64,000 bases of DNA from a virus. Lineage: Duplodnaviria; Caudoviricetes. This document shows positions 1 to 64,000 of the stretch, in pieces; position 1 is the stretch's first letter; each line of letters begins with the position of its first letter. The position numbers were made by a program, and so were the translations under genes. The DNA lies in IMG/VR virus record IMGVR_UViG_3300049472_000073, positions 1 through 64,000 of that record. One strand, 5' to 3'. A model generated the notes under the pieces. It was given only the letters and a program-made list of their open reading frames with translations. It was not told the DNA's origin and did no database searches.

Positions 1-25
1 TACTAGTACTGTATAATGTATTAAG

Positions 26-35
26 TAACAAATAT
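26..35 (+). promoter_or_regulatory. TAACAAATAT candidate late-promoter motif (upstream of terminase operon)
   Basis: Exact 10-mer recurring 9 times on + strand at starts of structural gene blocks. Confidence 0.6.
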
Positions 36-185
36 TACTAGAGTATCTCTATCCCCATATAACCCCATGCTTGGGAATTGGTGATATACCTAAAAAAGAG
101 ATGGACGAGATAAGTACTCTATGTTAATATCTACTTTATAGGAACGAGCTATGTCTCTATTCCTTAAAAGCGATAAGGAGCTAAA

Positions 186-476
186 ATGAGTAAGTTAGAG
201 ATACCTGAAGACGTAAAGAACCTCAACCTGATGGTTCAAAAACTATCTGCATTCAGACGGATAGTATCTGAGGCTATGTTCTCAGGAAAAGAATCTAAAA
301 TTGTTAGTGACCTAAAAGAACATCTCATGGAAGAGTATACTCAAGTATTTGAGAAATTTAATACTCACCCTTACGTAGTCGCTCAATTGGCTGCTCAAGA
401 AAAACAAGAAAAAGAAGATCAAGCTTTAGCTGCTGAAATTGAAAAAGACTTGGTTTCTAAAATGGAGATCAAGTAA
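186..476 (+). CDS. hypothetical protein
   Basis: 96 aa ORF with AAGGAG SD; first gene of packaging operon. Confidence 0.75.
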   Translation: MSKLEIPEDVKNLNLMVQKLSAFRRIVSEAMFSGKESKIVSDLKEHLMEEYTQVFEKFNTHPYVVAQLAAQEKQEKEDQALAAEIEKDLVSKMEIK

Positions 477-727
477 TGAAACTTCCTAGCTTTACTTTAC
501 ATGATGTTGCTTTTGCAGCCCTTACTATTAAAATGATTATCACTGGAGGATCTATTCCAGAAGCCGTAGTAGCTGTTGCTATTGTTGGTGCTAAGGCTTA
601 TCAAATGTTCTTAGACAAGAAAGTATCTTTACAGAAGACCGAAGATATTGAAAAACGATTGTCTAGCTTTGAGAATAAACTATTGGCTACTGGTCTTGTT
701 AGAAGGCCAACCAATCCTAATGTCTAA
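476..727 (+). CDS. small membrane protein
   Basis: 83 aa with two N-terminal hydrophobic segments; TAATG coupling to upstream gene. Confidence 0.65.
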   Translation: MKLPSFTLHDVAFAALTIKMIITGGSIPEAVVAVAIVGAKAYQMFLDKKVSLQKTEDIEKRLSSFENKLLATGLVRRPTNPNV

Positions 728-1034
728 AAAAGAAGCTAAGATTGAGAAGCTTGCTACTACCGAACAGCAAATAGCTGAGATCGGATTACAGAACTTACTC
801 AACATTTCTCTCACAAGAGCATTAACTTTAGAAGAAGTTAAGATGCTTGATATCTACTCTAAAGTAGCCAGAGTAGCTAGAGGGGATGCAACAGAGATCC
901 TATCAGCTCAATATAAGCTACTAGAGCAACAAAAGAAAGATTCTATACCAGAAGCTGTATTAGTTGATATGGCTTCATTACTTGAAGATAAGAAGCACGA
1001 AATACAGTTGAACTCCAAAGAAGAAGACAACTAA
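720..1034 (+). CDS. hypothetical protein, terminase small subunit candidate by position
   Basis: Likely start MSKKEAK at 720; helical protein directly upstream of TerL; no diagnostic motif. Confidence 0.4.
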   Translation: MSKKEAKIEKLATTEQQIAEIGLQNLLNISLTRALTLEEVKMLDIYSKVARVARGDATEILSAQYKLLEQQKKDSIPEAVLVDMASLLEDKKHEIQLNSKEEDN

Positions 1035-1035
1035 T

Positions 1036-2538
1036 ATGTCTGAGGATTTTACCCTTCCTCCATCACTAGCTGGTATCGCTGCTGAAGATGCAGTAGATAT
1101 CCTTTGGAGAAAAGGTATCCTCACATGGAAACTCAATTCCTGTCAAAAGAACATCTACGATTTCTTTCAAAAAGGAAAGACTAAGATTCAAGTATGGAAC
1201 TGTAGTCGCCGTTTAGGTAAATCGTACCTGTTACTTATAGTAGCTCTAGAATACTGTATACGTAAAAAGAACGTACAGGTTAAATACTGTGCTAGTACAA
1301 GTAAGATGGTATCTAAAATTATTAAGCCCACCCTAAAAGTTATTTTAGAGGACTGCCCTAAAGATATCAGACCTACTTATGATAGAGAACTGGGAGCCTA
1401 TAAGTTTACTAACGGTTCCTTATTATTTATTGAAGGTCTTGATAAAGGTAATGCTGAGAACCTTCGTGGTACTCCTATGCACTTAGGTATTGTGGATGAA
1501 GCTGGTTTCGTAGATGACGACCTCGACTATATTGTAGGGTCTATTTTGAGTCCTATGACTTTGACTACCAAGGGCCGTATTATCCTATCTTCCACACCTC
1601 CTCCAAACTCGGACCATGCCTATGTTAGATACCTACGTAGAGCCGAAGCTAATGATTCTTATATTAAGAAAAGTATCTACGATTACTTAAAAGACGTAGA
1701 AAATGACCCTCCTAGATTTAAAGAGCGTATTACCCCTGAGATTGTAGAAGCTGAACGGCTATCTACTTTGGCTGATGCTTGGGATAGAGAATATCTTTGT
1801 AAGATTGTTACCTCTACTGAGAACGCGGTACTCCCTGAGTTTACGGATGAACTACAACAAGAAATAGTAAGAGAATGGCGTAGACCACAAATGTTTGATG
1901 TTTATCACGCAATGGACTTAGGTATCAAAGACTTAACAGCCGTTGTACTTGCTTACTATGACTTCAAAGAAGGTAAGTTAGTTATTGAAGATGAAGTATC
2001 TTTTAATGGACGAAACGTAACCTCTACATCTATTGGGGCAGGTATCAAAGCTAAACACGATGCCTTGTTCTTTAATACAATCTCAGGTCAGGTAAAAGAT
2101 GTATACCGTCAGATTTGCGATAACAACGAACCTATTGCCATTAATGAATTGAATATACGATTTAACTTTAAGTTTGTTCCTACTCGTAAAGATGATAAAG
2201 ACGCGGCTATTAACGATCTTCGTATTAAACTACAAGAACGTAAGATCATAATTAATCCTAGATGCAAACAGTTGATATATCATCTTAAAAATGCTCTTTG
2301 GGACAAAAACCGTAAACAGTACGTAAGAAGTTCTAACGCAGGTCACTTTGACTTTGTGGACGCTATGATCTACTTAGTACGTAATATTGAATGGAACCGT
2401 AACCCTTACCCAGCTAACTACAACCGTGGACCATCCACATTTGATTCACAGAAAAGAATACAAGAATATACTGGTACTGCGGCAGGAGTCGCTAAAATGC
2501 TAGGTATAGGTAAAAAACTAACGAAATTAAACAAATAG
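1036..2538 (+). CDS. terL: terminase large subunit
   Basis: Walker A SRRLGKS, Walker B LGIVDEAG, motif III LSSTP, RNase H-like MDLG and C-terminal HFDFVDA; precedes portal. Confidence 0.93.
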   Translation: MSEDFTLPPSLAGIAAEDAVDILWRKGILTWKLNSCQKNIYDFFQKGKTKIQVWNCSRRLGKSYLLLIVALEYCIRKKNVQVKYCASTSKMVSKIIKPTLKVILEDCPKDIRPTYDRELGAYKFTNGSLLFIEGLDKGNAENLRGTPMHLGIVDEAGFVDDDLDYIVGSILSPMTLTTKGRIILSSTPPPNSDHAYVRYLRRAEANDSYIKKSIYDYLKDVENDPPRFKERITPEIVEAERLSTLADAWDREYLCKIVTSTENAVLPEFTDELQQEIVREWRRPQMFDVYHAMDLGIKDLTAVVLAYYDFKEGKLVIEDEVSFNGRNVTSTSIGAGIKAKHDALFFNTISGQVKDVYRQICDNNEPIAINELNIRFNFKFVPTRKDDKDAAINDLRIKLQERKIIINPRCKQLIYHLKNALWDKNRKQYVRSSNAGHFDFVDAMIYLVRNIEWNRNPYPANYNRGPSTFDSQKRIQEYTGTAAGVAKMLGIGKKLTKLNK

Positions 2539-2553
2539 GTAAAGGAAGTAACT

Positions 2554-4602
2554 ATGGATAATAAGTATTTTGCAGCAAAAGAAGCCAAAGAAACCGCAGG
2601 AGTGCTACTTAAGAAAGTAGACTCATGGAGTACTTCCTTAATTGGAAATGGATATCTAGCCAAAGCTAAGAAGTCCTGGGCAGCCTATTATGGTATTTTT
2701 TACTCTGATTTCTCAGATTCACATCAAGTATCTTTTGGTGGTGAACAAGGGGAACTAAGCCTTTTACCAGTAAACCAATACCGTAACATTGCTACTCACT
2801 TAATTAACATGATTACGGCTAATAGACCTAGCATGGAAGCTATGGCCATCAATACTGATTATAAGTCGTTATCTCAAGCTGTACTAGCAAATGGTCTTCT
2901 TGAGTATTATATGAAACAAAAGAAACTAGAAGAATTCTTTAAAAAGGCTGTAGAGTCTGGAGTAATTCTAGGAGAAGGATATGTCAAGCTTAGCTGGAAC
3001 TCTACCAGAGGTCAGCCATTCATTCAAGATCCTGATACTGGAGAAGTAATTTATGAAGGAGATCTAGAGTTTGATAACCTATCTCCTTTTGATGTAATCA
3101 GAGATACAAACAAGTCAGACAGCGACCATGACTGGTTATGTGTACGTACTAATATGAATAAATATGATCTGATGGCTAAATACCCAGATCTAGCTGAAAA
3201 GATTCAAAATACTAATCCTCCTGAGTACTATCAAGCTCTTCGCTTTAACGTAGCAGCTTCTGATGAAGATAGTGATTTGATCCCTGTGTATGAATTCTTC
3301 CATAAGCCTACTGAATCATTACCTGAAGGCCGCTATATGCTATTCACTAGTTCTGATACAGTAATGATCGACATGGCAATGCCTTATAGAGTTATCCCTG
3401 TATTTAAAATGTCTCAAGGAGATATCTTAGGTACTTCATTTGGATATACTCCTATGTTTGATATCCTTCCTATCCAAGATGCTTTAAACTCTCTTTATTC
3501 TACCGTATTGACTAACCAGACCACTTTCGGTGTTCAGAACGTCTTAGTACCTAGAGGTGGAGATATTACAGTAGCGGAGCTATTAGGAGGTTTAAACCTA
3601 GTAGAATATACTCCTGGTATTGGTAAGCCAGAAGCCCTTAACTTAACGAGTACTCCTCCAGAAATTTTTAACTTTATGAAACAGTTAGAAGGTCTAGTAG
3701 AGACCCTATCGGGAGTAAATTCCGTAGTAAGAGGTAATCCTGAAGCTAACTTACGTTCTGGTAATGCTCTTGCACTTATTCAAGCTCAAGCTGTTATGTT
3801 TGCATCAGGTCTTCAACAATCCTATGTACTTATGATGGAAGAAGTTGGAACTGCTATTATTAAAATCTTACAAGATTTCGCTAAAGCTCCTCGTATTGCT
3901 GCAATCGCTGGTAAAGCAAATAAAATGGAACTTCGTGAGTTTACAAGTGATGACCTTGTAGCTATTGATCGTGTACGCGTAGGTGTAAGTAATCCTATGA
4001 GTAAGACAGTAGCTGGCCGATTAGAAATTGCAAACAATCTTTTGCAAATGGGATTAATTACTAATCCTAAGCATTATTTCACAGTTCTTCATACAGGAAA
4101 CTTAGATACTATGATTGAAGGAGAAGAACAAGAACTTCTTCTTATTCGTAAAGAAAACGAATGGTTAATGGATGGTAAAGTTCCTGTAGTTACTCCTATT
4201 GATTCACATAATATCCATATCAACGAACATAAAGCTGTATTAGCTGATCCTGAGTCAAGACAAAATCCTGAGTTAGTGCAAGCAGCTCTTGATCATATTC
4301 AACAGCACATTGACGCTTTACGTAATACTGATCCTGCTTTGTTACAAATGGTTAATCAACAACCTCTTCCTCCTTTAGATCAAATGGGTGCTCAGCCACC
4401 AGAAGGTGAAATGCCTCCTGGTCCTGAAGGTATGACACAAGAACAAGCTGGAGCAGCAGAGAACAACTTAGGTACAATGCAACAGCCTTTACCAGTTGGA
4501 GTTGAACAAGCTCAAGCTATTAGTCAGCCTATGGTTCCAGAAGCTCCACAGTTCGGACCAAATGGTGAACCTCTAGATCCTAGATTATTAGGACAAGCGT
4601 AA
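2554..4602 (+). CDS. portal protein (P22/T7-like)
   Basis: 682 aa after TerL; podoviral portal layout with Q/P-rich disordered C-terminus. Confidence 0.85.
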   Translation: MDNKYFAAKEAKETAGVLLKKVDSWSTSLIGNGYLAKAKKSWAAYYGIFYSDFSDSHQVSFGGEQGELSLLPVNQYRNIATHLINMITANRPSMEAMAINTDYKSLSQAVLANGLLEYYMKQKKLEEFFKKAVESGVILGEGYVKLSWNSTRGQPFIQDPDTGEVIYEGDLEFDNLSPFDVIRDTNKSDSDHDWLCVRTNMNKYDLMAKYPDLAEKIQNTNPPEYYQALRFNVAASDEDSDLIPVYEFFHKPTESLPEGRYMLFTSSDTVMIDMAMPYRVIPVFKMSQGDILGTSFGYTPMFDILPIQDALNSLYSTVLTNQTTFGVQNVLVPRGGDITVAELLGGLNLVEYTPGIGKPEALNLTSTPPEIFNFMKQLEGLVETLSGVNSVVRGNPEANLRSGNALALIQAQAVMFASGLQQSYVLMMEEVGTAIIKILQDFAKAPRIAAIAGKANKMELREFTSDDLVAIDRVRVGVSNPMSKTVAGRLEIANNLLQMGLITNPKHYFTVLHTGNLDTMIEGEEQELLLIRKENEWLMDGKVPVVTPIDSHNIHINEHKAVLADPESRQNPELVQAALDHIQQHIDALRNTDPALLQMVNQQPLPPLDQMGAQPPEGEMPPGPEGMTQEQAGAAENNLGTMQQPLPVGVEQAQAISQPMVPEAPQFGPNGEPLDPRLLGQA

Positions 4603-4609
4603 AAAGTTG

Positions 4610-4638
4610 TTTACATTGTAGGAATTTAGAGATATAAT
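4610..4638 (+). promoter_or_regulatory. sigma70-type promoter
   Basis: TTTACA-17 nt-TATAAT. Confidence 0.65.
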
Positions 4639-4645
4639 GAGGGAT

Positions 4646-4792
4646 ATGGCTAAGGCTTATATTCGACCTAATGGCAGCACCCCCATTAAGAAAAAGAGTA
4701 TTAAGCGTAGAGTAACTTTGAGAAAAGTTATTTTTGTAATGAGCCTTTTAATGAACATAGGGTTATTAGTACACTTTTATAAGGTAATTTAA
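4646..4792 (+). CDS. small membrane protein (48 aa, not in ORF track)
   Basis: MAKAYIRPNG...; basic N-terminus then one hydrophobic helix; GAGGG SD; own sigma70 promoter. Confidence 0.6.
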   Translation: MAKAYIRPNGSTPIKKKSIKRRVTLRKVIFVMSLLMNIGLLVHFYKVI

Positions 4793-4795
4793 TAA

Positions 4796-5314
4796 ATGGC
4801 TCCTCCTATCCAGTCAGATTTAGACACATCGCAGGTACTCAATAGAGTATTTGACGAACCTAATGGACGCTTAAGGGTAGATGCTAACGCCACTTTAACT
4901 ACCTCTGGACAGCTAGAAGTAGTAATTGATCACACTGAAGACTCAATTAGACTAGGAGATGGCACTAGTTTCATTACTTCCACCACTTCAGGTGGTAAGG
5001 TAGCACTAGATGTTAACGTAATAGGATCATCTAACCTACAAACTACTCCATTTATAGCAAATTTATCAATGCCACTTGCAAATACTGAGTATTCTTATGC
5101 AATTCCAGCTAATACGACTATTCTTAAGTTCCGTTCTAGAGAGTCTGGACGAGTAAGATTTGCTTATATCTCAGGTGGAACCTCCTCTACTTTCTTTACT
5201 TTGTCTATGGGAGCCACCTACGAAGTACAAAACATCAATTCAGTAGGAAATACCCTTTATTTTCAGAGTAATAAGACTGGTGAAGTTATAGAAATAGAAG
5301 GTTGGAGCACTTAA
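4796..5314 (+). CDS. putative virion accessory/decoration protein
   Basis: Beta-rich, S/T/G-rich; shares N-terminal DLDxxQ motif with 21566 and 24591. Confidence 0.55.
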   Translation: MAPPIQSDLDTSQVLNRVFDEPNGRLRVDANATLTTSGQLEVVIDHTEDSIRLGDGTSFITSTTSGGKVALDVNVIGSSNLQTTPFIANLSMPLANTEYSYAIPANTTILKFRSRESGRVRFAYISGGTSSTFFTLSMGATYEVQNINSVGNTLYFQSNKTGEVIEIEGWST

Positions 5315-5322
5315 TCACCCTT

Positions 5323-5332
5323 TAACAAATAT
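5323..5332 (+). promoter_or_regulatory. TAACAAATAT candidate late-promoter motif
   Basis: Exact copy, intergenic, upstream of 5387. Confidence 0.6.
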
Positions 5333-5386
5333 ATCTGAAGCTAGACCTAGTGAAAATTAACCAAAACAGGTCTAAAAGGAGCTAAA

Positions 5387-6301
5387 ATGAAAGATAAACT
5401 AGTATTTGACACAACTAACGCAGGAACTATTGCTGATAGTGACAGCGTAGGTGCATTTTTACGTTCCAGTGATGGAACATTACTTACCCATACTGACGTA
5501 AGTGGTAAGAAAGCTCTCGATGTAAGAGTAGCTGAAGGTATCAACGTAGAAGTTGACCTTAACTTTGCTGATGATTCAGTAACTGCACACCAAGGTGGTA
5601 CATGGACGATTGACAGCATTACAAACGCTGTTACAGTAACCGCTACTGACCTTGATATTCGTGATTTAGCATTCGCTACTGACAAAGTAGACGTTTCTGG
5701 ATCTGAAGTTTCTTTGGATGCTACCACTTTGGCAGCTCTTGAGAACATCACTGTAAGTGCCACTGACCTTGACATCAGAGATTTAGCGTTTGCTACCGAT
5801 AAAGTTGACGTAAGCGGATCTGAAGTATCCCTTGATGCTACGACTTTAGCTGCATTAGAAAACATCACTGTATCTGCTACTGATCTTGATATCCGTGACT
5901 TGACTGCTGCTACTGATTCTGTAAGTGCCTGGACAAAAGATGGTGCTGGAACAGCAATCACCTCTACTTTAGTAAGTGGTAAGCAAGGTTTAGACGTAAA
6001 TGTAATTGCTGCTAATGATGCTTCTTTGGCTAACACAGCTATCGCTGCTGCTGCTAACGCTCTTGGAACTGCTAATACTGCTGAAGATGCAGTAGCTTCT
6101 CCATTAGCTAGCCGTAAGTACCTTTGGATCTACAACAACGGTAATAAAAAGGTATTTGTTGGACAATCTGGAGTATCTGCTGCTAACGGTTTCCCAATCT
6201 CACCTGGATCTTACCTTGAAATGAGAGCTGGAGCTGCTGTTGACATTGAGTGGGTATCCGATGTTGCTGGAGTTGAAATCCGTACTTTAGAACTATCTTA
6301 A
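5387..6301 (+). CDS. putative virion fibre/decoration protein with 39-aa tandem repeats
   Basis: A/T/D/V-rich, internal repeat, C-terminal beta-sandwich-like domain, MCP-like codon usage. Confidence 0.65.
   Translation: MKDKLVFDTTNAGTIADSDSVGAFLRSSDGTLLTHTDVSGKKALDVRVAEGINVEVDLNFADDSVTAHQGGTWTIDSITNAVTVTATDLDIRDLAFATDKVDVSGSEVSLDATTLAALENITVSATDLDIRDLAFATDKVDVSGSEVSLDATTLAALENITVSATDLDIRDLTAATDSVSAWTKDGAGTAITSTLVSGKQGLDVNVIAANDASLANTAIAAAANALGTANTAEDAVASPLASRKYLWIYNNGNKKVFVGQSGVSAANGFPISPGSYLEMRAGAAVDIEWVSDVAGVEIRTLELS
5630..5917 (+). repeat. 117-bp coding tandem repeat, about 2.5 copies
   Basis: TV[TS]ATDLDIRDLAFATDKVDVSGSEVSLDATTLAALEN repeated at protein level. Confidence 0.9.
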
Positions 6302-6321
6302 TATAAACTAAATTATTAACC

Positions 6322-6358
6322 AAAGGGGAGAATCTTGTTGCAAAGGTTCTCCCTTTTT
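6322..6358 (+). terminator. intrinsic terminator
   Basis: GGGGAGAATCTT/AAGGTTCTCCCT stem followed by a T-run after the 6301 stop. Confidence 0.75.
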
Positions 6359-6366
6359 GCTATTAT
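6338..6366 (+). promoter_or_regulatory. sigma70-type promoter overlapping terminator
   Basis: TTGCAA-17 nt-TATTAT with extended -10 TG. Confidence 0.5.
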
Positions 6367-6375
6367 GGACTATAT

Positions 6376-6612
6376 ATGTCCAAGCTACACTTTACTGATG
6401 ACGATAAACAAAAGGTAGTAGAGTTTCTCAACCTAGTGGCTACCAATGCTACGTTTGAAATGAAAACTGACGACATCATTAAGTACTTTAGAGCGTTATC
6501 CCACATGCAACAGGTTATTCTCCCTAAGATAAACGCTAATATCTTTGAAATTAAACAAGTACACGAAACTCCACCTGAAGAAAAGCCATTAAAGGCTAAG
6601 AAAGGTAGTTAA
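6376..6612 (+). CDS. hypothetical protein
   Basis: 78 aa ORF downstream of promoter. Confidence 0.65.
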   Translation: MSKLHFTDDDKQKVVEFLNLVATNATFEMKTDDIIKYFRALSHMQQVILPKINANIFEIKQVHETPPEEKPLKAKKGS

Positions 6613-6614
6613 TC

Positions 6615-6890
6615 TTGTTATTTCCATTAGACGGACCATCAGTACAGTCCAAAATATCACTAACTACAACCGAAATTGAAGCTAAGGTCGGAGCATCTAC
6701 GTATGATGATCGTAAAGTTATTACTATTCAGCCTGTAAACGGCACTATCAGAATGACATTCCAACAAGGAACCGATGGTTTCTATTTATTCCAAGGTGGG
6801 ATGTATAGCTATGAAGCATCTGCCAGTCAAAAAGTATATATAAAAACCGATACTGGTACTGTAGACGTAATTATTTCGGAGAGATCATAA
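6615..6890 (+). CDS. putative virion accessory protein
   Basis: TTG start, beta-rich; resembles C-terminal domain of 5387. Confidence 0.55.
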   Translation: MLFPLDGPSVQSKISLTTTEIEAKVGASTYDDRKVITIQPVNGTIRMTFQQGTDGFYLFQGGMYSYEASASQKVYIKTDTGTVDVIISERS

Positions 6891-7291
6891 TGTCAGGAAG
6901 AGACAATTTCTATGTTCCAGAAAGTAGTGGAACTGGAGCTAGTCCTGGGTTTTCTTTTGGACGTAGCGGTAACGTCTCTTCTGGTGCATATCTATTAAAT
7001 GAAAGTGTTCCTTCTAACGTAACTGGTCGTCCTATTGATCTGTCTAATGGACGTATTACACAGGTTAGTATCTCTAACGAAAGTTCTGCCACATTTACTA
7101 TTGAGCTAGAAGAACATAATGGAGTCACTTTTACCTCCCTAGGAACTTTTTCTTTATCTGCTGAAAGATCAAAAGATTTTTCCTCTTTAAATATATCGTT
7201 GTCTGCTGGAAAAGAAATGTCTGCTAAGGTGTCTTCTGGATCAGGAAAAAATATCATTGTTACAGTTTACGTAAAGGGAGACGCGGTATAA
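6890..7291 (+). CDS. putative virion accessory protein
   Basis: Beta-sandwich-like; paralogous to C-terminal third of 7293. Confidence 0.6.
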   Translation: MSGRDNFYVPESSGTGASPGFSFGRSGNVSSGAYLLNESVPSNVTGRPIDLSNGRITQVSISNESSATFTIELEEHNGVTFTSLGTFSLSAERSKDFSSLNISLSAGKEMSAKVSSGSGKNIIVTVYVKGDAV

Positions 7292-7292
7292 T

Positions 7293-8204
7293 ATGGCTAA
7301 GACAGTTAGGAATACTACTGCATCTCCAGTGATAATTACTGATCTAGGACTTACTATATCAGCGTCCTCTACGTACACAGTACCTCCACAAGAGTATTCA
7401 CTGTGGGCAGCATCCGTAAACTTAGAGACTCTTATACAAAATAATACCTTAGTAGTAAACGATGGATATGGAGATTTAGATCCTACAACTGGACTAAAAC
7501 ATATAAGACAAGAAGGGGTCCCAAGAGATACTTCCTTATTAACTACTGTAGAGTTACTTACGGTAGCCAATTCTACTGTAAGTTTGACCGCTTCTTCTAC
7601 CTTAGTATACATACTTTCTGGAACAGTGTCAGGACAAATTATAAAATTACCAAGTGCTCAAACTATTACTAGGGGCCACAGATTTCAATTCTGGAATAAA
7701 TCTAATACTGTAGTAAGTATACGAGACTTTGGAAATAATATTCTAGTGACTTTAAATCCTAATAGAAGAGTCGAGCTTATACTAGAAAGTTCAGCTACTA
7801 CAAACGGTGTCTGGACCTCAGACTCAAGCATTTTTACTGGAGTAGCCGATACTCAATCTAGATTCTGTACATCTTGCGGATTTGATGGTAATGCTTCCAC
7901 TGGGCGATACCTAGAATTTAGTTCTAACGTAGATTCTAACCAATCAGGATTTTTAATTCCAAGAAATCTACTATTAAAAGAATTATCCTTAACAGTACAG
8001 GCAAACAGCACAATAACATTTGGTGTGTATAAGTTTGTAAGTGGCGTAGAAACATTACTAACTAGTATTTCCACTACTGCTTCTAGAGCACGTTATATAA
8101 CTGACTTAAATATAGCTCTAAATGCTGGAGAAGAAGTACGCGTAAAATGTACTTCTGGATCTGCATCCAGACCTGTATTTTTTATGTTCATGGTATACAC
8201 ATAA
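7293..8204 (+). CDS. putative virion accessory protein (three modules)
   Basis: N-terminus similar to 8217, C-terminus similar to 6890. Confidence 0.6.
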   Translation: MAKTVRNTTASPVIITDLGLTISASSTYTVPPQEYSLWAASVNLETLIQNNTLVVNDGYGDLDPTTGLKHIRQEGVPRDTSLLTTVELLTVANSTVSLTASSTLVYILSGTVSGQIIKLPSAQTITRGHRFQFWNKSNTVVSIRDFGNNILVTLNPNRRVELILESSATTNGVWTSDSSIFTGVADTQSRFCTSCGFDGNASTGRYLEFSSNVDSNQSGFLIPRNLLLKELSLTVQANSTITFGVYKFVSGVETLLTSISTTASRARYITDLNIALNAGEEVRVKCTSGSASRPVFFMFMVYT

Positions 8205-8216
8205 GGAAATAATAAT

Positions 8217-8999
8217 ATGGCTAAATATATAAAAAATAATGATTCTGTTAGTAGAACATGGTGCGGAATGGAAGTAGTAGCTGGAGCATACTACCTTATA
8301 CAAAGCTCTGAGCAATTTAGATGGGCTAACGACTCTTCCGTATTTGATTCTATAGCCGATGATACTCTTATCGTATCTAAAACTAATGATTCTAGTGGTC
8401 ATATTACCGATCATTCTGATGCCTTAAACTACTTAAAGGATGAATCAGTTGAAATTGATGATCAAGGTAGACAGATTATACGTACAGCAGCAGCATCTAA
8501 AGGATGGACCTATCTAGCTGATTCAATGGAAATAGAGACCTCTAACTTAACAGGTCTTTATGCAAAAGACTATTTGGGTAATAACAACTCAGCCATTACT
8601 GTAAAATTCTACGATGCTAGTGGAACAGAACTAACTACTCAAGGAACTATAGATACCGACTGTGTGAAGACTGAGATGCTATTTAAGCCTTCTTATGACT
8701 ATGAAGTAGTAGGTGGAAATATTCATCACGGTAATACTCCCTCTTCTGATGTACGAATGTGGGTAGTAGGTGGACTTATTGAGCTAGGTGGAGCTTATGT
8801 TAAAGAAATGGTACGTGGCATGAATCTTAAGAATTTAGGAACTGATGACCATATTGAAACTGATGGTCGAGCTGCTAAATATATGAAAAAAGATATCTCT
8901 GGAGTACCTTACCAAGGTAATCAACTTAAATTTATCTTCAAACATGACGCAGGATTTAAACATAAGGTCATGATAGTACTGGAGTATTTCAGAGCTTAG
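8217..8999 (+). CDS. putative virion accessory protein
   Basis: 260 aa with AAGGA SD in structural block. Confidence 0.55.
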   Translation: MAKYIKNNDSVSRTWCGMEVVAGAYYLIQSSEQFRWANDSSVFDSIADDTLIVSKTNDSSGHITDHSDALNYLKDESVEIDDQGRQIIRTAAASKGWTYLADSMEIETSNLTGLYAKDYLGNNNSAITVKFYDASGTELTTQGTIDTDCVKTEMLFKPSYDYEVVGGNIHHGNTPSSDVRMWVVGGLIELGGAYVKEMVRGMNLKNLGTDDHIETDGRAAKYMKKDISGVPYQGNQLKFIFKHDAGFKHKVMIVLEYFRA

Positions 9000-9000
9000 G

Positions 9001-9010
9001 TAACAAATAT
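9001..9010 (+). promoter_or_regulatory. TAACAAATAT candidate late-promoter motif
   Basis: Exact copy upstream of scaffold gene. Confidence 0.65.
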
Positions 9011-9075
9011 AGAAAAGGAATCCTATTTGTAAGGACGGACTAGATCCTATCTTTAACAAACGGATATAGAATAAA

Positions 9076-10140
9076 ATGACACAAGAAAACAACTCACAAC
9101 CAGGTAATTCACTCGAACAAGCAGCAGCCGACGCTATTAGCGAAGGTTCTCAAGAAGTCAGTGCTGAAGAAGGCTCAGAAGAGTCCTCTGAAGGACAGGT
9201 AATTGAAGCTGGATCTGAAGAAGGTTCTGAAGAATCATCTGAAGGCTCACTATCTAAAGACTTTGAAGATGGTATCAACGAAGCTAGTGGTAAAAAAGAA
9301 GCTAAAGACTCTAAAGAAGACAAAAAAGAAGTCAAAAAAGCTGATAAAGCTGCTGATAAAGTCGGAGCTAAAAAAGTAGCTGCTGACAAGTATACTATTA
9401 AAGTAGACGGAGAGACTCTAGAGCTTTCTAAAGAAGAAATGATCCGATATGCTCAAATGGGTAAGTCTGGTCAAAAGAAAATGCAAGAAGCTGCTGAGCT
9501 ACAAAAGCGTGTAAACACGTTTATTGAGCTTTTAAAGTCTGATCCTGCGGCTATTTTGTCTGACCCATCAATCGGTATTGACCCAGTTAAATTCGCTCAG
9601 GAAGTCTTAGCTAAGCAATTAGAAGAAGAGTCTAAATCACCTGAACAACGTGAACAAGAGCAGTTAAAAGCTGAATTAGAAGCATTACGTAAAGAAAAGC
9701 AAACTGCTGAAGAGCGTCGTAAACAAGAAGCTCAAGAACAAAAGATGAAACAGTATGAAAATGAGATCTCTGATAAGATCATCAAGATCATGGAAGTCGG
9801 TAAATTACCTAATACTCCACGATACTTACGTACTGTAGCAGATATCATGCTTACTGCTGTTGAGAATAACTTGAACATTACCCCTGAAGCTGCGGCTAGA
9901 ATTGCTAGAGACGAAGTTATCAGTGATAACAAGAAGTTATACGAAAATATGTCAGATGAAGAGCTAGAAGACTTTTTAGGACAAGAAGTTATCAAGCGTG
10001 TACGTAAGAACTCCATTAAAAAGGTAGTTCCAGCTAAAGTAGCTCCTCAAGTTAAGACTGCTTCTACTGGAGAAACTACTCCTAAAGTAGAGCAAGCTCC
10101 ACAAAAGAAGTCCCTAAAAGACTTCCAAAAGTTTTGGTAA
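9076..10140 (+). CDS. capsid scaffolding protein
   Basis: Acidic disordered N-terminus, YTIKVDGE motif, coiled coil; immediately before MCP. Confidence 0.75.
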   Translation: MTQENNSQPGNSLEQAAADAISEGSQEVSAEEGSEESSEGQVIEAGSEEGSEESSEGSLSKDFEDGINEASGKKEAKDSKEDKKEVKKADKAADKVGAKKVAADKYTIKVDGETLELSKEEMIRYAQMGKSGQKKMQEAAELQKRVNTFIELLKSDPAAILSDPSIGIDPVKFAQEVLAKQLEEESKSPEQREQEQLKAELEALRKEKQTAEERRKQEAQEQKMKQYENEISDKIIKIMEVGKLPNTPRYLRTVADIMLTAVENNLNITPEAAARIARDEVISDNKKLYENMSDEELEDFLGQEVIKRVRKNSIKKVVPAKVAPQVKTASTGETTPKVEQAPQKKSLKDFQKFW

Positions 10141-10147
10141 GAACCCT

Positions 10148-10184
10148 GGGTCTATAATCTCAACAGGTTATAGGCCCTAGTTTT
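10148..10184 (+). terminator. intrinsic terminator
   Basis: 13-bp stem GGGTCTATAATCT/AGGTTATAGGCCC with 2 G-U pairs, CAAC loop, then TAGTTTT. Confidence 0.7.
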
Positions 10185-10193
10185 AACAAATAT
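10184..10193 (+). promoter_or_regulatory. TAACAAATAT candidate late-promoter motif
   Basis: Exact copy upstream of MCP. Confidence 0.65.
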
Positions 10194-10361
10194 AGAAGAG
10201 TAAAGTATTGCTCTGTGAGACCCTATAGTATCGTAACAGACCTACAGGCATCAATAGCGGCCTAGCTAATACAACTCAAAACAACCCAACCCTAAACAAT
10301 AACCAATAACTAATTAAAAATATTACGAAATTATACGTAATACAAAGAAAAGAGAAATAAA

Positions 10362-11624
10362 ATGGCTGCTATTCCAAATACAGTTACTAGTTTGAACGGA
10401 TTGTTCAAAACAGTTTACGGTGATTCAGTTGAAAATTTAATCCCAGATGGCGTTACGCTTTTGAACATGGTTCCTATGATCCCTGCTGCTCAACGTCTTG
10501 GTAAAGACTTCCGTTTCCCTGTTATCGTTGCTCAAGAGCATGGTTTCAGTTACGGTGGTACTCAAGGTGAAGCGTTTCAATTAGCTGATCCTATCGCAGG
10601 ACAAGTTCGTGAAGCTCTTGTTGAGTCCTATGAGTTCGTTCTTCGTACTTCGATCTCAGTTGGTGCTGTTTCGCGCTCTATCAATGATAAAGCTGCTTTT
10701 GAACGCGCTACCAAGCTCGTTGTTGCTAACATGGTTCGTTCTTTCGCTAAGCGTATGGAAGCTATCATGTTCTACGGTCAAAAAAATATCGGTGAAGTTT
10801 CTGCTGTTGCAGGTGCTGTTATTGACATCAGTGCTGCTTCTTGGGCTGCTGGTCTCTGGAGTGGTGCAGTTAACATGGAAATCGACATTTTCGACTTGAC
10901 TGGTGCTACTAAGCGTGGAACTTTCAAACTTTCCGCTATCAACATCGAAACTCGTCAATTAACAACCTCTTCCACACCTAACTTTGCTGTTGCTGGCGTA
11001 GTTGCTACCGACGTTATCGTTCACAAAGGTGCTGGATTGAATGCTTCTTTGACCATCGAACCTTCTTTAGAGTTCGCAGGTCTTCAAAGAATCATGGAAA
11101 ATACCGCTAGTTTGTTCGGTATCAACGCTTCTACGTATGACCTCTGGAAAGCTACTCAGTACTCTGCTGGAGCTGCTGATCTTTCTTTCTTGAAGATTCA
11201 AAAAGCAATCGCTTTGGCTGTTGCTAAAGGTCTTGATGAAGACGTTCTTTGCTTGGTATCTCCTGCTACCTGGGCAAAACTCTTGAGCGATCAAGCTGCT
11301 ATGCGCATGTATGACGATAGCTACAAAACCGAAATGACTGAGAACGGATCTAAAGCGATCAAGTTCTATGGCCAAAACGGTGCTATCGAAATCCAAAGCT
11401 GCACATACGTTAAAGAATCATTAGCTTTCTTGTTCCCTAAGAAAGATGCTCTTCTTCGCGTAGGTTCTACGGATGTTACCTTTAAGCGTCCTGGTTACGC
11501 TGATGAGTTCTTCCGTGAATTAGATGATGCTAACGGATATGAGCTTCGCGCTTATGCTGATCAAGCTTTGATGTCTCCTTGCCCGTCCAAATTATTACTA
11601 ATTAACCAAATAGTTAACACGTAA
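10362..11624 (+). CDS. major capsid protein
   Basis: 420 aa after scaffold; strongly biased codons (GCT/CTT/CGT); followed by strong terminator. Confidence 0.85.
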   Translation: MAAIPNTVTSLNGLFKTVYGDSVENLIPDGVTLLNMVPMIPAAQRLGKDFRFPVIVAQEHGFSYGGTQGEAFQLADPIAGQVREALVESYEFVLRTSISVGAVSRSINDKAAFERATKLVVANMVRSFAKRMEAIMFYGQKNIGEVSAVAGAVIDISAASWAAGLWSGAVNMEIDIFDLTGATKRGTFKLSAINIETRQLTTSSTPNFAVAGVVATDVIVHKGAGLNASLTIEPSLEFAGLQRIMENTASLFGINASTYDLWKATQYSAGAADLSFLKIQKAIALAVAKGLDEDVLCLVSPATWAKLLSDQAAMRMYDDSYKTEMTENGSKAIKFYGQNGAIEIQSCTYVKESLAFLFPKKDALLRVGSTDVTFKRPGYADEFFRELDDANGYELRAYADQALMSPCPSKLLLINQIVNT

Positions 11625-11647
11625 GTCATTGTAATAATAAGGTTTTT

Positions 11648-11676
11648 GGCTCTTTCCTTAAAAAAGAGCCTTTTTT
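11648..11676 (+). terminator. intrinsic terminator
   Basis: GGCTCTTT/AAAGAGCC stem plus TTTTTT. Confidence 0.85.
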
Positions 11677-11677
11677 C

Positions 11678-11706
11678 TTGCTTTATATGCCCAAATGAGT
11701 TACTAT
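11678..11706 (+). promoter_or_regulatory. sigma70-type promoter for HNH gene
   Basis: TTGCTT-17 nt-TACTAT; implies true start at ATG 11713. Confidence 0.45.
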
Positions 11707-12534
11707 AAATTCATGTATAAAAATTGTTACGTATGTAAACAACAAAAATCTCTAGATAACTTCGGTAAACGAAAGAACGGTTTACGTTCTGAATGTAAAG
11801 AATGTTCTAGAGAATTATCCAAAGCTTACGTAGAAAAAAATAAAGAAAAAGTTCTAGAAAAAGCGAGAATACATTCAAAAGCCTATGCAGCCACACATAA
11901 AGAAGAGCGCAAAGCCTATAATAAACAGTGGAGAGAAGCAAATAAAGAATATCTATCTTACAAAAATAAACAGTGGAGAGAAAATAACAAAGAGTATGCT
12001 TCAGAAAAAATGAAAGAATGGCACCAAGCTAATAGAGAAGTTTCTCTTCAAAAAATGAGAGAACGAAGAGAAAAAAATAAAGATAGGTATAACGAAACTC
12101 AGAGAAAATATAATCAAAACAATAAAGAACTTTTAAAAGAGAAAAGAAAAGCGAATTACGAAAAAGACAAACAAAAATACTTTGCTAGGGCCACTAAATA
12201 TAAAAAAGAAAGAGCTAAAGTAGATCCTGCGTTTAGAATATCATTGTCTTTAAGGGCCAGACTAAATACTGCCGTTCGTAATAACTACAAAGCTGGTTCC
12301 GCTATATCAGACCTAGGATGCTCTGTTGAAGAGTTAAAAGTATACTTAGAATCTAAGTTTCAGCCTGGTATGAGCTGGGATAACTATGGTAAAAAAGGCT
12401 GGCACATTGACCATATAAGGGCATTGGCTAATTTTGACCTAACTGACAGAGAACAAGTAAAAGAAGCTTGTCATTATACGAACCTACAGCCTATGTGGGC
12501 TTTAGAGAACATTCTAAAAAGTAATAAGAATTGA
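11695..12534 (+). CDS. free-standing HNH homing endonuclease
   Basis: N-terminal CxxC...CxxC, K/E-rich helical repeats, C-terminal WHIDHIRAL...HYTNLQPMWALEN HNH core. Confidence 0.8.
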   Translation: MSYYKFMYKNCYVCKQQKSLDNFGKRKNGLRSECKECSRELSKAYVEKNKEKVLEKARIHSKAYAATHKEERKAYNKQWREANKEYLSYKNKQWRENNKEYASEKMKEWHQANREVSLQKMRERREKNKDRYNETQRKYNQNNKELLKEKRKANYEKDKQKYFARATKYKKERAKVDPAFRISLSLRARLNTAVRNNYKAGSAISDLGCSVEELKVYLESKFQPGMSWDNYGKKGWHIDHIRALANFDLTDREQVKEACHYTNLQPMWALENILKSNKN

Positions 12535-12559
12535 ACATAGGCCGTTTTTGTGTTAAAAT
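12531..12559 (+). promoter_or_regulatory. sigma70-type promoter
   Basis: TTGAAC-17 nt-TAAAAT with extended -10 TG. Confidence 0.55.
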
Positions 12560-12568
12560 AAGAACACA

Positions 12569-12748
12569 ATGTCTAAAAAAGAGTACCCTTTGAATGATGC
12601 TATTGTGGAATATATCTGTACTCATTACAAAGACGCTCTATTAGAAGTAGCTGGTAAGTTTATCGAGACTGGAGTACCTCCAGATATCAAACTAGTCCAA
12701 GAAAACGGCACTTTATACCTAGAAATCACATTTAAGGATACCTTATGA
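12569..12748 (+). CDS. hypothetical protein (59 aa, not in ORF track)
   Basis: MSKKEYPLNDAIVEY...; ATGA overlap with 12745. Confidence 0.6.
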   Translation: MSKKEYPLNDAIVEYICTHYKDALLEVAGKFIETGVPPDIKLVQENGTLYLEITFKDTL

Positions 12749-13839
12749 ACCAATTAAAACGATGGCTAATGTTTTTCTTTATAGGACTACCAGTGCAAAT
12801 TATAGTTTACATTTTGTACCCTTTTGTATCATTATACTTTACATTTTTCATTAAAAAGAAAACTTGGGAACACATAGGAGCTAAGCCTTTTAGGATTTTA
12901 GAGTCAAAAGGTATCGAATTAGAAGATTTACTTAAGGTAAGACCTACTATTCGTGATATGGCTTTCTTAGATAACGATGATACCCACGCTGCTATTACCC
13001 ATTCATCCCTTTGGGGTATGGAAAAGTATCAAGACCTAGCTGGATTTGGCCTAGAGTCACTAGTCCGTGATAATGGGGCTATAAAAAGACGTTATCCTAT
13101 TGATCAAGAGTATCTTCCAGCATCAGGAGACTGTCTAGCTAGCTTTAATTACGCAATGGTCATGTCTAACTACCTAATTCCAAGCCTCGCTGAGAAGGTA
13201 GCAGATCATTATACAAAGAATTGCTTTGGTATGGAGCATTATAATGGCAAAGTCTCAGCTCGTAGCTCTAATAGTGGAGTAAATTTGGTATTTGATGGCT
13301 ACAAAGGTCTTAATTTCCCTGCATTTGGCCCACAGTACTACACAACAGCAGCTACACTTGCTATGGGAGCTAGACTTTCTACTACAAAACTCAAAAGAGC
13401 TATGTATTCAGTAGCTTATTACGCTCATTTTGTACTAATGGGAGGCTGGTTATGGTGGAAAGATCCAATTCTTCACTCTAAAACCGACTTACTTTACTAT
13501 ACTCACCACGTAACTGCTATGAACCTAGCAGTATTGGTGAAGCTGGGCTATCAAAAGAGCCTACACCAGTACGCATTTAGACGTATTTCTAAAGACCTAT
13601 CACCTCATGGTAACTGTAATCCCTTCTTATACGCTCTAGGATTTGATATAGGAGCACTTAATTCACAAGAAGACTACCAGTTAGCTAAGCACACATTACT
13701 CAACATAAGCAATCCTACACCGTTTATGTGGCAAAGGGAGCCTCTAACCAATGAACAATATACTAACCCTCCTCCAGAAGCTACTCAAGACCCTGTTCAG
13801 CTCGCATTTGTCGCAGAACTCCTCCTCAGAAACAAATAA
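12745..13839 (+). CDS. membrane-anchored protein of unknown function
   Basis: 364 aa, N-terminal hydrophobic helix, mainly helical body. Confidence 0.7.
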   Translation: MNQLKRWLMFFFIGLPVQIIVYILYPFVSLYFTFFIKKKTWEHIGAKPFRILESKGIELEDLLKVRPTIRDMAFLDNDDTHAAITHSSLWGMEKYQDLAGFGLESLVRDNGAIKRRYPIDQEYLPASGDCLASFNYAMVMSNYLIPSLAEKVADHYTKNCFGMEHYNGKVSARSSNSGVNLVFDGYKGLNFPAFGPQYYTTAATLAMGARLSTTKLKRAMYSVAYYAHFVLMGGWLWWKDPILHSKTDLLYYTHHVTAMNLAVLVKLGYQKSLHQYAFRRISKDLSPHGNCNPFLYALGFDIGALNSQEDYQLAKHTLLNISNPTPFMWQREPLTNEQYTNPPPEATQDPVQLAFVAELLLRNK

Positions 13840-14287
13840 AGAAGAGGAAATAATGAATAAAAACAGTCCCCTTACCCTAGAAGCTCTACTAACCTCTAGT
13901 AACAGGTATCCTGATAGGGCAAAGCACCCTGATTGTACCGATGAAATCAAGAAAAACGGTGCTTTATTAGTAGAAAAAGTAAATTTATTACTAAATGACT
14001 TAGGTATTGAGAAGGTAGACGTTACTAGCGGATTTAGAACAGCCTCATCTAATGCTAAAGTAGCTAATGCAGCTAAGAAAAGCCTACACATGCGAGGTTT
14101 AGCTCTGGACTGCCTTGATAACAAAGAACAATCACTAGCTAAATTGGTAGATAGTCGTCCCGATTTACTTAAAAAATATGATTTGTGGTTAGAAAACCCA
14201 GATTTCACTAAAGGTAAGAATACAAACTGGGTACATTTAGACATGGGTGTTAGAACTGATAGGCCAAGTAGAAAGTTTAATCCATAA
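13751..14287 (+). CDS. endolysin, peptidase M15 family (alternative start 13853)
   Basis: VTSGFR, SLHMRGLALD (HxxxxxxD) and WVHLD zinc-binding motifs. Confidence 0.88.
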   Translation: MNNILTLLQKLLKTLFSSHLSQNSSSETNKEEEIMNKNSPLTLEALLTSSNRYPDRAKHPDCTDEIKKNGALLVEKVNLLLNDLGIEKVDVTSGFRTASSNAKVANAAKKSLHMRGLALDCLDNKEQSLAKLVDSRPDLLKKYDLWLENPDFTKGKNTNWVHLDMGVRTDRPSRKFNP

Positions 14288-14306
14288 TATGTACATGGGA
14301 GGAGCT

Positions 14307-14420
14307 ATGGTAAAACTAGCTTCTGGAAACTGGGTAATTGTGTTCTATGGTACTGTAATGTCTGTGGAAAATTACCTAGATATGCTTAAAAATAGTGAAA
14401 TTGATCAAGAAGTGTGCTAA
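14307..14420 (+). CDS. hypothetical small protein (37 aa)
   Basis: GGAGG SD before ATG 14307. Confidence 0.4.
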   Translation: MVKLASGNWVIVFYGTVMSVENYLDMLKNSEIDQEVC

Positions 14421-14422
14421 TA

Positions 14423-14432
14423 TAACAAATAT
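14423..14432 (+). promoter_or_regulatory. TAACAAATAT candidate late-promoter motif
   Basis: Exact copy upstream of 14460. Confidence 0.65.
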
Positions 14433-14459
14433 TACTTGAAAGCGTAGGGAAAATGAACT

Positions 14460-14948
14460 ATGAGTGTTATAGTTACAGTTAGTGGCATTGAATTTACTAT
14501 TCCAGAGACAGGTGAGAGAGCCGTAGAAGGTGCATCTAACTGGGGTGATGATACAACCGAATGGATTGTTACAATATCTGATGCAATGTCAGGATTAGTA
14601 GGTCCAGGTGATATCGCTTTAAAAACTAATATCAATCTTGTAAACAATCAGGCAGTCGCAGCTAACGTATTTGGTATGAAATTTGAAAATACAGTTACCA
14701 GATCTGCTGTTCTTGAATGCTCTATCTACAGAGTGACTTCATTAGAAGAACTCTCTGAGATTACTACGCTTTATGTTACATATTATTCTAACTCGAATAC
14801 CTGGGCTATTTCCAATGCAGGAGCAGGTACTTCAGGAATCAACTTCACTATTACCCCTGCTGGACAAGTACAATATACAAGCACTAATATGAGTGGCACT
14901 GGTTATTCAGGTAAACTCGCATTTAGAGCTAGAAGTTATAGACCATAA
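14460..14948 (+). CDS. putative virion/tail accessory protein
   Basis: C-terminal domain paralogous to 24075 (GQxQYTSTN...FRA). Confidence 0.6.
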   Translation: MSVIVTVSGIEFTIPETGERAVEGASNWGDDTTEWIVTISDAMSGLVGPGDIALKTNINLVNNQAVAANVFGMKFENTVTRSAVLECSIYRVTSLEELSEITTLYVTYYSNSNTWAISNAGAGTSGINFTITPAGQVQYTSTNMSGTGYSGKLAFRARSYRP

Positions 14949-14980
14949 AAAATAAACCAGGACAATGAAAGGCAAATAAA

Positions 14981-17900
14981 ATGGCAGACAACAGTTTTCG
15001 CGTAAAAAAGTCACTTAACATCGAACCTAAAGCATCCCCCACCCTTAACGAACAAGGGGACGTAGGATACGATACAGCCGATGATAAATTAAAAGTACGA
15101 GGTAGCTCGACCACTGATTCAGTAGTAACTGAAGCTAAGTCACAACCTCTTACAAACAAAACCATTGACGCAGATCAAAATACCATTACAAATATCGAGA
15201 ACGCTGATATTAAAGCGGCTGCTGGCATTGAATATAGTAAATTAGACTTAGCTGATAGCATTGTTAATGCTGACGTTGCTACTGGTGCTGCTATTGCAGT
15301 AGATAAACTAGCTGCTTTAACTGCTAGTAAGGCGTTACAAAGTAATGCTTCAGGAGTAATCGAAGCTTCTACCGTAACTAATACCGAATTAGGATATGTT
15401 TCTGGTGTTACATCCAGTATTCAAACACAATTAAATAATAAACAGGCTACTGGAGATTATGTTACCGCTTTAACTGGCGATGTAACAGCTACTGGTCCTG
15501 GAAGCGTTGCTGCTACTATCGCTAATGACGCGGTAACTAACGCTAAACTTGCTAACATGTCTACTCAGACCATTAAAGGTCGTACAACTGCTGGTAGCGG
15601 TGATCCTGAAGATTTAAGTGCTTCACAAGCTACCGCAATTCTTGATAACATGGTAGGTGACTCTGGTTCAGGAGGTACTAAAGGATTAGTACCTGCTCCT
15701 GCTGCTGGTGATGCTGCTGCTAATAAATTTTTAAAAGCTGACGGTACATGGGCTACTTCTGGAGCTACCATTACTGTAAAAGATGAAAACGTCAACGTAG
15801 ATACTGCGGTAACTACGCTTAATTTCACTGGAGCTGGAGTAGTCGCTACTCAAACCTCCCCTGGAATAGTCGAAGTGGCTATTGCTGGTGGTGGAGGCGG
15901 TGGTGGAACAGGTGGAGCAGATGATAATTATTTGCTAGACCAGTTAGACCAAGACGAACTCGACATTATTACTGCTGAGTCTGTAAACGCTATTCGTGAT
16001 GACTTCGGAGATTCTGAAAAAGGTACTAAGACTAATACGGTACAGGCTTTGAGCACACTAGCACTTGCTACTGGACAAAACTCTGGTAGCTATGAGCGTA
16101 TTCGTGAGACTTCTACTGTAGTAGGAGCTGCTCGCGGTATTGCTAGACTTCAAGTACAGGCTTTAGCTCCTGACAATAGTGGATTAAGCTCTAACGTATT
16201 CACCTTTAGTGGTGATGTTAGCTCGTATTTCTCTGCTGGTAATACAAAAGTACTTATTTGTAAGAAAATTACTACTGACGGTAACACAGCTCACGTATTC
16301 TTACGTGAAACTGACGATAAAATTGCTCGTTTGACTGCTAGCGCAGTATCTTATAACTCAGGTACTAATAAAACTGATGTAACCATATCTAACGGTGGAG
16401 CTTTAGACCTTGATTTAGACCTAACAGGATCTGAATACGCTGAAAAACTACGAGTCATCCCTATGACTCACGATTTCCAAGTGAAATCTAGAGCACTTTC
16501 TAGTTATGAAACTGCTGATATCGCTGATGCTCATGGATCAACTACTGTAAGTATCCCAGGTCAAGCTGCCTTCTTAGAAGCAATTAACTTTACTGGAACA
16601 GTTTTGCATCATGATGTTAGATTTAGTCCAAATGGTACATATGCAGTTGCTCATATTGCAGAGCAAGTTTCTGGAAACGTACAATGGAGATATTACGGAT
16701 CTTCAAATAAAGGTGTAACTTGGACGTTGTTGGGAAGTAAAGCATATAACTCTACTTCTAATGAACAGTTTAACTTTGTTTGGTCTCTTGCTCATAAAGA
16801 GCAAACTATTGTTGCCGATAATGGAAAATGGTTTGGGTGTTACGCTTATTACAACGGATCTAACCATGATGTAAAAGGTGTATATGGGGATTTGACGCTG
16901 TCCAATTTCCTTGATTCAGCAGCGCAATCTGGAGGAAATCCCGGTGGAGCACTAGGAACTATTGGCTCTGGAAATGTGTCTGTTACTGGTTCGGAAGATT
17001 ATTGTTGGGCCGTAGCCGGAGACCAAACTGACTTAAGTATGGTAGCTGCTTACATACAACAAAACGGTGCCGATTATCATACAATCGTGTATTCAAATGG
17101 CGGTGCTGCGCATTTCGCTACAAAAATAACTACAATGAGTGGTGGTGGGCTAGAGAAGGGCCATGCAATTATGACTGGTTCTTCTGGTTCTAGAAGACTT
17201 TGGTTAACTGCTTATTATACTGCTGGACCAACAGCTAACATTGGTTATCTATCAGAGTCTGAAAATTTCCAGACACTAAGAAACGCTGTAGGGTCTGCAG
17301 GTGCTACTAATATTGCCAACGCAAATTTACCAGACGTTGCACTTCATAATAATAAGTTAATAATTATTTCTAGTGCCAGTAACGTAAATTACTATTACTA
17401 TATAGATAACGCTACTACCGGAACGCCAACAGGCTTGAGTACACAGAAGCAAATATGCCCATTTGGAATAAATAATGATTATTATCTAGGCGCTCCTAGT
17501 TCCACTAGTGCTAATTTCGTAAGACATGCAAATAATCGTATTTATCTAAACAATGATCGTTTGGTTTATGCTACTGATTATTACCACGCTGACGGTGTTC
17601 GCAGAACACACGTTAATGAAATCAGAGATATTACTAGCTATCAGGGTGCTCATATAAACCAAAACTCTGCTAACTATAATCAACAATTTAGACATGCGAC
17701 TACCACTACTAAAATATGCCAAACATTTTTAGCTAGTACTTCTAGAGTTAGAACTATAGCGTTAGCTGCATTACAGTTAGGCACTATTCCAACAGGACAT
17801 ACAATTACTTGCGAGATTCAAACGCTCACTAATCCAGCATCTTCTACAAGTGCTCCAACTGGAACCGTAGTTTCTACTGCTATCGCTACATTAGACCCAA

Positions 17901-19426
17901 GAAGCATAACTAAAAATAGTTCACAAATGGTATTTTTCTCGTTCGATTCTCCAGCACTTACCAATGGTAACTATTATGCTATCGTTTTGTCTGGAACAGC
18001 TACAATAAGCGGTACGAATTACATAGCTTTCACCGCTAGTAATGCTAATCCTTATGCAAATGGTAGCATTGGTCTTTATAACGGTTCCGTATGGGATATG
18101 GCATCCGTAGCTGCTGGAGATTTGCGTTTCCAAGTCTACGGTGATTGGATCTATGACCTATCTCACGAAACTCGTAGTGAATCACAAGAGTACGGTAAGC
18201 AAATCTGGAACCAAGAAGCTACCCTAGCTGCTGTTGACAGTTCTACATTAAGAATGGCTCATAGACGAGCGTTGAACGATCTTGATGTTCAACGTGCTAA
18301 GTCTGGACACGTTTGGAGTAGTTTGATTACTCTTGGGTCTTCTGGAGCGGCTTCTACTTACACAACTCCTGCTCAGATAGGTAGACAATCTAATGCTTAT
18401 GACAAGAACTTAGTATTCTCAGTTATTCCAGGTGTAAATGCTTCAGGTCGTGTAGATAGAACTACTGGAGTAGTTACTGCTGATAGTTTAGCCGAAGTTA
18501 GGGGTGGATTGAGAGATATGAGCGTAAGTTCGTATAGCAACATCACATCGGCTGATTATGTAGCCGAGGCTAATTTTCAAAGCGGAATTGGTTTGGATCT
18601 TGATGGATCGTCAGAGTACGTAACTTACGACAACGCACAATCGCATCAACTCAATAGTGCTTATCCTTTTTGCGTAGAAGCAGAGTTTATAGTTTCTACT
18701 CTAAGTGGAACAAGAACTATCGTATCAACTTATAACGACACGGTAACGACAGGTGGTTGGGCATTAAGTATCAATGATAACGGAGTAGCAGGTAATATTG
18801 CCTTCAACATTGTGAATAATGCCTCTACTTCTATCAACAGATCGGCAAGCGGTACGATAGCAATTAACACTAGATACTGCGCTAGAGCGACCTACGCTGG
18901 AGATGGATCGGCTCCAAGAATTTTCCTAAGCACAACTGGATGGGATGGAACCTTCAATGAAGTTTCTTATGTTGGAGGAACGCAAGCACCGTTTACATTC
19001 TCTACTAATACTACAGGACCATTAAAAATAGGAGCGGCTCAATCAAACAACTCATACGTCAATTTTTTCAGTGGAAAAATAGGCTACGTTAAATTCGCTC
19101 AAGGATCTTCTACTTTTGCTTACGCTGGAGCAAAAGATCAAAGAGCTATGGTAGGATTAGTCAATACTGGAACTAAAGTATTCGCTGAAACAAAAGGTGG
19201 TAACATGTCCAACGCTGATATGAACCAAACCTACGATGAGTTCGGTATGATTGATCCTAATGGCTCTTCAAACGCTATAGTAGATTCTAATGACATCTAC
19301 TTAATGTTTGACCACACTATTGCTGGTACTAAAGGTCAGGTAAACTACCTTAAAGTAAACATGGCAAGAGCTAGTGGTACTGACGTAGGTGCTATTAAAG
19401 GACTGAACTTCAAATTCTCAAAGTAA
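14981..19426 (+). CDS. tail fibre / receptor-binding protein
   Basis: 1481 aa; fibre repeats (VTNAKLA, YSKLDL), poly-Gly hinge, propeller-like middle, LamG/ConA-like domain near C-terminus (LDLDGSSEY...FSGKIGYVKF). Confidence 0.8.
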   Translation: MADNSFRVKKSLNIEPKASPTLNEQGDVGYDTADDKLKVRGSSTTDSVVTEAKSQPLTNKTIDADQNTITNIENADIKAAAGIEYSKLDLADSIVNADVATGAAIAVDKLAALTASKALQSNASGVIEASTVTNTELGYVSGVTSSIQTQLNNKQATGDYVTALTGDVTATGPGSVAATIANDAVTNAKLANMSTQTIKGRTTAGSGDPEDLSASQATAILDNMVGDSGSGGTKGLVPAPAAGDAAANKFLKADGTWATSGATITVKDENVNVDTAVTTLNFTGAGVVATQTSPGIVEVAIAGGGGGGGTGGADDNYLLDQLDQDELDIITAESVNAIRDDFGDSEKGTKTNTVQALSTLALATGQNSGSYERIRETSTVVGAARGIARLQVQALAPDNSGLSSNVFTFSGDVSSYFSAGNTKVLICKKITTDGNTAHVFLRETDDKIARLTASAVSYNSGTNKTDVTISNGGALDLDLDLTGSEYAEKLRVIPMTHDFQVKSRALSSYETADIADAHGSTTVSIPGQAAFLEAINFTGTVLHHDVRFSPNGTYAVAHIAEQVSGNVQWRYYGSSNKGVTWTLLGSKAYNSTSNEQFNFVWSLAHKEQTIVADNGKWFGCYAYYNGSNHDVKGVYGDLTLSNFLDSAAQSGGNPGGALGTIGSGNVSVTGSEDYCWAVAGDQTDLSMVAAYIQQNGADYHTIVYSNGGAAHFATKITTMSGGGLEKGHAIMTGSSGSRRLWLTAYYTAGPTANIGYLSESENFQTLRNAVGSAGATNIANANLPDVALHNNKLIIISSASNVNYYYYIDNATTGTPTGLSTQKQICPFGINNDYYLGAPSSTSANFVRHANNRIYLNNDRLVYATDYYHADGVRRTHVNEIRDITSYQGAHINQNSANYNQQFRHATTTTKICQTFLASTSRVRTIALAALQLGTIPTGHTITCEIQTLTNPASSTSAPTGTVVSTAIATLDPRSITKNSSQMVFFSFDSPALTNGNYYAIVLSGTATISGTNYIAFTASNANPYANGSIGLYNGSVWDMASVAAGDLRFQVYGDWIYDLSHETRSESQEYGKQIWNQEATLAAVDSSTLRMAHRRALNDLDVQRAKSGHVWSSLITLGSSGAASTYTTPAQIGRQSNAYDKNLVFSVIPGVNASGRVDRTTGVVTADSLAEVRGGLRDMSVSSYSNITSADYVAEANFQSGIGLDLDGSSEYVTYDNAQSHQLNSAYPFCVEAEFIVSTLSGTRTIVSTYNDTVTTGGWALSINDNGVAGNIAFNIVNNASTSINRSASGTIAINTRYCARATYAGDGSAPRIFLSTTGWDGTFNEVSYVGGTQAPFTFSTNTTGPLKIGAAQSNNSYVNFFSGKIGYVKFAQGSSTFAYAGAKDQRAMVGLVNTGTKVFAETKGGNMSNADMNQTYDEFGMIDPNGSSNAIVDSNDIYLMFDHTIAGTKGQVNYLKVNMARASGTDVGAIKGLNFKFSK

Positions 19427-19451
19427 CCCACTAGTTTAGACGATGTGGTGC

Positions 19452-19491
19452 CAGCCCTAGTGGACGAAAGTCTGCTGGGGCTGTTGCTTTT
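19452..19491 (+). terminator. intrinsic terminator
   Basis: 14-bp stem with 3 G-U pairs, GAAA tetraloop, then TTGCTTTT. Confidence 0.8.
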
Positions 19492-19495
19492 GTAT

Positions 19496-19524
19496 TTGAC
19501 AGTTTACAGTAGCTAGTTTAGTAT
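19496..19524 (+). promoter_or_regulatory. sigma70-type promoter
   Basis: TTGACA-17 nt-TAGTAT. Confidence 0.65.
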
Positions 19525-19530
19525 AAACTC

Positions 19531-19806
19531 ATGATTAAGTACTCAGATAACTCCGCAGGTTCTATATTTAACCCTCAGTCTACTAGACTTTATAAAGTAA
19601 AATTTGCTGAAAAAGAACTACTAGTACGTGCTGCTGATTTAAGTCAAGCAGAGTATGAGTACGGAGGTATTGAGAGTATTGAGCGTGTAGACGCTGAGCT
19701 ATTCACTCCAGCACAACATACTATTATCTACACAACTTCAGGTGGCACAGAGCTTGCTCAAAACCCTATAACTGAAGAGTGGAGAAAAGGACCTAACTGG
19801 ACATGA
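19531..19806 (+). CDS. hypothetical protein
   Basis: 91 aa, first gene of sigma70 island. Confidence 0.65.
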   Translation: MIKYSDNSAGSIFNPQSTRLYKVKFAEKELLVRAADLSQAEYEYGGIESIERVDAELFTPAQHTIIYTTSGGTELAQNPITEEWRKGPNWT

Positions 19807-20261
19807 GTATACTAAAGCGTAACTATTACGGCCTAGATTTGTCTAAGATCAACGAGAAGTTCACAGGAGACCTTACTTACCTTGGAGATATAAGTACCAA
19901 GGAAGGTGCCTTTACACGCGTTTATTCGGTATTTAAAGCTGCTAATCCTGACCGTAGCCAGGGCCATAAAGAATACATGATGATTTACCATGATGCTGTT
20001 AGTACGAAGTACTTTGTAACTGGTAGAGAAGAAAATCAGTTAGGTAGCCTTGCTAAAATGGAAGGCATAAAGTGTTTAGAGTGCGGTGAAGTACTAGTCA
20101 GTCTAGACAGACACGATTATCAATCTTGTAACTGTGAAAACAGTGCCTCAATAGACGGTGGAAGAGATTACATTAAGCGTGGAGCTAAAGACCTATCTAA
20201 AGTAGCTTTTGTAGAGATTAATTTACTAACAGGCGAGGTATCAGATGTTAAACAGCCATGA
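19803..20261 (+). CDS. zinc-binding hypothetical protein
   Basis: CLECGEVLVSLDRHDYQSCNC...IDGG (CxxC...H...CxC). Confidence 0.65.
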   Translation: MSILKRNYYGLDLSKINEKFTGDLTYLGDISTKEGAFTRVYSVFKAANPDRSQGHKEYMMIYHDAVSTKYFVTGREENQLGSLAKMEGIKCLECGEVLVSLDRHDYQSCNCENSASIDGGRDYIKRGAKDLSKVAFVEINLLTGEVSDVKQP

Positions 20262-20502
20262 GTTTGAATTTAGTTTCATCACTAATACGGAGAACTATAA
20301 GGAATTACAAGAACAAATCCGTGGTATTGCTATTGAAGGGGCTATCGAGCTATTTAAACAGAATAATATACCTACTGAAGGTAAAGAAGTAGATATTAAA
20401 GCTAATATTATCTCAAAGAAGTATCTAGATGACGGTGAATATGAATACATAGTTTCCGTAGAACTATCTAATATTACTGAAGAAGCTGAATTTACTGAAT
20501 AG
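20245..20502 (+). CDS. hypothetical protein
   Basis: 85 aa acidic ORF with GAGG SD. Confidence 0.6.
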   Translation: MLNSHEFEFSFITNTENYKELQEQIRGIAIEGAIELFKQNNIPTEGKEVDIKANIISKKYLDDGEYEYIVSVELSNITEEAEFTE

Positions 20503-20545
20503 ATACTCGAATACTTACCAGTATATTACCAAAACGGTAATTTAC

Positions 20546-20555
20546 TAACAAATAT
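20546..20555 (+). promoter_or_regulatory. TAACAAATAT candidate late-promoter motif
   Basis: Exact copy 8 nt upstream of ATG 20564. Confidence 0.6.
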
Positions 20556-20563
20556 ATGTAGCT

Positions 20564-21061
20564 ATGGCTACTGTATCAATTATCTTCTCTACTCAAAAAG
20601 CCAAGCTATCCCTTAGCACCCTCATACGCCTAGTAGAGCGTACTCCTTATTCCCATGTCTGTATTAAAGTACATTCTGATAAGCTAGACCGATCCCTGAT
20701 ATACCAGGCTAATGGCCACGGTGTATGGTTTATAGGTGAACCAGCATTCCTGGCTACTAATAATATCATAGACGAGTTTACTTTTGAAGTAACCGAAGAA
20801 CAAAAACTAAGTTTACTACGTTTTGCCATAGACAACTCTGGCAAGTCGTATGGCTTTTTACATCTATTAGGTATAGGATTTCAGTACTTAACTAAGCTAT
20901 TAGGTAAAAGATGCCCTAATCCCTTTAAAGATGGTTCGCAGAGCTATATATGCGTAGAATTAGTAGCAGAAGCCCTAGATATTGGTAGTCCTTGTAAACG
21001 AGAAGAGATGGGGCTAAAAGACCTACATGATTTATTACAGGAGAAACAACATGCCAATTAA
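20564..21061 (+). CDS. permuted papain-like (YiiX/YaeF-type NlpC/P60) enzyme
   Basis: PYSHV (His) early, GKSYG, YICVELVAEAL (Cys) late: circularly permuted order. Confidence 0.75.
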   Translation: MATVSIIFSTQKAKLSLSTLIRLVERTPYSHVCIKVHSDKLDRSLIYQANGHGVWFIGEPAFLATNNIIDEFTFEVTEEQKLSLLRFAIDNSGKSYGFLHLLGIGFQYLTKLLGKRCPNPFKDGSQSYICVELVAEALDIGSPCKREEMGLKDLHDLLQEKQHAN

Positions 21062-21206
21062 ATCAAAAGCCCAACAAAGACTGATGTACGCCAGCCTTAA
21101 ATCAGATACTGGAGTGCCTAAGAAGGTAGCTAAAGAAATGATCAAAGCTACCCCTACTGCTAGCTTCGCTAAATTAAAAGAATACGTTAAAAAGAAGAAG
21201 AAATAG
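21051..21206 (+). CDS. small basic protein (51 aa, not in ORF track)
   Basis: MPIKSKAQQRLMYA...KKKKK; AGGAG SD. Confidence 0.65.
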   Translation: MPIKSKAQQRLMYASLKSDTGVPKKVAKEMIKATPTASFAKLKEYVKKKKK

Positions 21207-21209
21207 TAT

Positions 21210-21500
21210 ATGAACTGGGAAAAGATAAAAACTTGGCTACTTAAAATGAACTCTGATGGCTTCCCTATGCCTATGTTAAAGGACCCTAAGACTGGTAAAG
21301 GTAGTGTAACCCTTACTATGATGTGGATCTCTTTTAACGTATCTATACTAGCTTTAGCTGGTAAAGTGACTAATTTACTAGGTGGAGTAGACTATTCCGA
21401 TACCTTATGGTTACTGGGACTTACCTCTAGCTTGTACCTAGGCAGAAAGATTCAGAAAAACGGTAAGGATTTTACCATAGATCAAGAAGATAAGCAATAA
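21210..21500 (+). CDS. holin-like two-TM membrane protein
   Basis: Two hydrophobic helices and charged C-terminal tail. Confidence 0.5.
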   Translation: MNWEKIKTWLLKMNSDGFPMPMLKDPKTGKGSVTLTMMWISFNVSILALAGKVTNLLGGVDYSDTLWLLGLTSSLYLGRKIQKNGKDFTIDQEDKQ

Positions 21501-21507
21501 CAAATAT
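21498..21507 (+). promoter_or_regulatory. TAACAAATAT candidate late-promoter motif
   Basis: Exact copy overlapping stop of 21210 gene, upstream of 21566. Confidence 0.6.
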
Positions 21508-21565
21508 TATCAGCAATAAATAACCTAGGGAATTAGCCCTATTTTAGTTTATAGAGGGATAATAA

Positions 21566-21823
21566 ATGGCTGAACACGATTTAGATTTTCAACAAGTTTT
21601 ACAGAAAGCCTTTGATCCTGCTAGTGAGGGGCTAAAAGTAGCTCCTGCGGCTGGATTACTAAACTTTGATTATGATTATGTAGCTATGGCACTGTCTTCT
21701 GGAGACACTGTAGAGACCTTTACCTTTAAATCAGGTGGAGCATCAGGAACAGTAACAGGAACCATAGTAATTACTTATACAGACAACACCAGAAACGTAA
21801 TGGTTTCTGCTGAAAGGACATAA
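21566..21823 (+). CDS. putative virion accessory protein
   Basis: N-terminal DLDFQQVLQKAFD motif shared with 4796 and 24591. Confidence 0.6.
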   Translation: MAEHDLDFQQVLQKAFDPASEGLKVAPAAGLLNFDYDYVAMALSSGDTVETFTFKSGGASGTVTGTIVITYTDNTRNVMVSAERT

Positions 21824-21828
21824 TTTTT

Positions 21829-22269
21829 GTGGGCTGGAAATTTAACCCATTTACCAACCAGTTCGATGCTGTAAATGCTCCTAGTGGACCTGGTTCGTCT
21901 TCAAACTGGCAAGCTCCTGTAGCCAATAGAGGTTCTTTACCTCTAGTTGGTAACGCAGTAGGTGATGTCAGAGTAGCATTAGACACCGCTACGGCTTATA
22001 TATGGACAGGTTCTGTATGGCAAGCTATTTCTGGTGATATAATCACTGAGAAGAAAACATTAACTGGAACAGACATAACTAATAAGTATGTAACATTAAC
22101 CCAAAACCCTCTAACTCCTGCAATGGCTAGACTAATAGTTATTGAAGGAGTGGAGCAAAACTATGGAACAGATTTTACTGTTTCAGGAAATCAACTGTCT
22201 TGGTCTACTTTAGGACTTGACGGTGTTCTTGAAATAGGAGATAATCTTGTAATCATTTACGATATTTAA
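21829..22269 (+). CDS. putative virion accessory protein
   Basis: GTG start; C-terminal domain paralogous to C-terminus of 22302. Confidence 0.6.
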   Translation: MGWKFNPFTNQFDAVNAPSGPGSSSNWQAPVANRGSLPLVGNAVGDVRVALDTATAYIWTGSVWQAISGDIITEKKTLTGTDITNKYVTLTQNPLTPAMARLIVIEGVEQNYGTDFTVSGNQLSWSTLGLDGVLEIGDNLVIIYDI

Positions 22270-22301
22270 AAAAAGAAAGATAAAAGGGAGAACAAAAAAC
22301 A

Positions 22302-23993
22302 ATGAGCCAAATTAAATCAAAATTTATTAAGGACCTAGCGGTAACTAACGCTAAGATCGCAACAGGTATTGACGCAGCTAAATTAGCTGATGGATCAGTA
22401 TCTAACGCAGAGTTTCAACACTTAGGTGGAGTTACATCTGACATTCAAACTCAATTAAATGCTAAACAGAATACATCTGAAAAAGGTGCCGCTAACGGTT
22501 ACGCTAGTTTGGACGGTTCTGGTAAAGTTCCTGTTTCACAACTCCCTAACGCTATCATGGAATACCAAGGTACTTGGGATGCTTCTACGAACACCCCAGC
22601 ACTTGCTGATGGTTCTGGTAGCCCAGGAGACGTATACCGAGTTACTGTTGCTGGTACACAATTTACCCCTTCTATCGCATTTGACGTAGGTGACTACGCT
22701 ATCTATAACGGTACTAAGTGGGAAAAAGCTGACATGACTGATGCTGTTGCATCTGTTAACGGCTTGACTGGTGTTGTTGTATTAGATTCAGATGATATCG
22801 CTGAAGGTTCTACTAACCTTTATTTCAGTGACGAACGCGCTCAAGATGCTGTTGGTAACAACCTCCTTGATACTGCTTCTGTAGATCTTACCTATAACGA
22901 CGGTACTGGACAAATCAGTGCTGCTGTTCTTCCTGCTGGTGTTGACCATGATCAATTACAAAACTTCGTAGCTAACGAGCACGTAGATCACTCTGCTGTT
23001 AGTATCAATACTGCTGCTAACTCAGGTTTGGCTGGTGGTGGAGACATTACTGCTTCTCGTAGTTTGTCTTTAGATCCTACTAACGCTCCTGCTGGTACTG
23101 TTGCTTCTGGTGACTTGATCCTCGCTGCTGATATTTCAAACGCTAACGCTCTTATCAAAGTTACTGCTCAATCTATTGCTAACTTAGCTGCTGCTAGCTT
23201 AGTAGGTGCTGACGGTATCACGATCTCTGGAAACGATGTTTCTGTTGACCATGACGGTGAAGGTCTTCAGTTTGTTACTAACCAACTCGCTCTTGAATTA
23301 GACGGTTCTACTCTTTCTAAGAGTGCTTCTGGTCTTAAAGTAGCTGCTGGTGGTATCACAAATACTGAAGTAAACGCTGCTGCCGCTATTGCTTATAGCA
23401 AATTAGCATTGACTGATAGCATTGTAAACGCAGACATTAACTCTGCTGCTGCAATCGCATACAGCAAATTGGCTCTTTCTAACAGCATTGTTGCTGGAGA
23501 TTTGACTGCTAACGCTGTAACTACTGCTAAAATTGCTAACGACGCTGTTGACAAAGATAAAATTGCTGCTGACGTTGCTGGAAACGGTCTTGCTCAAAAC
23601 GTAGACGGTTCTCTTGAGATTGCTTTGGCTGCTGCTGGTGGCTTAGAGATTGTTGCTGACGAATTAAAAGCTAAAGTTGACGCTGCTACCATTAAAATCA
23701 ATGGTTCTAACCAACTTGAAGCTCTTAAAGTAAACGAAGCTCAATTCACATTGGTAGCTGGTGACATCACCAACCAATACGTTGATCTTTCTCACGTTGC
23801 TCACTCTGCTGCTTCTATCCAAGTTATTCCTGACGGTGGTCTTCCACAACTTCGTGGTGTTGACTTCACTGTTAGCTTAACTGGTGGTGCTGGTGGTAAC
23901 ACTCGTATTACTTTCGCTGGTGACTTGGCTACTGGTGGAGCTGCTGAATTAGTAGCTACCGACATCTTAGTAGTTCGTTACTCGCACTTATAA
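22302..23993 (+). CDS. fibre-like structural protein
   Basis: A/G/D-rich trimeric-fibre repeats (AAAIAYSKLAL, VTTAKIA, LDGSGKVP); MCP-like codon bias. Confidence 0.7.
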   Translation: MSQIKSKFIKDLAVTNAKIATGIDAAKLADGSVSNAEFQHLGGVTSDIQTQLNAKQNTSEKGAANGYASLDGSGKVPVSQLPNAIMEYQGTWDASTNTPALADGSGSPGDVYRVTVAGTQFTPSIAFDVGDYAIYNGTKWEKADMTDAVASVNGLTGVVVLDSDDIAEGSTNLYFSDERAQDAVGNNLLDTASVDLTYNDGTGQISAAVLPAGVDHDQLQNFVANEHVDHSAVSINTAANSGLAGGGDITASRSLSLDPTNAPAGTVASGDLILAADISNANALIKVTAQSIANLAAASLVGADGITISGNDVSVDHDGEGLQFVTNQLALELDGSTLSKSASGLKVAAGGITNTEVNAAAAIAYSKLALTDSIVNADINSAAAIAYSKLALSNSIVAGDLTANAVTTAKIANDAVDKDKIAADVAGNGLAQNVDGSLEIALAAAGGLEIVADELKAKVDAATIKINGSNQLEALKVNEAQFTLVAGDITNQYVDLSHVAHSAASIQVIPDGGLPQLRGVDFTVSLTGGAGGNTRITFAGDLATGGAAELVATDILVVRYSHL

Positions 23994-24008
23994 AGAACTA
24001 AGGTCTGG

Positions 24009-24025
24009 GGGGAGTTAATCTCCCC
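24009..24025 (+). terminator. hairpin, possible weak terminator
   Basis: GGGGAG/CTCCCC stem; poor U-tract. Confidence 0.35.
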
Positions 24026-24074
24026 TCACACTTTACCCTACCGAATATAATTCGATGATAAAAAGAGGTATAGA

Positions 24075-24578
24075 GTGTCAAGAATAAAACAAAAATTTAT
24101 AAAATGGGGAACTGGTACGGACGATGTTAACGCACGTAACATGCCATCCAATTTTACTGCTTCAAACTACACACCTGCTCAAGTAGGTAGTGAAGGTAGT
24201 GACAAAGTATCAAGTCACTTAAAAGGTATTGATACAGCCCTAGGTTCTATTACAGGAACTAACGGAGATATTGCACATACAAGCTTTACTGCTGCTGATA
24301 ACCAAGCTAGCCCAGCTAATATAACTGGATTTGCTTTTGCTAACGGTACTGTAAGGTCGTTTAAAGCCCTAGTATCTATTATTAGAGGCTCTACCTATGA
24401 AGTACGTGAAGTAATGGGTATACAGAAAGCTGCTAGCTGGACGTTTGCTGAGACTAAGAACGGAGATAACACTGGTGTTGAATTTTCAATGACAACTGGT
24501 GGTCAAATGCAGTATACTAGTACGAATACTGGTAATACAGCTACAATTAAGTTTAGGGCTATAGTGACCCAGGTATAA
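24075..24578 (+). CDS. putative virion accessory protein
   Basis: GTG start; N-terminus like 22302, C-terminus like 14460. Confidence 0.6.
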   Translation: MSRIKQKFIKWGTGTDDVNARNMPSNFTASNYTPAQVGSEGSDKVSSHLKGIDTALGSITGTNGDIAHTSFTAADNQASPANITGFAFANGTVRSFKALVSIIRGSTYEVREVMGIQKAASWTFAETKNGDNTGVEFSMTTGGQMQYTSTNTGNTATIKFRAIVTQV

Positions 24579-24590
24579 TAGGAGCATAAA

Positions 24591-24971
24591 ATGAGTAACT
24601 TTAACGATCTAGACATGAACCAAATCATTAAAAAGATGATTGACCCTGAGACATTAACTCTCAAGGTACTTCCTCAAATGCAAGGAGACATTCAGATCGA
24701 ATTAAGTGCTCAAGATGGAGACTCTGTATCTGTTCGTCCTATCTGTGGAGCAGTAGTAGTACTGGAGCCTAATGAAGTAATGGACGTAGCACACGCTAGA
24801 AGCCTATTTATAAGCTCTGTAAGCCCAATGGCTCGTATTTTAGCTAGTATAGATCAAGAAACATGGCATGAAATAGCTGCCAATGTAGCTCATTTAAACG
24901 TAGATAACGCGGCCTTTATGTTTTTAAAGGTAGAAGCTAGTAATTCAGTAAAGGTTTTGGCTAAGGGGTAA
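24591..24971 (+). CDS. putative virion accessory protein
   Basis: N-terminal DLDMNQIIKKMID motif. Confidence 0.6.
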   Translation: MSNFNDLDMNQIIKKMIDPETLTLKVLPQMQGDIQIELSAQDGDSVSVRPICGAVVVLEPNEVMDVAHARSLFISSVSPMARILASIDQETWHEIAANVAHLNVDNAAFMFLKVEASNSVKVLAKG

Positions 24972-24974
24972 TAT

Positions 24975-25139
24975 ATGGACGGTAATTACAAGACAGTATA
25001 TCCTGAAAAGAAGAAATGGCCTACTGAAGAACAGCAAAAACGTGCTGAACAGTTTGAAAAGGGTTTTAATAAGAAGCCAGAAATGCCTGGTATGTTTGAG
25101 AAGCTAAAAGAGTTGTTCCGAAAGAAAGAACAAAAGTAA
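24975..25139 (+). CDS. hypothetical protein (54 aa, not in ORF track)
   Basis: MDGNYKTVYPEKKKW...; stop overlaps ATG 25139. Confidence 0.55.
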   Translation: MDGNYKTVYPEKKKWPTEEQQKRAEQFEKGFNKKPEMPGMFEKLKELFRKKEQK

Positions 25140-25513
25140 TGGCTAAACTTTCCCTAAACAAGAGCAATAAGTCCTTAGTACAGCCTAAAGCTGTTTTAGA
25201 GCCTATTGTTATTGAAAAAGAAGTCATTAAAGAGGTAATTAAGGAAGTCAGAGTAGAAATACCTGTAATCCAGACTGTTACCGTTGAGAAGATAGTAGAA
25301 AAGATCGTCAATGTTCCTGTAGAAGTTAAAGTACAGGAAGTAGTTGAAGTTATTAAGGAAGTTCCAGTAGAAGTCATTAAAGTGGTTAAAGAACCTGTAT
25401 ATGTTACTTCTGTCGAGTATATAGATAAGATCAAAGTTCACTACAAAATCCCTGCTTGGGCTAAATTGCTCATTATAGTAGAGGGATTAATGTTATTAAT
25501 AACAAATATTTAA
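25139..25513 (+). CDS. V/E/K/P-repeat protein with C-terminal TM helix
   Basis: EVIKEV/VPVEV repeats and hydrophobic C-terminus. Confidence 0.65.
   Translation: MAKLSLNKSNKSLVQPKAVLEPIVIEKEVIKEVIKEVRVEIPVIQTVTVEKIVEKIVNVPVEVKVQEVVEVIKEVPVEVIKVVKEPVYVTSVEYIDKIKVHYKIPAWAKLLIIVEGLMLLITNI
25500..25509 (+). promoter_or_regulatory. TAACAAATAT candidate late-promoter motif
   Basis: Exact copy in last codons of 25139 gene, upstream of 25528. Confidence 0.55.
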
Positions 25514-25527
25514 GGGAGAATAGTATT

Positions 25528-25881
25528 ATGATGAAGAAATTAATGGAAGAAATGGCTAATAAAGACGGGAAAATGAGTCCTGAAGATAAAGAAGCCAAAG
25601 TTGCCGTTTTGAAAGCACTTAAAAAAGTAGCTGGAGAATTAATGGCTGATATTATGAATGAGAAAATGGCTCCTGAGTCCATGAAGCAAGTTACTGTAGC
25701 TGCTGCTGATGAAGAAGGTCTTAAAGAAGGTCTTGAGAAAGCAGAAGAAGTAGTCGAGAAGCTCCCTGGAATGGAAGAGTCCGAAGAATCTGAAGACGAA
25801 GAAATGATGGCTGAAAATGATGGCGAAGAGTCTGATGAAGATAAACTCCGTAACCTTTTAGCTAAGAAACAAAACGCATAG
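25528..25881 (+). CDS. acidic hypothetical protein
   Basis: 117 aa E/M/K-rich; GGGAG SD. Confidence 0.65.
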   Translation: MMKKLMEEMANKDGKMSPEDKEAKVAVLKALKKVAGELMADIMNEKMAPESMKQVTVAAADEEGLKEGLEKAEEVVEKLPGMEESEESEDEEMMAENDGEESDEDKLRNLLAKKQNA

Positions 25882-25917
25882 TACCTTAGATAAGTACTCA
25901 AACAAGGAGGAAATTCT

Positions 25918-26880
25918 ATGGCAGTACCAGGATATTACACAGCATCTGACTTAATAGAGAGCGCAAAAGTGCGTTGTCTAGTTCCTGTTGATGAAGTTAC
26001 ATTTAAAGAAGAAGATTTGCTACGTTTTGCTAACGAAGAGATTCAAAACACAATTCTCCCTTATGTTTTGAGACTCAAAGAAGAGTTTTACGTCGTTAGA
26101 GAATACTTACAGACTTCTACCAATAAAGTAGCTTATTCTATTCCTTACCGAGCTATTGGAAATAAAGTCCGACAGTTGTACTTTACTAATGTACCTAACA
26201 GAACTGGTACTATGAATGCGTTAAATCGTATTCAGCCAGAAGATATCAATTTCTCCTATGCTGGTACTGATGTTAATCAGTTCTACGTAGAAAATAGTGA
26301 GATTACCTTTCCTGTAGCTAGTATGCCAGCAGGGTATGTTGAGATGTCCTACTACTTGCGGCCTAATAAACTAGTAAAAGCTAGTAGAGTAGGTATCATT
26401 GCAGATATTGATCGTACTAATGGTATCATTACCGTCTCTAATAACATTTTCCCTAGTAACCTTGTATCAGGAACACAAGTAGACTTCCTACAGTCTAAGC
26501 CTATATACAAAAACTACGCATGGGATATTGATATTGTAGCTGTAAATACGACTACTAAGCAAATTACTGTGGCTGCTGCTTCTATTCCAGAAGGTTTAGT
26601 AGTAGGGGATTTAATTGCTACTGCTGGAGAGACTATTGTCCCTCAGATCCCAACAGAACTTATGTCATTTTTATCTCAGTGCATTGCATTACGCATTCTT
26701 GAAGCTCAAGGAGATATTGATAATTATAAAGCAGCATCAGAGAAGCTAAAACAGATGTCTGATTCTCTTATTCACTTACTTGACTCACGTACTGAAGGTA
26801 ATCCTCAGAAGTTTAACAATAACAATAAAGGTATTCTAAGACAGAACATCTCAGGTTCTCGTAGAAGAAAACGCTGGTAA
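25918..26880 (+). CDS. head-tail adaptor (tail tubular A / P22 gp4-like)
   Basis: N-terminal helices (DLIESAK...LLRFANEEIQ) and position before nozzle and ejection genes. Confidence 0.6.
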   Translation: MAVPGYYTASDLIESAKVRCLVPVDEVTFKEEDLLRFANEEIQNTILPYVLRLKEEFYVVREYLQTSTNKVAYSIPYRAIGNKVRQLYFTNVPNRTGTMNALNRIQPEDINFSYAGTDVNQFYVENSEITFPVASMPAGYVEMSYYLRPNKLVKASRVGIIADIDRTNGIITVSNNIFPSNLVSGTQVDFLQSKPIYKNYAWDIDIVAVNTTTKQITVAAASIPEGLVVGDLIATAGETIVPQIPTELMSFLSQCIALRILEAQGDIDNYKAASEKLKQMSDSLIHLLDSRTEGNPQKFNNNNKGILRQNISGSRRRKRW

Positions 26881-26885
26881 ATAAA

Positions 26886-29800
26886 ATGGCTGATGTAGTT
26901 GTTCTAAAATGTTCAGGGTTAAATACTGATCCTAACAATCTTGGCAGCGTTCCTAACGGTGCTTTGGTACAAGCAGATAACATTTACATCTCTAGATCAG
27001 ACATTGCAGAGCCACGTAGAGGATTTAAAGTCTACGGTGACTCTTTTGGTATAGCAAGTGATAGAGCTAAACAGCTATTACAATACAAAGAACAGGTTTT
27101 ACGTCATTATGGCTCAGTATTACAAAGGGATAACGGCTCAGGCACGTTTACTTCCTACGCTGAATCAGTTAATGAGGTAATCGCCGGAACTAAAATAAAG
27201 TATACCGAACAAAACGGTAACTTATACTTCACTTCTGCTGAAGGTATACGTAAACTAGACGCTCTTACTAGCCCAATCACATTGGCTGGTGGAGTAAAAG
27301 CCTTAGATGTTGAAGCTCAACTAGTAGATGCTGAAGGTTTCTTTAATCAAGACTCTCAAGTAGCCTATAGAGTTCTATGGGGCTATAAAGATCTTAATAA
27401 TAATATCATTTACGGAACTCCTTCTCAACGAGCTATCGTAATTAACTCTATTTTGAGCTTACTTACTAGCGATATGACCAAGCTTACCGAGAGATTAGAC
27501 CTAGACCCAGGTGTAACTGACACCAATTATAACTCTTTATACGCTTTTAATGGTACAGAGACCGAAACTCAAGCTTATGACAAGCTAAAGAACTTAGCAG
27601 CTAAGCTAAATAAAGATGCTACAGTAGTTAGTACTGATTTTGCTGCTTCTGGTAAACAAAATGAGACCACTATCGTATGTGGAGACGCTGCTTCACTCAC
27701 CACTGGAGATTATTTCTTAGTTAATTCTGCAAATGATGAAACAAAATACTACGTTTGGTATAATAAAGACGGTGGTGGTGGAGATCCAGCCCTATTAGGA
27801 TACACAGGTATCGCTGTAGTTATTTCCACAGGTAATACAAACGTACAAGTAGCTACAGCTACAGCAGCAGCTTTAAATGCTGCGGCTAGTTTCAATTCTG
27901 AATCGTCCTCATTTACTGTAATTGTTCGTAACGTATTAGAAGGTGCTTGCATGGAAACTGCTGATAGCACTTCTAACCAAACGGAATTTGATTTCACAAC
28001 AACCCAGTCAGGCAGCACTTTAGAAGCTCCTGATTTTACACAAGTACAACAAGCTTTTGATAGCATTGTTGATAAACTAAACGTAGACGGTGAGACCGAA
28101 GAAACCACCGTCAATTTCGTAGCAGGTAATCTTTATGCTTCAGCAGGAATGGCTGACTATTTCGATATTTTTTCTCCTGACAGTACTCAAATTCCTCCAT
28201 CTGGTCACGACCTTTACAGGGTCTGGTTCAATGTAGGAACTGTAACAGCTCCTACTGGTGGTCCTGGCATCACTCTGGTAGAAGTACTACTCAGTGGTAC
28301 TGAAACTGATGTTCAAGTAGCTGAAAAAGTAGCTACAGCTTTAGCGGCCTATGATTTTATCGTAGGTATTGTAGCTAACCCAATGATCATTCAGGCACCT
28401 AAAACAGGTACGGTAACTGACGCTGCTGAAACCGTAGCTGATGCTGGATTTACAGTAACCGCTTCTACAAGTGGTACTGGATCGTCTTATCTATATCAAA
28501 ACAGTACTCAGTCACAACAAGTACAGTTAACCTTTACTATACCTTCTGAGGTAATAAATGCTGCTGTACCTACTGATTACTTCTATCAACTATACCGATC
28601 TAGCTTATCTATCTCTGGAGATGTTTCTCCTGATGATAATCTTCAATTAGTATACGAATCTAACCCTACTCCTGCTGAAGTAACAGCTAAACTTGTTACA
28701 GTAATAGATATTACTCCTGATTCATTCAGAGGGGCTAACCTTTATACTAATCCTAACCAAGAAGGTATTGTTCAGTCAAATGAAAAACCACCTTTGGCTA
28801 AGGATATTGCTGCATATAAGAACTCTTTGTTCTACGCTAATACTAGTTCTGTACAACGTAAAGAACTTAGTATGCTTGCTATTACGGATTTAGTTCCTGT
28901 GAATGGTCAGATAGAAGAGTTTTCAGCATCACTACCTAACGTAGTAAACATCTCTTCTGTGGGCCATGAACTATCTACTGGTAACTCAGTTACTATTTCT
29001 GGTTCTAGCGAGCCACTACTAAACGGTACATTTACCGTTACTGTAATAGACGATGATACCTTCTCTATTCCTTTAACAGGAGTACTACTACCAGGTGATA
29101 CTGGTATCTGGACTAGAAATAGTGCTGGATTTTCTAAGCTTACGTTTAAATCTGGACTAAATCAATTTGATATTAAGTTTGGTAACTACGAAGATATTAC
29201 TACTGGAGTAGTTAAGTTATCTATATTAGATACCCCTGCTCAACAAGTAGATGAGACTGCTAAAAACATGTGTAAGGTAATGAACCGTTACACTGGTAAT
29301 ACATTCTTAAACGCATTTTATATTTCTGGAGTAGATGATCTACCAGGTAAAATGCTATTTGAAGCTCGTACTCTTAGTACTGCTCAATTTGGAATAGGTG
29401 CTGAGAGCACAGGATTAAATACTACTGGAAATCAATTCAGTCCCACTATTCCTTTGTTCCCAGCTACTACTGATTCTGATAATCAACAAAATCCTAATAG
29501 GGTTTATTATTCTAAGTTCCAACAACCTGAAGCTGTACCTGCTCTTAACTACCTTGAGGTAGGAGGAAAAGATTCTCCTATTAAACGTATGGTGGCTCTA
29601 AGAGACAGTCTGTTTGTATTTAAAACTGACGGTATTTACCGCATTAGTGGTAACGACATCACAAGCCTTAACCTTCAGCTATTTGATAACTCTCTACATA
29701 TATTGGCCCCTGAGACTGCGGCTGTAGGATCTAACCAGATCTACGTAGTAACGGATCAAGGTATTGTAGCTGTATCTGATGTAGGTATTAGACCTATTGA

Positions 29801-30983
29801 CGCAAATAAGATCAGTGATACGTTAGTAGTCCCTTTACTAGGACATCCTAACCTAGAGCAAATTGCTTTTGGTTTCTTCTATCAAACAGAAGGACAGTAT
29901 TACTGCTGGATGCCAAGTAGCAACACCGATACTGTGGCTACTCAATGTTTTGTATTTAATACAAACTCTGAAGCCTGGACTAGACTCCCTATTGCTAAGA
30001 CATGTGGTATGGTATCTGAAACTACGGACAAGATTTATTTAGGTACGGATGACCTAAACAATATTGAAATTGAACGTAAGACTCTTTCATATAGAGATTA
30101 TGCTGATAGAGAGTATCAAAATCAGATATCCGTACAAAACGGATTTGATTTAATATTACCTTCTGTAGACTTAATTGAAATAGGAGATGTTATTCAACAA
30201 GCGGAGTATCTAACTCCTTTTAAGTTTAACAGAGTCCTAGCTAAATGTGATCAAGATTCAGGTATGCCAGAATCAGATTTCTATAGTACTTTAGCAGTAG
30301 ATACTAAAGCTGAACTCAGAGCTGCTATTGACGCTCTAGTTGTCAAGTTAAACGCACAGAGTCCTGCATTAGGCAACGTATACTCTGCTGGGGTAGCAAC
30401 GACACCTTCTGGTATACAAAGCGATTTTAACGCTATTGTGGCTCTTTTAAACACAGATACTTCTCTTGCTTTAGGTAATTACCCTGAGTCAGAGCACACT
30501 CATTTACTAGAAGTTAAGGTAGAGTCTATTGACGCTGCTAATCAGACCGTAACTGTTAATATCCAGTTTGACTGGGATCTGTGGGACGTAACACATTATA
30601 AAGCTATTGAAACTATTGTTGAGTGGGCACCTATACACGCAGGTAATCCTGGAGTACTAAAGCAATTTAGAGACTCTAACCTAATGTTTAGCGAAACCCT
30701 AGCTACTCAGATGTTCTTAGCGTTTAGAACTGATACATATAGAGACTTTGAAGAGATCACGCTTAATAACCGTGGATCTATTGGCTGGGGACTATCTACA
30801 TGGGGTGAAGCTCCTTGGGGTGATGGTATTGAACCTGGAGCCTATAGGACCTATGTACCTAAGTTCAAACAAAGAGCTAGATACTTAAACCCACGATTTA
30901 GACATAAAAGAGGCTTTGAGTATAATCATTTAGTTGGACTTTCTATTACCTTTGATGCTATAATAAATAGAATAAGTAGGTAA
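26886..30983 (+). CDS. tail nozzle / DNA stabilisation protein (tail tubular B / P22 gp10-like) with inserted domains
   Basis: Propeller-type segments (RVYYSKFQQPEAVP, LFVFKTDGIYRISG) and podoviral synteny. Confidence 0.75.
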   Translation: MADVVVLKCSGLNTDPNNLGSVPNGALVQADNIYISRSDIAEPRRGFKVYGDSFGIASDRAKQLLQYKEQVLRHYGSVLQRDNGSGTFTSYAESVNEVIAGTKIKYTEQNGNLYFTSAEGIRKLDALTSPITLAGGVKALDVEAQLVDAEGFFNQDSQVAYRVLWGYKDLNNNIIYGTPSQRAIVINSILSLLTSDMTKLTERLDLDPGVTDTNYNSLYAFNGTETETQAYDKLKNLAAKLNKDATVVSTDFAASGKQNETTIVCGDAASLTTGDYFLVNSANDETKYYVWYNKDGGGGDPALLGYTGIAVVISTGNTNVQVATATAAALNAAASFNSESSSFTVIVRNVLEGACMETADSTSNQTEFDFTTTQSGSTLEAPDFTQVQQAFDSIVDKLNVDGETEETTVNFVAGNLYASAGMADYFDIFSPDSTQIPPSGHDLYRVWFNVGTVTAPTGGPGITLVEVLLSGTETDVQVAEKVATALAAYDFIVGIVANPMIIQAPKTGTVTDAAETVADAGFTVTASTSGTGSSYLYQNSTQSQQVQLTFTIPSEVINAAVPTDYFYQLYRSSLSISGDVSPDDNLQLVYESNPTPAEVTAKLVTVIDITPDSFRGANLYTNPNQEGIVQSNEKPPLAKDIAAYKNSLFYANTSSVQRKELSMLAITDLVPVNGQIEEFSASLPNVVNISSVGHELSTGNSVTISGSSEPLLNGTFTVTVIDDDTFSIPLTGVLLPGDTGIWTRNSAGFSKLTFKSGLNQFDIKFGNYEDITTGVVKLSILDTPAQQVDETAKNMCKVMNRYTGNTFLNAFYISGVDDLPGKMLFEARTLSTAQFGIGAESTGLNTTGNQFSPTIPLFPATTDSDNQQNPNRVYYSKFQQPEAVPALNYLEVGGKDSPIKRMVALRDSLFVFKTDGIYRISGNDITSLNLQLFDNSLHILAPETAAVGSNQIYVVTDQGIVAVSDVGIRPIDANKISDTLVVPLLGHPNLEQIAFGFFYQTEGQYYCWMPSSNTDTVATQCFVFNTNSEAWTRLPIAKTCGMVSETTDKIYLGTDDLNNIEIERKTLSYRDYADREYQNQISVQNGFDLILPSVDLIEIGDVIQQAEYLTPFKFNRVLAKCDQDSGMPESDFYSTLAVDTKAELRAAIDALVVKLNAQSPALGNVYSAGVATTPSGIQSDFNAIVALLNTDTSLALGNYPESEHTHLLEVKVESIDAANQTVTVNIQFDWDLWDVTHYKAIETIVEWAPIHAGNPGVLKQFRDSNLMFSETLATQMFLAFRTDTYRDFEEITLNNRGSIGWGLSTWGEAPWGDGIEPGAYRTYVPKFKQRARYLNPRFRHKRGFEYNHLVGLSITFDAIINRISR

Positions 30984-30987
30984 TAAT

Positions 30988-31386
30988 ATGGCTAAACTAG
31001 GAATTATAAAAAGACTAGTAGACACCGATTTTCCTAAAAAGTACAGCGATCTGCTTCCAAACCTATTTGGAGCTATAAATCAGTTTATAGATCAAACCAG
31101 CTACGCTCTAAATAAAAGTCTAACCTTCTCTGATAACTTTGCTGCCCTAGATACTGAAATTCAGGTAACTGGTAACGGAGCAGGTTCTTTTGTAAAGTGG
31201 CCTTATGCTATACCCTGTAAAGGGGCTATGGTTCTAATGGTCACTAATAACACCAATTCTACTGCTGTGTTAGCTTCTGCTCCCTTTGTAGAGTTTGAAG
31301 CTTCAGTAGGTCAGATCACTATAAAGAACATCACAGGACTACAAACCAACAACAAATACACTCTTAGAGTAGTATTTTTCACATAA
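30988..31386 (+). CDS. putative tail-associated protein
   Basis: 132 aa following nozzle gene. Confidence 0.5.
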   Translation: MAKLGIIKRLVDTDFPKKYSDLLPNLFGAINQFIDQTSYALNKSLTFSDNFAALDTEIQVTGNGAGSFVKWPYAIPCKGAMVLMVTNNTNSTAVLASAPFVEFEASVGQITIKNITGLQTNNKYTLRVVFFT

Positions 31387-31387
31387 G

Positions 31388-31397
31388 TAACAAATAT
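31388..31397 (+). promoter_or_regulatory. TAACAAATAT candidate late-promoter motif
   Basis: Exact copy upstream of ejection-protein block. Confidence 0.65.
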
Positions 31398-31415
31398 TCA
31401 TAGGGAAATATATAA

Positions 31416-33044
31416 ATGGCAGGTCAAAATCCGTTAAATCCAGAACTAGATCAAGAGCAAGACGAAGGTCAGCCTCAACAACAGCAAGGTGCTGTCATGG
31501 GTGCTCCTCAAGCTCCTACTGCCCCTGGTGGTATGCAACAGGTACAGCCTGGTGCTCCACAACAACAAAAAGGTTCTGGTTCATTTACTAATATTCAAAA
31601 CTTCTTAGGCGCTAATAAGAACTTTGCTCAAAAGCAAGGTGGATTAGCTGGTAAAATGGCTGGTAAAATTGGTACTCAAGTAGGCCAAGCTAAAACTACT
31701 TTGGCTGGTGAGCGTCAAAAGTTTGGAGAGACCCTTGGAAATATTAAACAAGGAGCAGTTCAAACCAAACAAGCTATGGAACCTTCTTTAGGTTTCTTAG
31801 GATCTGATACTGGTACTAAGTTTGCACAGAAATTTGAAAGAGATGCTGAAGGTAATCTAAAAATAAAAGCTGTTCAACCTGCTGCTGCACAACCAGCACA
31901 AGCTACAGCCGAACCCACAGCACCTGCTTTAACTGCTGAAGAAGCACAAGCCAATGTTAGAAAAGCTCTTGAAATGAAATATGCTGGTCCTGAAAGACTA
32001 GGATCAGAAAAAGAATTAGAAATACAAAAACAGTCGTTAAACGAACTAGGACAAGCTACCGCTAATCAAGAAGGTAGATTTGGACTATTAAAGAAGTTCT
32101 TTGGAAGACCTACTTATAATGCTGGTCAACAACGACTAGACAATTTATTGGTACAAGGTAATCAAGGACAATTAAAAGATTTACGTGGTACTCGTCAACA
32201 GACTGCACAATTTAGTGGTGCTTTTGATAAAGCCAGAGGCCAAGCTCTACAAGACGTTGCTCAAACTAGAGGTGAAGTACAGGAGATTGCTGGACAAGCA
32301 AAAACTCGTACTGGTGAAGTAGCTACTCAAGCTGAACAACAACTTGCTAGAGACGTAGAAAACAGAAATAGACTTATTGCTGAAGAGCAAATGTATGGTG
32401 AGCAAGGAAGAAATGAATTGCTACAAGCTCTATCTGCTCAGGGACTAGACTTAAACGACCTAGGTATTGAATTAGATACACGCTCTGCTTTTGGGGCACC
32501 TAATCTTGCATCAGCTAGACTCGCTGAATCTTCTGTTGCTAACTTAGGTAACTTAGATATAGAACGAGCTAACCGATTAAATGCGTTACGACAACTATCT
32601 GGACAAACTAACCTAGTTCCTGTAGGTACTGAGGAAGCTGGTAGTGATATTGAAGTTGGTTTATCCGATGAAATGAGAAACAGAATTGGTGGATCTATTG
32701 GGGACATTAGAGCCTATGCTAAAGCTGCTCAAGGAGCCGATGCTTTCACTGGTGATGAAGAAAGACAGTGGAGAGCACGAATGGTTAAGAGTCGCGTAGA
32801 TGATATTATGAATAGAAATCTAGATCCTAATTTCTTAAGAGAAAATTTTGGTGGAGACAAAGAAGCTATGAGAAGAGCTTTACAGGCTTATGGTGAACGT
32901 GGAAGTGGAGCCTCAAATCTATTCCAGTATGAAAGAGACCTAAGAGACGGATTAAATTCTAAAGAAGAATTAGTAGGAAGTATCAGACAAGACGTAGGAG
33001 CCGACTTACGTAGAAAATTCGGATTTTTAGGAAGGAATAAGTAA
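31416..33044 (+). CDS. internal virion / ejection protein
   Basis: Q/A/G-rich helical protein after tail genes. Confidence 0.6.
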   Translation: MAGQNPLNPELDQEQDEGQPQQQQGAVMGAPQAPTAPGGMQQVQPGAPQQQKGSGSFTNIQNFLGANKNFAQKQGGLAGKMAGKIGTQVGQAKTTLAGERQKFGETLGNIKQGAVQTKQAMEPSLGFLGSDTGTKFAQKFERDAEGNLKIKAVQPAAAQPAQATAEPTAPALTAEEAQANVRKALEMKYAGPERLGSEKELEIQKQSLNELGQATANQEGRFGLLKKFFGRPTYNAGQQRLDNLLVQGNQGQLKDLRGTRQQTAQFSGAFDKARGQALQDVAQTRGEVQEIAGQAKTRTGEVATQAEQQLARDVENRNRLIAEEQMYGEQGRNELLQALSAQGLDLNDLGIELDTRSAFGAPNLASARLAESSVANLGNLDIERANRLNALRQLSGQTNLVPVGTEEAGSDIEVGLSDEMRNRIGGSIGDIRAYAKAAQGADAFTGDEERQWRARMVKSRVDDIMNRNLDPNFLRENFGGDKEAMRRALQAYGERGSGASNLFQYERDLRDGLNSKEELVGSIRQDVGADLRRKFGFLGRNK

Positions 33045-33045
33045 T

Positions 33046-34002
33046 ATGGGCTTAAGATCATCAGGAAACATGGCTAATACAGCAGCAATGGGAGCCGCAA
33101 CAGGTGGAATGGGGCCTTTAGTAGGTACTGGACTCAACATAGCTGGAGGATTAGTTACTGGTTTAATGTCAGAAGGAGCTTCTGATGAATTAAGAGCAGC
33201 AATAGAAAATCAAGAGATCGTGTCTCTAGAAGATCGTATTGCCCAATATCAACAGTATAAACAACAAGGACTTTTAACTCCAGAAATGGAAGCAGAGATT
33301 CTTGCAAAAGATACCGCATTAGCTAATGTAGTATCTGATCCTCAGTATAAACAAGCTGAAGTAGAAGCCTTAACACGTATGACTCGTATTGGCCGAGAAG
33401 GTATGCTTCTTGGTGATCAAGCTGAACTTGCTAAGCAACGTGAAGAGACTGGTGCTCAATTACGTGGTGCTCAACAAGCCGTTATGCAAAATAGAGCTGC
33501 TAGAGGTTTAGCAGGTAGTGGAGATGAACTAGCTATGCAAATGGCTAATGCTCAAGCTGCTGCTACTCAACAAGCTCAAGCAGATAGAGATGTTGCTGCT
33601 CAAGCACAAGCTCGTAGATTAGAAGCTATTAGTCGTGCAGGTAGCATGGCTGGACAAATGTCAGAAAAAGAATATGGTAGAGCTGCTAACGTAGCTAAAT
33701 CCAGAGATCTTATTGAACAATTCAACGTACAAAACCGTGGTGGAGTTCAACAAAGAAACGTAGGCTCTAGAAACGTAGCTCAACAAGCTAACTTAAGCGA
33801 AAAACAACGTATTGCTGATCAAAATACTCAATTACAGCATCGTCAAGAAGAACAGAAGATTGCTGCTAGACAAGCTATTGCTGCTCAAAAGAACTTACGT
33901 AATCAACAACTTGGTCAGATGAGTAAAGAACAACAATTAGCAGAAGCTGAAGCAGTCGGTGGAGCTATCAGCTCTACTGGTAAGATGATAGGAGGAATGT
34001 AA
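33046..34002 (+). CDS. internal virion / DNA pilot protein
   Basis: N-terminal Gly-zipper (GAATGGMGPLVGTGLNIAGG) and Q/A-rich coiled coil. Confidence 0.65.
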   Translation: MGLRSSGNMANTAAMGAATGGMGPLVGTGLNIAGGLVTGLMSEGASDELRAAIENQEIVSLEDRIAQYQQYKQQGLLTPEMEAEILAKDTALANVVSDPQYKQAEVEALTRMTRIGREGMLLGDQAELAKQREETGAQLRGAQQAVMQNRAARGLAGSGDELAMQMANAQAAATQQAQADRDVAAQAQARRLEAISRAGSMAGQMSEKEYGRAANVAKSRDLIEQFNVQNRGGVQQRNVGSRNVAQQANLSEKQRIADQNTQLQHRQEEQKIAARQAIAAQKNLRNQQLGQMSKEQQLAEAEAVGGAISSTGKMIGGM

Positions 34003-34003
34003 T

Positions 34004-35404
34004 ATGGCAAAATCCTATGACGAGTTAATGGCAGCCGCTAACGGTGCTAGACCACAACCATCTCCATACCCAGATTTATTAGCTATGGCACAACAAGCAC
34101 AAGCTAGAAAAGCTATGGGAGCATCTGGTAGCTGGGAAGAAACTCCAGCAGTAGATCCTCAATTAGCACAAGAAGAAGTAGCTGAGCCTGTAATTACAAA
34201 AGCTCCTGCTAAGCCTTCTATGAGTTCTAGCGAGATCTTAAACAGCGTATTATCTAGAGCAAAAGAAAGACAAGCTGCTCCTGCACCTGCTTCTATTGAA
34301 GAAGAAATGGCTGCTCCAGCTCCTAGAGAATCTAATACTGATCAATTTATGCAACAACTAATGGCTGCTCAACAAGAGCAACGTAATAAAGAACGCGGTC
34401 TTAATATGTTAGAGGCTTCTCAAGGATTTTTGAAATCTGGACTACGTTGGGGTGGATCTAAGAACGAAGACATCAACCAAGCTATTAATAACGAAGGATT
34501 TGAAAATCTTCGTAAACAAGCTGGTGCCCCTGTATCTGATCTACAAGCATTAAGAACTGCCGAAAAAGGTTCTATTGAAATGGGATCTATGAAGCGTAAA
34601 GATCAACAAGAAAGAGATATGGTTGATTCTAATAGCGAGTTATCTAAGCAATACAGAGAAATCGCAAAACAATCTGGTATTAATGTACCTGAAAATGCTA
34701 ATGCTGCTTCTTTAGAAAAGACTCTTCCTTGGTTATTTAAAGCTAAAGAGTCTGCGATGGACAGACAGCTTAAACAACAAGAAATTGAATTAAGAAAACA
34801 AGAAATTCAAGCTAAGATAAAAGAAAATGCTAAGAAGAGTGGTATGACTAAAGGCCAAGTAGCTTTAGACCAACAAACCGCTAAAGAGTATACAAAGTGG
34901 TTAGATGAATCACCAAAAATCGAAGCTAATTTATCTGATTTAGAGTCAGTAAAAGAAGATCTACGAAAAGCTGGTGCATTAATGAGTGGTCCTATCGTAG
35001 GTAAGCTCCCTAAGATTGCTAGAAGTTCTAGCTCTATTGAAACTCAGCAAAAAGTAGATAAAATTACTACTGAAACTCTTCGTCAGATTCTTGGTGCTCA
35101 GTTCACTGAAAAAGAAGGTGAAACAATTAGAGCACTGTCCTATGATCCTGAATTAGAGCCAGAAGCAAACATTAAGAAGATCAATGATGGTATTAATCGC
35201 TTAAAAGCATTAGCCAAAGAAAAACAAGACCGAATGGGCTACTTTGAGAACAATGAAATGTCCATGAGTGGATATAAAGGAGTGTCAAAAGCTCCCCAAT
35301 CTGATAAAGTAGTAGTTCAGGATAAAGATGGGAAGAGATTTAAACTTCCTAAGTCACAGTTAGAAGCTGCGGCCAAACAAGGATATACAGAAGTAAAGGA
35401 ATAA
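34004..35404 (+). CDS. internal virion / ejection protein
   Basis: Helical Q/E/K-rich, 466 aa. Confidence 0.6.
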   Translation: MAKSYDELMAAANGARPQPSPYPDLLAMAQQAQARKAMGASGSWEETPAVDPQLAQEEVAEPVITKAPAKPSMSSSEILNSVLSRAKERQAAPAPASIEEEMAAPAPRESNTDQFMQQLMAAQQEQRNKERGLNMLEASQGFLKSGLRWGGSKNEDINQAINNEGFENLRKQAGAPVSDLQALRTAEKGSIEMGSMKRKDQQERDMVDSNSELSKQYREIAKQSGINVPENANAASLEKTLPWLFKAKESAMDRQLKQQEIELRKQEIQAKIKENAKKSGMTKGQVALDQQTAKEYTKWLDESPKIEANLSDLESVKEDLRKAGALMSGPIVGKLPKIARSSSSIETQQKVDKITTETLRQILGAQFTEKEGETIRALSYDPELEPEANIKKINDGINRLKALAKEKQDRMGYFENNEMSMSGYKGVSKAPQSDKVVVQDKDGKRFKLPKSQLEAAAKQGYTEVKE

Positions 35405-35405
35405 T

Positions 35406-37892
35406 ATGGCTGATAAATTAGACCTAGAGCCTTTAGATTTAGAACCTTTAGAGTCAAGTAATAAGCTCGATTTGGAGCCTCTTGACCTAGAGCCAGTAGA
35501 AGAGGAAAAATCCTTTCTACAATCTGCTAAAGAGACAGGTACTGGTTTATTACGTGGAGCAGAACAAGGTGCCACATTAGGTTTTGCTGATGAATTAGGT
35601 ACAATGATCGAGAATTACCGACTCAAGAAAGAACTTGAGAGAATGGGTTTAGATCAAGATACCCTTAATACTAAAGCTCAATCTGAACTTGCTAAACAAG
35701 AAAAAGCAAACTTAGAAGGTACTAGACAAGAGTATAGAGCTGCTCAAGAAGCTGCTCCTATAGCATATGGAACAGGACAATTAGGTGGTGCTGTAGCTAC
35801 TGGTATGGCAACAGCTCCCTTAGCTGGTGCTGGTAGTCTAGCAAGACTATCTGCATTAGGGGCTACTGAAGGTGCCGTTACTGGTTATGGAACTAGTGAA
35901 GCTGAAACTTTAGAAGGAGCATTACCTGAAATTGCTACTGGTGCTGCATTTGGAGCCTTAGCTCCTGGTGCTGCTAAAGCATTAGCTCCTGTAGGTAGAA
36001 TGGCTTTGGCTCCTGTAAAGGCTGTAGGTAGAACTGCTAAAAAAGTATTATCCGATTTAGGAGAAGCCGAAGTATTTAAAGACGTAAAAAGAGGTTTTGA
36101 ATACGGAACTAAAAAAGGACAGACCTTGTTTAGTGAACAACCTGCTAGAGAAGCTGGAGAACAGCTAGAAAAGACTTTAGGAGACACTTTAGGAGTAGTA
36201 TCTGGAGCTAAAAAAACCGCACTAGAAACTACTGAAAAAGCCCAACAAGAAATACTTGAGCGTACTAAGGCTGCTGAAGCTGAAATGTTAGCCGCATCAC
36301 AAAAAGCACAAGAAAAAGTGGCTAAAGACTTAGCTGCTGCTGAAGCTGCTGAACAAGCAAATAAAAAACTAGTTCAAGAACAAAAAATTGCATTTGAAAA
36401 AGGAAAACAATCTACTGTAAGTTCATTAAATAAGAAAGTAGATCAGAGTGCTAGAACATTAGCAGATAAATATGCTAATTTATATAATAGTCTTGGTACA
36501 TCTAGAAAAGCCGTAGTAGCTGGACTAGAACAACAAGGTGTCAAAGTTGATACTCTTCCGTTTGAAGAGCAATTAACTAAAATGTTCGGAAACTTAACTA
36601 CTGATGAGAGAGGACTAACTACGTTCTCTAATATGCGTAATATCAACGCTATTGACACTCAAAAAATAAGTAGTATCCTAGACGATGTTAGAAAATTCCA
36701 AGGTGAGATCCCTTATTCTAAAGTAGAAGAGCTTAAAGACCTATTACAAAAGTACGCTTATGGTAGAGGTGGTTTAACTGACGAAAGTAAACGCTCTATG
36801 AAAGCTTTGTATGATTCTATGAACAAGTCTATAGATGCTAGCCTTAAAGCTCAAGGACTAGAAGAGTCTGCTAAGCGTTTAAATGAGATTAATAAAGGCT
36901 TTAGAACTCTTTATAAAGCTCAAGATATTGGACTAGAGAAACTAGCTCCAGATGAACTAATCTCTGGCACTGGATATCAAAAACTTGCTCGTCAAGTAGG
37001 TTCTGAAGACTATACTCCTCAATTTGGTGAACAAAAAGAGCGTATGCTTGCTAATATTGAGGAATTACTTGCTTCGCCTGCTGTTTCAGAGGAACAAAAA
37101 CAAGCCTTAAGACAAGCATTAGAAGAAGCTAAGTCTACATCTCAGAAATTAGTTGGGGCAGAAGCAGAAACCTTTACTCCAAATATACCAGAAGTACAAA
37201 AACCTGCTCCTTTAGATAAGAATATGTTCAAAGTAGATGAAGAAGCTATCAGAAAAGAAGTACTAGCTACTCCTGAAGTAGCTGCTGCTGATAAAGCTAT
37301 GGCCCAAGTAAAAGACGTAGAGCAAGTATTCGGAGACGTACTTACAAGAGGTACAAAAGAAGCTAGATTACCTTCTAAAGCCTTAACTACTGCTGAAGTA
37401 GCAGGTACAGACCAGTATGCTGCTAAGCTAAAAGAACTTGAGTCACTTAGAAAAGCTGTAACTGAATTGGACCCTGAAAAAGCTGCTCAAGTATTACCTG
37501 AACTCGATAAAGCTATTGAAGAGATAGGCTTCTTGACCAGAACTGGACGATCAGTACCTATCGGTGACTTAACTACTCAAGCTACTGGTGGTATTAGAGC
37601 TTTGGCCGTTAAAGGTGCAAGTGCTTTAGGAGCTACTAAAATGGCTATTAAAGAAGAAATAAAAAAAGCTACTCCAGATAGCTTAAAAAATGTAGCTAAG
37701 TTTATTAGATCAAGTACACAAAAAGCTGGTGAAGCTGGAGCAAAAACAGGACAACAAACCAGAGAAGTATTTGCTCAGATGTTGGATAAAGCTGCTGATA
37801 ACCCCGATAAGATAGCTAGAAGTGCAACCGTATTTATGTTATTACAGGACCCTAAGTATAGAGAGATAATGGACGAAGAAAATAAGGAATAA
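35406..37892 (+). CDS. large internal virion / ejection protein
   Basis: GAEQGATLGFADE motif, Gly-zipper helices, 828 aa. Confidence 0.65.
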   Translation: MADKLDLEPLDLEPLESSNKLDLEPLDLEPVEEEKSFLQSAKETGTGLLRGAEQGATLGFADELGTMIENYRLKKELERMGLDQDTLNTKAQSELAKQEKANLEGTRQEYRAAQEAAPIAYGTGQLGGAVATGMATAPLAGAGSLARLSALGATEGAVTGYGTSEAETLEGALPEIATGAAFGALAPGAAKALAPVGRMALAPVKAVGRTAKKVLSDLGEAEVFKDVKRGFEYGTKKGQTLFSEQPAREAGEQLEKTLGDTLGVVSGAKKTALETTEKAQQEILERTKAAEAEMLAASQKAQEKVAKDLAAAEAAEQANKKLVQEQKIAFEKGKQSTVSSLNKKVDQSARTLADKYANLYNSLGTSRKAVVAGLEQQGVKVDTLPFEEQLTKMFGNLTTDERGLTTFSNMRNINAIDTQKISSILDDVRKFQGEIPYSKVEELKDLLQKYAYGRGGLTDESKRSMKALYDSMNKSIDASLKAQGLEESAKRLNEINKGFRTLYKAQDIGLEKLAPDELISGTGYQKLARQVGSEDYTPQFGEQKERMLANIEELLASPAVSEEQKQALRQALEEAKSTSQKLVGAEAETFTPNIPEVQKPAPLDKNMFKVDEEAIRKEVLATPEVAAADKAMAQVKDVEQVFGDVLTRGTKEARLPSKALTTAEVAGTDQYAAKLKELESLRKAVTELDPEKAAQVLPELDKAIEEIGFLTRTGRSVPIGDLTTQATGGIRALAVKGASALGATKMAIKEEIKKATPDSLKNVAKFIRSSTQKAGEAGAKTGQQTREVFAQMLDKAADNPDKIARSATVFMLLQDPKYREIMDEENKE

Positions 37893-37894
37893 CT

Positions 37895-38275
37895 ATGTCA
37901 ACAAGATTAGAAGACAAATTAGACGAAGTACGTGATGATCTACACAACTTAGATACCAAAGTTCAGGTATTAAGTGAGAAGTTCATTATGCACATGGAGC
38001 AAGATACACGTAATCTTGAAAATATATCTAATTCACTGGCTTCTATTACTGAGAGACTGTCTGATTATAATGAAACCCTTGTTGAACACATTCGTCGTTC
38101 TGAAGCCCTAGAACAATCTAATGAGCTAATGAAAGCTCAATTAGGCTTATACAAAAAAGAACAAGATGTTAGACTTGAGAAGCTAGAGGCTCCTCAAAAG
38201 TGGATAAAGACTACTTTAGTAGTAATTGCTGCGGTAGTGACTATTCTTACGTTCTTAGAAAAAATTAAGCTTTAA
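37895..38275 (+). CDS. coiled-coil protein with C-terminal TM (holin/XhlA-like topology)
   Basis: Heptad coiled coil then TTLVVIAAVVTILTFL. Confidence 0.55.
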   Translation: MSTRLEDKLDEVRDDLHNLDTKVQVLSEKFIMHMEQDTRNLENISNSLASITERLSDYNETLVEHIRRSEALEQSNELMKAQLGLYKKEQDVRLEKLEAPQKWIKTTLVVIAAVVTILTFLEKIKL

Positions 38276-38706
38276 TCTTCTGCTACTGGGGTATCAGAAA
38301 ATAGTAGCTCTATTATAATATCCTCTTGATTATCCCTTAAATTCTGACCATCTAATTTATGTTCTAAGTACTCCTTAGTAGGAGCATTATCAAGTAATCC
38401 AGTTACCTTAGCCTTACTGTATAGATCCCTATTACGCTGATTATTACGGTCATAGCTATCTTTTTTAGACTTCTTACTCTTAGATACAGCCTTACCCTTG
38501 TGATTAAAATTAGCTATATAATACTCTTCTGTAAAGCGATTTAAGAAGTCCTTAGCCTTATCATCTAAAGCCCCTACATAGTCATAGTCTACGTATTCTT
38601 TTCTATTAGAGACCATTCTCTTGACGTTTAAAGCAGGGTATCTCTCTTTATGTCTGGGGACTTTCTTATCCTTCTCAGCCATCTTCTTTTTCTTTACAGG
38701 AGCCAT
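38272..38706 (-). CDS. hypothetical basic protein
   Basis: 144 aa; last gene of minus-strand arm. Confidence 0.7.
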   Translation of the reverse strand: MAPVKKKKMAEKDKKVPRHKERYPALNVKRMVSNRKEYVDYDYVGALDDKAKDFLNRFTEEYYIANFNHKGKAVSKSKKSKKDSYDRNNQRNRDLYSKAKVTGLLDNAPTKEYLEHKLDGQNLRDNQEDIIIELLFSDTPVAED

Positions 38707-39098
38707 TACTTACTCTCCACTACTACTGGATCTGTCCAGATACTATAGTTATCAGGTAAGTTAAATGGAGTAGGGTCTAGTTCATAGAACTTTACTGAAC
38801 CTGTACGTTTAGCTTTAAAGACCTTATTAAACTGTGTAGTAAAGCCCTTTTGTTTAAATCCCTTTAGAGATGTCCACTTCTTATAATCATCAAATATAAG
38901 GTAAATAGGTATCTTTCTAGCACCCTTTACAATACCTTTAGCTCGTATGTATTTGTATACGTCCTGCTCCATAGGACTTATATTCTCACCAGGGTTTATC
39001 GGAGCTAACTCAGGGTTCTGAGCTATTCTAATGAGAGCTAGAGTCTCCTCATCCATTACAACATTATAATCCTCAAATGGAGACTTATTGTTTTCCAT
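38706..39098 (-). CDS. putative winged-helix DNA-binding protein
   Basis: IFDDYKKWTSLKGFKQKGFTTQF pattern reminiscent of D5-primase C-terminal wHTH. Confidence 0.4.
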   Translation of the reverse strand: MENNKSPFEDYNVVMDEETLALIRIAQNPELAPINPGENISPMEQDVYKYIRAKGIVKGARKIPIYLIFDDYKKWTSLKGFKQKGFTTQFNKVFKAKRTGSVKFYELDPTPFNLPDNYSIWTDPVVVESK

Positions 39099-39100
39099 AG

Positions 39101-39475
39101 TTATCGCTGTGCTTGGCTAACTCCATATACGATAGCTGTGGTAAGTGCTGCTCCTAGAGCAAAAAAGAAAGTATTCTTCCAGAACTGTAGCTCTTGTTTC
39201 TCAGAGTTAATCTTAGCTAAGTTGTGTGCCTGGTCTCTCCAAAGAGTAACCTGGTCTAAATAGATCTTTTCATTAGCTACATATAAAGTATTTTGCTGGG
39301 TAATCAAATCTATCTTTTGTTTAGCAAAGTCTAGCTCAATCATTTTCTCTTTTAGAGCTTGTTCTTCTTCAATAGTGAATAGATAACCTTTGTAGGGAGC
39401 TGGCTGGTCCTTATTAATAACGGTAGCAGAAAACGCATTAACAGATATTAAAAAGGCTAGGAACAGTTTTTGCAT
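39101..39475 (-). CDS. secreted/membrane coiled-coil protein (spanin-like candidate)
   Basis: Signal peptide ending AFS-A, PAPYKGYL, coiled coil, C-terminal TM. Confidence 0.5.
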   Translation of the reverse strand: MQKLFLAFLISVNAFSATVINKDQPAPYKGYLFTIEEEQALKEKMIELDFAKQKIDLITQQNTLYVANEKIYLDQVTLWRDQAHNLAKINSEKQELQFWKNTFFFALGAALTTAIVYGVSQAQR

Positions 39476-39483
39476 ACATCCCT

Positions 39484-39513
39484 AGTATAACCTAAGAATG
39501 GCTAACCTGTCAA
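39484..39513 (-). promoter_or_regulatory. sigma70-type promoter
   Basis: TTGACA-18 nt-TATACT on minus strand. Confidence 0.55.
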
Positions 39514-39515
39514 TA

Positions 39516-39911
39516 TTATTTAGAAACTATAAACTTGAGGTAGTTCCAAAGCCTAGGGAGTAAGGATTTGTACTTGAGCTTAAATACATTATAAGCCAGG
39601 GATTTAGATCTCTGTAAAGGTCTGCCACTGTGATCAAGTAGATCATCAGCACGTTTGTACCCAATGTGTAGCAAAGAGTCACTGAACTCCTTTGGCTCTA
39701 CTACTAGGCATCTATTAAAGTTTATGTAGCCTACAGAGCCGATTACGTAGATATACGGTACTACGCTGGTCTCGTCATGCTTTATGGCTATCTTCTCAAT
39801 ACGGTCTATTTTAGACAGTAATGGAGTTAGTTTAGAAGTATCTAGGTATACCTTGCGTAGGTGCTGTTTTACTTGCTTAAAAGGTGACAGATACATGTCT
39901 AGCTCATTCAT
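39516..39911 (-). CDS. hypothetical protein
   Basis: 131 aa, ATGA-coupled. Confidence 0.65.
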   Translation of the reverse strand: MNELDMYLSPFKQVKQHLRKVYLDTSKLTPLLSKIDRIEKIAIKHDETSVVPYIYVIGSVGYINFNRCLVVEPKEFSDSLLHIGYKRADDLLDHSGRPLQRSKSLAYNVFKLKYKSLLPRLWNYLKFIVSK

Positions 39912-40147
39912 TTAAGTAGCTCCCCTAAGTCATTATCAAAATCTACTAATGCTTTATATTCAGGACTCAACTCAGCTAAGTGATCTACTTCATCTATAGG
40001 GTGTCCCCAACTAATAAAATCTATATCTTCAGCAGTCTTATCCGTTGTTTGTTCCAGTAAATAGTATGCTCCATCACCAATAGAAGTAACTTCCCATTTA
40101 ACACCTTCAAATAGAATCACATTGCCTATTTTGAATTTAGGTCGCAT
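39908..40147 (-). CDS. SH3-like small protein, FDxxLxxLL family
   Basis: PKFKIGN start; ends YKALVDFDNDLGELLK. Confidence 0.75.
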   Translation of the reverse strand: MRPKFKIGNVILFEGVKWEVTSIGDGAYYLLEQTTDKTAEDIDFISWGHPIDEVDHLAELSPEYKALVDFDNDLGELLK

Positions 40148-40461
40148 TACTTATCTCCTAAACGGTCTTTCCAAAAGTCTACTCTCTCCTCTTCAGTATC
40201 ACCTTTAGAAGCGTCTTTAGCTTTCTGTTCGTCTTTATCAAGTTTATCTAATTGCTTATCTAAACCATCAATCTTTTCTTTATTCTCTTCAGTACGTCTT
40301 TGCAAATCACGATCTGTGATATCAGCAGCTATTACGCTATTATTAGCTTCAGCGTCTAATCTCTTAGATCTTTGAAAGATAGCGTAGAAAATGAGTCCTA
40401 CTACTCCTACAATAATACCCCAGTATTTACTAAAGAATGCTTTAATCTTTTCCATTACCAA
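40147..40461 (-). CDS. inner-membrane anchored coiled-coil protein (i-spanin-like candidate)
   Basis: N-terminal TM then coiled coil. Confidence 0.5.
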   Translation of the reverse strand: MVMEKIKAFFSKYWGIIVGVVGLIFYAIFQRSKRLDAEANNSVIAADITDRDLQRRTEENKEKIDGLDKQLDKLDKDEQKAKDASKGDTEEERVDFWKDRLGDK

Positions 40462-41122
40462 AAAATCTCCCCTTCATAATATCTTCATCTGACTTGTCTT
40501 TTAAACGCATGATTAACTCATTGTCGTTAAAGATCTTGTCACCTTTCAAGAGATTATTACAGTTAGATGATTCAGTCAAGGCTAAAACAATAGCCAGTGC
40601 ATCGTATATATCAGTAGGAGTATCTCGTTCCTTTAAAGTAATGTTTGATAAAGTCCTTGTAGGAGCGTCTATACGCTTCACTACGCAGTCTTTAGTAGGA
40701 GTCTTGTAGTCTCGCTTACCCTTAACCATAACAGGCTTAATCTTGAGTATAGCTCTCCAGGAAGGAGGTGGGATCTCTTCAAAATGTATGTCCTTACCTA
40801 CCTCATCTATACACATCTGTAGTATAGCATTGATAGTAGGGATAACGGCTGTACCACCTGTTAGCATCTTAGGGTTCATAAAGAACTGTTCTGTATAAAT
40901 ACCGTCAATTTTAAACTCTTTAATCAAGAATAGAAAGCTAGTCTTCATATAATTTAGACGCTTGCCTAGTGACCACTTATCATGGGTCCACAGCATCCCT
41001 GACTTTAAAATAGTCATAGAAGACTGACTAGGGTCTATCTCACAAATGACAAAGGCTAAGTGGCTAGCCGAAGGATCGACTACCAATAGCCTCTGTTTAC
41101 TTTCTATTGCTTTAATAGACAT
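40442..41122 (-). CDS. RuvC-like Holliday junction resolvase
   Basis: LVVDPS, IYTEQFF, IPPPSWR, DIYDALAI acidic motifs. Confidence 0.75.
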   Translation of the reverse strand: MSIKAIESKQRLLVVDPSASHLAFVICEIDPSQSSMTILKSGMLWTHDKWSLGKRLNYMKTSFLFLIKEFKIDGIYTEQFFMNPKMLTGGTAVIPTINAILQMCIDEVGKDIHFEEIPPPSWRAILKIKPVMVKGKRDYKTPTKDCVVKRIDAPTRTLSNITLKERDTPTDIYDALAIVLALTESSNCNNLLKGDKIFNDNELIMRLKDKSDEDIMKGRFFGNGKD

Positions 41123-41916
41123 TACTTCACGTTATGAAGAGTTTCTACCGTTTTATACATCTTCTCTTCAGATGGCTCAAGTTTACGCTCTTCTTTTTTA
41201 TAAGAAAGAGAAACTGCTTTATCAGCAAAACCAGTAGCCAAAGCTTCATCACTCATTAACCACATCTCAATAGAGCTACGAGCTTTAAATTCTTCATAGT
41301 TCATTTTAGCACGTTTAGCAATTACTACGTTGTGCTTCTCTACATAACGCTGAATGATAGTAAGACTACTTACTATCTTATCAAGTTCTCCACCTCCACC
41401 ACCACCGATACTAGCAGGGTGACTCATAAGAATAGCATGGTCAGTAACCCAACGCTGTGTACCGTATTGATGAATAATAAATGCCATACTAGCGCAGAGA
41501 TTTAAACAGATAGTGATTACAGGAGACTTTACAGACTTCATAGCAGTAATGAACTCAGTGCCACCCATTACGCTACCACCTGGGCTATCAATAGCAACAT
41601 AGATAGGAGCATCAGAATCTTCAGCCATAGCTTGTAATTGACTAATCTGAGCAGACATATCAGCAATAGGAGTATTAACCAGGATAATTCTATCTGCATC
41701 TAAACGCTCATCATGAAGCTTAACTTCTGTGATCTTATAAGCCTTAAATACTTTTGTTTCTGGTTGAGCTGGTTGTTCTACTGTAGCATGTTTTACAGGA
41801 TTAGAAACAACTGCCTTAGAGTTAAAAGCTTTAACAGTAATAACAGTTCCACCAATAACAGCAGAGGTAATTGTTAGGTATTTAAGTGCGGTAAAGATTG
41901 CGAGTTTATTAAGCAT
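41122..41916 (-). CDS. ClpP-like serine protease with N-terminal membrane anchor
   Basis: IDSPGGSV, CASMA (Ser), LMSHP (His), EALATGFAD. Confidence 0.85.
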   Translation of the reverse strand: MLNKLAIFTALKYLTITSAVIGGTVITVKAFNSKAVVSNPVKHATVEQPAQPETKVFKAYKITEVKLHDERLDADRIILVNTPIADMSAQISQLQAMAEDSDAPIYVAIDSPGGSVMGGTEFITAMKSVKSPVITICLNLCASMAFIIHQYGTQRWVTDHAILMSHPASIGGGGGGELDKIVSSLTIIQRYVEKHNVVIAKRAKMNYEEFKARSSIEMWLMSDEALATGFADKAVSLSYKKEERKLEPSEEKMYKTVETLHNVK

Positions 41917-41924
41917 ATCCTACC

Positions 41925-41953
41925 ATTATAACTATATGGTATGATTATTGCAA
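41925..41953 (-). promoter_or_regulatory. sigma70-type promoter
   Basis: TTGCAA-17 nt-TATAAT on minus strand upstream of ClpP-like gene. Confidence 0.65.
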
Positions 41954-41954
41954 G

Positions 41955-42245
41955 CTATTTTATTCGTTTCCTATGGGTATTATCCTTAGAGCAAACCCTT
42001 ACAGTACCCATTTTACCTAGCTCAATATCAGTAGTATTGGCTCCACACTTGTCACATTTTATGACATCTTTTGGTGTCACAGTGGCAATTTCTTCTACTT
42101 CGGTAGTAGCCTCTATGTCTTCGTATTTCTTTAGATTTTTCTGTTTTCTAGCAACTTGTTTTTTCAATTCCTTAACAAGCTTTTGAAGCTGTCTATTTTC
42201 GCCACGTAAGTCTTCTAGGTCTTTCGACCGACGATCTCTTGCCAT
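41955..42245 (-). CDS. coiled-coil plus zinc-ribbon protein
   Basis: Coiled coil then CDKC...VC..H. Confidence 0.65.
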   Translation of the reverse strand: MARDRRSKDLEDLRGENRQLQKLVKELKKQVARKQKNLKKYEDIEATTEVEEIATVTPKDVIKCDKCGANTTDIELGKMGTVRVCSKDNTHRKRIK

Positions 42246-42268
42246 TCAACATGATCTCCGCTCTACTT

Positions 42269-42278
42269 ATATTTGTTT
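42269..42278 (-). promoter_or_regulatory. one-mismatch late-motif variant AAACAAATAT
   Basis: Intergenic, upstream of 42245 on minus strand. Confidence 0.3.
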
Positions 42279-42282
42279 ATTT

Positions 42283-42963
42283 TTAAAGTTTGTTTGGTTG
42301 ATCTCTAAACTCTTGATATACTTCAGTAATAGAATACCTAACAGCCTCTTTGAAGAACAATAGATCATCATTACGTATCATGAAATCAGCCTCTATTGAG
42401 TCTATAGCGTCCTCAGATGCGTGATTATCCTTTGGTAGGTAAGCTGGCATAGGACGAACTAATTTCATCAACAAGCCACCTTTATTACGTATAAAGTCTA
42501 CTTCTTGTGGAAATCTAGTATCATCAAAGATAAATCTATTATTGTAGTGACGTTCTACGTCCATAGTCATTTCCATGACATGTATCCAGTAGTCCTGTGA
42601 GACACAGTTACGAAATAGATCTGTTCCAACAAATTGCATTAAGGTACGCGGAGTAACTCTTTGAGGAAAACTCTCAAGTGCTAGGATCATATTAACTTCT
42701 AGCTGACTAGATACAGGAATAAGATTATGATATGCATAATCAGTGAGCTTCTTAATAAAATCAATACTAGGCTCTACAGGTAAGTCAATAGACTCTTTTA
42801 GTACTGGGTCTACAAAATAGTGCATAGGTAATCCAAAGCACTCACTAAGCATTTCTTTAAGTGGCTTAGCAAAACTTAGGATTTTATATCCAAATTCTTC
42901 TTTTGCTATCTTAGCCGCAGTACTCTTACCACTACCCTTTTTACCAATTAATCCAATAATCAT
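42283..42963 (-). CDS. deoxynucleoside monophosphate kinase
   Basis: IIGLIGKKGSGKST, SFAKPLK, PRTLMQFVGTD, DDTRFPQE, HASE. Confidence 0.9.
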   Translation of the reverse strand: MIIGLIGKKGSGKSTAAKIAKEEFGYKILSFAKPLKEMLSECFGLPMHYFVDPVLKESIDLPVEPSIDFIKKLTDYAYHNLIPVSSQLEVNMILALESFPQRVTPRTLMQFVGTDLFRNCVSQDYWIHVMEMTMDVERHYNNRFIFDDTRFPQEVDFIRNKGGLLMKLVRPMPAYLPKDNHASEDAIDSIEADFMIRNDDLLFFKEAVRYSITEVYQEFRDQPNKL

Positions 42964-43262
42964 GATAACAACTCCTTTAACTGCTTATCAAACTGTTTAA
43001 CGGCTATTACAGAAGGATCTATACGAGCCACATATTCTTTATTAACTATAAAGGTATGTACAGCTACAGCGTATATATCACCATCTGCGTCCACACCTCT
43101 AGCTACTACTGTCTTCTTTTCTAAGTCAACATCATTAGGAAACCAATACGTTGTTAGCATCTTTATATGTAAGTCGTTAGCAGTAACCTTCTCTACTACC
43201 CCTGTATACTCTTCATTTACAGTAAACACTAAGTCACCTTTTTTAAACTTAGGCTTTTTCAT
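42960..43262 (-). CDS. SH3-like small protein, FDxxLxxLL family
   Basis: PKFKKGDLV start; ends AVKQFDKQLKELLS. Confidence 0.78.
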   Translation of the reverse strand: MKKPKFKKGDLVFTVNEEYTGVVEKVTANDLHIKMLTTYWFPNDVDLEKKTVVARGVDADGDIYAVAVHTFIVNKEYVARIDPSVIAVKQFDKQLKELLS

Positions 43263-43510
43263 TTCAGTAGTTCCTCTAGATCCTTGTCAAAATCCTTTAC
43301 TGCCTGATAACTAGGTACGTAAATATCGTCGAGTATAGTTCTGTCTGTTAGTTCTAGTTCTTCTGGTAGCTCATAAAATCCTTCTGAATTTAGAACCTCT
43401 ATAACGTCCACAATCCATACTATATTACCGTAATAATCTTCTCCAGATGTTCGTAATACATAAACAATGTCCTCGTCTCTGTATACATCTCCAGCTTTAA
43501 GTTTTCTCAT
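43259..43510 (-). CDS. small protein, FDxxLxxLL family
   Basis: KLKAGDVY start; ends AVKDFDKDLEELLK. Confidence 0.78.
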   Translation of the reverse strand: MRKLKAGDVYRDEDIVYVLRTSGEDYYGNIVWIVDVIEVLNSEGFYELPEELELTDRTILDDIYVPSYQAVKDFDKDLEELLK

Positions 43511-43805
43511 CTAATAGATCCCTTAGTTCTTTATCAAAATTACTGCCAGCCTTTAGCATAGCCGTAGCTTCTGCTACTATATCCTTGTGCTTCTGTCTAA
43601 TATAAGCAATGAAGGTATCTCTGCATTGATCACACCACTCTAAGTTAGGGTCCATAGTAGAATCACGTAGAATAAACACTGTCATTCTGTCGTGTAATTC
43701 GCTAAACTTAGCGTTGCTGGTAGGTAATTGATGTACATCAGGAGACGTAACATTCACATCTTCTGAGTAACCACAGAAGTCACAAGTACATTTTAATATT
43801 CTCAT
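43497..43805 (-). CDS. Cys-rich small protein, FDxxLxxLL family
   Basis: CTCDFC...CDQC; ends AGSNFDKELRDLLDEKT. Confidence 0.75.
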   Translation of the reverse strand: MRILKCTCDFCGYSEDVNVTSPDVHQLPTSNAKFSELHDRMTVFILRDSTMDPNLEWCDQCRDTFIAYIRQKHKDIVAEATAMLKAGSNFDKELRDLLDEKT

Positions 43806-44068
43806 TTTTCCCCCAGTAGATCTTCTAGGTCTTCATCAAACTTACGTGCCGCAGTCTCTGAGTACATAGATACAGTACACTCTTCTATAAAAGTGATAGG
43901 CTTAGTAGCCGACATACCATTTTTATTATCGTATGTGTATGAGGCGTTATCTCCGTTTATTGCTGTGATATAGAATATTGCGCCAGGTGCTAGAAAGCCC
44001 AGCCCCTCAAAACTACCCTTATCACTTCTAGAAGTAACTACTCTTCTAAATTCCCCAACTTTAAGCAT
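43802..44068 (-). CDS. small protein, FDxxLxxLL family
   Basis: LKVGE start; ends AARKFDEDLEDLLGEK. Confidence 0.78.
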   Translation of the reverse strand: MLKVGEFRRVVTSRSDKGSFEGLGFLAPGAIFYITAINGDNASYTYDNKNGMSATKPITFIEECTVSMYSETAARKFDEDLEDLLGEK

Positions 44069-44069
44069 A

Positions 44070-44465
44070 CTACTCCTTTTTTAGGTCTAATAAGGCTTGG
44101 TGTAACTTACAGTATCCTAAATCATTGTAGGCTTTATTGTCAAGGTTAGCATATATGATGTAGGCTTTATCTAGAATCTTATTCCAGTCAGCACCTATGA
44201 ACTCACAAGCAATCTCTTCTACAGCATCTAGATTTAGATGATCTGTGGCACTACTCAATCGAAGGTAACAGAAGTAAGCATGAGACACTTCATGTACTAT
44301 GGTAGTGATATCAATCTGAGACTTTCTAAAATCAATATGCTTAGCTGTGAGATCTGTAATAGCCCCACAGTCACCATGTAACTCATCAAACTTACTATCC
44401 CTTAGACAAGAGTATGTCCAGGTATCTTCGTTAATCTTTAGCTTATATTTCTTAGCTCTAGACAT
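44070..44465 (-). CDS. HExxH zinc-metallopeptidase-like protein
   Basis: TTIVHEVSHA plus downstream EEIA glutamate. Confidence 0.6.
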   Translation of the reverse strand: MSRAKKYKLKINEDTWTYSCLRDSKFDELHGDCGAITDLTAKHIDFRKSQIDITTIVHEVSHAYFCYLRLSSATDHLNLDAVEEIACEFIGADWNKILDKAYIIYANLDNKAYNDLGYCKLHQALLDLKKE

Positions 44466-44481
44466 ATCCCCTCCCTATCTA

Positions 44482-45762
44482 TTAGAAATTATTCCACGGC
44501 TGAATGATCTTGTCAAGAGAAGCATTTTTATCTTCATCTACTCCGACCCTAATAAAACGTGTATCTCCTACTGGATACCCTTCTACTGATTCAAACAGTA
44601 ACTGTCCACAAGGACTCTCTAAGATACCGATAGATACCGCAAACTCATCAGGGGGTATCAAAGCTCCGTTAGTAATCATATATACTCCATTAGATAGTAG
44701 GGTCTGTGAGAACACATGTACGTGTCCTACTACTGCTACGGAGTACTCTTCTGTATCCTTTAGTCCAGCGTTAATCTTATTAAGCTGTGTCTCAAGGCTA
44801 CCAATCTTAATATCTTTACCAGGGTATCCTGGGTTTAATACAGAGTCACCGTGGGTATATAGGATCTTCTTTCCAAATACTTCAAAGTGATCATAAGGCT
44901 TCTTTGTAATATGAATCTTTACGTTCTTTTGATTAGCTAATGCTTGTTTAAGAGCGTAGTAAATAATAGTCTCGTAGCTATCCCATTTCTGGTTAGTAGC
45001 GCGTCCATAATGACGTTCCTTACGTCTACCGTGGTTGCCCGATTCGCAGTATACATCTACTGAAGGAAACTCACTAGCGAGCCTCATAAGAGCTTGAGAG
45101 AGTAAGTGAATAGCACGACACACCTGCTCAGCCATTGGAGCACCATCTCTAGGGTCATGTAAAGTACCGTTAGTTAAATCTCCTATTAATAACACGTTCA
45201 AAGCTGTTTCAGCTCTATGTTCTTTTTTATATTCAATAGTCTCTTGTACTACTTTAGCTAACCGTCTAGATTCTTCTTTGACTCCATAGTTAGCTACACC
45301 AGTTTCTTCTGCCTTAACATCAGATCCAAAGTGAGTATCAGAGATTACTAGGTTAAAGAAGCGTTTGATAGCCTTTTTCTTTTTAGGATACTTAACTGGA
45401 GCCATTCGTCCTTTAAACACTGACTCAGAGAATTTCTCTACATAATCCATTACGTTCTCACGTACCAGGATATTATTATTTACTCCAGCTACTTTCTTAG
45501 CCTCTAGCCCCAAACGATACTCAGTAATGTCAGAGCTGTTAATACGAACTGGTACAGCAAGGTTCTGGATATCTGGGTGGTTCTCTAAAGCAAATGCTTG
45601 GAATTTAGAGAAGGACTCAGCAATTCTATGAATTTTATCGGTACTAGCTAAAAACTTAGCAGTTTCTCGTTTATTAGGTAGTTTTCCTAATTTTCTTGCT
45701 AAGTTAGCGTATTCTTTTGCAAGTTCAGTTAAAGTATCAGCTTTAGTTTTTTGTATGTTCAT
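44482..45762 (-). CDS. calcineurin-like metallophosphoesterase
   Basis: ISDTHFG, GDLTNG, GNHG, THGD, GHVH; likely start at 45762 with GGGAG SD. Confidence 0.85.
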   Translation of the reverse strand: MNIQKTKADTLTELAKEYANLARKLGKLPNKRETAKFLASTDKIHRIAESFSKFQAFALENHPDIQNLAVPVRINSSDITEYRLGLEAKKVAGVNNNILVRENVMDYVEKFSESVFKGRMAPVKYPKKKKAIKRFFNLVISDTHFGSDVKAEETGVANYGVKEESRRLAKVVQETIEYKKEHRAETALNVLLIGDLTNGTLHDPRDGAPMAEQVCRAIHLLSQALMRLASEFPSVDVYCESGNHGRRKERHYGRATNQKWDSYETIIYYALKQALANQKNVKIHITKKPYDHFEVFGKKILYTHGDSVLNPGYPGKDIKIGSLETQLNKINAGLKDTEEYSVAVVGHVHVFSQTLLSNGVYMITNGALIPPDEFAVSIGILESPCGQLLFESVEGYPVGDTRFIRVGVDEDKNASLDKIIQPWNNF

Positions 45763-45763
45763 A

Positions 45764-46465
45764 CTATCTCCCATTATATCCGTATCCAAGACTTTTTAAA
45801 AGCTTATTCGTATGAATAGCTGTTGATTGAGATGTTCCATTTAAACAGATGTCTTTGTAACACTGTCCTCTACCGTTTTCACTATACTTAGCTGGGCCAC
45901 CTTTATTAGCGGCCTGTAAACCATTATCAGTAACTACTCTAAATCCTTCGTATTTCTGTAAACTTCTATAACAAGCAGGGTATGATTCGCATCGCTTAGA
46001 CAAGTCCATAGACTCATTACCAGCAGCTACTACTATATAAGCACCTCTACCTAAAGCTAATCTAAGAGAAGTCTCTTCACTACTTAAAGGAGCTACCCCA
46101 TTACCACTAAAGTTTAAAAGTAAGTAATCTGATTCTGACAGTCTACTAAGAATCTTCGGTACAACCTCTATACGTTCTTGTTCTGTATCATTTTTATTAA
46201 AATACTTAACTACTTTGATACAAACTCTTTTAGGATTAATGTCTTTTAGTATAAGACCTGCTACGTTAGTGCCATGTCCATGCCTATCTTGTAGTCCTTT
46301 ACCTGTTAGATCAGAGTGTCCGTATTCACACATGAATGGCTTGAAATAAGGATCTCTTAGATCAATCCCTGTGTCAAGCACCAATACTGAAAATCTATGT
46401 TCTTTGGCTTGTGACGCGCAAGAACCTAGAAGTAACAAGGGTAGTAGCTTATTTAGAAGACTCAT
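45764..46465 (-). CDS. subtilisin-like (S8) serine protease, predicted lipoprotein
   Basis: LDTGID, HGHGTNVAG, AAGN, NGTSQST; lipobox LGSC after start at 46465. Confidence 0.85.
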   Translation of the reverse strand: MSLLNKLLPLLLLGSCASQAKEHRFSVLVLDTGIDLRDPYFKPFMCEYGHSDLTGKGLQDRHGHGTNVAGLILKDINPKRVCIKVVKYFNKNDTEQERIEVVPKILSRLSESDYLLLNFSGNGVAPLSSEETSLRLALGRGAYIVVAAGNESMDLSKRCESYPACYRSLQKYEGFRVVTDNGLQAANKGGPAKYSENGRGQCYKDICLNGTSQSTAIHTNKLLKSLGYGYNGR

Positions 46466-46781
46466 TTGTAACCTCTTCAGGACATGCAATTTCTCTATAA
46501 CTAGTTTCTATTTTACGTATCTCCATAAATTTTTCACGGGAGTAAGGATTATACTCCATATTATAAAGATCGAAATTTTTTATCTCAGCAAATCCTTTTT
46601 TTATCCTAAGCACCTTATATCCATCTACTGAAGTGTATTTCTCAGTAATGCACATTCCTTCTCTTACTTCTGTACTTTCCATTTTAGCTTGTAGTACACA
46701 AGATGCTGGTAAAATACTTAAGGTAGCTGCCATTAATAGCAGTATCCCTAGGAATTTTAACCCTTCAATTAAAGTTTTCAT
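46449..46781 (-). CDS. membrane-anchored hypothetical protein
   Basis: N-terminal hydrophobic helix. Confidence 0.6.
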   Translation of the reverse strand: MKTLIEGLKFLGILLLMAATLSILPASCVLQAKMESTEVREGMCITEKYTSVDGYKVLRIKKGFAEIKNFDLYNMEYNPYSREKFMEIRKIETSYREIACPEEVTNESSK

Positions 46782-46812
46782 CTTAGACCCTCCTCAGAGT
46801 TTATAGATCTAG

Positions 46813-47469
46813 TTAATCAAACGTAGTTGTAACTGTCAAGCCGTAAAATATATCTTTTTTAAATAGAGGTGTTTGGTAAAACACTTTGTAGCTGTCTAAC
46901 TGTACATAACCTGTATAGTTATTATAGATCGCATTAATTTCATTACGTAGCATTAGGTTCTTGTAATGAACCTCTTGAAAGAATAAGCCTCTATTAAGTT
47001 CTGAGCCTGTTTTAAATCGTGTATCTGGAGCTACTTCAGCTTCTCCGCCAGCTATATTATTAACTTCCGCTACTTCAGCCTCTACGTTCTTAATAGTAGC
47101 ATTCTTTTCTTTAGCCTTGTTGTACATTCGTAGAGCATTGTGAAAAGCAAACTGTTTCCAGAATACGTTTATGTCGTTACTGTGACTAGGTGGTGGCTCT
47201 ACAATAGCAGGACGCTCTACAGGGTCAGGCTTCTTCATACTCATAACATCAGTAGCCTTAGCTACCCCATAACCGAAATAAAACATGGTATTTATAATAA
47301 ATAGTGCCCATAGCAACTGCTTAAAGAATACCCAGTAGCTAAATGGAACTTTAGGTAATGTATGCTCAGGTGGACGTATTTTAGCTTTGTATTTAAAGCC
47401 AGTGATCTGATAGCTCCAGGTTCTAAGTATACGCTTAGGTTCTGGAATTACTTTGGTTATAATAGGCAT
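46813..47469 (-). CDS. membrane protein of unknown function
   Basis: One TM at about aa 45-70. Confidence 0.6.
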   Translation of the reverse strand: MPIITKVIPEPKRILRTWSYQITGFKYKAKIRPPEHTLPKVPFSYWVFFKQLLWALFIINTMFYFGYGVAKATDVMSMKKPDPVERPAIVEPPPSHSNDINVFWKQFAFHNALRMYNKAKEKNATIKNVEAEVAEVNNIAGGEAEVAPDTRFKTGSELNRGLFFQEVHYKNLMLRNEINAIYNNYTGYVQLDSYKVFYQTPLFKKDIFYGLTVTTTFD

Positions 47470-47699
47470 TATTCCTCCAATAGGTTATTTAGATCTTGAT
47501 CGAATTGCTTAGTAGCTCTGTAAGCCGAGTCTAGCTGATCATCATCACAACTACTATGATTCCAGAACCATTCTTTTCCGTCATGTAGAGTTTTAACTAT
47601 ATAACAGTCATTATCAACACGTAGTATTTCATAGGTCAGAGAAAGACTATCATCATTACCAGGATCTCTTACTACATCCCCTACTTTAAACTTAGGCAT
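47469..47699 (-). CDS. SH3-like small protein, FDxxLxxLL family
   Basis: PKFKVGDVV start; ends ATKQFDQDLNNLLEE. Confidence 0.78.
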   Translation of the reverse strand: MPKFKVGDVVRDPGNDDSLSLTYEILRVDNDCYIVKTLHDGKEWFWNHSSCDDDQLDSAYRATKQFDQDLNNLLEE

Positions 47700-48645
47700 C
47701 TTCTAATTCTTCCCCGTCATCAGTACTGAATGTGCCCCAAGAGTCCTTATTAGCTTTCTTGTACGCTTCGATAGCTTCTGGAGTATTAGGTAAAATAGCA
47801 TCAGATGTGATAACAAACTCACCTTCAGTAGAAGTGCTAGTTAAATGATTCTTAGCTACCTTAACTCTACACACAGTACCAAATACTACTTTACGTCCAT
47901 CTACCTTAGAAGAAAGCTCTCCACCTTCTTTAATCTGTAAGCATAGAGATAAAGGGAACCAAATCTTCTCACCACCATTAGGAATCATTGTAGCCATTCC
48001 GCCTGGGAACTCTGGTGGCTTAATATAAGCTTGCGTAAGCATAACTAGACCTACTGTATGGTCACAGTCTGTTTGTCTGGTAGAAGCGATTCTCTTCATA
48101 ATAATAGGGTTATAATACCCAATTACCGCAGCATTCTTTTGAGGACCGTATTTCTTTTTAATCTTACCAGTCTTATCAATCTCTAAAGATTCAATAGAAG
48201 GAGTAGAGGCAACAGAGTCCCAAAAGATCATAATGTCCCTTGGAAGTCTACCTGTCTTAACATCCTCAATTTTCTGAGAAATATAGTTGTATACATCCTC
48301 TAAGTACTCCAGATCCTCTCTGATAATACATCTACTTTTACTAATATCTAGACCCATACGCTCGGCTCTAGACCAGTCCATTTTATTTTCTGTAATGATA
48401 AAGATAGGAGTAATCCCCTGTTTTTGAGCTTGTACAGCCGCGTGAATCATAATACTGGTCTTACCAGAGTTACTTAATCCGTACATAGCTGTCACAGCCC
48501 CCATACGAAAACCAGGCATACCAATAGCTTCACTCAACTCCTTTTGTAAAACAACATCCACATCAGGTTTATACACGATCTCTGTGTGATCTTCATTGCT
48601 TGAATAGTTCTCTAAATCAAATTCTTCTTTTTGTTTTTTACTCAT
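47692..48645 (-). CDS. RecA/UvsX-like recombinase
   Basis: GLSNSGKTS Walker A, IFWDSVAS Walker B, IPNGGEKIWF, VKVAKN. Confidence 0.88.
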   Translation of the reverse strand: MSKKQKEEFDLENYSSNEDHTEIVYKPDVDVVLQKELSEAIGMPGFRMGAVTAMYGLSNSGKTSIMIHAAVQAQKQGITPIFIITENKMDWSRAERMGLDISKSRCIIREDLEYLEDVYNYISQKIEDVKTGRLPRDIMIFWDSVASTPSIESLEIDKTGKIKKKYGPQKNAAVIGYYNPIIMKRIASTRQTDCDHTVGLVMLTQAYIKPPEFPGGMATMIPNGGEKIWFPLSLCLQIKEGGELSSKVDGRKVVFGTVCRVKVAKNHLTSTSTEGEFVITSDAILPNTPEAIEAYKKANKDSWGTFSTDDGEELEDA

Positions 48646-49270
48646 TGTAGTACTCCCATTTAAAACCTTTATGATGTTTAAGTTTACCTTTACAGCATTG
48701 TATAATATGTCCTGAATTAAATCCAGGTATTTTACTTCCTGTAAAGATAGTTTCTTCTCCAGTTACTAAACACGTAGCCTTATATCTCTTACTCCACTCG
48801 GGCTTTCTTATCCCTTTATTAGGACTAGGACCCATTTTCATACCCTTATTCCAAGGAGTTCTTCCCATAGTGGACTTAGCTATGTTACTTCTGTAATATA
48901 CTGAACTCCCATTATTAGCTAATTTTATGTTATAGCCATGCTTATCTGTAAGAGTCTCTAATGCTATAATGGCATCAATTTCAGCCTTGTCTAAATCAGC
49001 TTTATTTGTGTAACGTCCTAAAATACAATACTCAAAATTATCTACTCCATACTTTTTTATGGCCCTAGTTAATATACTATACCTAGAAAATCTAGGATTG
49101 CAATGTTGAACGAATCTATCTTTAAATTTTTGCGTGGTCTGACCTACATATCCCTTATCGTTTTTCTTATTTCTTATCAAGTAAACTACTCCATAAATAG
49201 GGAGTTTCTTTTCTTCCTCTAACTTATGCTTATAAGCTTGTAGATCAAAGGAGCTACTCATGTGATTCAA
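48638..49270 (-). CDS. GIY-YIG homing endonuclease with NUMOD-type tail
   Basis: GVVYLIRN...GYVGQT...RFVQH; PWNKG; IIQCCKG...HKGFKWEY. Confidence 0.85.
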   Translation of the reverse strand: MNHMSSSFDLQAYKHKLEEEKKLPIYGVVYLIRNKKNDKGYVGQTTQKFKDRFVQHCNPRFSRYSILTRAIKKYGVDNFEYCILGRYTNKADLDKAEIDAIIALETLTDKHGYNIKLANNGSSVYYRSNIAKSTMGRTPWNKGMKMGPSPNKGIRKPEWSKRYKATCLVTGEETIFTGSKIPGFNSGHIIQCCKGKLKHHKGFKWEYYNE

Positions 49271-49574
49271 ATCCTCCGTTAGTACTTAGTGAAGCCTTTA
49301 GATTAGGCAACAGGTTCTTATATACTTCTAGCTCTTGAGACATCTTCTCATTAGCTTCTTTTAGATCACGTACTTGCTCTTGTAGATCTCCAAGGTACTT
49401 AATTTCTCCTAAAGCTTTGGCAAAATCAATATCTGGATTTTTAAGTAAGGGAGGAATCTTATAGGACATTCGTAACACGTAACTGTCATAGTCCTGGTTT
49501 AGAGAGACTACCCACTTGTTACCAACAAAATTCTGGAAACGATCTAAAACATTAGTTGCTAATAAAAAGCTCAT
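49254..49574 (-). CDS. hypothetical coiled-coil protein
   Basis: 106 aa. Confidence 0.6.
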   Translation of the reverse strand: MSFLLATNVLDRFQNFVGNKWVVSLNQDYDSYVLRMSYKIPPLLKNPDIDFAKALGEIKYLGDLQEQVRDLKEANEKMSQELEVYKNLLPNLKASLSTNGGFESHE

Positions 49575-49723
49575 TTTGAACTCCTACACTCCATTAGTTT
49601 ATCTCCTAGGAAAATATTCTGGTTAATTACCTTTACAAAGTTCTTATCAATCTGACTGAGCCTAGAGTTTATATACAACATAAACCCCGACACTAATATT
49701 ACATTAATTAGAAACAGTTTCAT
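49571..49723 (-). CDS. small signal-anchor protein (50 aa, not in ORF track)
   Basis: MKLFLINVILVSGFMLY...; ATGA overlap with 49574. Confidence 0.5.
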   Translation of the reverse strand: MKLFLINVILVSGFMLYINSRLSQIDKNFVKVINQNIFLGDKLMECRSSK

Positions 49724-49925
49724 TCTTCCTTCTTTCTTCGCTGTCTAATTCCCATTTTATCATTGTAATTGGGAAAATGAGTCCTAAACCTATACCAACA
49801 ACCCAAGCAGCAATTTCTCTGTAGAACATAACACCTACAACAATAAGAGATAGCACTATTAGAAAACTTACCCAAAGTACTGTCGCCCTAATTAAGTTTT
49901 TCATTTTACTTCCTCTAATTCCCAT
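49704..49925 (-). CDS. small two-TM membrane protein
   Basis: Two hydrophobic helices. Confidence 0.6.
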   Translation of the reverse strand: MGIRGSKMKNLIRATVLWVSFLIVLSLIVVGVMFYREIAAWVVGIGLGLIFPITMIKWELDSEERRKNETVSN

Positions 49926-50287
49926 TTAATTATGTTACTCATTGACATTTGTGATCCATCCGCAGCAATAAAGTATCTCCAGTAAGCCATGTTTTCCCTA
50001 GCCCTGTTCTCGGATAACCCATCTACTCCAGAATAGGGGTATGTACTATGAGGTATAGGAGCCGATCTGATAATATCATGTTCCCCAAACCAATTATAGT
50101 GAGCTACTATACGGTATATAGCTGCGTTCTTTTTAAGCTCCTCGTACTCAGCTTCTAGCTTCTTATTTTGCTTATTAGAACGCACACCGTTTATTTTATT
50201 GTCTATCATTTGTACTAAACCAAAAATAGCCATTAGCAATAGTAACAGTACTAAAGCTATACAACAAAAAATCAACATTTCTGTCAT
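49901..50287 (-). CDS. membrane-anchored hypothetical protein
   Basis: N-terminal TM helix. Confidence 0.6.
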   Translation of the reverse strand: MTEMLIFCCIALVLLLLLMAIFGLVQMIDNKINGVRSNKQNKKLEAEYEELKKNAAIYRIVAHYNWFGEHDIIRSAPIPHSTYPYSGVDGLSENRARENMAYWRYFIAADGSQMSMSNIIKWELEEVK

Positions 50288-51174
50288 AATCTCCCCAATC
50301 TATAAGTAAGTTCCTTGAACTCCTCATTAGAACAGCCAATATTTAAACGGATAATATCATCTGACACACCCATTGCTGATCCCCTTAATCCAATTATATC
50401 ACTACTCTCAAAGCTCTGTCCAGCATCATTATACAAAGCAAACATGCCCTCAGAATTATTAGGCTTTATATTCAAGCTCTCAAGTTCTAACCATCTCTCA
50501 TTTAAAATATTCTTAGCTTTTAGGTAGTATTGTCCATAATGACTAATACCGTTATATGCCATTACCTGACCGTCTACACTGACTCCACTAGTAACAAGCT
50601 CTACGTAATCACGTAACTGTTTAGCCTTCTCAGGTTTACGCACTAATGCCCATCCTACACGACTAGCAGCCAGTCCTGTGAGTTTTGCCAGACTAAATAA
50701 GAATACCTCACCAGTGAGTGCTTTAAACTCACTATGACGGTAATACATAGGCCAGTGATAGCAAGCGTCTACGACATTAGTATAATAATTATAATAAGGC
50801 AATAGAAAATCTGGGTTGTTAGGGTAAACGGTAAAATTAAAAGATTCAGGATCAGTTCTCCCATAAAACGAAACTTTTCTAGCATCGGCTATCCCCTTAA
50901 ATCTGCTCCAGTAAGGAGCGTACATCTCTAAGTATTTATGTGTTGGTATTAGTGCATCTAGTAACTGGGTAGCGCCATTAGCTACCACTACTTCATAAGA
51001 ATCTACGTCAGCTATGTTCCCTACTTGTTTATGTAGCTTTCTAATGGCTCCTTCTAGGAAACCTTTAATCTTTGTGTCATAGCGGTACTTATCCACCATA
51101 GGTGGGTGAAAGTGAGTAGGAGTATAGATGTCTTGTAGGAACCCAGGATTACCTACTGATAAGTCAAGTTTCAT
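50284..51174 (-). CDS. PLP-dependent aminotransferase/C-S lyase resembling alliinase/TAA1 family
   Basis: VVANGATQL, PYWS, YPNNPD, DACYHWP, FSLAKLTG (PLP Lys), SRVGWALV, SGVSVDGQ. Confidence 0.85.
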   Translation of the reverse strand: MKLDLSVGNPGFLQDIYTPTHFHPPMVDKYRYDTKIKGFLEGAIRKLHKQVGNIADVDSYEVVVANGATQLLDALIPTHKYLEMYAPYWSRFKGIADARKVSFYGRTDPESFNFTVYPNNPDFLLPYYNYYTNVVDACYHWPMYYRHSEFKALTGEVFLFSLAKLTGLAASRVGWALVRKPEKAKQLRDYVELVTSGVSVDGQVMAYNGISHYGQYYLKAKNILNERWLELESLNIKPNNSEGMFALYNDAGQSFESSDIIGLRGSAMGVSDDIIRLNIGCSNEEFKELTYRLGRL

Positions 51175-51658
51175 AAGTTTCCTTTATCTTACGTAACTCT
51201 TCTAGTTGACCTGAGAGTCTACTCAACCCATTAGTACTAATTATTTGCATTAGTTCTGGAAGCTCTTTAGGTGAATGGTCTACGGCCCATTTAATTCTAT
51301 TTTTAGCCCATATTATGTTTTCTTGTAGCTGCCTATCATAAGCATTTTTAGGAGAGTCCACTATAGGCCAATGAACACAACCCATACCATAGTCATCTAC
51401 AAAATATCTAAGTCCATTTATAGTAAGTATACTCTTTTTATCTATGTTTTTCTCTACTACCTCTCCAGATTTTAGTAGAAAAACTTTTTGAGTATCATTT
51501 TTGTCCTCTATTCCGTAGTCCCTGTAATATGTCAAAGAGTATACAGGATTAAATCCCTCATAATACTTATCTTCTAGTTCTTTAGCATCTTGACCATAAA
51601 TCCATTGAAGAGTTCCTGGATGCTGAATTACATACCCCTTAGCTTCTTTAGTGCTCAT
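51164..51658 (-). CDS. hypothetical protein
   Basis: 164 aa. Confidence 0.65.
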   Translation of the reverse strand: MSTKEAKGYVIQHPGTLQWIYGQDAKELEDKYYEGFNPVYSLTYYRDYGIEDKNDTQKVFLLKSGEVVEKNIDKKSILTINGLRYFVDDYGMGCVHWPIVDSPKNAYDRQLQENIIWAKNRIKWAVDHSPKELPELMQIISTNGLSRLSGQLEELRKIKETYET

Positions 51659-51681
51659 TTAACTTTCTCCTCTGTACCCAA

Positions 51682-51849
51682 TCACTTACATTTCTCCAGT
51701 TCCTTCATCAACTCATCAGCCTGTCTTTGTGAGTTACTTAACTTACTCTGTAAATTATCTATTTTACTGAACATAATAAGAAAGTGAGTAAAGTACATAG
51801 CTAATATAGCTAGAGTACCTAGAAATATAGAACGTCCTAGTAGTCTCAT
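51682..51849 (-). CDS. small signal-anchor protein (55 aa, not in ORF track)
   Basis: MRLLGRSIFLGTLAILAMYF... TM plus coiled coil; ATGA overlap. Confidence 0.55.
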   Translation of the reverse strand: MRLLGRSIFLGTLAILAMYFTHFLIMFSKIDNLQSKLSNSQRQADELMKELEKCK

Positions 51850-52268
51850 AGTCCAGTCTTTCTTAGCCTAGTTAGAAGAGCTTCGGCTTGTTCTACTGCA
51901 ATATCCGCAATATCATGTCTACTAGGAGCATTACTTCCTATATATCGGCTATTTCCTTTAAATGCTAGTAGTCCTTGCATAGCTGCCATAGCAAATTGTT
52001 CACGTTTAGTCAGCGTATTAGTCTCTACTGGAACTACTCCTTTTACAGCCTGTATAGGAGCTGTACGCTTAAGGTATTCTTCTATATCATCAATTATTTG
52101 CTTGATTGGTTTATTTCTAGTAATTCCCCATTTAATTCCTAAATCATCGTTATGATAGGTAGTATTGTTATCGTTGTATACAAGCTCTCCACCTCTAAAA
52201 TAGTATTGTAAAGCTAGTGCGCTATCAGTCTCTATCAAAAATTGTAAATATTCTTCATCAGTTGTCAT
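51846..52268 (-). CDS. hypothetical protein
   Basis: C-terminal LTKREQFAMAAMQGLL...AVEQAEALL domain common in phages. Confidence 0.7.
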   Translation of the reverse strand: MTTDEEYLQFLIETDSALALQYYFRGGELVYNDNNTTYHNDDLGIKWGITRNKPIKQIIDDIEEYLKRTAPIQAVKGVVPVETNTLTKREQFAMAAMQGLLAFKGNSRYIGSNAPSRHDIADIAVEQAEALLTRLRKTGL

Positions 52269-54427
52269 TTTGCATCACTCCATTTCGTTACCATTTTTGG
52301 TTCAGCAATCATAGGTACAGCTAGTTTCTGAGTTATCTCATTACTCTCCATACACTCTTGTAGTATCTTAGCACACCTATCCGCCTGGTCAAGTGGAGAA
52401 ATTACAGAGATCTGGTCATGAACCTGTGCCCATATCTTAGCGTCTAGTCCTTCTTCACGCACTCTACGGTGAAAGTCAATCATAGCTCTATTTACAATAG
52501 AAGCTGCAAGTGATTGAATTTGAAAGTTATATGCGTTTCTTTCTTCATTACCTAGAGTCTTGTATACTTCTCTACTATCTTTCATACCAGTGAGACGTTC
52601 AATCTTTCTCATGTTATTTTTTAAGTCCCAAGGCATGAACTCTTTAATGCCACTAGAATGTAACTTAAAGGTAATCTCAGCTCGTTTACGTCTACCTACT
52701 ATGTTCTCTACATAACCTAGTCTCTTTAGTTTCTTCTTGGTATCCTTGTGGTACTTAAGTAAGTTAGGATACGCTTTAAAGTACCTATCTTTTAATTCCT
52801 TGGCCTCTTCTTCTTCAATGCCCATCATCTTAGCAAGCTTAAACTCTGTCATGCCATAAGCAAACCCTAATGCCCACCCTTTTACAGATTGACGTAACTT
52901 AGGGGCCACATCCTTTAAGAAATTGGGATCACCTTCTTTAGCGGAGTACTCATTAGCTTGCATTACTGTAATATAGACCTGTGAATAGAAATCTAGGTCA
53001 TCATGATAAATCTGTTGAATAGTAGGCTCATCAGCAATAATACTAAAGGAACGCGGCTCCAAGCTGCTATAGTCAGCATCAATAATAATATGGTCATTAT
53101 CAGGTATAACACCTTTACGAATACGCATATCCCCAGCAGGTAGGTTTTGAAAGTTAGGATTAGCGGAGCTGTATCTACCAGAGGTAGTACCAGTTTGTTT
53201 AAAGTCAGGGTATAGTCTGCCATCTATTTGACGCTCTAGAAACGGCTCTACATACGTAGACAGTAATTTGATCTCTTTCTTACGCTGTAGTAGTAATTTA
53301 ATAATGGGACTGGACTCTTCATAGTTCTTACCGATCTCATCCAGTACTGCGGCTGTTACAGATCTCTTACCAGAGTCAGTAGTCTTCTCACAAGGGATGC
53401 CAAGCACATCATACATTAAGTACGCTAGGTCATCATTACTATCAATGTTGAAAATCTTAGTAATGTCGTTCTTTTTCCTAAACCACTTACGAGCTATGTC
53501 TTTACTTCCAGGGCTATCTAACTCCAGAGACTCTCCAGCCTCTAGAAGTAGCTTGCCTAACTCACTACGCTCAGTAATCTTAGTTTTCTTCTTTATACGG
53601 TCTATCTCATAATTAACCAGGGCATCCCCCGATTCAATAGCGGAATAGATCTCGTCTTCTAATCTTTGTATAAGTTCTTTTACCTCTACTCTTAGTTTCT
53701 CAAAGTAAGGTACGTCAATAGCAATACCAGTAGTATTTAGCTCGTAGCTAACAGGTAGCAGGGCCATTACCTCATTATTCCATAGATTAAGTAGATTACC
53801 TTCTAGCTTTGGAAATAGTACCTCAAATAGGCCAAACGTGTATAAGGTATCGTATACAGCATAAGTTCCTAAGATCTTATAATCACACTTGTAGAAGTCG
53901 AATTGTTTCTGTGATGTAGAGCCACCATTGGCCTTTACAGACTCTTTTACTTCATCTTTAGGTGATAGAGCATCTGGGTCTAATAACTCACCAGCAAGCT
54001 CCTTAAGTCCCATAGGACCCTCTTCATTGTGTACTGTATGGGCTAGTAACATTGTGTCACAGAATACGTATTCACAGATATTAACCCCTAGCCAGTTATT
54101 AATGACTTTGATATCAAATACGGCATTGTGAGCAATTAGATTCTTTTTAGAGGTTAATAATTTATAACAGAAGTCTTTAACCTTTTGTACTGATTCTGGT
54201 GTCTTCCAAGGTGAGACTAGAGCATTGTCTTTCCAAATGCGTAAAGGGATATAAATCCCTTCTTCTGTGTTAGGTGAAAATGAAATGCCAATAGGGTTAA
54301 CAAAACGGCCTAAGCCATCTGTTTCAGTATCAAACGCAATATATTCAGCTTGTAAATAATAATCAAGTAACTCGTCTAGCCTATTGCTATTCGTTACTAT
54401 CTCTATTGACTTTTCCTTGCTCCACAT
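52265..54427 (-). CDS. polA: DNA polymerase family A with 3'-5' exonuclease
   Basis: FDTET, HNAVFD, YAVYD exo motifs; TTSGRYSSANPNFQN, DYSSLEPR, RQSVKGWALGFAYG, QVHD. Confidence 0.95.
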   Translation of the reverse strand: MWSKEKSIEIVTNSNRLDELLDYYLQAEYIAFDTETDGLGRFVNPIGISFSPNTEEGIYIPLRIWKDNALVSPWKTPESVQKVKDFCYKLLTSKKNLIAHNAVFDIKVINNWLGVNICEYVFCDTMLLAHTVHNEEGPMGLKELAGELLDPDALSPKDEVKESVKANGGSTSQKQFDFYKCDYKILGTYAVYDTLYTFGLFEVLFPKLEGNLLNLWNNEVMALLPVSYELNTTGIAIDVPYFEKLRVEVKELIQRLEDEIYSAIESGDALVNYEIDRIKKKTKITERSELGKLLLEAGESLELDSPGSKDIARKWFRKKNDITKIFNIDSNDDLAYLMYDVLGIPCEKTTDSGKRSVTAAVLDEIGKNYEESSPIIKLLLQRKKEIKLLSTYVEPFLERQIDGRLYPDFKQTGTTSGRYSSANPNFQNLPAGDMRIRKGVIPDNDHIIIDADYSSLEPRSFSIIADEPTIQQIYHDDLDFYSQVYITVMQANEYSAKEGDPNFLKDVAPKLRQSVKGWALGFAYGMTEFKLAKMMGIEEEEAKELKDRYFKAYPNLLKYHKDTKKKLKRLGYVENIVGRRKRAEITFKLHSSGIKEFMPWDLKNNMRKIERLTGMKDSREVYKTLGNEERNAYNFQIQSLAASIVNRAMIDFHRRVREEGLDAKIWAQVHDQISVISPLDQADRCAKILQECMESNEITQKLAVPMIAEPKMVTKWSDAK

Positions 54428-54749
54428 TGTTTAACCCCTTATTTAGCTCTTGCTCTCTGGCTACCAATAATACTCTTCTTCTGTGTACTTCGTCCAGTAT
54501 TTTCTTATTTAGTGCCCTAGACTTAGGGCCAGTAAAGCACAGTCTTACTACTGTAAGATGTGTAAATGCCGCTAACAAACCTAATAGAATATTAATACTG
54601 CCTAGTATGCTTCCTATTAACATTCCAGGAAATACAGTTATTAAAAAACTAGTCAGCAGCCATCCTGTTATTTCTTTTCTATGTTCTTTCATAACCTGTG
54701 AGACTAGTTCTTCTTCTTCTCTAGCTAGCTTCTCTAACTCGTTTTGCAT
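54387..54749 (-). CDS. two-TM membrane protein
   Basis: Hydrophobic segments at about aa 30-70. Confidence 0.6.
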   Translation of the reverse strand: MQNELEKLAREEEELVSQVMKEHRKEITGWLLTSFLITVFPGMLIGSILGSINILLGLLAAFTHLTVVRLCFTGPKSRALNKKILDEVHRRRVLLVAREQELNKGLNNVEQGKVNRDSNE

Positions 54750-55042
54750 TAGTTCAGTACTCCTCTATCAATAGGACCTTCATCCCCAGTATCGTTCTCA
54801 TCAGCCATACCAATGTCTTCTACGATGTTCATAGAGATAGCGTACATGCCAATAAGCTTTTTACCCTTCTTATCTCCTAGAATAACAAAATTGTCATCAC
54901 TGTCAACAAAAAACCCTTGATGGGCCACAGGAGAAGGTACTGATGATACGTGACCATCTTCTTCAACCTGCATAGTTCCCATCTTGGTAGAATAAATACG
55001 CACAAATTTACCCTTAAACACCTTATTCAACGCTGCACTCAT
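54749..55042 (-). CDS. putative Sm/LSm-like fold protein
   Basis: FKGKFVRIY...GFFVDSDDNFVILGD (Sm1-like), IGMYAISMNIVEDI (Sm2-like); start 55042 with GGTGAGG SD. Confidence 0.5.
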   Translation of the reverse strand: MSAALNKVFKGKFVRIYSTKMGTMQVEEDGHVSSVPSPVAHQGFFVDSDDNFVILGDKKGKKLIGMYAISMNIVEDIGMADENDTGDEGPIDRGVLN

Positions 55043-55049
55043 ATTAACC

Positions 55050-56972
55050 TCACCAATCGTCGTTATTTTTAGCTTTTTTATCTTTCTTAGCATCCCTTAA
55101 GTCTTCTAATGCTTCTTGTTCGATATAAGATAGAGGCTTAACTTTACCAGTTACACCTTCCCAACCGAAGTCAAGAGAGAATAGTCCACCTAGGGTATTC
55201 TTTAAGCAGTTAATCGTAATAAACTTATCATTCTGTGGGGTATCTGGGCTAAACCCTTCTCTGTATACACCAAAAATAGTTCTAAAGTTCTGTTCTAACA
55301 CAGAAGCTCCCTTTACTTGTCTCATTGAGTACAAAGGAGTAGAGGCATCACCAGCACTCTTAGGAGGCTGTACAAGGACCACCACACACGCTTCTAGATC
55401 AGTAGATAAATCCTTTAGCTGAGTAGCTAAGAAGGCACCATTGGCCGTAGGATCACTATAAGGGCCTACTAATAGCTCTAAGTAGTCAATCACTACTAGT
55501 TTGATTTTTTCACCTAGTTGTTCTTGTCTTTTTAGTACTTGTTGCTTAATGTCTTCTACTGTAGTACCTGATCTAAACCAGAAGTCTACATTCTTAAATT
55601 CTCCAGCTAATTTAGCATCCCATTCACGATAATGGTCCTTATCTTGCTTATAAGTCTCGATTACGTCTTCAAACTTGTGTCCACTGAGTCGGCTAATAAG
55701 ACGAGCATATACTAATGGCCATCCCATGTCTAGTGAACAAAATACTGATCTAGTACCAGCTAATGAAGTGTTATGTAGCATGTTAAACGCTAGGGCAGTC
55801 TTAGCAGATCCTGGTGCCCCTAAAATTCCAGTGAGCATAGAGGTAGTAAGCACGATCTTTTCGTCTAATGCTTGTATACCTGTATATACCCTGTTCTTTT
55901 CAATATTCACAGCAAAGTCTTTAAACTTGCTGGATAGGTCTTCAATTTTAATTAAGTCAGTATTGTCTTTTTTCTTACACGCATCTTTACTAGGGCAGAT
56001 CTCTTGTAAGAACTCATGGTCTTTACAAGCATACGTTTTACCCTGCCATGTCGGACTGTATACAACTCTAATGATGTTGTTCCAGATCTCATCTTTATCA
56101 AACGGTTCATCACCTGTACGTCTAGCTTGTAACTCAGCCGCACCTTTTAGCATCCTATATGCTACTTCTTTTGGTAGTCCTTGAGCTGAAATAGAAGCAC
56201 ATAAAGACATAAGTGCGTTACTTCTGTTACCTGATTTAAAGTATCCATTTAGAATAGCTTCTCTACAAGGTGGGAGCCACTTAACTTTAAGTACTAGATC
56301 TTTTACGTCATTACTAAGCTCTGCATTTTTATTTACTACAGGAGCTTCCTCAGACTTAGGCTTAAGATCACTTGGTAACTCAACTGATAGAGTCTTCCAC
56401 TCTACAGCGTTATCAAGATCCTGAGCAATAGTCTTAATAGTAGCTGAGTCAGTCTCAGCCAATGTCTCAATAGAGATAGGTAACTTAAACAGCCCACTAC
56501 TAGGGTGTCTAGTATATGGTGCTCTGAATAGACGGTTCTCATTATAGATAACCGTATCCCAAGTATTACAGTCACCTGCTAATTGCTTAGCAATGCTTTT
56601 AATATCTTGGGAGGTATATGAGTTAGAGAGTCTAGTTTCAAGGCTAAATCCTTTGTTACCGCTAAAACATATATTAATCTGCTCATTGGTAAAACCGTAT
56701 TGGATAAGTCTATTATATACCGTAAGGGCATCATCCTTAGCAAGATCAATATTTTCCTTACTATCGAAGTCAAATACGAGTTTATCTGTAACTAGCCCTG
56801 TAAAGCCAGCTACAGACTTCTTCTTTTGAAACTCACTAAAGTGTAGATCATTATACAAGAACAGAGATACATACCAGTCAGTATCAGTGCTGTTAATAAC
56901 ATTAGTCAGCTCTGCTTCTGGAACCAGAATACCTTTATCTTTAATACCCTTACAAATACGAATGTACTTCAT
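55050..56972 (-). CDS. primase-helicase (AEP primase plus DnaB-like helicase)
   Basis: LVFDFD, FSGNKGF, RLFRAPYT, RSNALM PriCT; GAPGSAKT, VIDYLE, VLVQP, QVKGAS, KN. Confidence 0.88.
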   Translation of the reverse strand: MKYIRICKGIKDKGILVPEAELTNVINSTDTDWYVSLFLYNDLHFSEFQKKKSVAGFTGLVTDKLVFDFDSKENIDLAKDDALTVYNRLIQYGFTNEQINICFSGNKGFSLETRLSNSYTSQDIKSIAKQLAGDCNTWDTVIYNENRLFRAPYTRHPSSGLFKLPISIETLAETDSATIKTIAQDLDNAVEWKTLSVELPSDLKPKSEEAPVVNKNAELSNDVKDLVLKVKWLPPCREAILNGYFKSGNRSNALMSLCASISAQGLPKEVAYRMLKGAAELQARRTGDEPFDKDEIWNNIIRVVYSPTWQGKTYACKDHEFLQEICPSKDACKKKDNTDLIKIEDLSSKFKDFAVNIEKNRVYTGIQALDEKIVLTTSMLTGILGAPGSAKTALAFNMLHNTSLAGTRSVFCSLDMGWPLVYARLISRLSGHKFEDVIETYKQDKDHYREWDAKLAGEFKNVDFWFRSGTTVEDIKQQVLKRQEQLGEKIKLVVIDYLELLVGPYSDPTANGAFLATQLKDLSTDLEACVVVLVQPPKSAGDASTPLYSMRQVKGASVLEQNFRTIFGVYREGFSPDTPQNDKFITINCLKNTLGGLFSLDFGWEGVTGKVKPLSYIEQEALEDLRDAKKDKKAKNNDDW

Positions 56973-57484
56973 TACCCATCTCCTTCAATTATATTCAGCT
57001 TAGCAAACTCTCCGAACAATTCCAATGCTTTTTTATTATACGCTCTAGCAGCGTCTTCTTCTACTGAAAAACTACCTAAGCCATACTTAATACCACTATG
57101 CTTTATTAATCCTACCCACTTAGTATTAGTGGAGTTTCTATAGACCCCTTTATATTTAGAAGTCTTTTTTCTTTTTTGTATGCTCTGATTTTGAGCATTT
57201 CCTTTTGCAGTACATAATCGTAAATTCTCTCTAGTGTTATCTAGAGTATTGCCATTAATGTGATCTACAAACATTCCTTTAGGGGCATCCATAATAAATC
57301 TATGTAAAGCTGTGTTGTAATAACCTCCACCTGGTTTCTTTATAGTCATCATGACATAAAAAGTCCCCATAGAATTTATGCTTACGCATAGTGCGTGTGG
57401 AAGCACTCTATCATAGTCTTCATCTGACACATAAGTATCAATGTACCCATGTGTCTTAGAAGTAATTGTAATTGGATTACTCAT
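56972..57484 (-). CDS. HNH-AP2 homing endonuclease
   Basis: LHRFIM...VDHINGNTLDNTRENLR; SKYKGVY...GSFSVEEDAARAYN. Confidence 0.9.
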   Translation of the reverse strand: MSNPITITSKTHGYIDTYVSDEDYDRVLPHALCVSINSMGTFYVMMTIKKPGGGYYNTALHRFIMDAPKGMFVDHINGNTLDNTRENLRLCTAKGNAQNQSIQKRKKTSKYKGVYRNSTNTKWVGLIKHSGIKYGLGSFSVEEDAARAYNKKALELFGEFAKLNIIEGDG

Positions 57485-57974
57485 CGGTTACTAAAACAAG
57501 GTCAGCGACTTTCCAGGGCTGCCAAGAGTCTGCTCGTTTTTTAAGCTTTGGATTAGCTTCTACTTGTTCTTCTGTTGGTTTCTTACTTAAAGTAATAAAC
57601 TGTCCTTTTTTCAAAGAAACATCAATATCAATTTTAATATAAGAACCAGACCCGTCTTTCTTTTTAGCTACCATACCGATTGTTGTGAATTTTGCCATTT
57701 TGTTGTTCTCCTTCTTTTCTTTCGATTTAATACTACCTGTCTCTAATAGTTCTGTCAACTCCTGATCAAAACTATATTTTAACTTTATTTTTCTTTTGTG
57801 CATTAGCATTACTTTACCTTGACGAGTCTTGATAGGCAAGTAGTTCTGCATAGACCTAAGATTTATATAATCAGATGGAGTCTCTACACACGTACCTACA
57901 AACCACTTATCGTACTTAGGGATATAATACTCAACTAGATCACCAGGGTTAATCTGAATCGTTATCTGCTCCAT
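57477..57974 (-). CDS. in-frame fusion of SH3-like FDxxLxxLL protein and a 73-aa protein (internal start 57698)
   Basis: INPGDLV start, internal FDQELTELL, internal AAGGAG SD before ATG at 57698. Confidence 0.7.
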   Translation of the reverse strand: MEQITIQINPGDLVEYYIPKYDKWFVGTCVETPSDYINLRSMQNYLPIKTRQGKVMLMHKRKIKLKYSFDQELTELLETGSIKSKEKKENNKMAKFTTIGMVAKKKDGSGSYIKIDIDVSLKKGQFITLSKKPTEEQVEANPKLKKRADSWQPWKVADLVLVTDE

Positions 57975-58107
57975 TGATTAATTCCTCTAGTTCTTTGTCG
58001 AAGTCTACCATAGCTTGTTCTATTTTCATAGGTCTATATATCATAGCTTCATAAAGATTTTTCCATTCAGCTTTTATTCTTGTAAGATCGTCTTTATCAT
58101 CACTCAT
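57949..58107 (-). CDS. micro-ORF (52 aa), FDxxLxxLL family
   Basis: MSDDKDDL...AMVDFDKELEELINGADNDSD. Confidence 0.7.
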   Translation of the reverse strand: MSDDKDDLTRIKAEWKNLYEAMIYRPMKIEQAMVDFDKELEELINGADNDSD

Positions 58108-58201
58108 TGAGTAGGTCCTCTAAATCCTTATCAAAGTCTTCTAAAGCTTTTTTAGTTTTGAGTATTTCTTTCCAGTTTGGTCCGTATAACATCTGGTTCA
58201 T
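58100..58201 (-). CDS. micro-ORF (33 aa), FDxxLxxLL family
   Basis: MNQMLYGPNWKEILKTKKALEDFDKDLEDLLNE. Confidence 0.65.
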   Translation of the reverse strand: MNQMLYGPNWKEILKTKKALEDFDKDLEDLLNE

Positions 58202-58307
58202 ATGCTACTTTATACTCGTTGTACTGTCGGATAAATTCTTGTTGTTTTAATTTTGTCTGTTCTTCTTGAGCATAAGCAACAGACCTATCTTTTTTTGACT
58301 TGCTCAT
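58152..58307 (-). CDS. hypothetical small protein (51 aa)
   Basis: MSKSKKDRSVAYAQEEQ...; overlaps both neighbours. Confidence 0.4.
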   Translation of the reverse strand: MSKSKKDRSVAYAQEEQTKLKQQEFIRQYNEYKVAYEPDVIRTKLERNTQN

Positions 58308-58569
58308 ACACACCTTTTATCCACTCAGGTAACTGAATTGGTTTCTTGTATTTCTTCTCTAACACTTCTGCTAGAGTCATTTCTTTTAGTTGGTTAACAC
58401 CAGTCTTTAACATCTCAACATACTGGGTGTTTATAAAGAACGGTCTCATAGCCGCTACATTGTACATACGCACAGTAGCAGCTACCTTATCACCTAGGTC
58501 TCTAGGCTCACTGATTATCTCCATAGCTAGGTCAGTACCTACCTTGTAGTATTTTCCCTTTTCTATCAT
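58285..58569 (-). CDS. hypothetical protein
   Basis: 94 aa, AGGAG SD. Confidence 0.65.
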   Translation of the reverse strand: MIEKGKYYKVGTDLAMEIISEPRDLGDKVAATVRMYNVAAMRPFFINTQYVEMLKTGVNQLKEMTLAEVLEKKYKKPIQLPEWIKGVYEQVKKR

Positions 58570-58658
58570 ATAATCTCCTGTTAAATTGGGTGCCCCTGTT
58601 TTACTAATGTAGTAGGGGCCACACTACGAATACTCTTAGAGAAGAGATCCAATCAAAA

Positions 58659-59087
58659 CTAAGAGTTATTTTCTGATTCGCTGGACTCAGTAACTTCACT
58701 GGATGCTTGAGCAGCTTGTTCTAAGCCCTGTTGCATATTCTGACCTTGTGCTTCCATTTTAGCAAGCATTTTATTAATATACATAAACTTAATGTCTGTT
58801 CCACCTGTGAACGCATCAAAAGCCATCTGCTCTACACCGTTTTGGAACTTAGGTGCTTTTTCAAAAGGGTGACGCATAGCAGCTCTAAGCACTCTTCCAA
58901 GTGAACGTGACGATAACTGTGTAGATACTTTGACTACCACGTCTTTTAATTGCTCATAGCGCAAAATAAGAGCTTCTTCTTCAGATACCTGAATCTCTTC
59001 ATTCTTTACAGCTTCTTGTGTCTCAGCATCTTGTACCAACTCTTGTCCTAATTTCTCTACTTGTTCTTGTGATAAAATTTCGCTCAT
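58659..59087 (-). CDS. hypothetical protein
   Basis: 142 aa, AAGGAG SD. Confidence 0.7.
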   Translation of the reverse strand: MSEILSQEQVEKLGQELVQDAETQEAVKNEEIQVSEEEALILRYEQLKDVVVKVSTQLSSRSLGRVLRAAMRHPFEKAPKFQNGVEQMAFDAFTGGTDIKFMYINKMLAKMEAQGQNMQQGLEQAAQASSEVTESSESENNS

Positions 59088-59096
59088 ATTTACTCC

Positions 59097-59675
59097 TTAA
59101 ATAAAATCTTCTGTTTGTGTTGATGCTGGTTTAGGTGCTGAAGTAGCAGGACGTTTAAATCCTGTGCTAGCTGGTTTACTGACTTCTTTAGCTTTTTCTG
59201 CTACAGGCTCTGATGGCTTAGAAGCTACTGGAGCTGGTTTAGAATACTCTTTACGCTTCATAGGAGCATCATCAGTCTCTGGATCATCATCAGTCTCTGG
59301 ATCATCACCAGAGGACATGAGGAATGTCTTCATTAAGAAATACTTATAAGCACCTGTAATAGCCTTATAAACACCTTTATCACCTTTATCTTTACCTTGG
59401 CCTACTGAGTTAATGGTGACTGCTTCTCCAGTGTCACCGTCAGTAATAGTATATGCTACGGTTACTGTGGTTAACTCACCTTCATGGGAGCTATTGATAA
59501 CGCTACTGAAAATAAATACGTTATGTGCTGCTAGTTTCTCACGTACAGCGTCCATAATATCTGACTCAGTTACGTAGTCATAGTTTTGGAATTCATTACG
59601 ACCGTTCTTTTGAACTCGGCCTAAATCCTTCATAATTGATACAAGTTTAATTGTTAGTCCTTTTGGTATACTCAT
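59097..59675 (-). CDS. ERF-family ssDNA annealing protein
   Basis: KNGRNEFQNYDYV, GQGKDKGDKGVYKAITGAYKYFL...GDDPE. Confidence 0.82.
   Translation of the reverse strand: MSIPKGLTIKLVSIMKDLGRVQKNGRNEFQNYDYVTESDIMDAVREKLAAHNVFIFSSVINSSHEGELTTVTVAYTITDGDTGEAVTINSVGQGKDKGDKGVYKAITGAYKYFLMKTFLMSSGDDPETDDDPETDDAPMKRKEYSKPAPVASKPSEPVAEKAKEVSKPASTGFKRPATSAPKPASTQTEDFI
59267..59307. repeat. 18-bp tandem repeat (DDPETD) in ERF gene
   Basis: CATCATCAGTCTCTGGAT x2 plus partial copy. Confidence 0.85.
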
Positions 59676-59684
59676 AGTTCCTCC

Positions 59685-59897
59685 TTAGTTAATACGAATG
59701 ATATTCTGTCTTACAAGTTCTAGGTTTAATTTAGCTCTAGCTTCTACTAGTGATTTAGTTTCTAATAATACAGTGCGTTTTGCAACATAATTCTTAGAAT
59801 TTACCATAATTAATGTTACTAGAAATGTGCCATCCTCTTCTACAATACCGATGAATGGTTCATTCTTTAAAATAATGTCTGTCTTTGGTTGTTTCAT
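59685..59897 (-). CDS. hypothetical protein
   Basis: 70 aa, AGGAGGG SD. Confidence 0.65.
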   Translation of the reverse strand: MKQPKTDIILKNEPFIGIVEEDGTFLVTLIMVNSKNYVAKRTVLLETKSLVEARAKLNLELVRQNIIRIN

Positions 59898-59945
59898 ATC
59901 CCCTCCTGTAAGTAAGCTATCAGTTTATAGATTTTATGTAAAGAA

Positions 59946-60197
59946 CTATTTTAATAATTCTTCTAGTTCCTGATCAAATTGCTGTAATGCCTCATATCCT
60001 GGTAGATAGGTACATCTTTCCTCTAAAAACATGATATGCCATGTATCTTCCATTCCCAGGTCATATCTTCTAGTTCCGTTTATATATTTTCCCGTAAAAG
60101 CCATTTTGTTATCGTCTATTTTTTCTATTTTAAATAAAGGAGACTCTCTATAGATTTCTGGTAATTGATATACATCCCCTACTTTAGGGTATCTCAT
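59946..60197 (-). CDS. small protein, FDxxLxxLL family
   Basis: PKVGDVY start; ends ALQQFDQELEELLK. Confidence 0.78.
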   Translation of the reverse strand: MRYPKVGDVYQLPEIYRESPLFKIEKIDDNKMAFTGKYINGTRRYDLGMEDTWHIMFLEERCTYLPGYEALQQFDQELEELLK

Positions 60198-60466
60198 TTT
60201 AGCAGTTCCTCTAATTCTTGATCAAATTGCTGTAAAGCTTTATATGATTTATTGATTATAAAATTAAGGTGTCTACCTCTAGTTAACCCAAGAAGCCACC
60301 AATCTTCGTCCTCAAACTCTGGCCTATCCACTAGATAGCGTACAAATACCTTTTTGTTTCCATTTTTATCTTCTACTGGATCTATATCCAATACTTCCAT
60401 TAACCCTTTATACGGAATATCAACTATGCTAATTATATCTCCTATTTTTGGCCATTCAATACTCAT
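60194..60466 (-). CDS. small protein, FDxxLxxLL family
   Basis: PKIGDII start; ends ALQQFDQELEELLK. Confidence 0.78.
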   Translation of the reverse strand: MSIEWPKIGDIISIVDIPYKGLMEVLDIDPVEDKNGNKKVFVRYLVDRPEFEDEDWWLLGLTRGRHLNFIINKSYKALQQFDQELEELLK

Positions 60467-60717
60467 TTCAACAATTCCTCTAATTGCTGATCAAAAATGG
60501 CTTCTGCTTTATTAACAGGGTCTAGATAATAGTTCTCCATAAGGTCTACGTATCCCTCTTCGGCAGGTATACTAAGGTCCCCAAAATGTAGCTCTCCTAT
60601 GTATGTTAAAAAAGAATCAATATGCCGTTTTTGGTAGATTGCTGTAATTATAAAATAGTTATTTGCGTGTCCATGTCTTCTATCTATATATTTATATCCA
60701 ATTTTAGGCTTAATCAT
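60463..60717 (-). CDS. small protein, FDxxLxxLL family
   Basis: PKIGYKY start; ends AEAIFDQQLEELLK. Confidence 0.78.
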   Translation of the reverse strand: MIKPKIGYKYIDRRHGHANNYFIITAIYQKRHIDSFLTYIGELHFGDLSIPAEEGYVDLMENYYLDPVNKAEAIFDQQLEELLK

Positions 60718-60841
60718 TTACAAGCTCCTGTAGCTCATCATCAAACTGCTTTAAAGCTTTTTCTACAATTAACATCTCAGCTTCCATTTTGGCAAGCATT
60801 TTATCTCTTTCAAGTAGGGCTTGTTTTATTGCTTCGTACAT
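60710..60841 (-). CDS. micro-ORF (43 aa), FDxxLxxLL family
   Basis: MYEAIKQALL...ALKQFDDELQELVND. Confidence 0.7.
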   Translation of the reverse strand: MYEAIKQALLERDKMLAKMEAEMLIVEKALKQFDDELQELVND

Positions 60842-61278
60842 TATTTAAGTAGCTCCTCTAAGTCCTTATCAAATTCTTTCATTACCTTAAGACCACCTAG
60901 TACCTTAGCCTCTTTTTCACTAATGTCTTCTTTACGAACATAAAGCATATTAGGCTCCATCCATTTAAAATTATATGGAACTGGGGTGTCAAACATCATA
61001 AACGGTAGATGTTTTTTTATATACTTAGTACTCATAAGAGGGTTCTGCTTACGTATATACCTATATACCAGTTTTTCAAATTGCTTGTCAGTATCTTCTC
61101 TCCAAACACAGTGATTAAATACTGCATCAGCTACTTCATATCCAAGAGTCCTAACTAGATAATTAGTTAATTTGCTAATAGGGTCCTCTTTACTTCTATG
61201 ATTACCTCTAAACCTATATACAGAAGGTAGAGGTATAGCATAGGTGGTCTCAGGGCTGAGTCTTCTACTTTGAGTCAC
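60841..61278 (-). CDS. protein with FDxxLxxLL tail
   Basis: GTG start; ends VMKEFDKDLEELLK. Confidence 0.75.
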   Translation of the reverse strand: MTQSRRLSPETTYAIPLPSVYRFRGNHRSKEDPISKLTNYLVRTLGYEVADAVFNHCVWREDTDKQFEKLVYRYIRKQNPLMSTKYIKKHLPFMMFDTPVPYNFKWMEPNMLYVRKEDISEKEAKVLGGLKVMKEFDKDLEELLK

Positions 61279-61513
61279 TTAGTAGTTCCTCTAGTTCTTT
61301 ATCGAACTGTTGCTGTGCAGCATATACATAGTCTAACTGAAAGTGCCTTGCTTTAAAATGATACCCATGCTGATCTTTGGCCCAGTTTGTGTCAGGACCT
61401 TCTAGCTCATCTATAATTATAGTCTCTAAGCTAGGATTTACATGAACTACTGTACCTCTAAGGTCTGTTTCTTTATCCCAAACTCTATCTCCTACTTTAA
61501 ATCTAGACTTCAT
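61265..61513 (-). CDS. SH3-like small protein, FDxxLxxLL family
   Basis: RFKVGDRV start; ends AQQQFDKELEELLSDSK. Confidence 0.78.
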   Translation of the reverse strand: MKSRFKVGDRVWDKETDLRGTVVHVNPSLETIIIDELEGPDTNWAKDQHGYHFKARHFQLDYVYAAQQQFDKELEELLSDSK

Positions 61514-61727
61514 TTAATAGTTTCTCCAAATCCTCGTCAAATTGCTTTATAGCCAAGTATTCTGGGCAAGGTTTAAACCCATGTACAAAATCACTTAGAT
61601 GATACCTAATGCCATCAATAGCTCCAACAAAACAAACGTATACATATTGAGATTCATAATTAGCCACAACGCATACGATATCTGATCTTCCTCTAGCTCT
61701 GTAATACTGACCTTTTTTAATTTCCAT
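61503..61727 (-). CDS. small protein, FDxxLxxLL family
   Basis: Ends AIKQFDEDLEKLLNEV; paralog of 63058. Confidence 0.78.
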   Translation of the reverse strand: MEIKKGQYYRARGRSDIVCVVANYESQYVYVCFVGAIDGIRYHLSDFVHGFKPCPEYLAIKQFDEDLEKLLNEV

Positions 61728-61983
61728 TGATTAGTTCCTCTAGGTCTTTATCAAACTGTCTTTTGGCTAGTATAACACTTATTGGCTCTTTAGTCACTAC
61801 ATGTTCTAGTGCTACTGAAGCATCATTATCAATACTTGCTAAAGTTCCTACTAAAAATGGCTGTATTCTGTATACAGGGTGCTCTGCTCCCCCAAACCAA
61901 TAAGTCAATTTCTCAAAATCAGAATTAGAATGCGCTTCATATTGACCAAGCCACCCTAATGCCTCAACAGCATAAACTCTCAT
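61717..61983 (-). CDS. small protein, FDxxLxxLL family
   Basis: Ends AKRQFDKDLEELINGN. Confidence 0.75.
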   Translation of the reverse strand: MRVYAVEALGWLGQYEAHSNSDFEKLTYWFGGAEHPVYRIQPFLVGTLASIDNDASVALEHVVTKEPISVILAKRQFDKDLEELINGN

Positions 61984-63065
61984 ACCTTCTCCAGGTCATC
62001 TGTCTTGCCTTTATGACAGTAATTAAAATACGGACACTTGCCCCCGTAATAATCGGTACATGAGCTGGGGTTCTTAAAGAACACTTCCTTCTTAATCATC
62101 TCATTAACCACGTTAAAGTTGTCAAGTACCATCTCTTCTACTTTGGGATTGATGTCATCTAGTATGATGTTAATCTCAGCTTCTAAATTAGTCTTTTCAT
62201 TCCACTCACCATGACAGCGTTTACCGTTCACATTAGCATCACAGGTCTTAGCTCTGGAGTACTCACTGTTATCGCATTTAGAGCACACCTTAGTCTTATT
62301 ACGCTTTAAGTTCTTTAAGTATACAATAAACCCAGCTTTAGGTAGCTGCTCATGGAGAGCATACAAAGATAACTGTGAACTAGTACGTACACAGTCTTCT
62401 TCATAATAGCTCATAGAGCTAGTAGATTTATTATCTAGGACATAGGTGTTACCGTCATCCATTTCAGCTATCAAGTCAATGACTCCTGTTACAGCGTCAC
62501 CTTGATCATTTAAAAGCTCTATAGTCTTCTGTACAGCTATTACCTTCTTAATCCTAGGCATGACCTTATCTTCATAAGCTTTTAGAATGTAGCCAGCTTT
62601 ACGACGCAATGATAGCCAATTACAGTAGTTAAGATACTTAAACTCAGACTCTTTGAACTGCCTAAATGCAGCTTGTTTCTTATATACAGCTACTTGCTCA
62701 TAGGCTTCTAATGGGTCAGTACCCTCTATGCCTAACTCTTCCATAGCTTGTTTCATTTTAAATAGGTCAGACTCTTCTAATACTTCTGAGTCATAGTCTC
62801 TAGCAGCGTATACAATCTGTGTTGACAGAGGTAGAGAAATCTTTTTACCGTTTATAAAGCCATTCTCCCATTCCTTTTCAAATACTTCTAATGGGTCTTT
62901 ACCGTCTCTAAGTAATAGAGAGTTTAATGCAGTATCAATAGCAGATCCCCACAGTAGTGCTGCGGAGGTAGTATTAGGACGTAGACGTTCCTTGTAATGT
63001 AGGTAATGACTATACCCACACTTTAAATAGCGATTTAATTGCGAGTATGAAAGTTTATTACTCAT
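61980..63065 (-). CDS. PD-(D/E)XK nuclease (RecB/Cas4-like exonuclease)
   Basis: LSYSQL...C, GVIDLI, VLDNKS, QLSLY, C-terminal C..C..C cluster. Confidence 0.85.
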   Translation of the reverse strand: MSNKLSYSQLNRYLKCGYSHYLHYKERLRPNTTSAALLWGSAIDTALNSLLLRDGKDPLEVFEKEWENGFINGKKISLPLSTQIVYAARDYDSEVLEESDLFKMKQAMEELGIEGTDPLEAYEQVAVYKKQAAFRQFKESEFKYLNYCNWLSLRRKAGYILKAYEDKVMPRIKKVIAVQKTIELLNDQGDAVTGVIDLIAEMDDGNTYVLDNKSTSSMSYYEEDCVRTSSQLSLYALHEQLPKAGFIVYLKNLKRNKTKVCSKCDNSEYSRAKTCDANVNGKRCHGEWNEKTNLEAEINIILDDINPKVEEMVLDNFNVVNEMIKKEVFFKNPSSCTDYYGGKCPYFNYCHKGKTDDLEKV

Positions 63066-63294
63066 TTAATAGTTTCTCCAAATCTTCATCGAATTGCTTT
63101 GTGGCCATAAATTCTGGACAATAATCAAACATAGCTTCAAAGTCGGTTCTGTAATACGTAATACGTTCTTCTATTTTATAAGAAGGCATAGCAATAAAAT
63201 CAAAACGTACATAAGTGTAGTCAACGCTGGCTATTACTCCCACAATATCTGATCTTCCTTTAGCTTTATAATAATCTCCTACGCTAATTTCCAT
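63058..63294 (-). CDS. small protein, FDxxLxxLL family
   Basis: Ends ATKQFDEDLEKLLNE; paralog of 61503. Confidence 0.78.
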   Translation of the reverse strand: MEISVGDYYKAKGRSDIVGVIASVDYTYVRFDFIAMPSYKIEERITYYRTDFEAMFDYCPEFMATKQFDEDLEKLLNE

Positions 63295-63532
63295 TTAATA
63301 GCTCCTCTAGTTCTTTATCGAACTGCTGTATAGCCACATAAGAATGGGCCAGATTATCATCATCACACCACTCAAACGGAAACATAACTTGCTCTCCTTC
63401 ATCCCATGTCCCATAAGGATCATTTCTCATAGTAATAAAATAGGAGCTATTTTCTCTATTCACTTTATTGATCTTATATACTACTCCGTGACAGTCTTCT
63501 ACTATATCCCCTACCTTAAACTTTGGCTTCAT
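63284..63532 (-). CDS. SH3-like small protein, FDxxLxxLL family
   Basis: PKFKVGDIV start; ends AIQQFDKELEELLNGN. Confidence 0.78.
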   Translation of the reverse strand: MKPKFKVGDIVEDCHGVVYKINKVNRENSSYFITMRNDPYGTWDEGEQVMFPFEWCDDDNLAHSYVAIQQFDKELEELLNGN

Positions 63533-63536
63533 ATAA

Positions 63537-63764
63537 CTATTCTCCCAGAAGTTCTGCTAATTGTCTATCAAATTCTTCTACTACAGGATCTCTAGTGCAG
63601 GTAAAGTGCTTTAAGATGGTATCTGCCCAGTACGAAGTGGGTACTCCACTTTTTGTCCTAACCTTCCAGGCTTCATGCTCTAGGGTATCTATGCGGCTAA
63701 CTATGGTCAGTCTGTCGTCTTCAAAAGCTTCCCATACCTGACCTACTCTAATACCGCTACTCAT
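63537..63764 (-). CDS. small protein, FDxxLxxLL family
   Basis: IRVGQVW start; ends VVEEFDRQLAELLGE. Confidence 0.75.
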   Translation of the reverse strand: MSSGIRVGQVWEAFEDDRLTIVSRIDTLEHEAWKVRTKSGVPTSYWADTILKHFTCTRDPVVEEFDRQLAELLGE

Positions 63765-64000
63765 CTAAAAGCTCCTTTAGTTCTCTATCAAAGCCAGACT
63801 CGGCTATTTTCCTGATTAGTAAAGGAGTAAGACCATAAAAAATCCTATGTATATCCAATGTAAAACAGAATCTTTTATCGTCTAAAGAACCTACATATTT
63901 ATAGCCATTTGGTACTTCTATAATAGTATATTCGCATAACTGGTAGTTATCTACGAAACTATGCTTAGTTACTGGAGAAAAGCTGGCATTAATAGTGGTA
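63757..64000 (-). CDS. 5'-truncated ORF, FDxxLxxLL family
   Basis: Open to window edge; ends IAESGFDRELKELLDE. Confidence 0.7.
   Translation of the reverse strand, partial: TTINASFSPVTKHSFVDNYQLCEYTIIEVPNGYKYVGSLDDKRFCFTLDIHRIFYGLTPLLIRKIAESGFDRELKELLDE

Follow-up and report, generated by a model that had tools for sequence, protein, structure and literature searches.

A C-terminal amphipathic helix carried by about 41 small proteins of an uncultured phage, a candidate common handle

About 41 small proteins of an uncultured phage carry variants of one amphipathic helix of ~13 residues, A-[LV]-x-x-F-D-x-[EDQ]-L-x-x-L-[LIV], at the C-terminus in 40 cases and internally in one. We propose, with a probability of roughly 0.6, that this tail is a portable C-terminal element, a common handle read by one genome-specific partner, and that the fast-evolving bodies attached to it supply different activities or targets. 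The phage is represented by an 88,154-bp contig, whose first 64 kb (positions 1 to 64,000) constitute the window analysed here; positions called "genome" refer to the whole contig.

Extent and distribution of the tail

The initial annotation listed at least 21 small proteins with a shared acidic C-terminal helix. The motif A-x-x-x-F-D-x-[EDQ]-L-x-x-L-[LIV] is present in 21/21 of these open reading frames, a six-frame search finding it at every one of the places. All of the listed motifs lie on the minus strand, all three frames are used and a stop codon follows 1-8 residues on, the sole exception being the internal copy at 57744-57770. The carriers are as follows (tail residues are numbered from the F, taken as 0; SD, Shine-Dalgarno sequence):

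39908-40147, minus: 79-aa barrel-type tail protein; motif 39914-39940
42960-43262, minus: 100-aa barrel-type tail protein; motif 42966-42992
43259-43510, minus: 83-aa barrel-type tail protein; motif 43265-43291
43497-43805, minus: 102-aa protein, non-barrel, Cys-rich (CxxC...CxxC) body plus tail; motif 43512-43538
43802-44068, minus: 88-aa tail protein; +5/+6 is GAA GAT, not SD-like; separate SD after tail
47469-47699, minus: 76-aa barrel-type tail protein; +5/+6 is N-N; separate SD (GAGGA) after tail; sister ortholog 56% identical
57477-57974, minus: 165-aa two-domain protein; barrel, internal tail, K/E-rich linker, basic C-terminal domain; fusion kept in sister phage
57949-58107, minus: 52-aa mini-protein; tail, then 8 acidic or polar residues
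58100-58201, minus: 33-aa ORF, barely more than tail; possibly a genuine mini-protein, possibly an eroded cassette
59946-60197, minus: 83-aa barrel-type tail protein, end of run; next start codon 54 nt off; E-E is GAA GAA, not SD-like
60194-60466, minus: 90-aa barrel-type tail protein; GAGGA within E-E codons; ATGA overlap with next gene
60463-60717, minus: 84-aa tail protein
60710-60841, minus: 43-aa non-barrel mini-protein plus tail; too short for a barrel
60841-61278, minus: 145-aa non-barrel protein; predicted tail helix 121-144, low confidence; sister ortholog 63% identical, tail kept; L124 homolog without tail
61265-61513, minus: 82-aa barrel-type tail protein
61503-61727, minus: 74-aa tail protein; paralogous to 63058-63294 (E 5e-11)
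61717-61983, minus: 88-aa tail protein without KFKVGD strand; C-terminal half alone aligns with sister phage, tail conserved
63058-63294, minus: 78-aa tail protein
63284-63532, minus: 82-aa barrel-type tail protein, modelled with AlphaFold2; strands 10-52, helix 63-80
63537-63764, minus: 75-aa tail protein; +5/+6 is A-E; separate SD after tail; ortholog 53% identical
63757-64000, minus: 115-aa non-barrel tail protein, 3' part; continues to genome position 64104

Over the whole contig, the carriers comprise 39 strict copies and two ORFs with F-E in place of F-D (genome 72227-72460 and 73173-73424). When the six frames were searched with F[DN]xxLxxL[LIV], 40 strict matches were obtained, 38 of them at ORF C-termini; the corresponding means in 100 three-mer block shuffles of the contig were 2.1 and 0.23. 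Carriers account for about one third of the phage genes and are spread over 45 kb. No copy occurs in the structural arm (1-39,900), all being confined to the non-structural (early/replication) arm. The column profile of the tails reads Q-F-D-x-[EDQ]-L-x-x-L-L, with hydrophobic residues at (-3), 0, +4 and +7, that is, in a-d heptad spacing. The helix is strongly acidic in this phage; the motif is real as annotated, but the SD sequence of the next gene accounts in part for the acidic pair at +5/+6. A degron with a free carboxylate was ruled out for this phage, where 1-8 variable residues follow L-L.

Codon usage and the level of selection

Protein-level selection had been suggested from the variety of codons at the invariant residues, and the codon counts agree: usage at the A, F, D and L positions equals background usage, with F written TTT 30 times and TTC 9 times, D written GAT 28 times and GAC 11 times, A with four codons and L with five to six. 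Between orthologs, amino-acid identity is 67% in the tail vs 47% in the body, and codon identity at identical residues is 0.60 vs 0.63; synonymous sites are as free in the tail as in the body. These data support selection of the tail as a peptide, not as DNA. Within the genome, identical tail residues share their codon at a frequency of 0.431, against 0.434 expected, and therefore the tails have not been homogenised by gene conversion.

The E-E codons alone are biased, with GAG at +5 in 22/26 (p = 5.5e-6), because they contain the ribosome-binding site of the next, overlapping gene. A second, nucleic-acid code is overlaid on the helix here, GAGGAR or AAGGAG at +5/+6 acting as SD sequence and the next ATG lying 1-2 nt after the L-L codons. 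Such an ATG is found in 27/40 tails, typically together with an SD-like +5/+6 pair. Where the pair is not SD-like (e.g. 43802, 47469, 63537, 72685, 81795), a separate SD is present downstream and F-D...L...LL is retained; as judged by these codons, the tail is independent of ribosome-binding-site function. This dual coding of helix, ribosome-binding site and overlapping start shows one way in which self-coupling gene cassettes can arise in a compact genome.

Bodies, dialects and the partner of the helix

Bodies opening with a KFKVGD-type strand had been taken for SH3/Tudor/KOW barrels, and modelling bore this out. The AlphaFold2 model of the 63284-63532 protein (pLDDT 94.8) shows four strands plus a bridge (residues 10-52) and a helix (63-80) that begins straight after the last strand, with no flexible linker. 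Comparison with Tudor, KOW and SH3-like chains using VIA-align gave Z values of 6.0-6.7 and rmsd of 2.0-2.6 over 51-57 residues, a Z below 8 being a level that may reflect common arrangement only; Foldseek matches were weak (E about 6e-3). As modelled, the main-family bodies fit a five-stranded small SH3/Tudor/KOW-like barrel fold. About 30 bodies make up this one expanded family, or about three quarters of the carriers, and BLASTP clusters 11-22 of them. Conservation within it centres on two parts, the KVGD strand at the N-terminus and the helix; the carriers as a whole share no N-terminal motif. With about three quarters of the carriers paralogous, common descent explains much of the tail sharing.

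At least ten other bodies differ. They include the 145-aa helical, the Cys-rich, a 162-aa and the 115-aa proteins as well as mini-proteins of 33-56 aa; ORFs of 33-52 aa could be eroded cassettes. The 145-aa body had been noted as apparently unrelated, and its model is indeed mostly helical; it has no fold match in the PDB, and the homolog search returned only the protein itself. The tail thus appears portable: it is found on barrel and on unrelated non-barrel bodies, lies inside a conserved two-domain protein and is absent from the L124 homolog of the 145-aa body. A Rosetta-stone reading of the 165-aa two-domain fusion was not adopted, as read-through fusions form easily at overlapping ATGA junctions. 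P0101 has a second such fusion, with DUF3310.

A comparison covering 39.6 kb of a sister phage showed tail proteins to be the faster-diverging class, with a median identity of 43%, where the remaining small proteins reach 70% (Mann-Whitney p = 8e-4) and core enzymes 85-96%. In related phages, the same body families bear other tail dialects, such as E-F-N-K-D-L-K-D-L-I and E-I-x-E-W-L-K. Thus, members of the 162-aa family end in CFDNQLETLI here, FEVDLKELI in L087 and DNEIREWLK in L097, and barrel bodies retrieved with a body-only HMM bear the local dialect in L087, L097 and L120. At least ten further uncultured phage contigs have tails of other dialects. A dialect that shifts genome-wide, with no sign of gene conversion, points to one genome-specific reader. 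We infer both the existence of this single reader and an effect of binding, which could be delivery, processing, timed removal or assembly. In such a scheme, protein-level selection would hold the tail on ~41 small early/replication-arm proteins, the reader would recognise the helix, and the bodies would each bring an activity or target. Adaptor, protease/unfoldase-docking and counter-defence functions are putative roles. The proposal that variable domains are joined to a constant helix docking on one partner therefore stands in part: peptide-level selection and the presence on unrelated bodies are borne out, and the genome-wide shift is what a shared partner predicts, but some three quarters of the bodies are barrel paralogs of a single family, not 21 unrelated domains.

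A specific version of the common-handle idea would have as reader the phage's own MoxR-type AAA+ ATPase together with a fusion of zincin metallopeptidase and vWA domain (DUF2201), whose genes lie beyond the window, at genome 73417-75806. The invariant Asp of the helix would be captured by the vWA MIDAS, and tagged proteins would be remodelled, cleaved or removed. We hold this assignment to be tentative and rather improbable. Pfam matches in the pair are to DUF2201_N, DUF2201 and, weakly, AAA_5. The zincin-vWA protein matches PF13203 (E 9e-15), with the HExxH signature of zincins, and PF09967 (E 8e-12), with the MIDAS of vWA domains; H80, E81, H84 and H89 (H-E-x-x-H...H) as well as the MIDAS residues D286-x-S288-G-S290, T345 and D367 are invariant in 30 homologs. 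The match of the adjoining 382-aa protein to AAA_5 (E 0.006) is below the Pfam cut-off. Both the intactness of the pair and its conservation in the sister phage (92-95%, vs the median of 43% for tail proteins) speak for it, as does a described analogue in which a zincin peptidase and a diverging precursor are coupled to vWA-MoxR (PMC7159879). Shared C-terminal tags were found at 11/68 distinct DUF2201-homolog loci vs 0/69 control loci; however, the positives fall in only 3-4 clades, so that the association is not independent of ancestry. Moreover, 54/68 DUF2201 loci, a 33-member sister clade among them, have no tag, and a cultured N4-like Vibrio phage carries the pair without tags. Among the gene families found up to 10 kb from the zincin-vWA gene, none shows a positive association with the tags, nor is a cleavage site visible that all carriers share.

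Alternatively, there might be no shared partner, the helix being the capping helix of one expanded barrel fold and the non-barrel carriers chimeras that keep the 3' end for the start signals of the next gene. The barrel model lends weight to this: the confidence of its tail helix is about 92-95 (pTM 0.78), so that its hydrophobic side, instead of being free, may pack against the barrel, and in the barrel family the predicted helix may also be a fold element. The clustering of bodies, the pairing of KVGD strand and helix as the two conserved parts, the SD and ATG embedded in the tail and the existence of fusions with downstream genes (P0101; 57477-57974) all agree. Yet non-barrel bodies have retained F, D, A and L as the phages diverged, tails without an SD have them too, and in the 145-aa model the tail helix is the least confident part (pLDDT about 51-53). 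Nor would an intramolecular contact predict that the 162-aa family adopts the dialect of each phage. We thus regard a purely structural role as unlikely.

Very unlikely, in our estimate, is that the tails bind one another in a zipper-like manner, the ~41 proteins forming homo- or hetero-oligomers and the family being its own reader. The a-d-a-d hydrophobic spacing would suit such pairing, as would the additional hydrophobic residue at e and the Ala at g, and genome-wide shifts between phages would likewise be expected of a tag that recognises itself; against this, the helix spans only about two heptads and is strongly acidic here. That the repeat is a nucleic-acid element (ribosome-binding-site cassette, promoter or recombination site) and the peptide a by-product is largely refuted: the GAG preference, the fixed ATG offset and the likeness of TTTGAT to a -35 box count for it, but synonymous sites elsewhere in the tail are free, the F codon is TTC in 9/39, which breaks TTGA, and in other dialects Leu, Phe and Trp persist although their codons vary and none is SD-like. 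The promoter reading (TTGAT...TATTAA) was rejected: its -10-like element would run into the start codon of the following gene, with no room for a leader, and the -35 is disrupted in TTC/GAC variants.

If one partner does read the helix, a third of this phage's genes, now "hypothetical", would belong to one functional system, and the tail would be a ready-made portable tag for experiments. Given the other dialects on at least ten further contigs, the same logic may be a general way in which fast-evolving small proteins are deployed. In its broadest form, C-terminal helix tags would be a widespread, undescribed organisation of phage early proteomes, with a lineage-specific dialect on dozens of fast-evolving host-takeover or anti-defence proteins and the phage MoxR/zincin-vWA pair reading the helix to load, process or clear the library on schedule; this we consider quite unlikely.

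Comparison with known systems

That the tail belonged to no recognised family held in every collection searched. Ten tail proteins gave no significant family in Pfam or PHROGs (for barrel-type ones, none in Pfam at E <= 1 or PHROGs at E <= 0.01). PADLOC returned weak matches only (best E 0.002), the ESM Atlas unnamed clusters only, and tblastn against GenBank phages no match. DNA pattern scans for the tail gave 69 singleton loci in IMG/VR, none with several tails, and 6 chance matches in JGI metagenome contigs; the DNA polymerase as query found no IMG/VR relative. A literature search yielded no description of such a tag. At the sequence level, the tail helix system matches no described family.

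Sliding-clamp ligands are not resembled: the tail lacks the aromatic pair of the PIP box (Q-x-x-[LIM]-x-x-[FY]-[FY]) and does not fit the clamp-tail form Q-L-[SD]-L-F, and no clamp gene was seen among the annotated phage proteins. The one PDB sequence match of the tail profile, at chance level (E = 2.2), is the N-terminal PEX19 helix that docks on PEX3 (3MK4). It is likewise acidic and amphipathic, with D-R-E-L-E-E-L-L and A-L-D-D-F-D, but has these elements in reverse order and is eukaryotic and unrelated; it merely illustrates how such a helix can dock.

The capsid-targeting sequence of T4 internal proteins (IPI-III, Alt) is N-terminal, occurs on a handful of proteins and is cut off at a defined motif by the prohead protease. 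Like the tail, it is a short peptide common to diverse, fast-evolving small phage proteins, and it gives them one destination. Unlike it, the tail is a helix at the C-terminus or inside the protein, and a third of the genes, all in the early/replication arm, encode it; no N-terminal motif followed by a prohead-protease site is shared by all carriers. Poxvirus ankyrin/PRANC F-box-like proteins, a viral multigene family, and bacterial AAA+ adaptors of the SspB kind combine a variable binding domain with a constant C-terminal docking element for one machine. SspB also shares the small beta-barrel body. The phage carriers differ from both in having no sequence or Pfam relation to them and no flexible linker between body and tail; SspB-type adaptors have a domain, a flexible linker and a ClpX-binding peptide, whereas here the helix directly follows the last strand.

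The closest comparison is with vWA-MoxR-coupled peptide processing, in which a zincin metallopeptidase accompanies small, fast-diverging precursors whose C-terminal peptide, e.g. FxSxx-COOH, is conserved (Kaur et al. 2020, PMC7159879). In the phage, unlike those systems, peptidase and vWA are fused in one protein, there are ~41 candidate substrates over 45 kb instead of one adjacent precursor, and no radical-SAM or STAND/AP-ATPase partner is found among the annotated genes. The tail, a helix, fits none of the FxSxx, RxD, acidic-run (at least four residues) or FtsH-associated types; most phages with the pair are untagged. Shared with those systems are the phage-encoded zincin peptidase, vWA domain (MIDAS intact) and MoxR-type ATPase, as well as small, fast-diverging tail proteins with the C-terminal peptide as their conserved part.

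Occurrence and genomic setting of the tail

A six-frame search recovered F[DN]xxLxxL[LIV] at each of the 21 places where the initial annotation had described a shared C-terminal acidic amphipathic helix (the tail, A-x-x-x-F-D-x-[EDQ]-L-x-x-L-[LIV], with F as position 0 and D as +1). Every copy lies on the minus strand; all three frames are used, and each copy except an internal one at 57744-57770 is followed by a stop 1-8 residues downstream. The whole contig (88,154 bp, GC 37%; the window is its first 64 kb) contains 40 strict matches, 38 of them at ORF ends, against 2.1 and 0.23 expected from shuffling. F-E replaces F-D in two more ORFs. The six-frame search of the whole contig yielded no copy in the structural arm, which, assigned by strand and skew, occupies positions 1-39,900 on the plus strand. 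In the non-structural arm, made up of minus-strand genes from 39,900 onwards, a rough count gives about 114 genes of 40 aa or more, 37 of which carry the tail.

The minus-strand arm encodes RuvC-like and RecA-like proteins, a ClpP-family protease, a dNMP kinase, an exonuclease, a subtilase, an alliinase-like PLP enzyme, a family-A DNA polymerase (only about 30% identical to that of the closest cultured phages), DnaB-primase, ERF and a PD-(D/E)XK nuclease. Genes further along the contig, past the window, encode ThyX, ribonucleotide reductase, a sigma-like factor and two proteins considered below, a MoxR-type ATPase and a zincin-metallopeptidase/vWA fusion (DUF2201). Features singled out in this phage, some compared with a related one (the sister phage, JGI 3300071638), are the following.

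Selected features (window coordinates unless marked as genome; L001, a stretch of this genome)
41122-41916 (-): ClpP-family protease, Pfam E 5.5e-25, hydrophobic segment at N-terminus; probably not the prohead protease, since it is located in the replication arm and not in the head module
41955-42245 (-): protein of 96 aa; basic helix of leucine-zipper type by appearance (heptad Leu/Val, core Asn), then a zinc-ribbon-like C-x-x-C...C; a possible basic partner of the acidic tail
47692-48645 (-): RecA-like protein, 38% identity to sister-phage counterpart
56972-57484 (-) and 48638-49270 (-): two homing-endonuclease-like genes assigned by eye only, one HNH/AP2-like, the other with a GIY-YIG-like motif; the 56972-57484 gene is missing at the same junction of the sister phage, which has a LAGLIDADG-like gene after ThyX instead
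50284-51174 (-): Alliinase_C-type PLP enzyme, Pfam E 5.5e-24, 92% identity with sister phage; unusual in a phage
Genome 67971-68450 (L001 4971-5450, -): sigma-like factor, PHROG sigma factor E 5e-8, 31% identity to sister-phage counterpart
Genome 73417-75806 (L001 10417-12806, -): MoxR-type ATPase and zincin/vWA fusion
Genome 82990-83268 (+): small c-type cytochrome gene amid tail genes; the sister-phage ortholog has Pfam Cytochrom_C

Neighbours of the sigma-like factor and RecA-like genes are 85-99% identical between the two phages. Set against this, the values of 31% and 38% suggest module replacement or very fast evolution of these two proteins.

Relatives and bodies of the tail proteins

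The initial annotation had recognised no described family, and this held: the tail proteins matched nothing in Pfam, PHROG or GenBank phages and had only weak matches in PADLOC, and no description of such a tag system was found in the literature. Among 1.84 billion representative proteins, 117 matched a profile at E <= 1e-3; about 105 of these are proteins of 53-102 aa with the same terminal tail, unnamed in the library. Searched against the PDB, the tail profile matched a single sequence, the PEX3-docking helix of PEX19, and this at chance level (E 2.2). The sister phage (87,031-bp contig) has 26 tails within the 39.6 kb examined. Its core proteins are 85-96% identical to those of this phage, whereas tail proteins reach 18-63% (scaled by coverage; median 43%) and other small proteins a median of 70% (Mann-Whitney p = 8e-4), which places the tail carriers in the fast-evolving part of the genome.

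Most bodies (carriers minus tail) had been described as SH3/Tudor/KOW-type barrels and some as unrelated. A barrel was indeed modelled: AlphaFold2 on a 29-member alignment, in which only the N-terminal K-V-G-D strand and the tail are conserved, gave a small barrel (strands within residues 10-52) followed by a helix at 63-80, with pLDDT 94.8 and pTM 0.78. Residues 1-63 of the model match Tudor, KOW and SH3-like domains (VIA-align Z 6.0-6.7); Foldseek matches are weak (E about 6e-3). Diversity was also confirmed, as at least ten carriers differ from the barrel family, among them a Cys-rich protein of 102 aa, others 115, 145 and 162 aa long, one of 88 aa that lacks the K-V-G-D strand, and ORFs of 33, 43, 52 and 56 aa. 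With tails removed, BLASTP linked 11 bodies at E <= 0.01 and 22 at E <= 0.1. The 145-aa body, singled out earlier as different, is mostly helical in a model built on three sequences only (pLDDT 78), which has no fold match in the PDB and in which the tail helix is the least confident part (pLDDT about 51-53). In the 57477-57974 protein the tail is internal, with the barrel on one side and a basic C-terminal domain on the other. The sister phage keeps this fusion, with an identical Y-S-F-D-Q-E-L-T-E-L-L-E-T-G-S-I-K stretch. A metagenomic protein of 162 aa (P0101) continues in frame from barrel and tail into a domain that by eye is DUF3310-like; overlapping junctions thus readily yield read-through fusions.

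Selection on the peptide and overlying translation signals

The tail is genuine, and it is the peptide that is under selection, as first proposed from its varying codons. At A(-4), F(0), D(+1), L(+4) and L(+7), synonymous codon usage is the same as in bodies and large genes (TTT 30/TTC 9, GAT 28/GAC 11, four codons for Ala, five to six for Leu). Comparison of paralogs at tail residues that are identical gives a codon identity of 0.431, where codon usage predicts 0.434; hence tails are not homogenised by gene conversion. Where residues are identical between sister-phage orthologs, codons agree at a rate of 0.60 for tails and 0.63 for bodies, with amino-acid identities of 67% and 47%, respectively.

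Position +5 is the sole exception. GAG is used in 22 of 26 cases, compared to a background of 40% (p = 5.5e-6); K, R and G codons at this position likewise end in G, and together with the following codon they form GAGGA or AAGGAG. In 27 of 40 tails, the next gene starts 1-2 nt past the L-L codons (AAATGA, AATGGA, GATGAG). Positions +5/+6 are not Shine-Dalgarno (SD)-like in 43802, 47469, 63537, 72685 and 81795, where the tail is followed by a separate SD and, 8-14 nt further, by the ATG; 59946, the last gene of its run, has GAA GAA. Altogether, these data indicate that ribosome binding site and start codon are superimposed on the helix and account for part of its E-E, while the core A...F-D...L...L-L is independent of both.

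This overlap gives some ground to the main alternative, in which the tail would be a fold element of an expanded family, persisting in chimeras because translation signals ride on it. We consider this improbable. The helix is portable and lineage-specific and is carried on the fastest-evolving third of the genome, and the most likely reading, to which we assign a probability of roughly 0.6, is that it serves as a common handle for one postulated partner, the reader. The docking-tag proposal of the initial annotation is thus upheld as regards a portable, peptide-selected helix and loses the part of E-E that translation signals explain.

Dialects of the tail and the postulated reader

Homologs of the zincin-vWA protein were collected with their surroundings, and small ORFs were scored, locus by locus, for last 14 residues common to at least three others at the same locus. 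Shared endings were found in 159 of 2,165 small ORFs in the 81 test stretches (78 IMG/VR loci, L087, L088 and the own region of this genome), compared to 1 of 904 in 69 control IMG/VR loci; internal segments scored in the same way gave 4 and 1. Eleven distinct loci were clearly positive, each with its own ending (dialect). In the uncultured phage loci L087, L088, L097, L098, L120, L122, L124, L139, L142, L145 and L150, 6-19 small ORFs per approximately 20 kb carry a lineage-specific C-terminal ending, which in two contigs is basic (Y-M-K-x-x-K-K and L-K-x-L-K).

Endings by locus
L087: E-F-N-K-D-L-K-D-L-I-N-E
L139: H-x-x-x-F-N-x-K-M-E-E-L-L-K
L088: [FY]-x-T-x-x-E-[VI]-x-E-L-I-K
L120: E-[VI]-K-D-L-L-K
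L097: E-I-x-E-W-L-K
L098 and L150: K-L-x-x-F-L-K
L122: I-L-E-Y-K
L142 and L145: basic endings

In these dialects codons vary at conserved residues, and SD-like codons are absent from several. The 162-aa family ends in C-F-D-N-Q-L-E-T-L-I in this phage, F-E-V-D-L-K-E-L-I in L087 and D-N-E-I-R-E-W-L-K in L097. Barrel bodies, found with a body-only HMM, end in the local dialect in L087, L097 and L120; L124 has a homolog of the 145-aa body without such a tail. A joint, genome-wide shift of the motif, on unrelated bodies and in the absence of gene conversion, would be expected from a single shared, co-evolving reader. Tails that recognise one another would equally predict a genome-wide change of dialect.

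As the reader itself, the MoxR/zincin-vWA pair is a doubtful candidate. Both proteins are intact in this phage (HExxH...H; MIDAS D-x-S-G-S...T...D) and conserved at 92-95%, the invariant Asp of the tail would be a natural MIDAS ligand, and zincin peptidases in vWA-MoxR contexts provide an analogue, cleaving small precursors that diverge fast and have a conserved C-terminal peptide (PMC7159879). However, the tag is missing in 54 of 68 distinct loci with a DUF2201 homolog, including a 33-member sister clade of the clade of this phage; a cultured N4-like Vibrio phage has the pair and lacks the tag, and tag-positive loci are confined to three or four clades. Among the other gene families found near the pair, none follows the distribution of the tag. 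Homologs of the pair occur widely among phages, with examples in N4-like phages, Bacillus AR9/PBS1, Thermus phiFa and 357 IMG/VR contigs, and their role there appears undescribed.

Although the tail system fails defining features tested for each, it bears likeness to the T4 capsid-targeting sequence, likewise a common tag on diverse, fast-evolving proteins, to PRANC-type viral multigene families of poxviruses, with their constant docking module, and to the similar logic of vWA-MoxR peptide-processing systems. The PEX19 helix on PEX3 is of use as an illustration of acidic amphipathic docking helices and no more.
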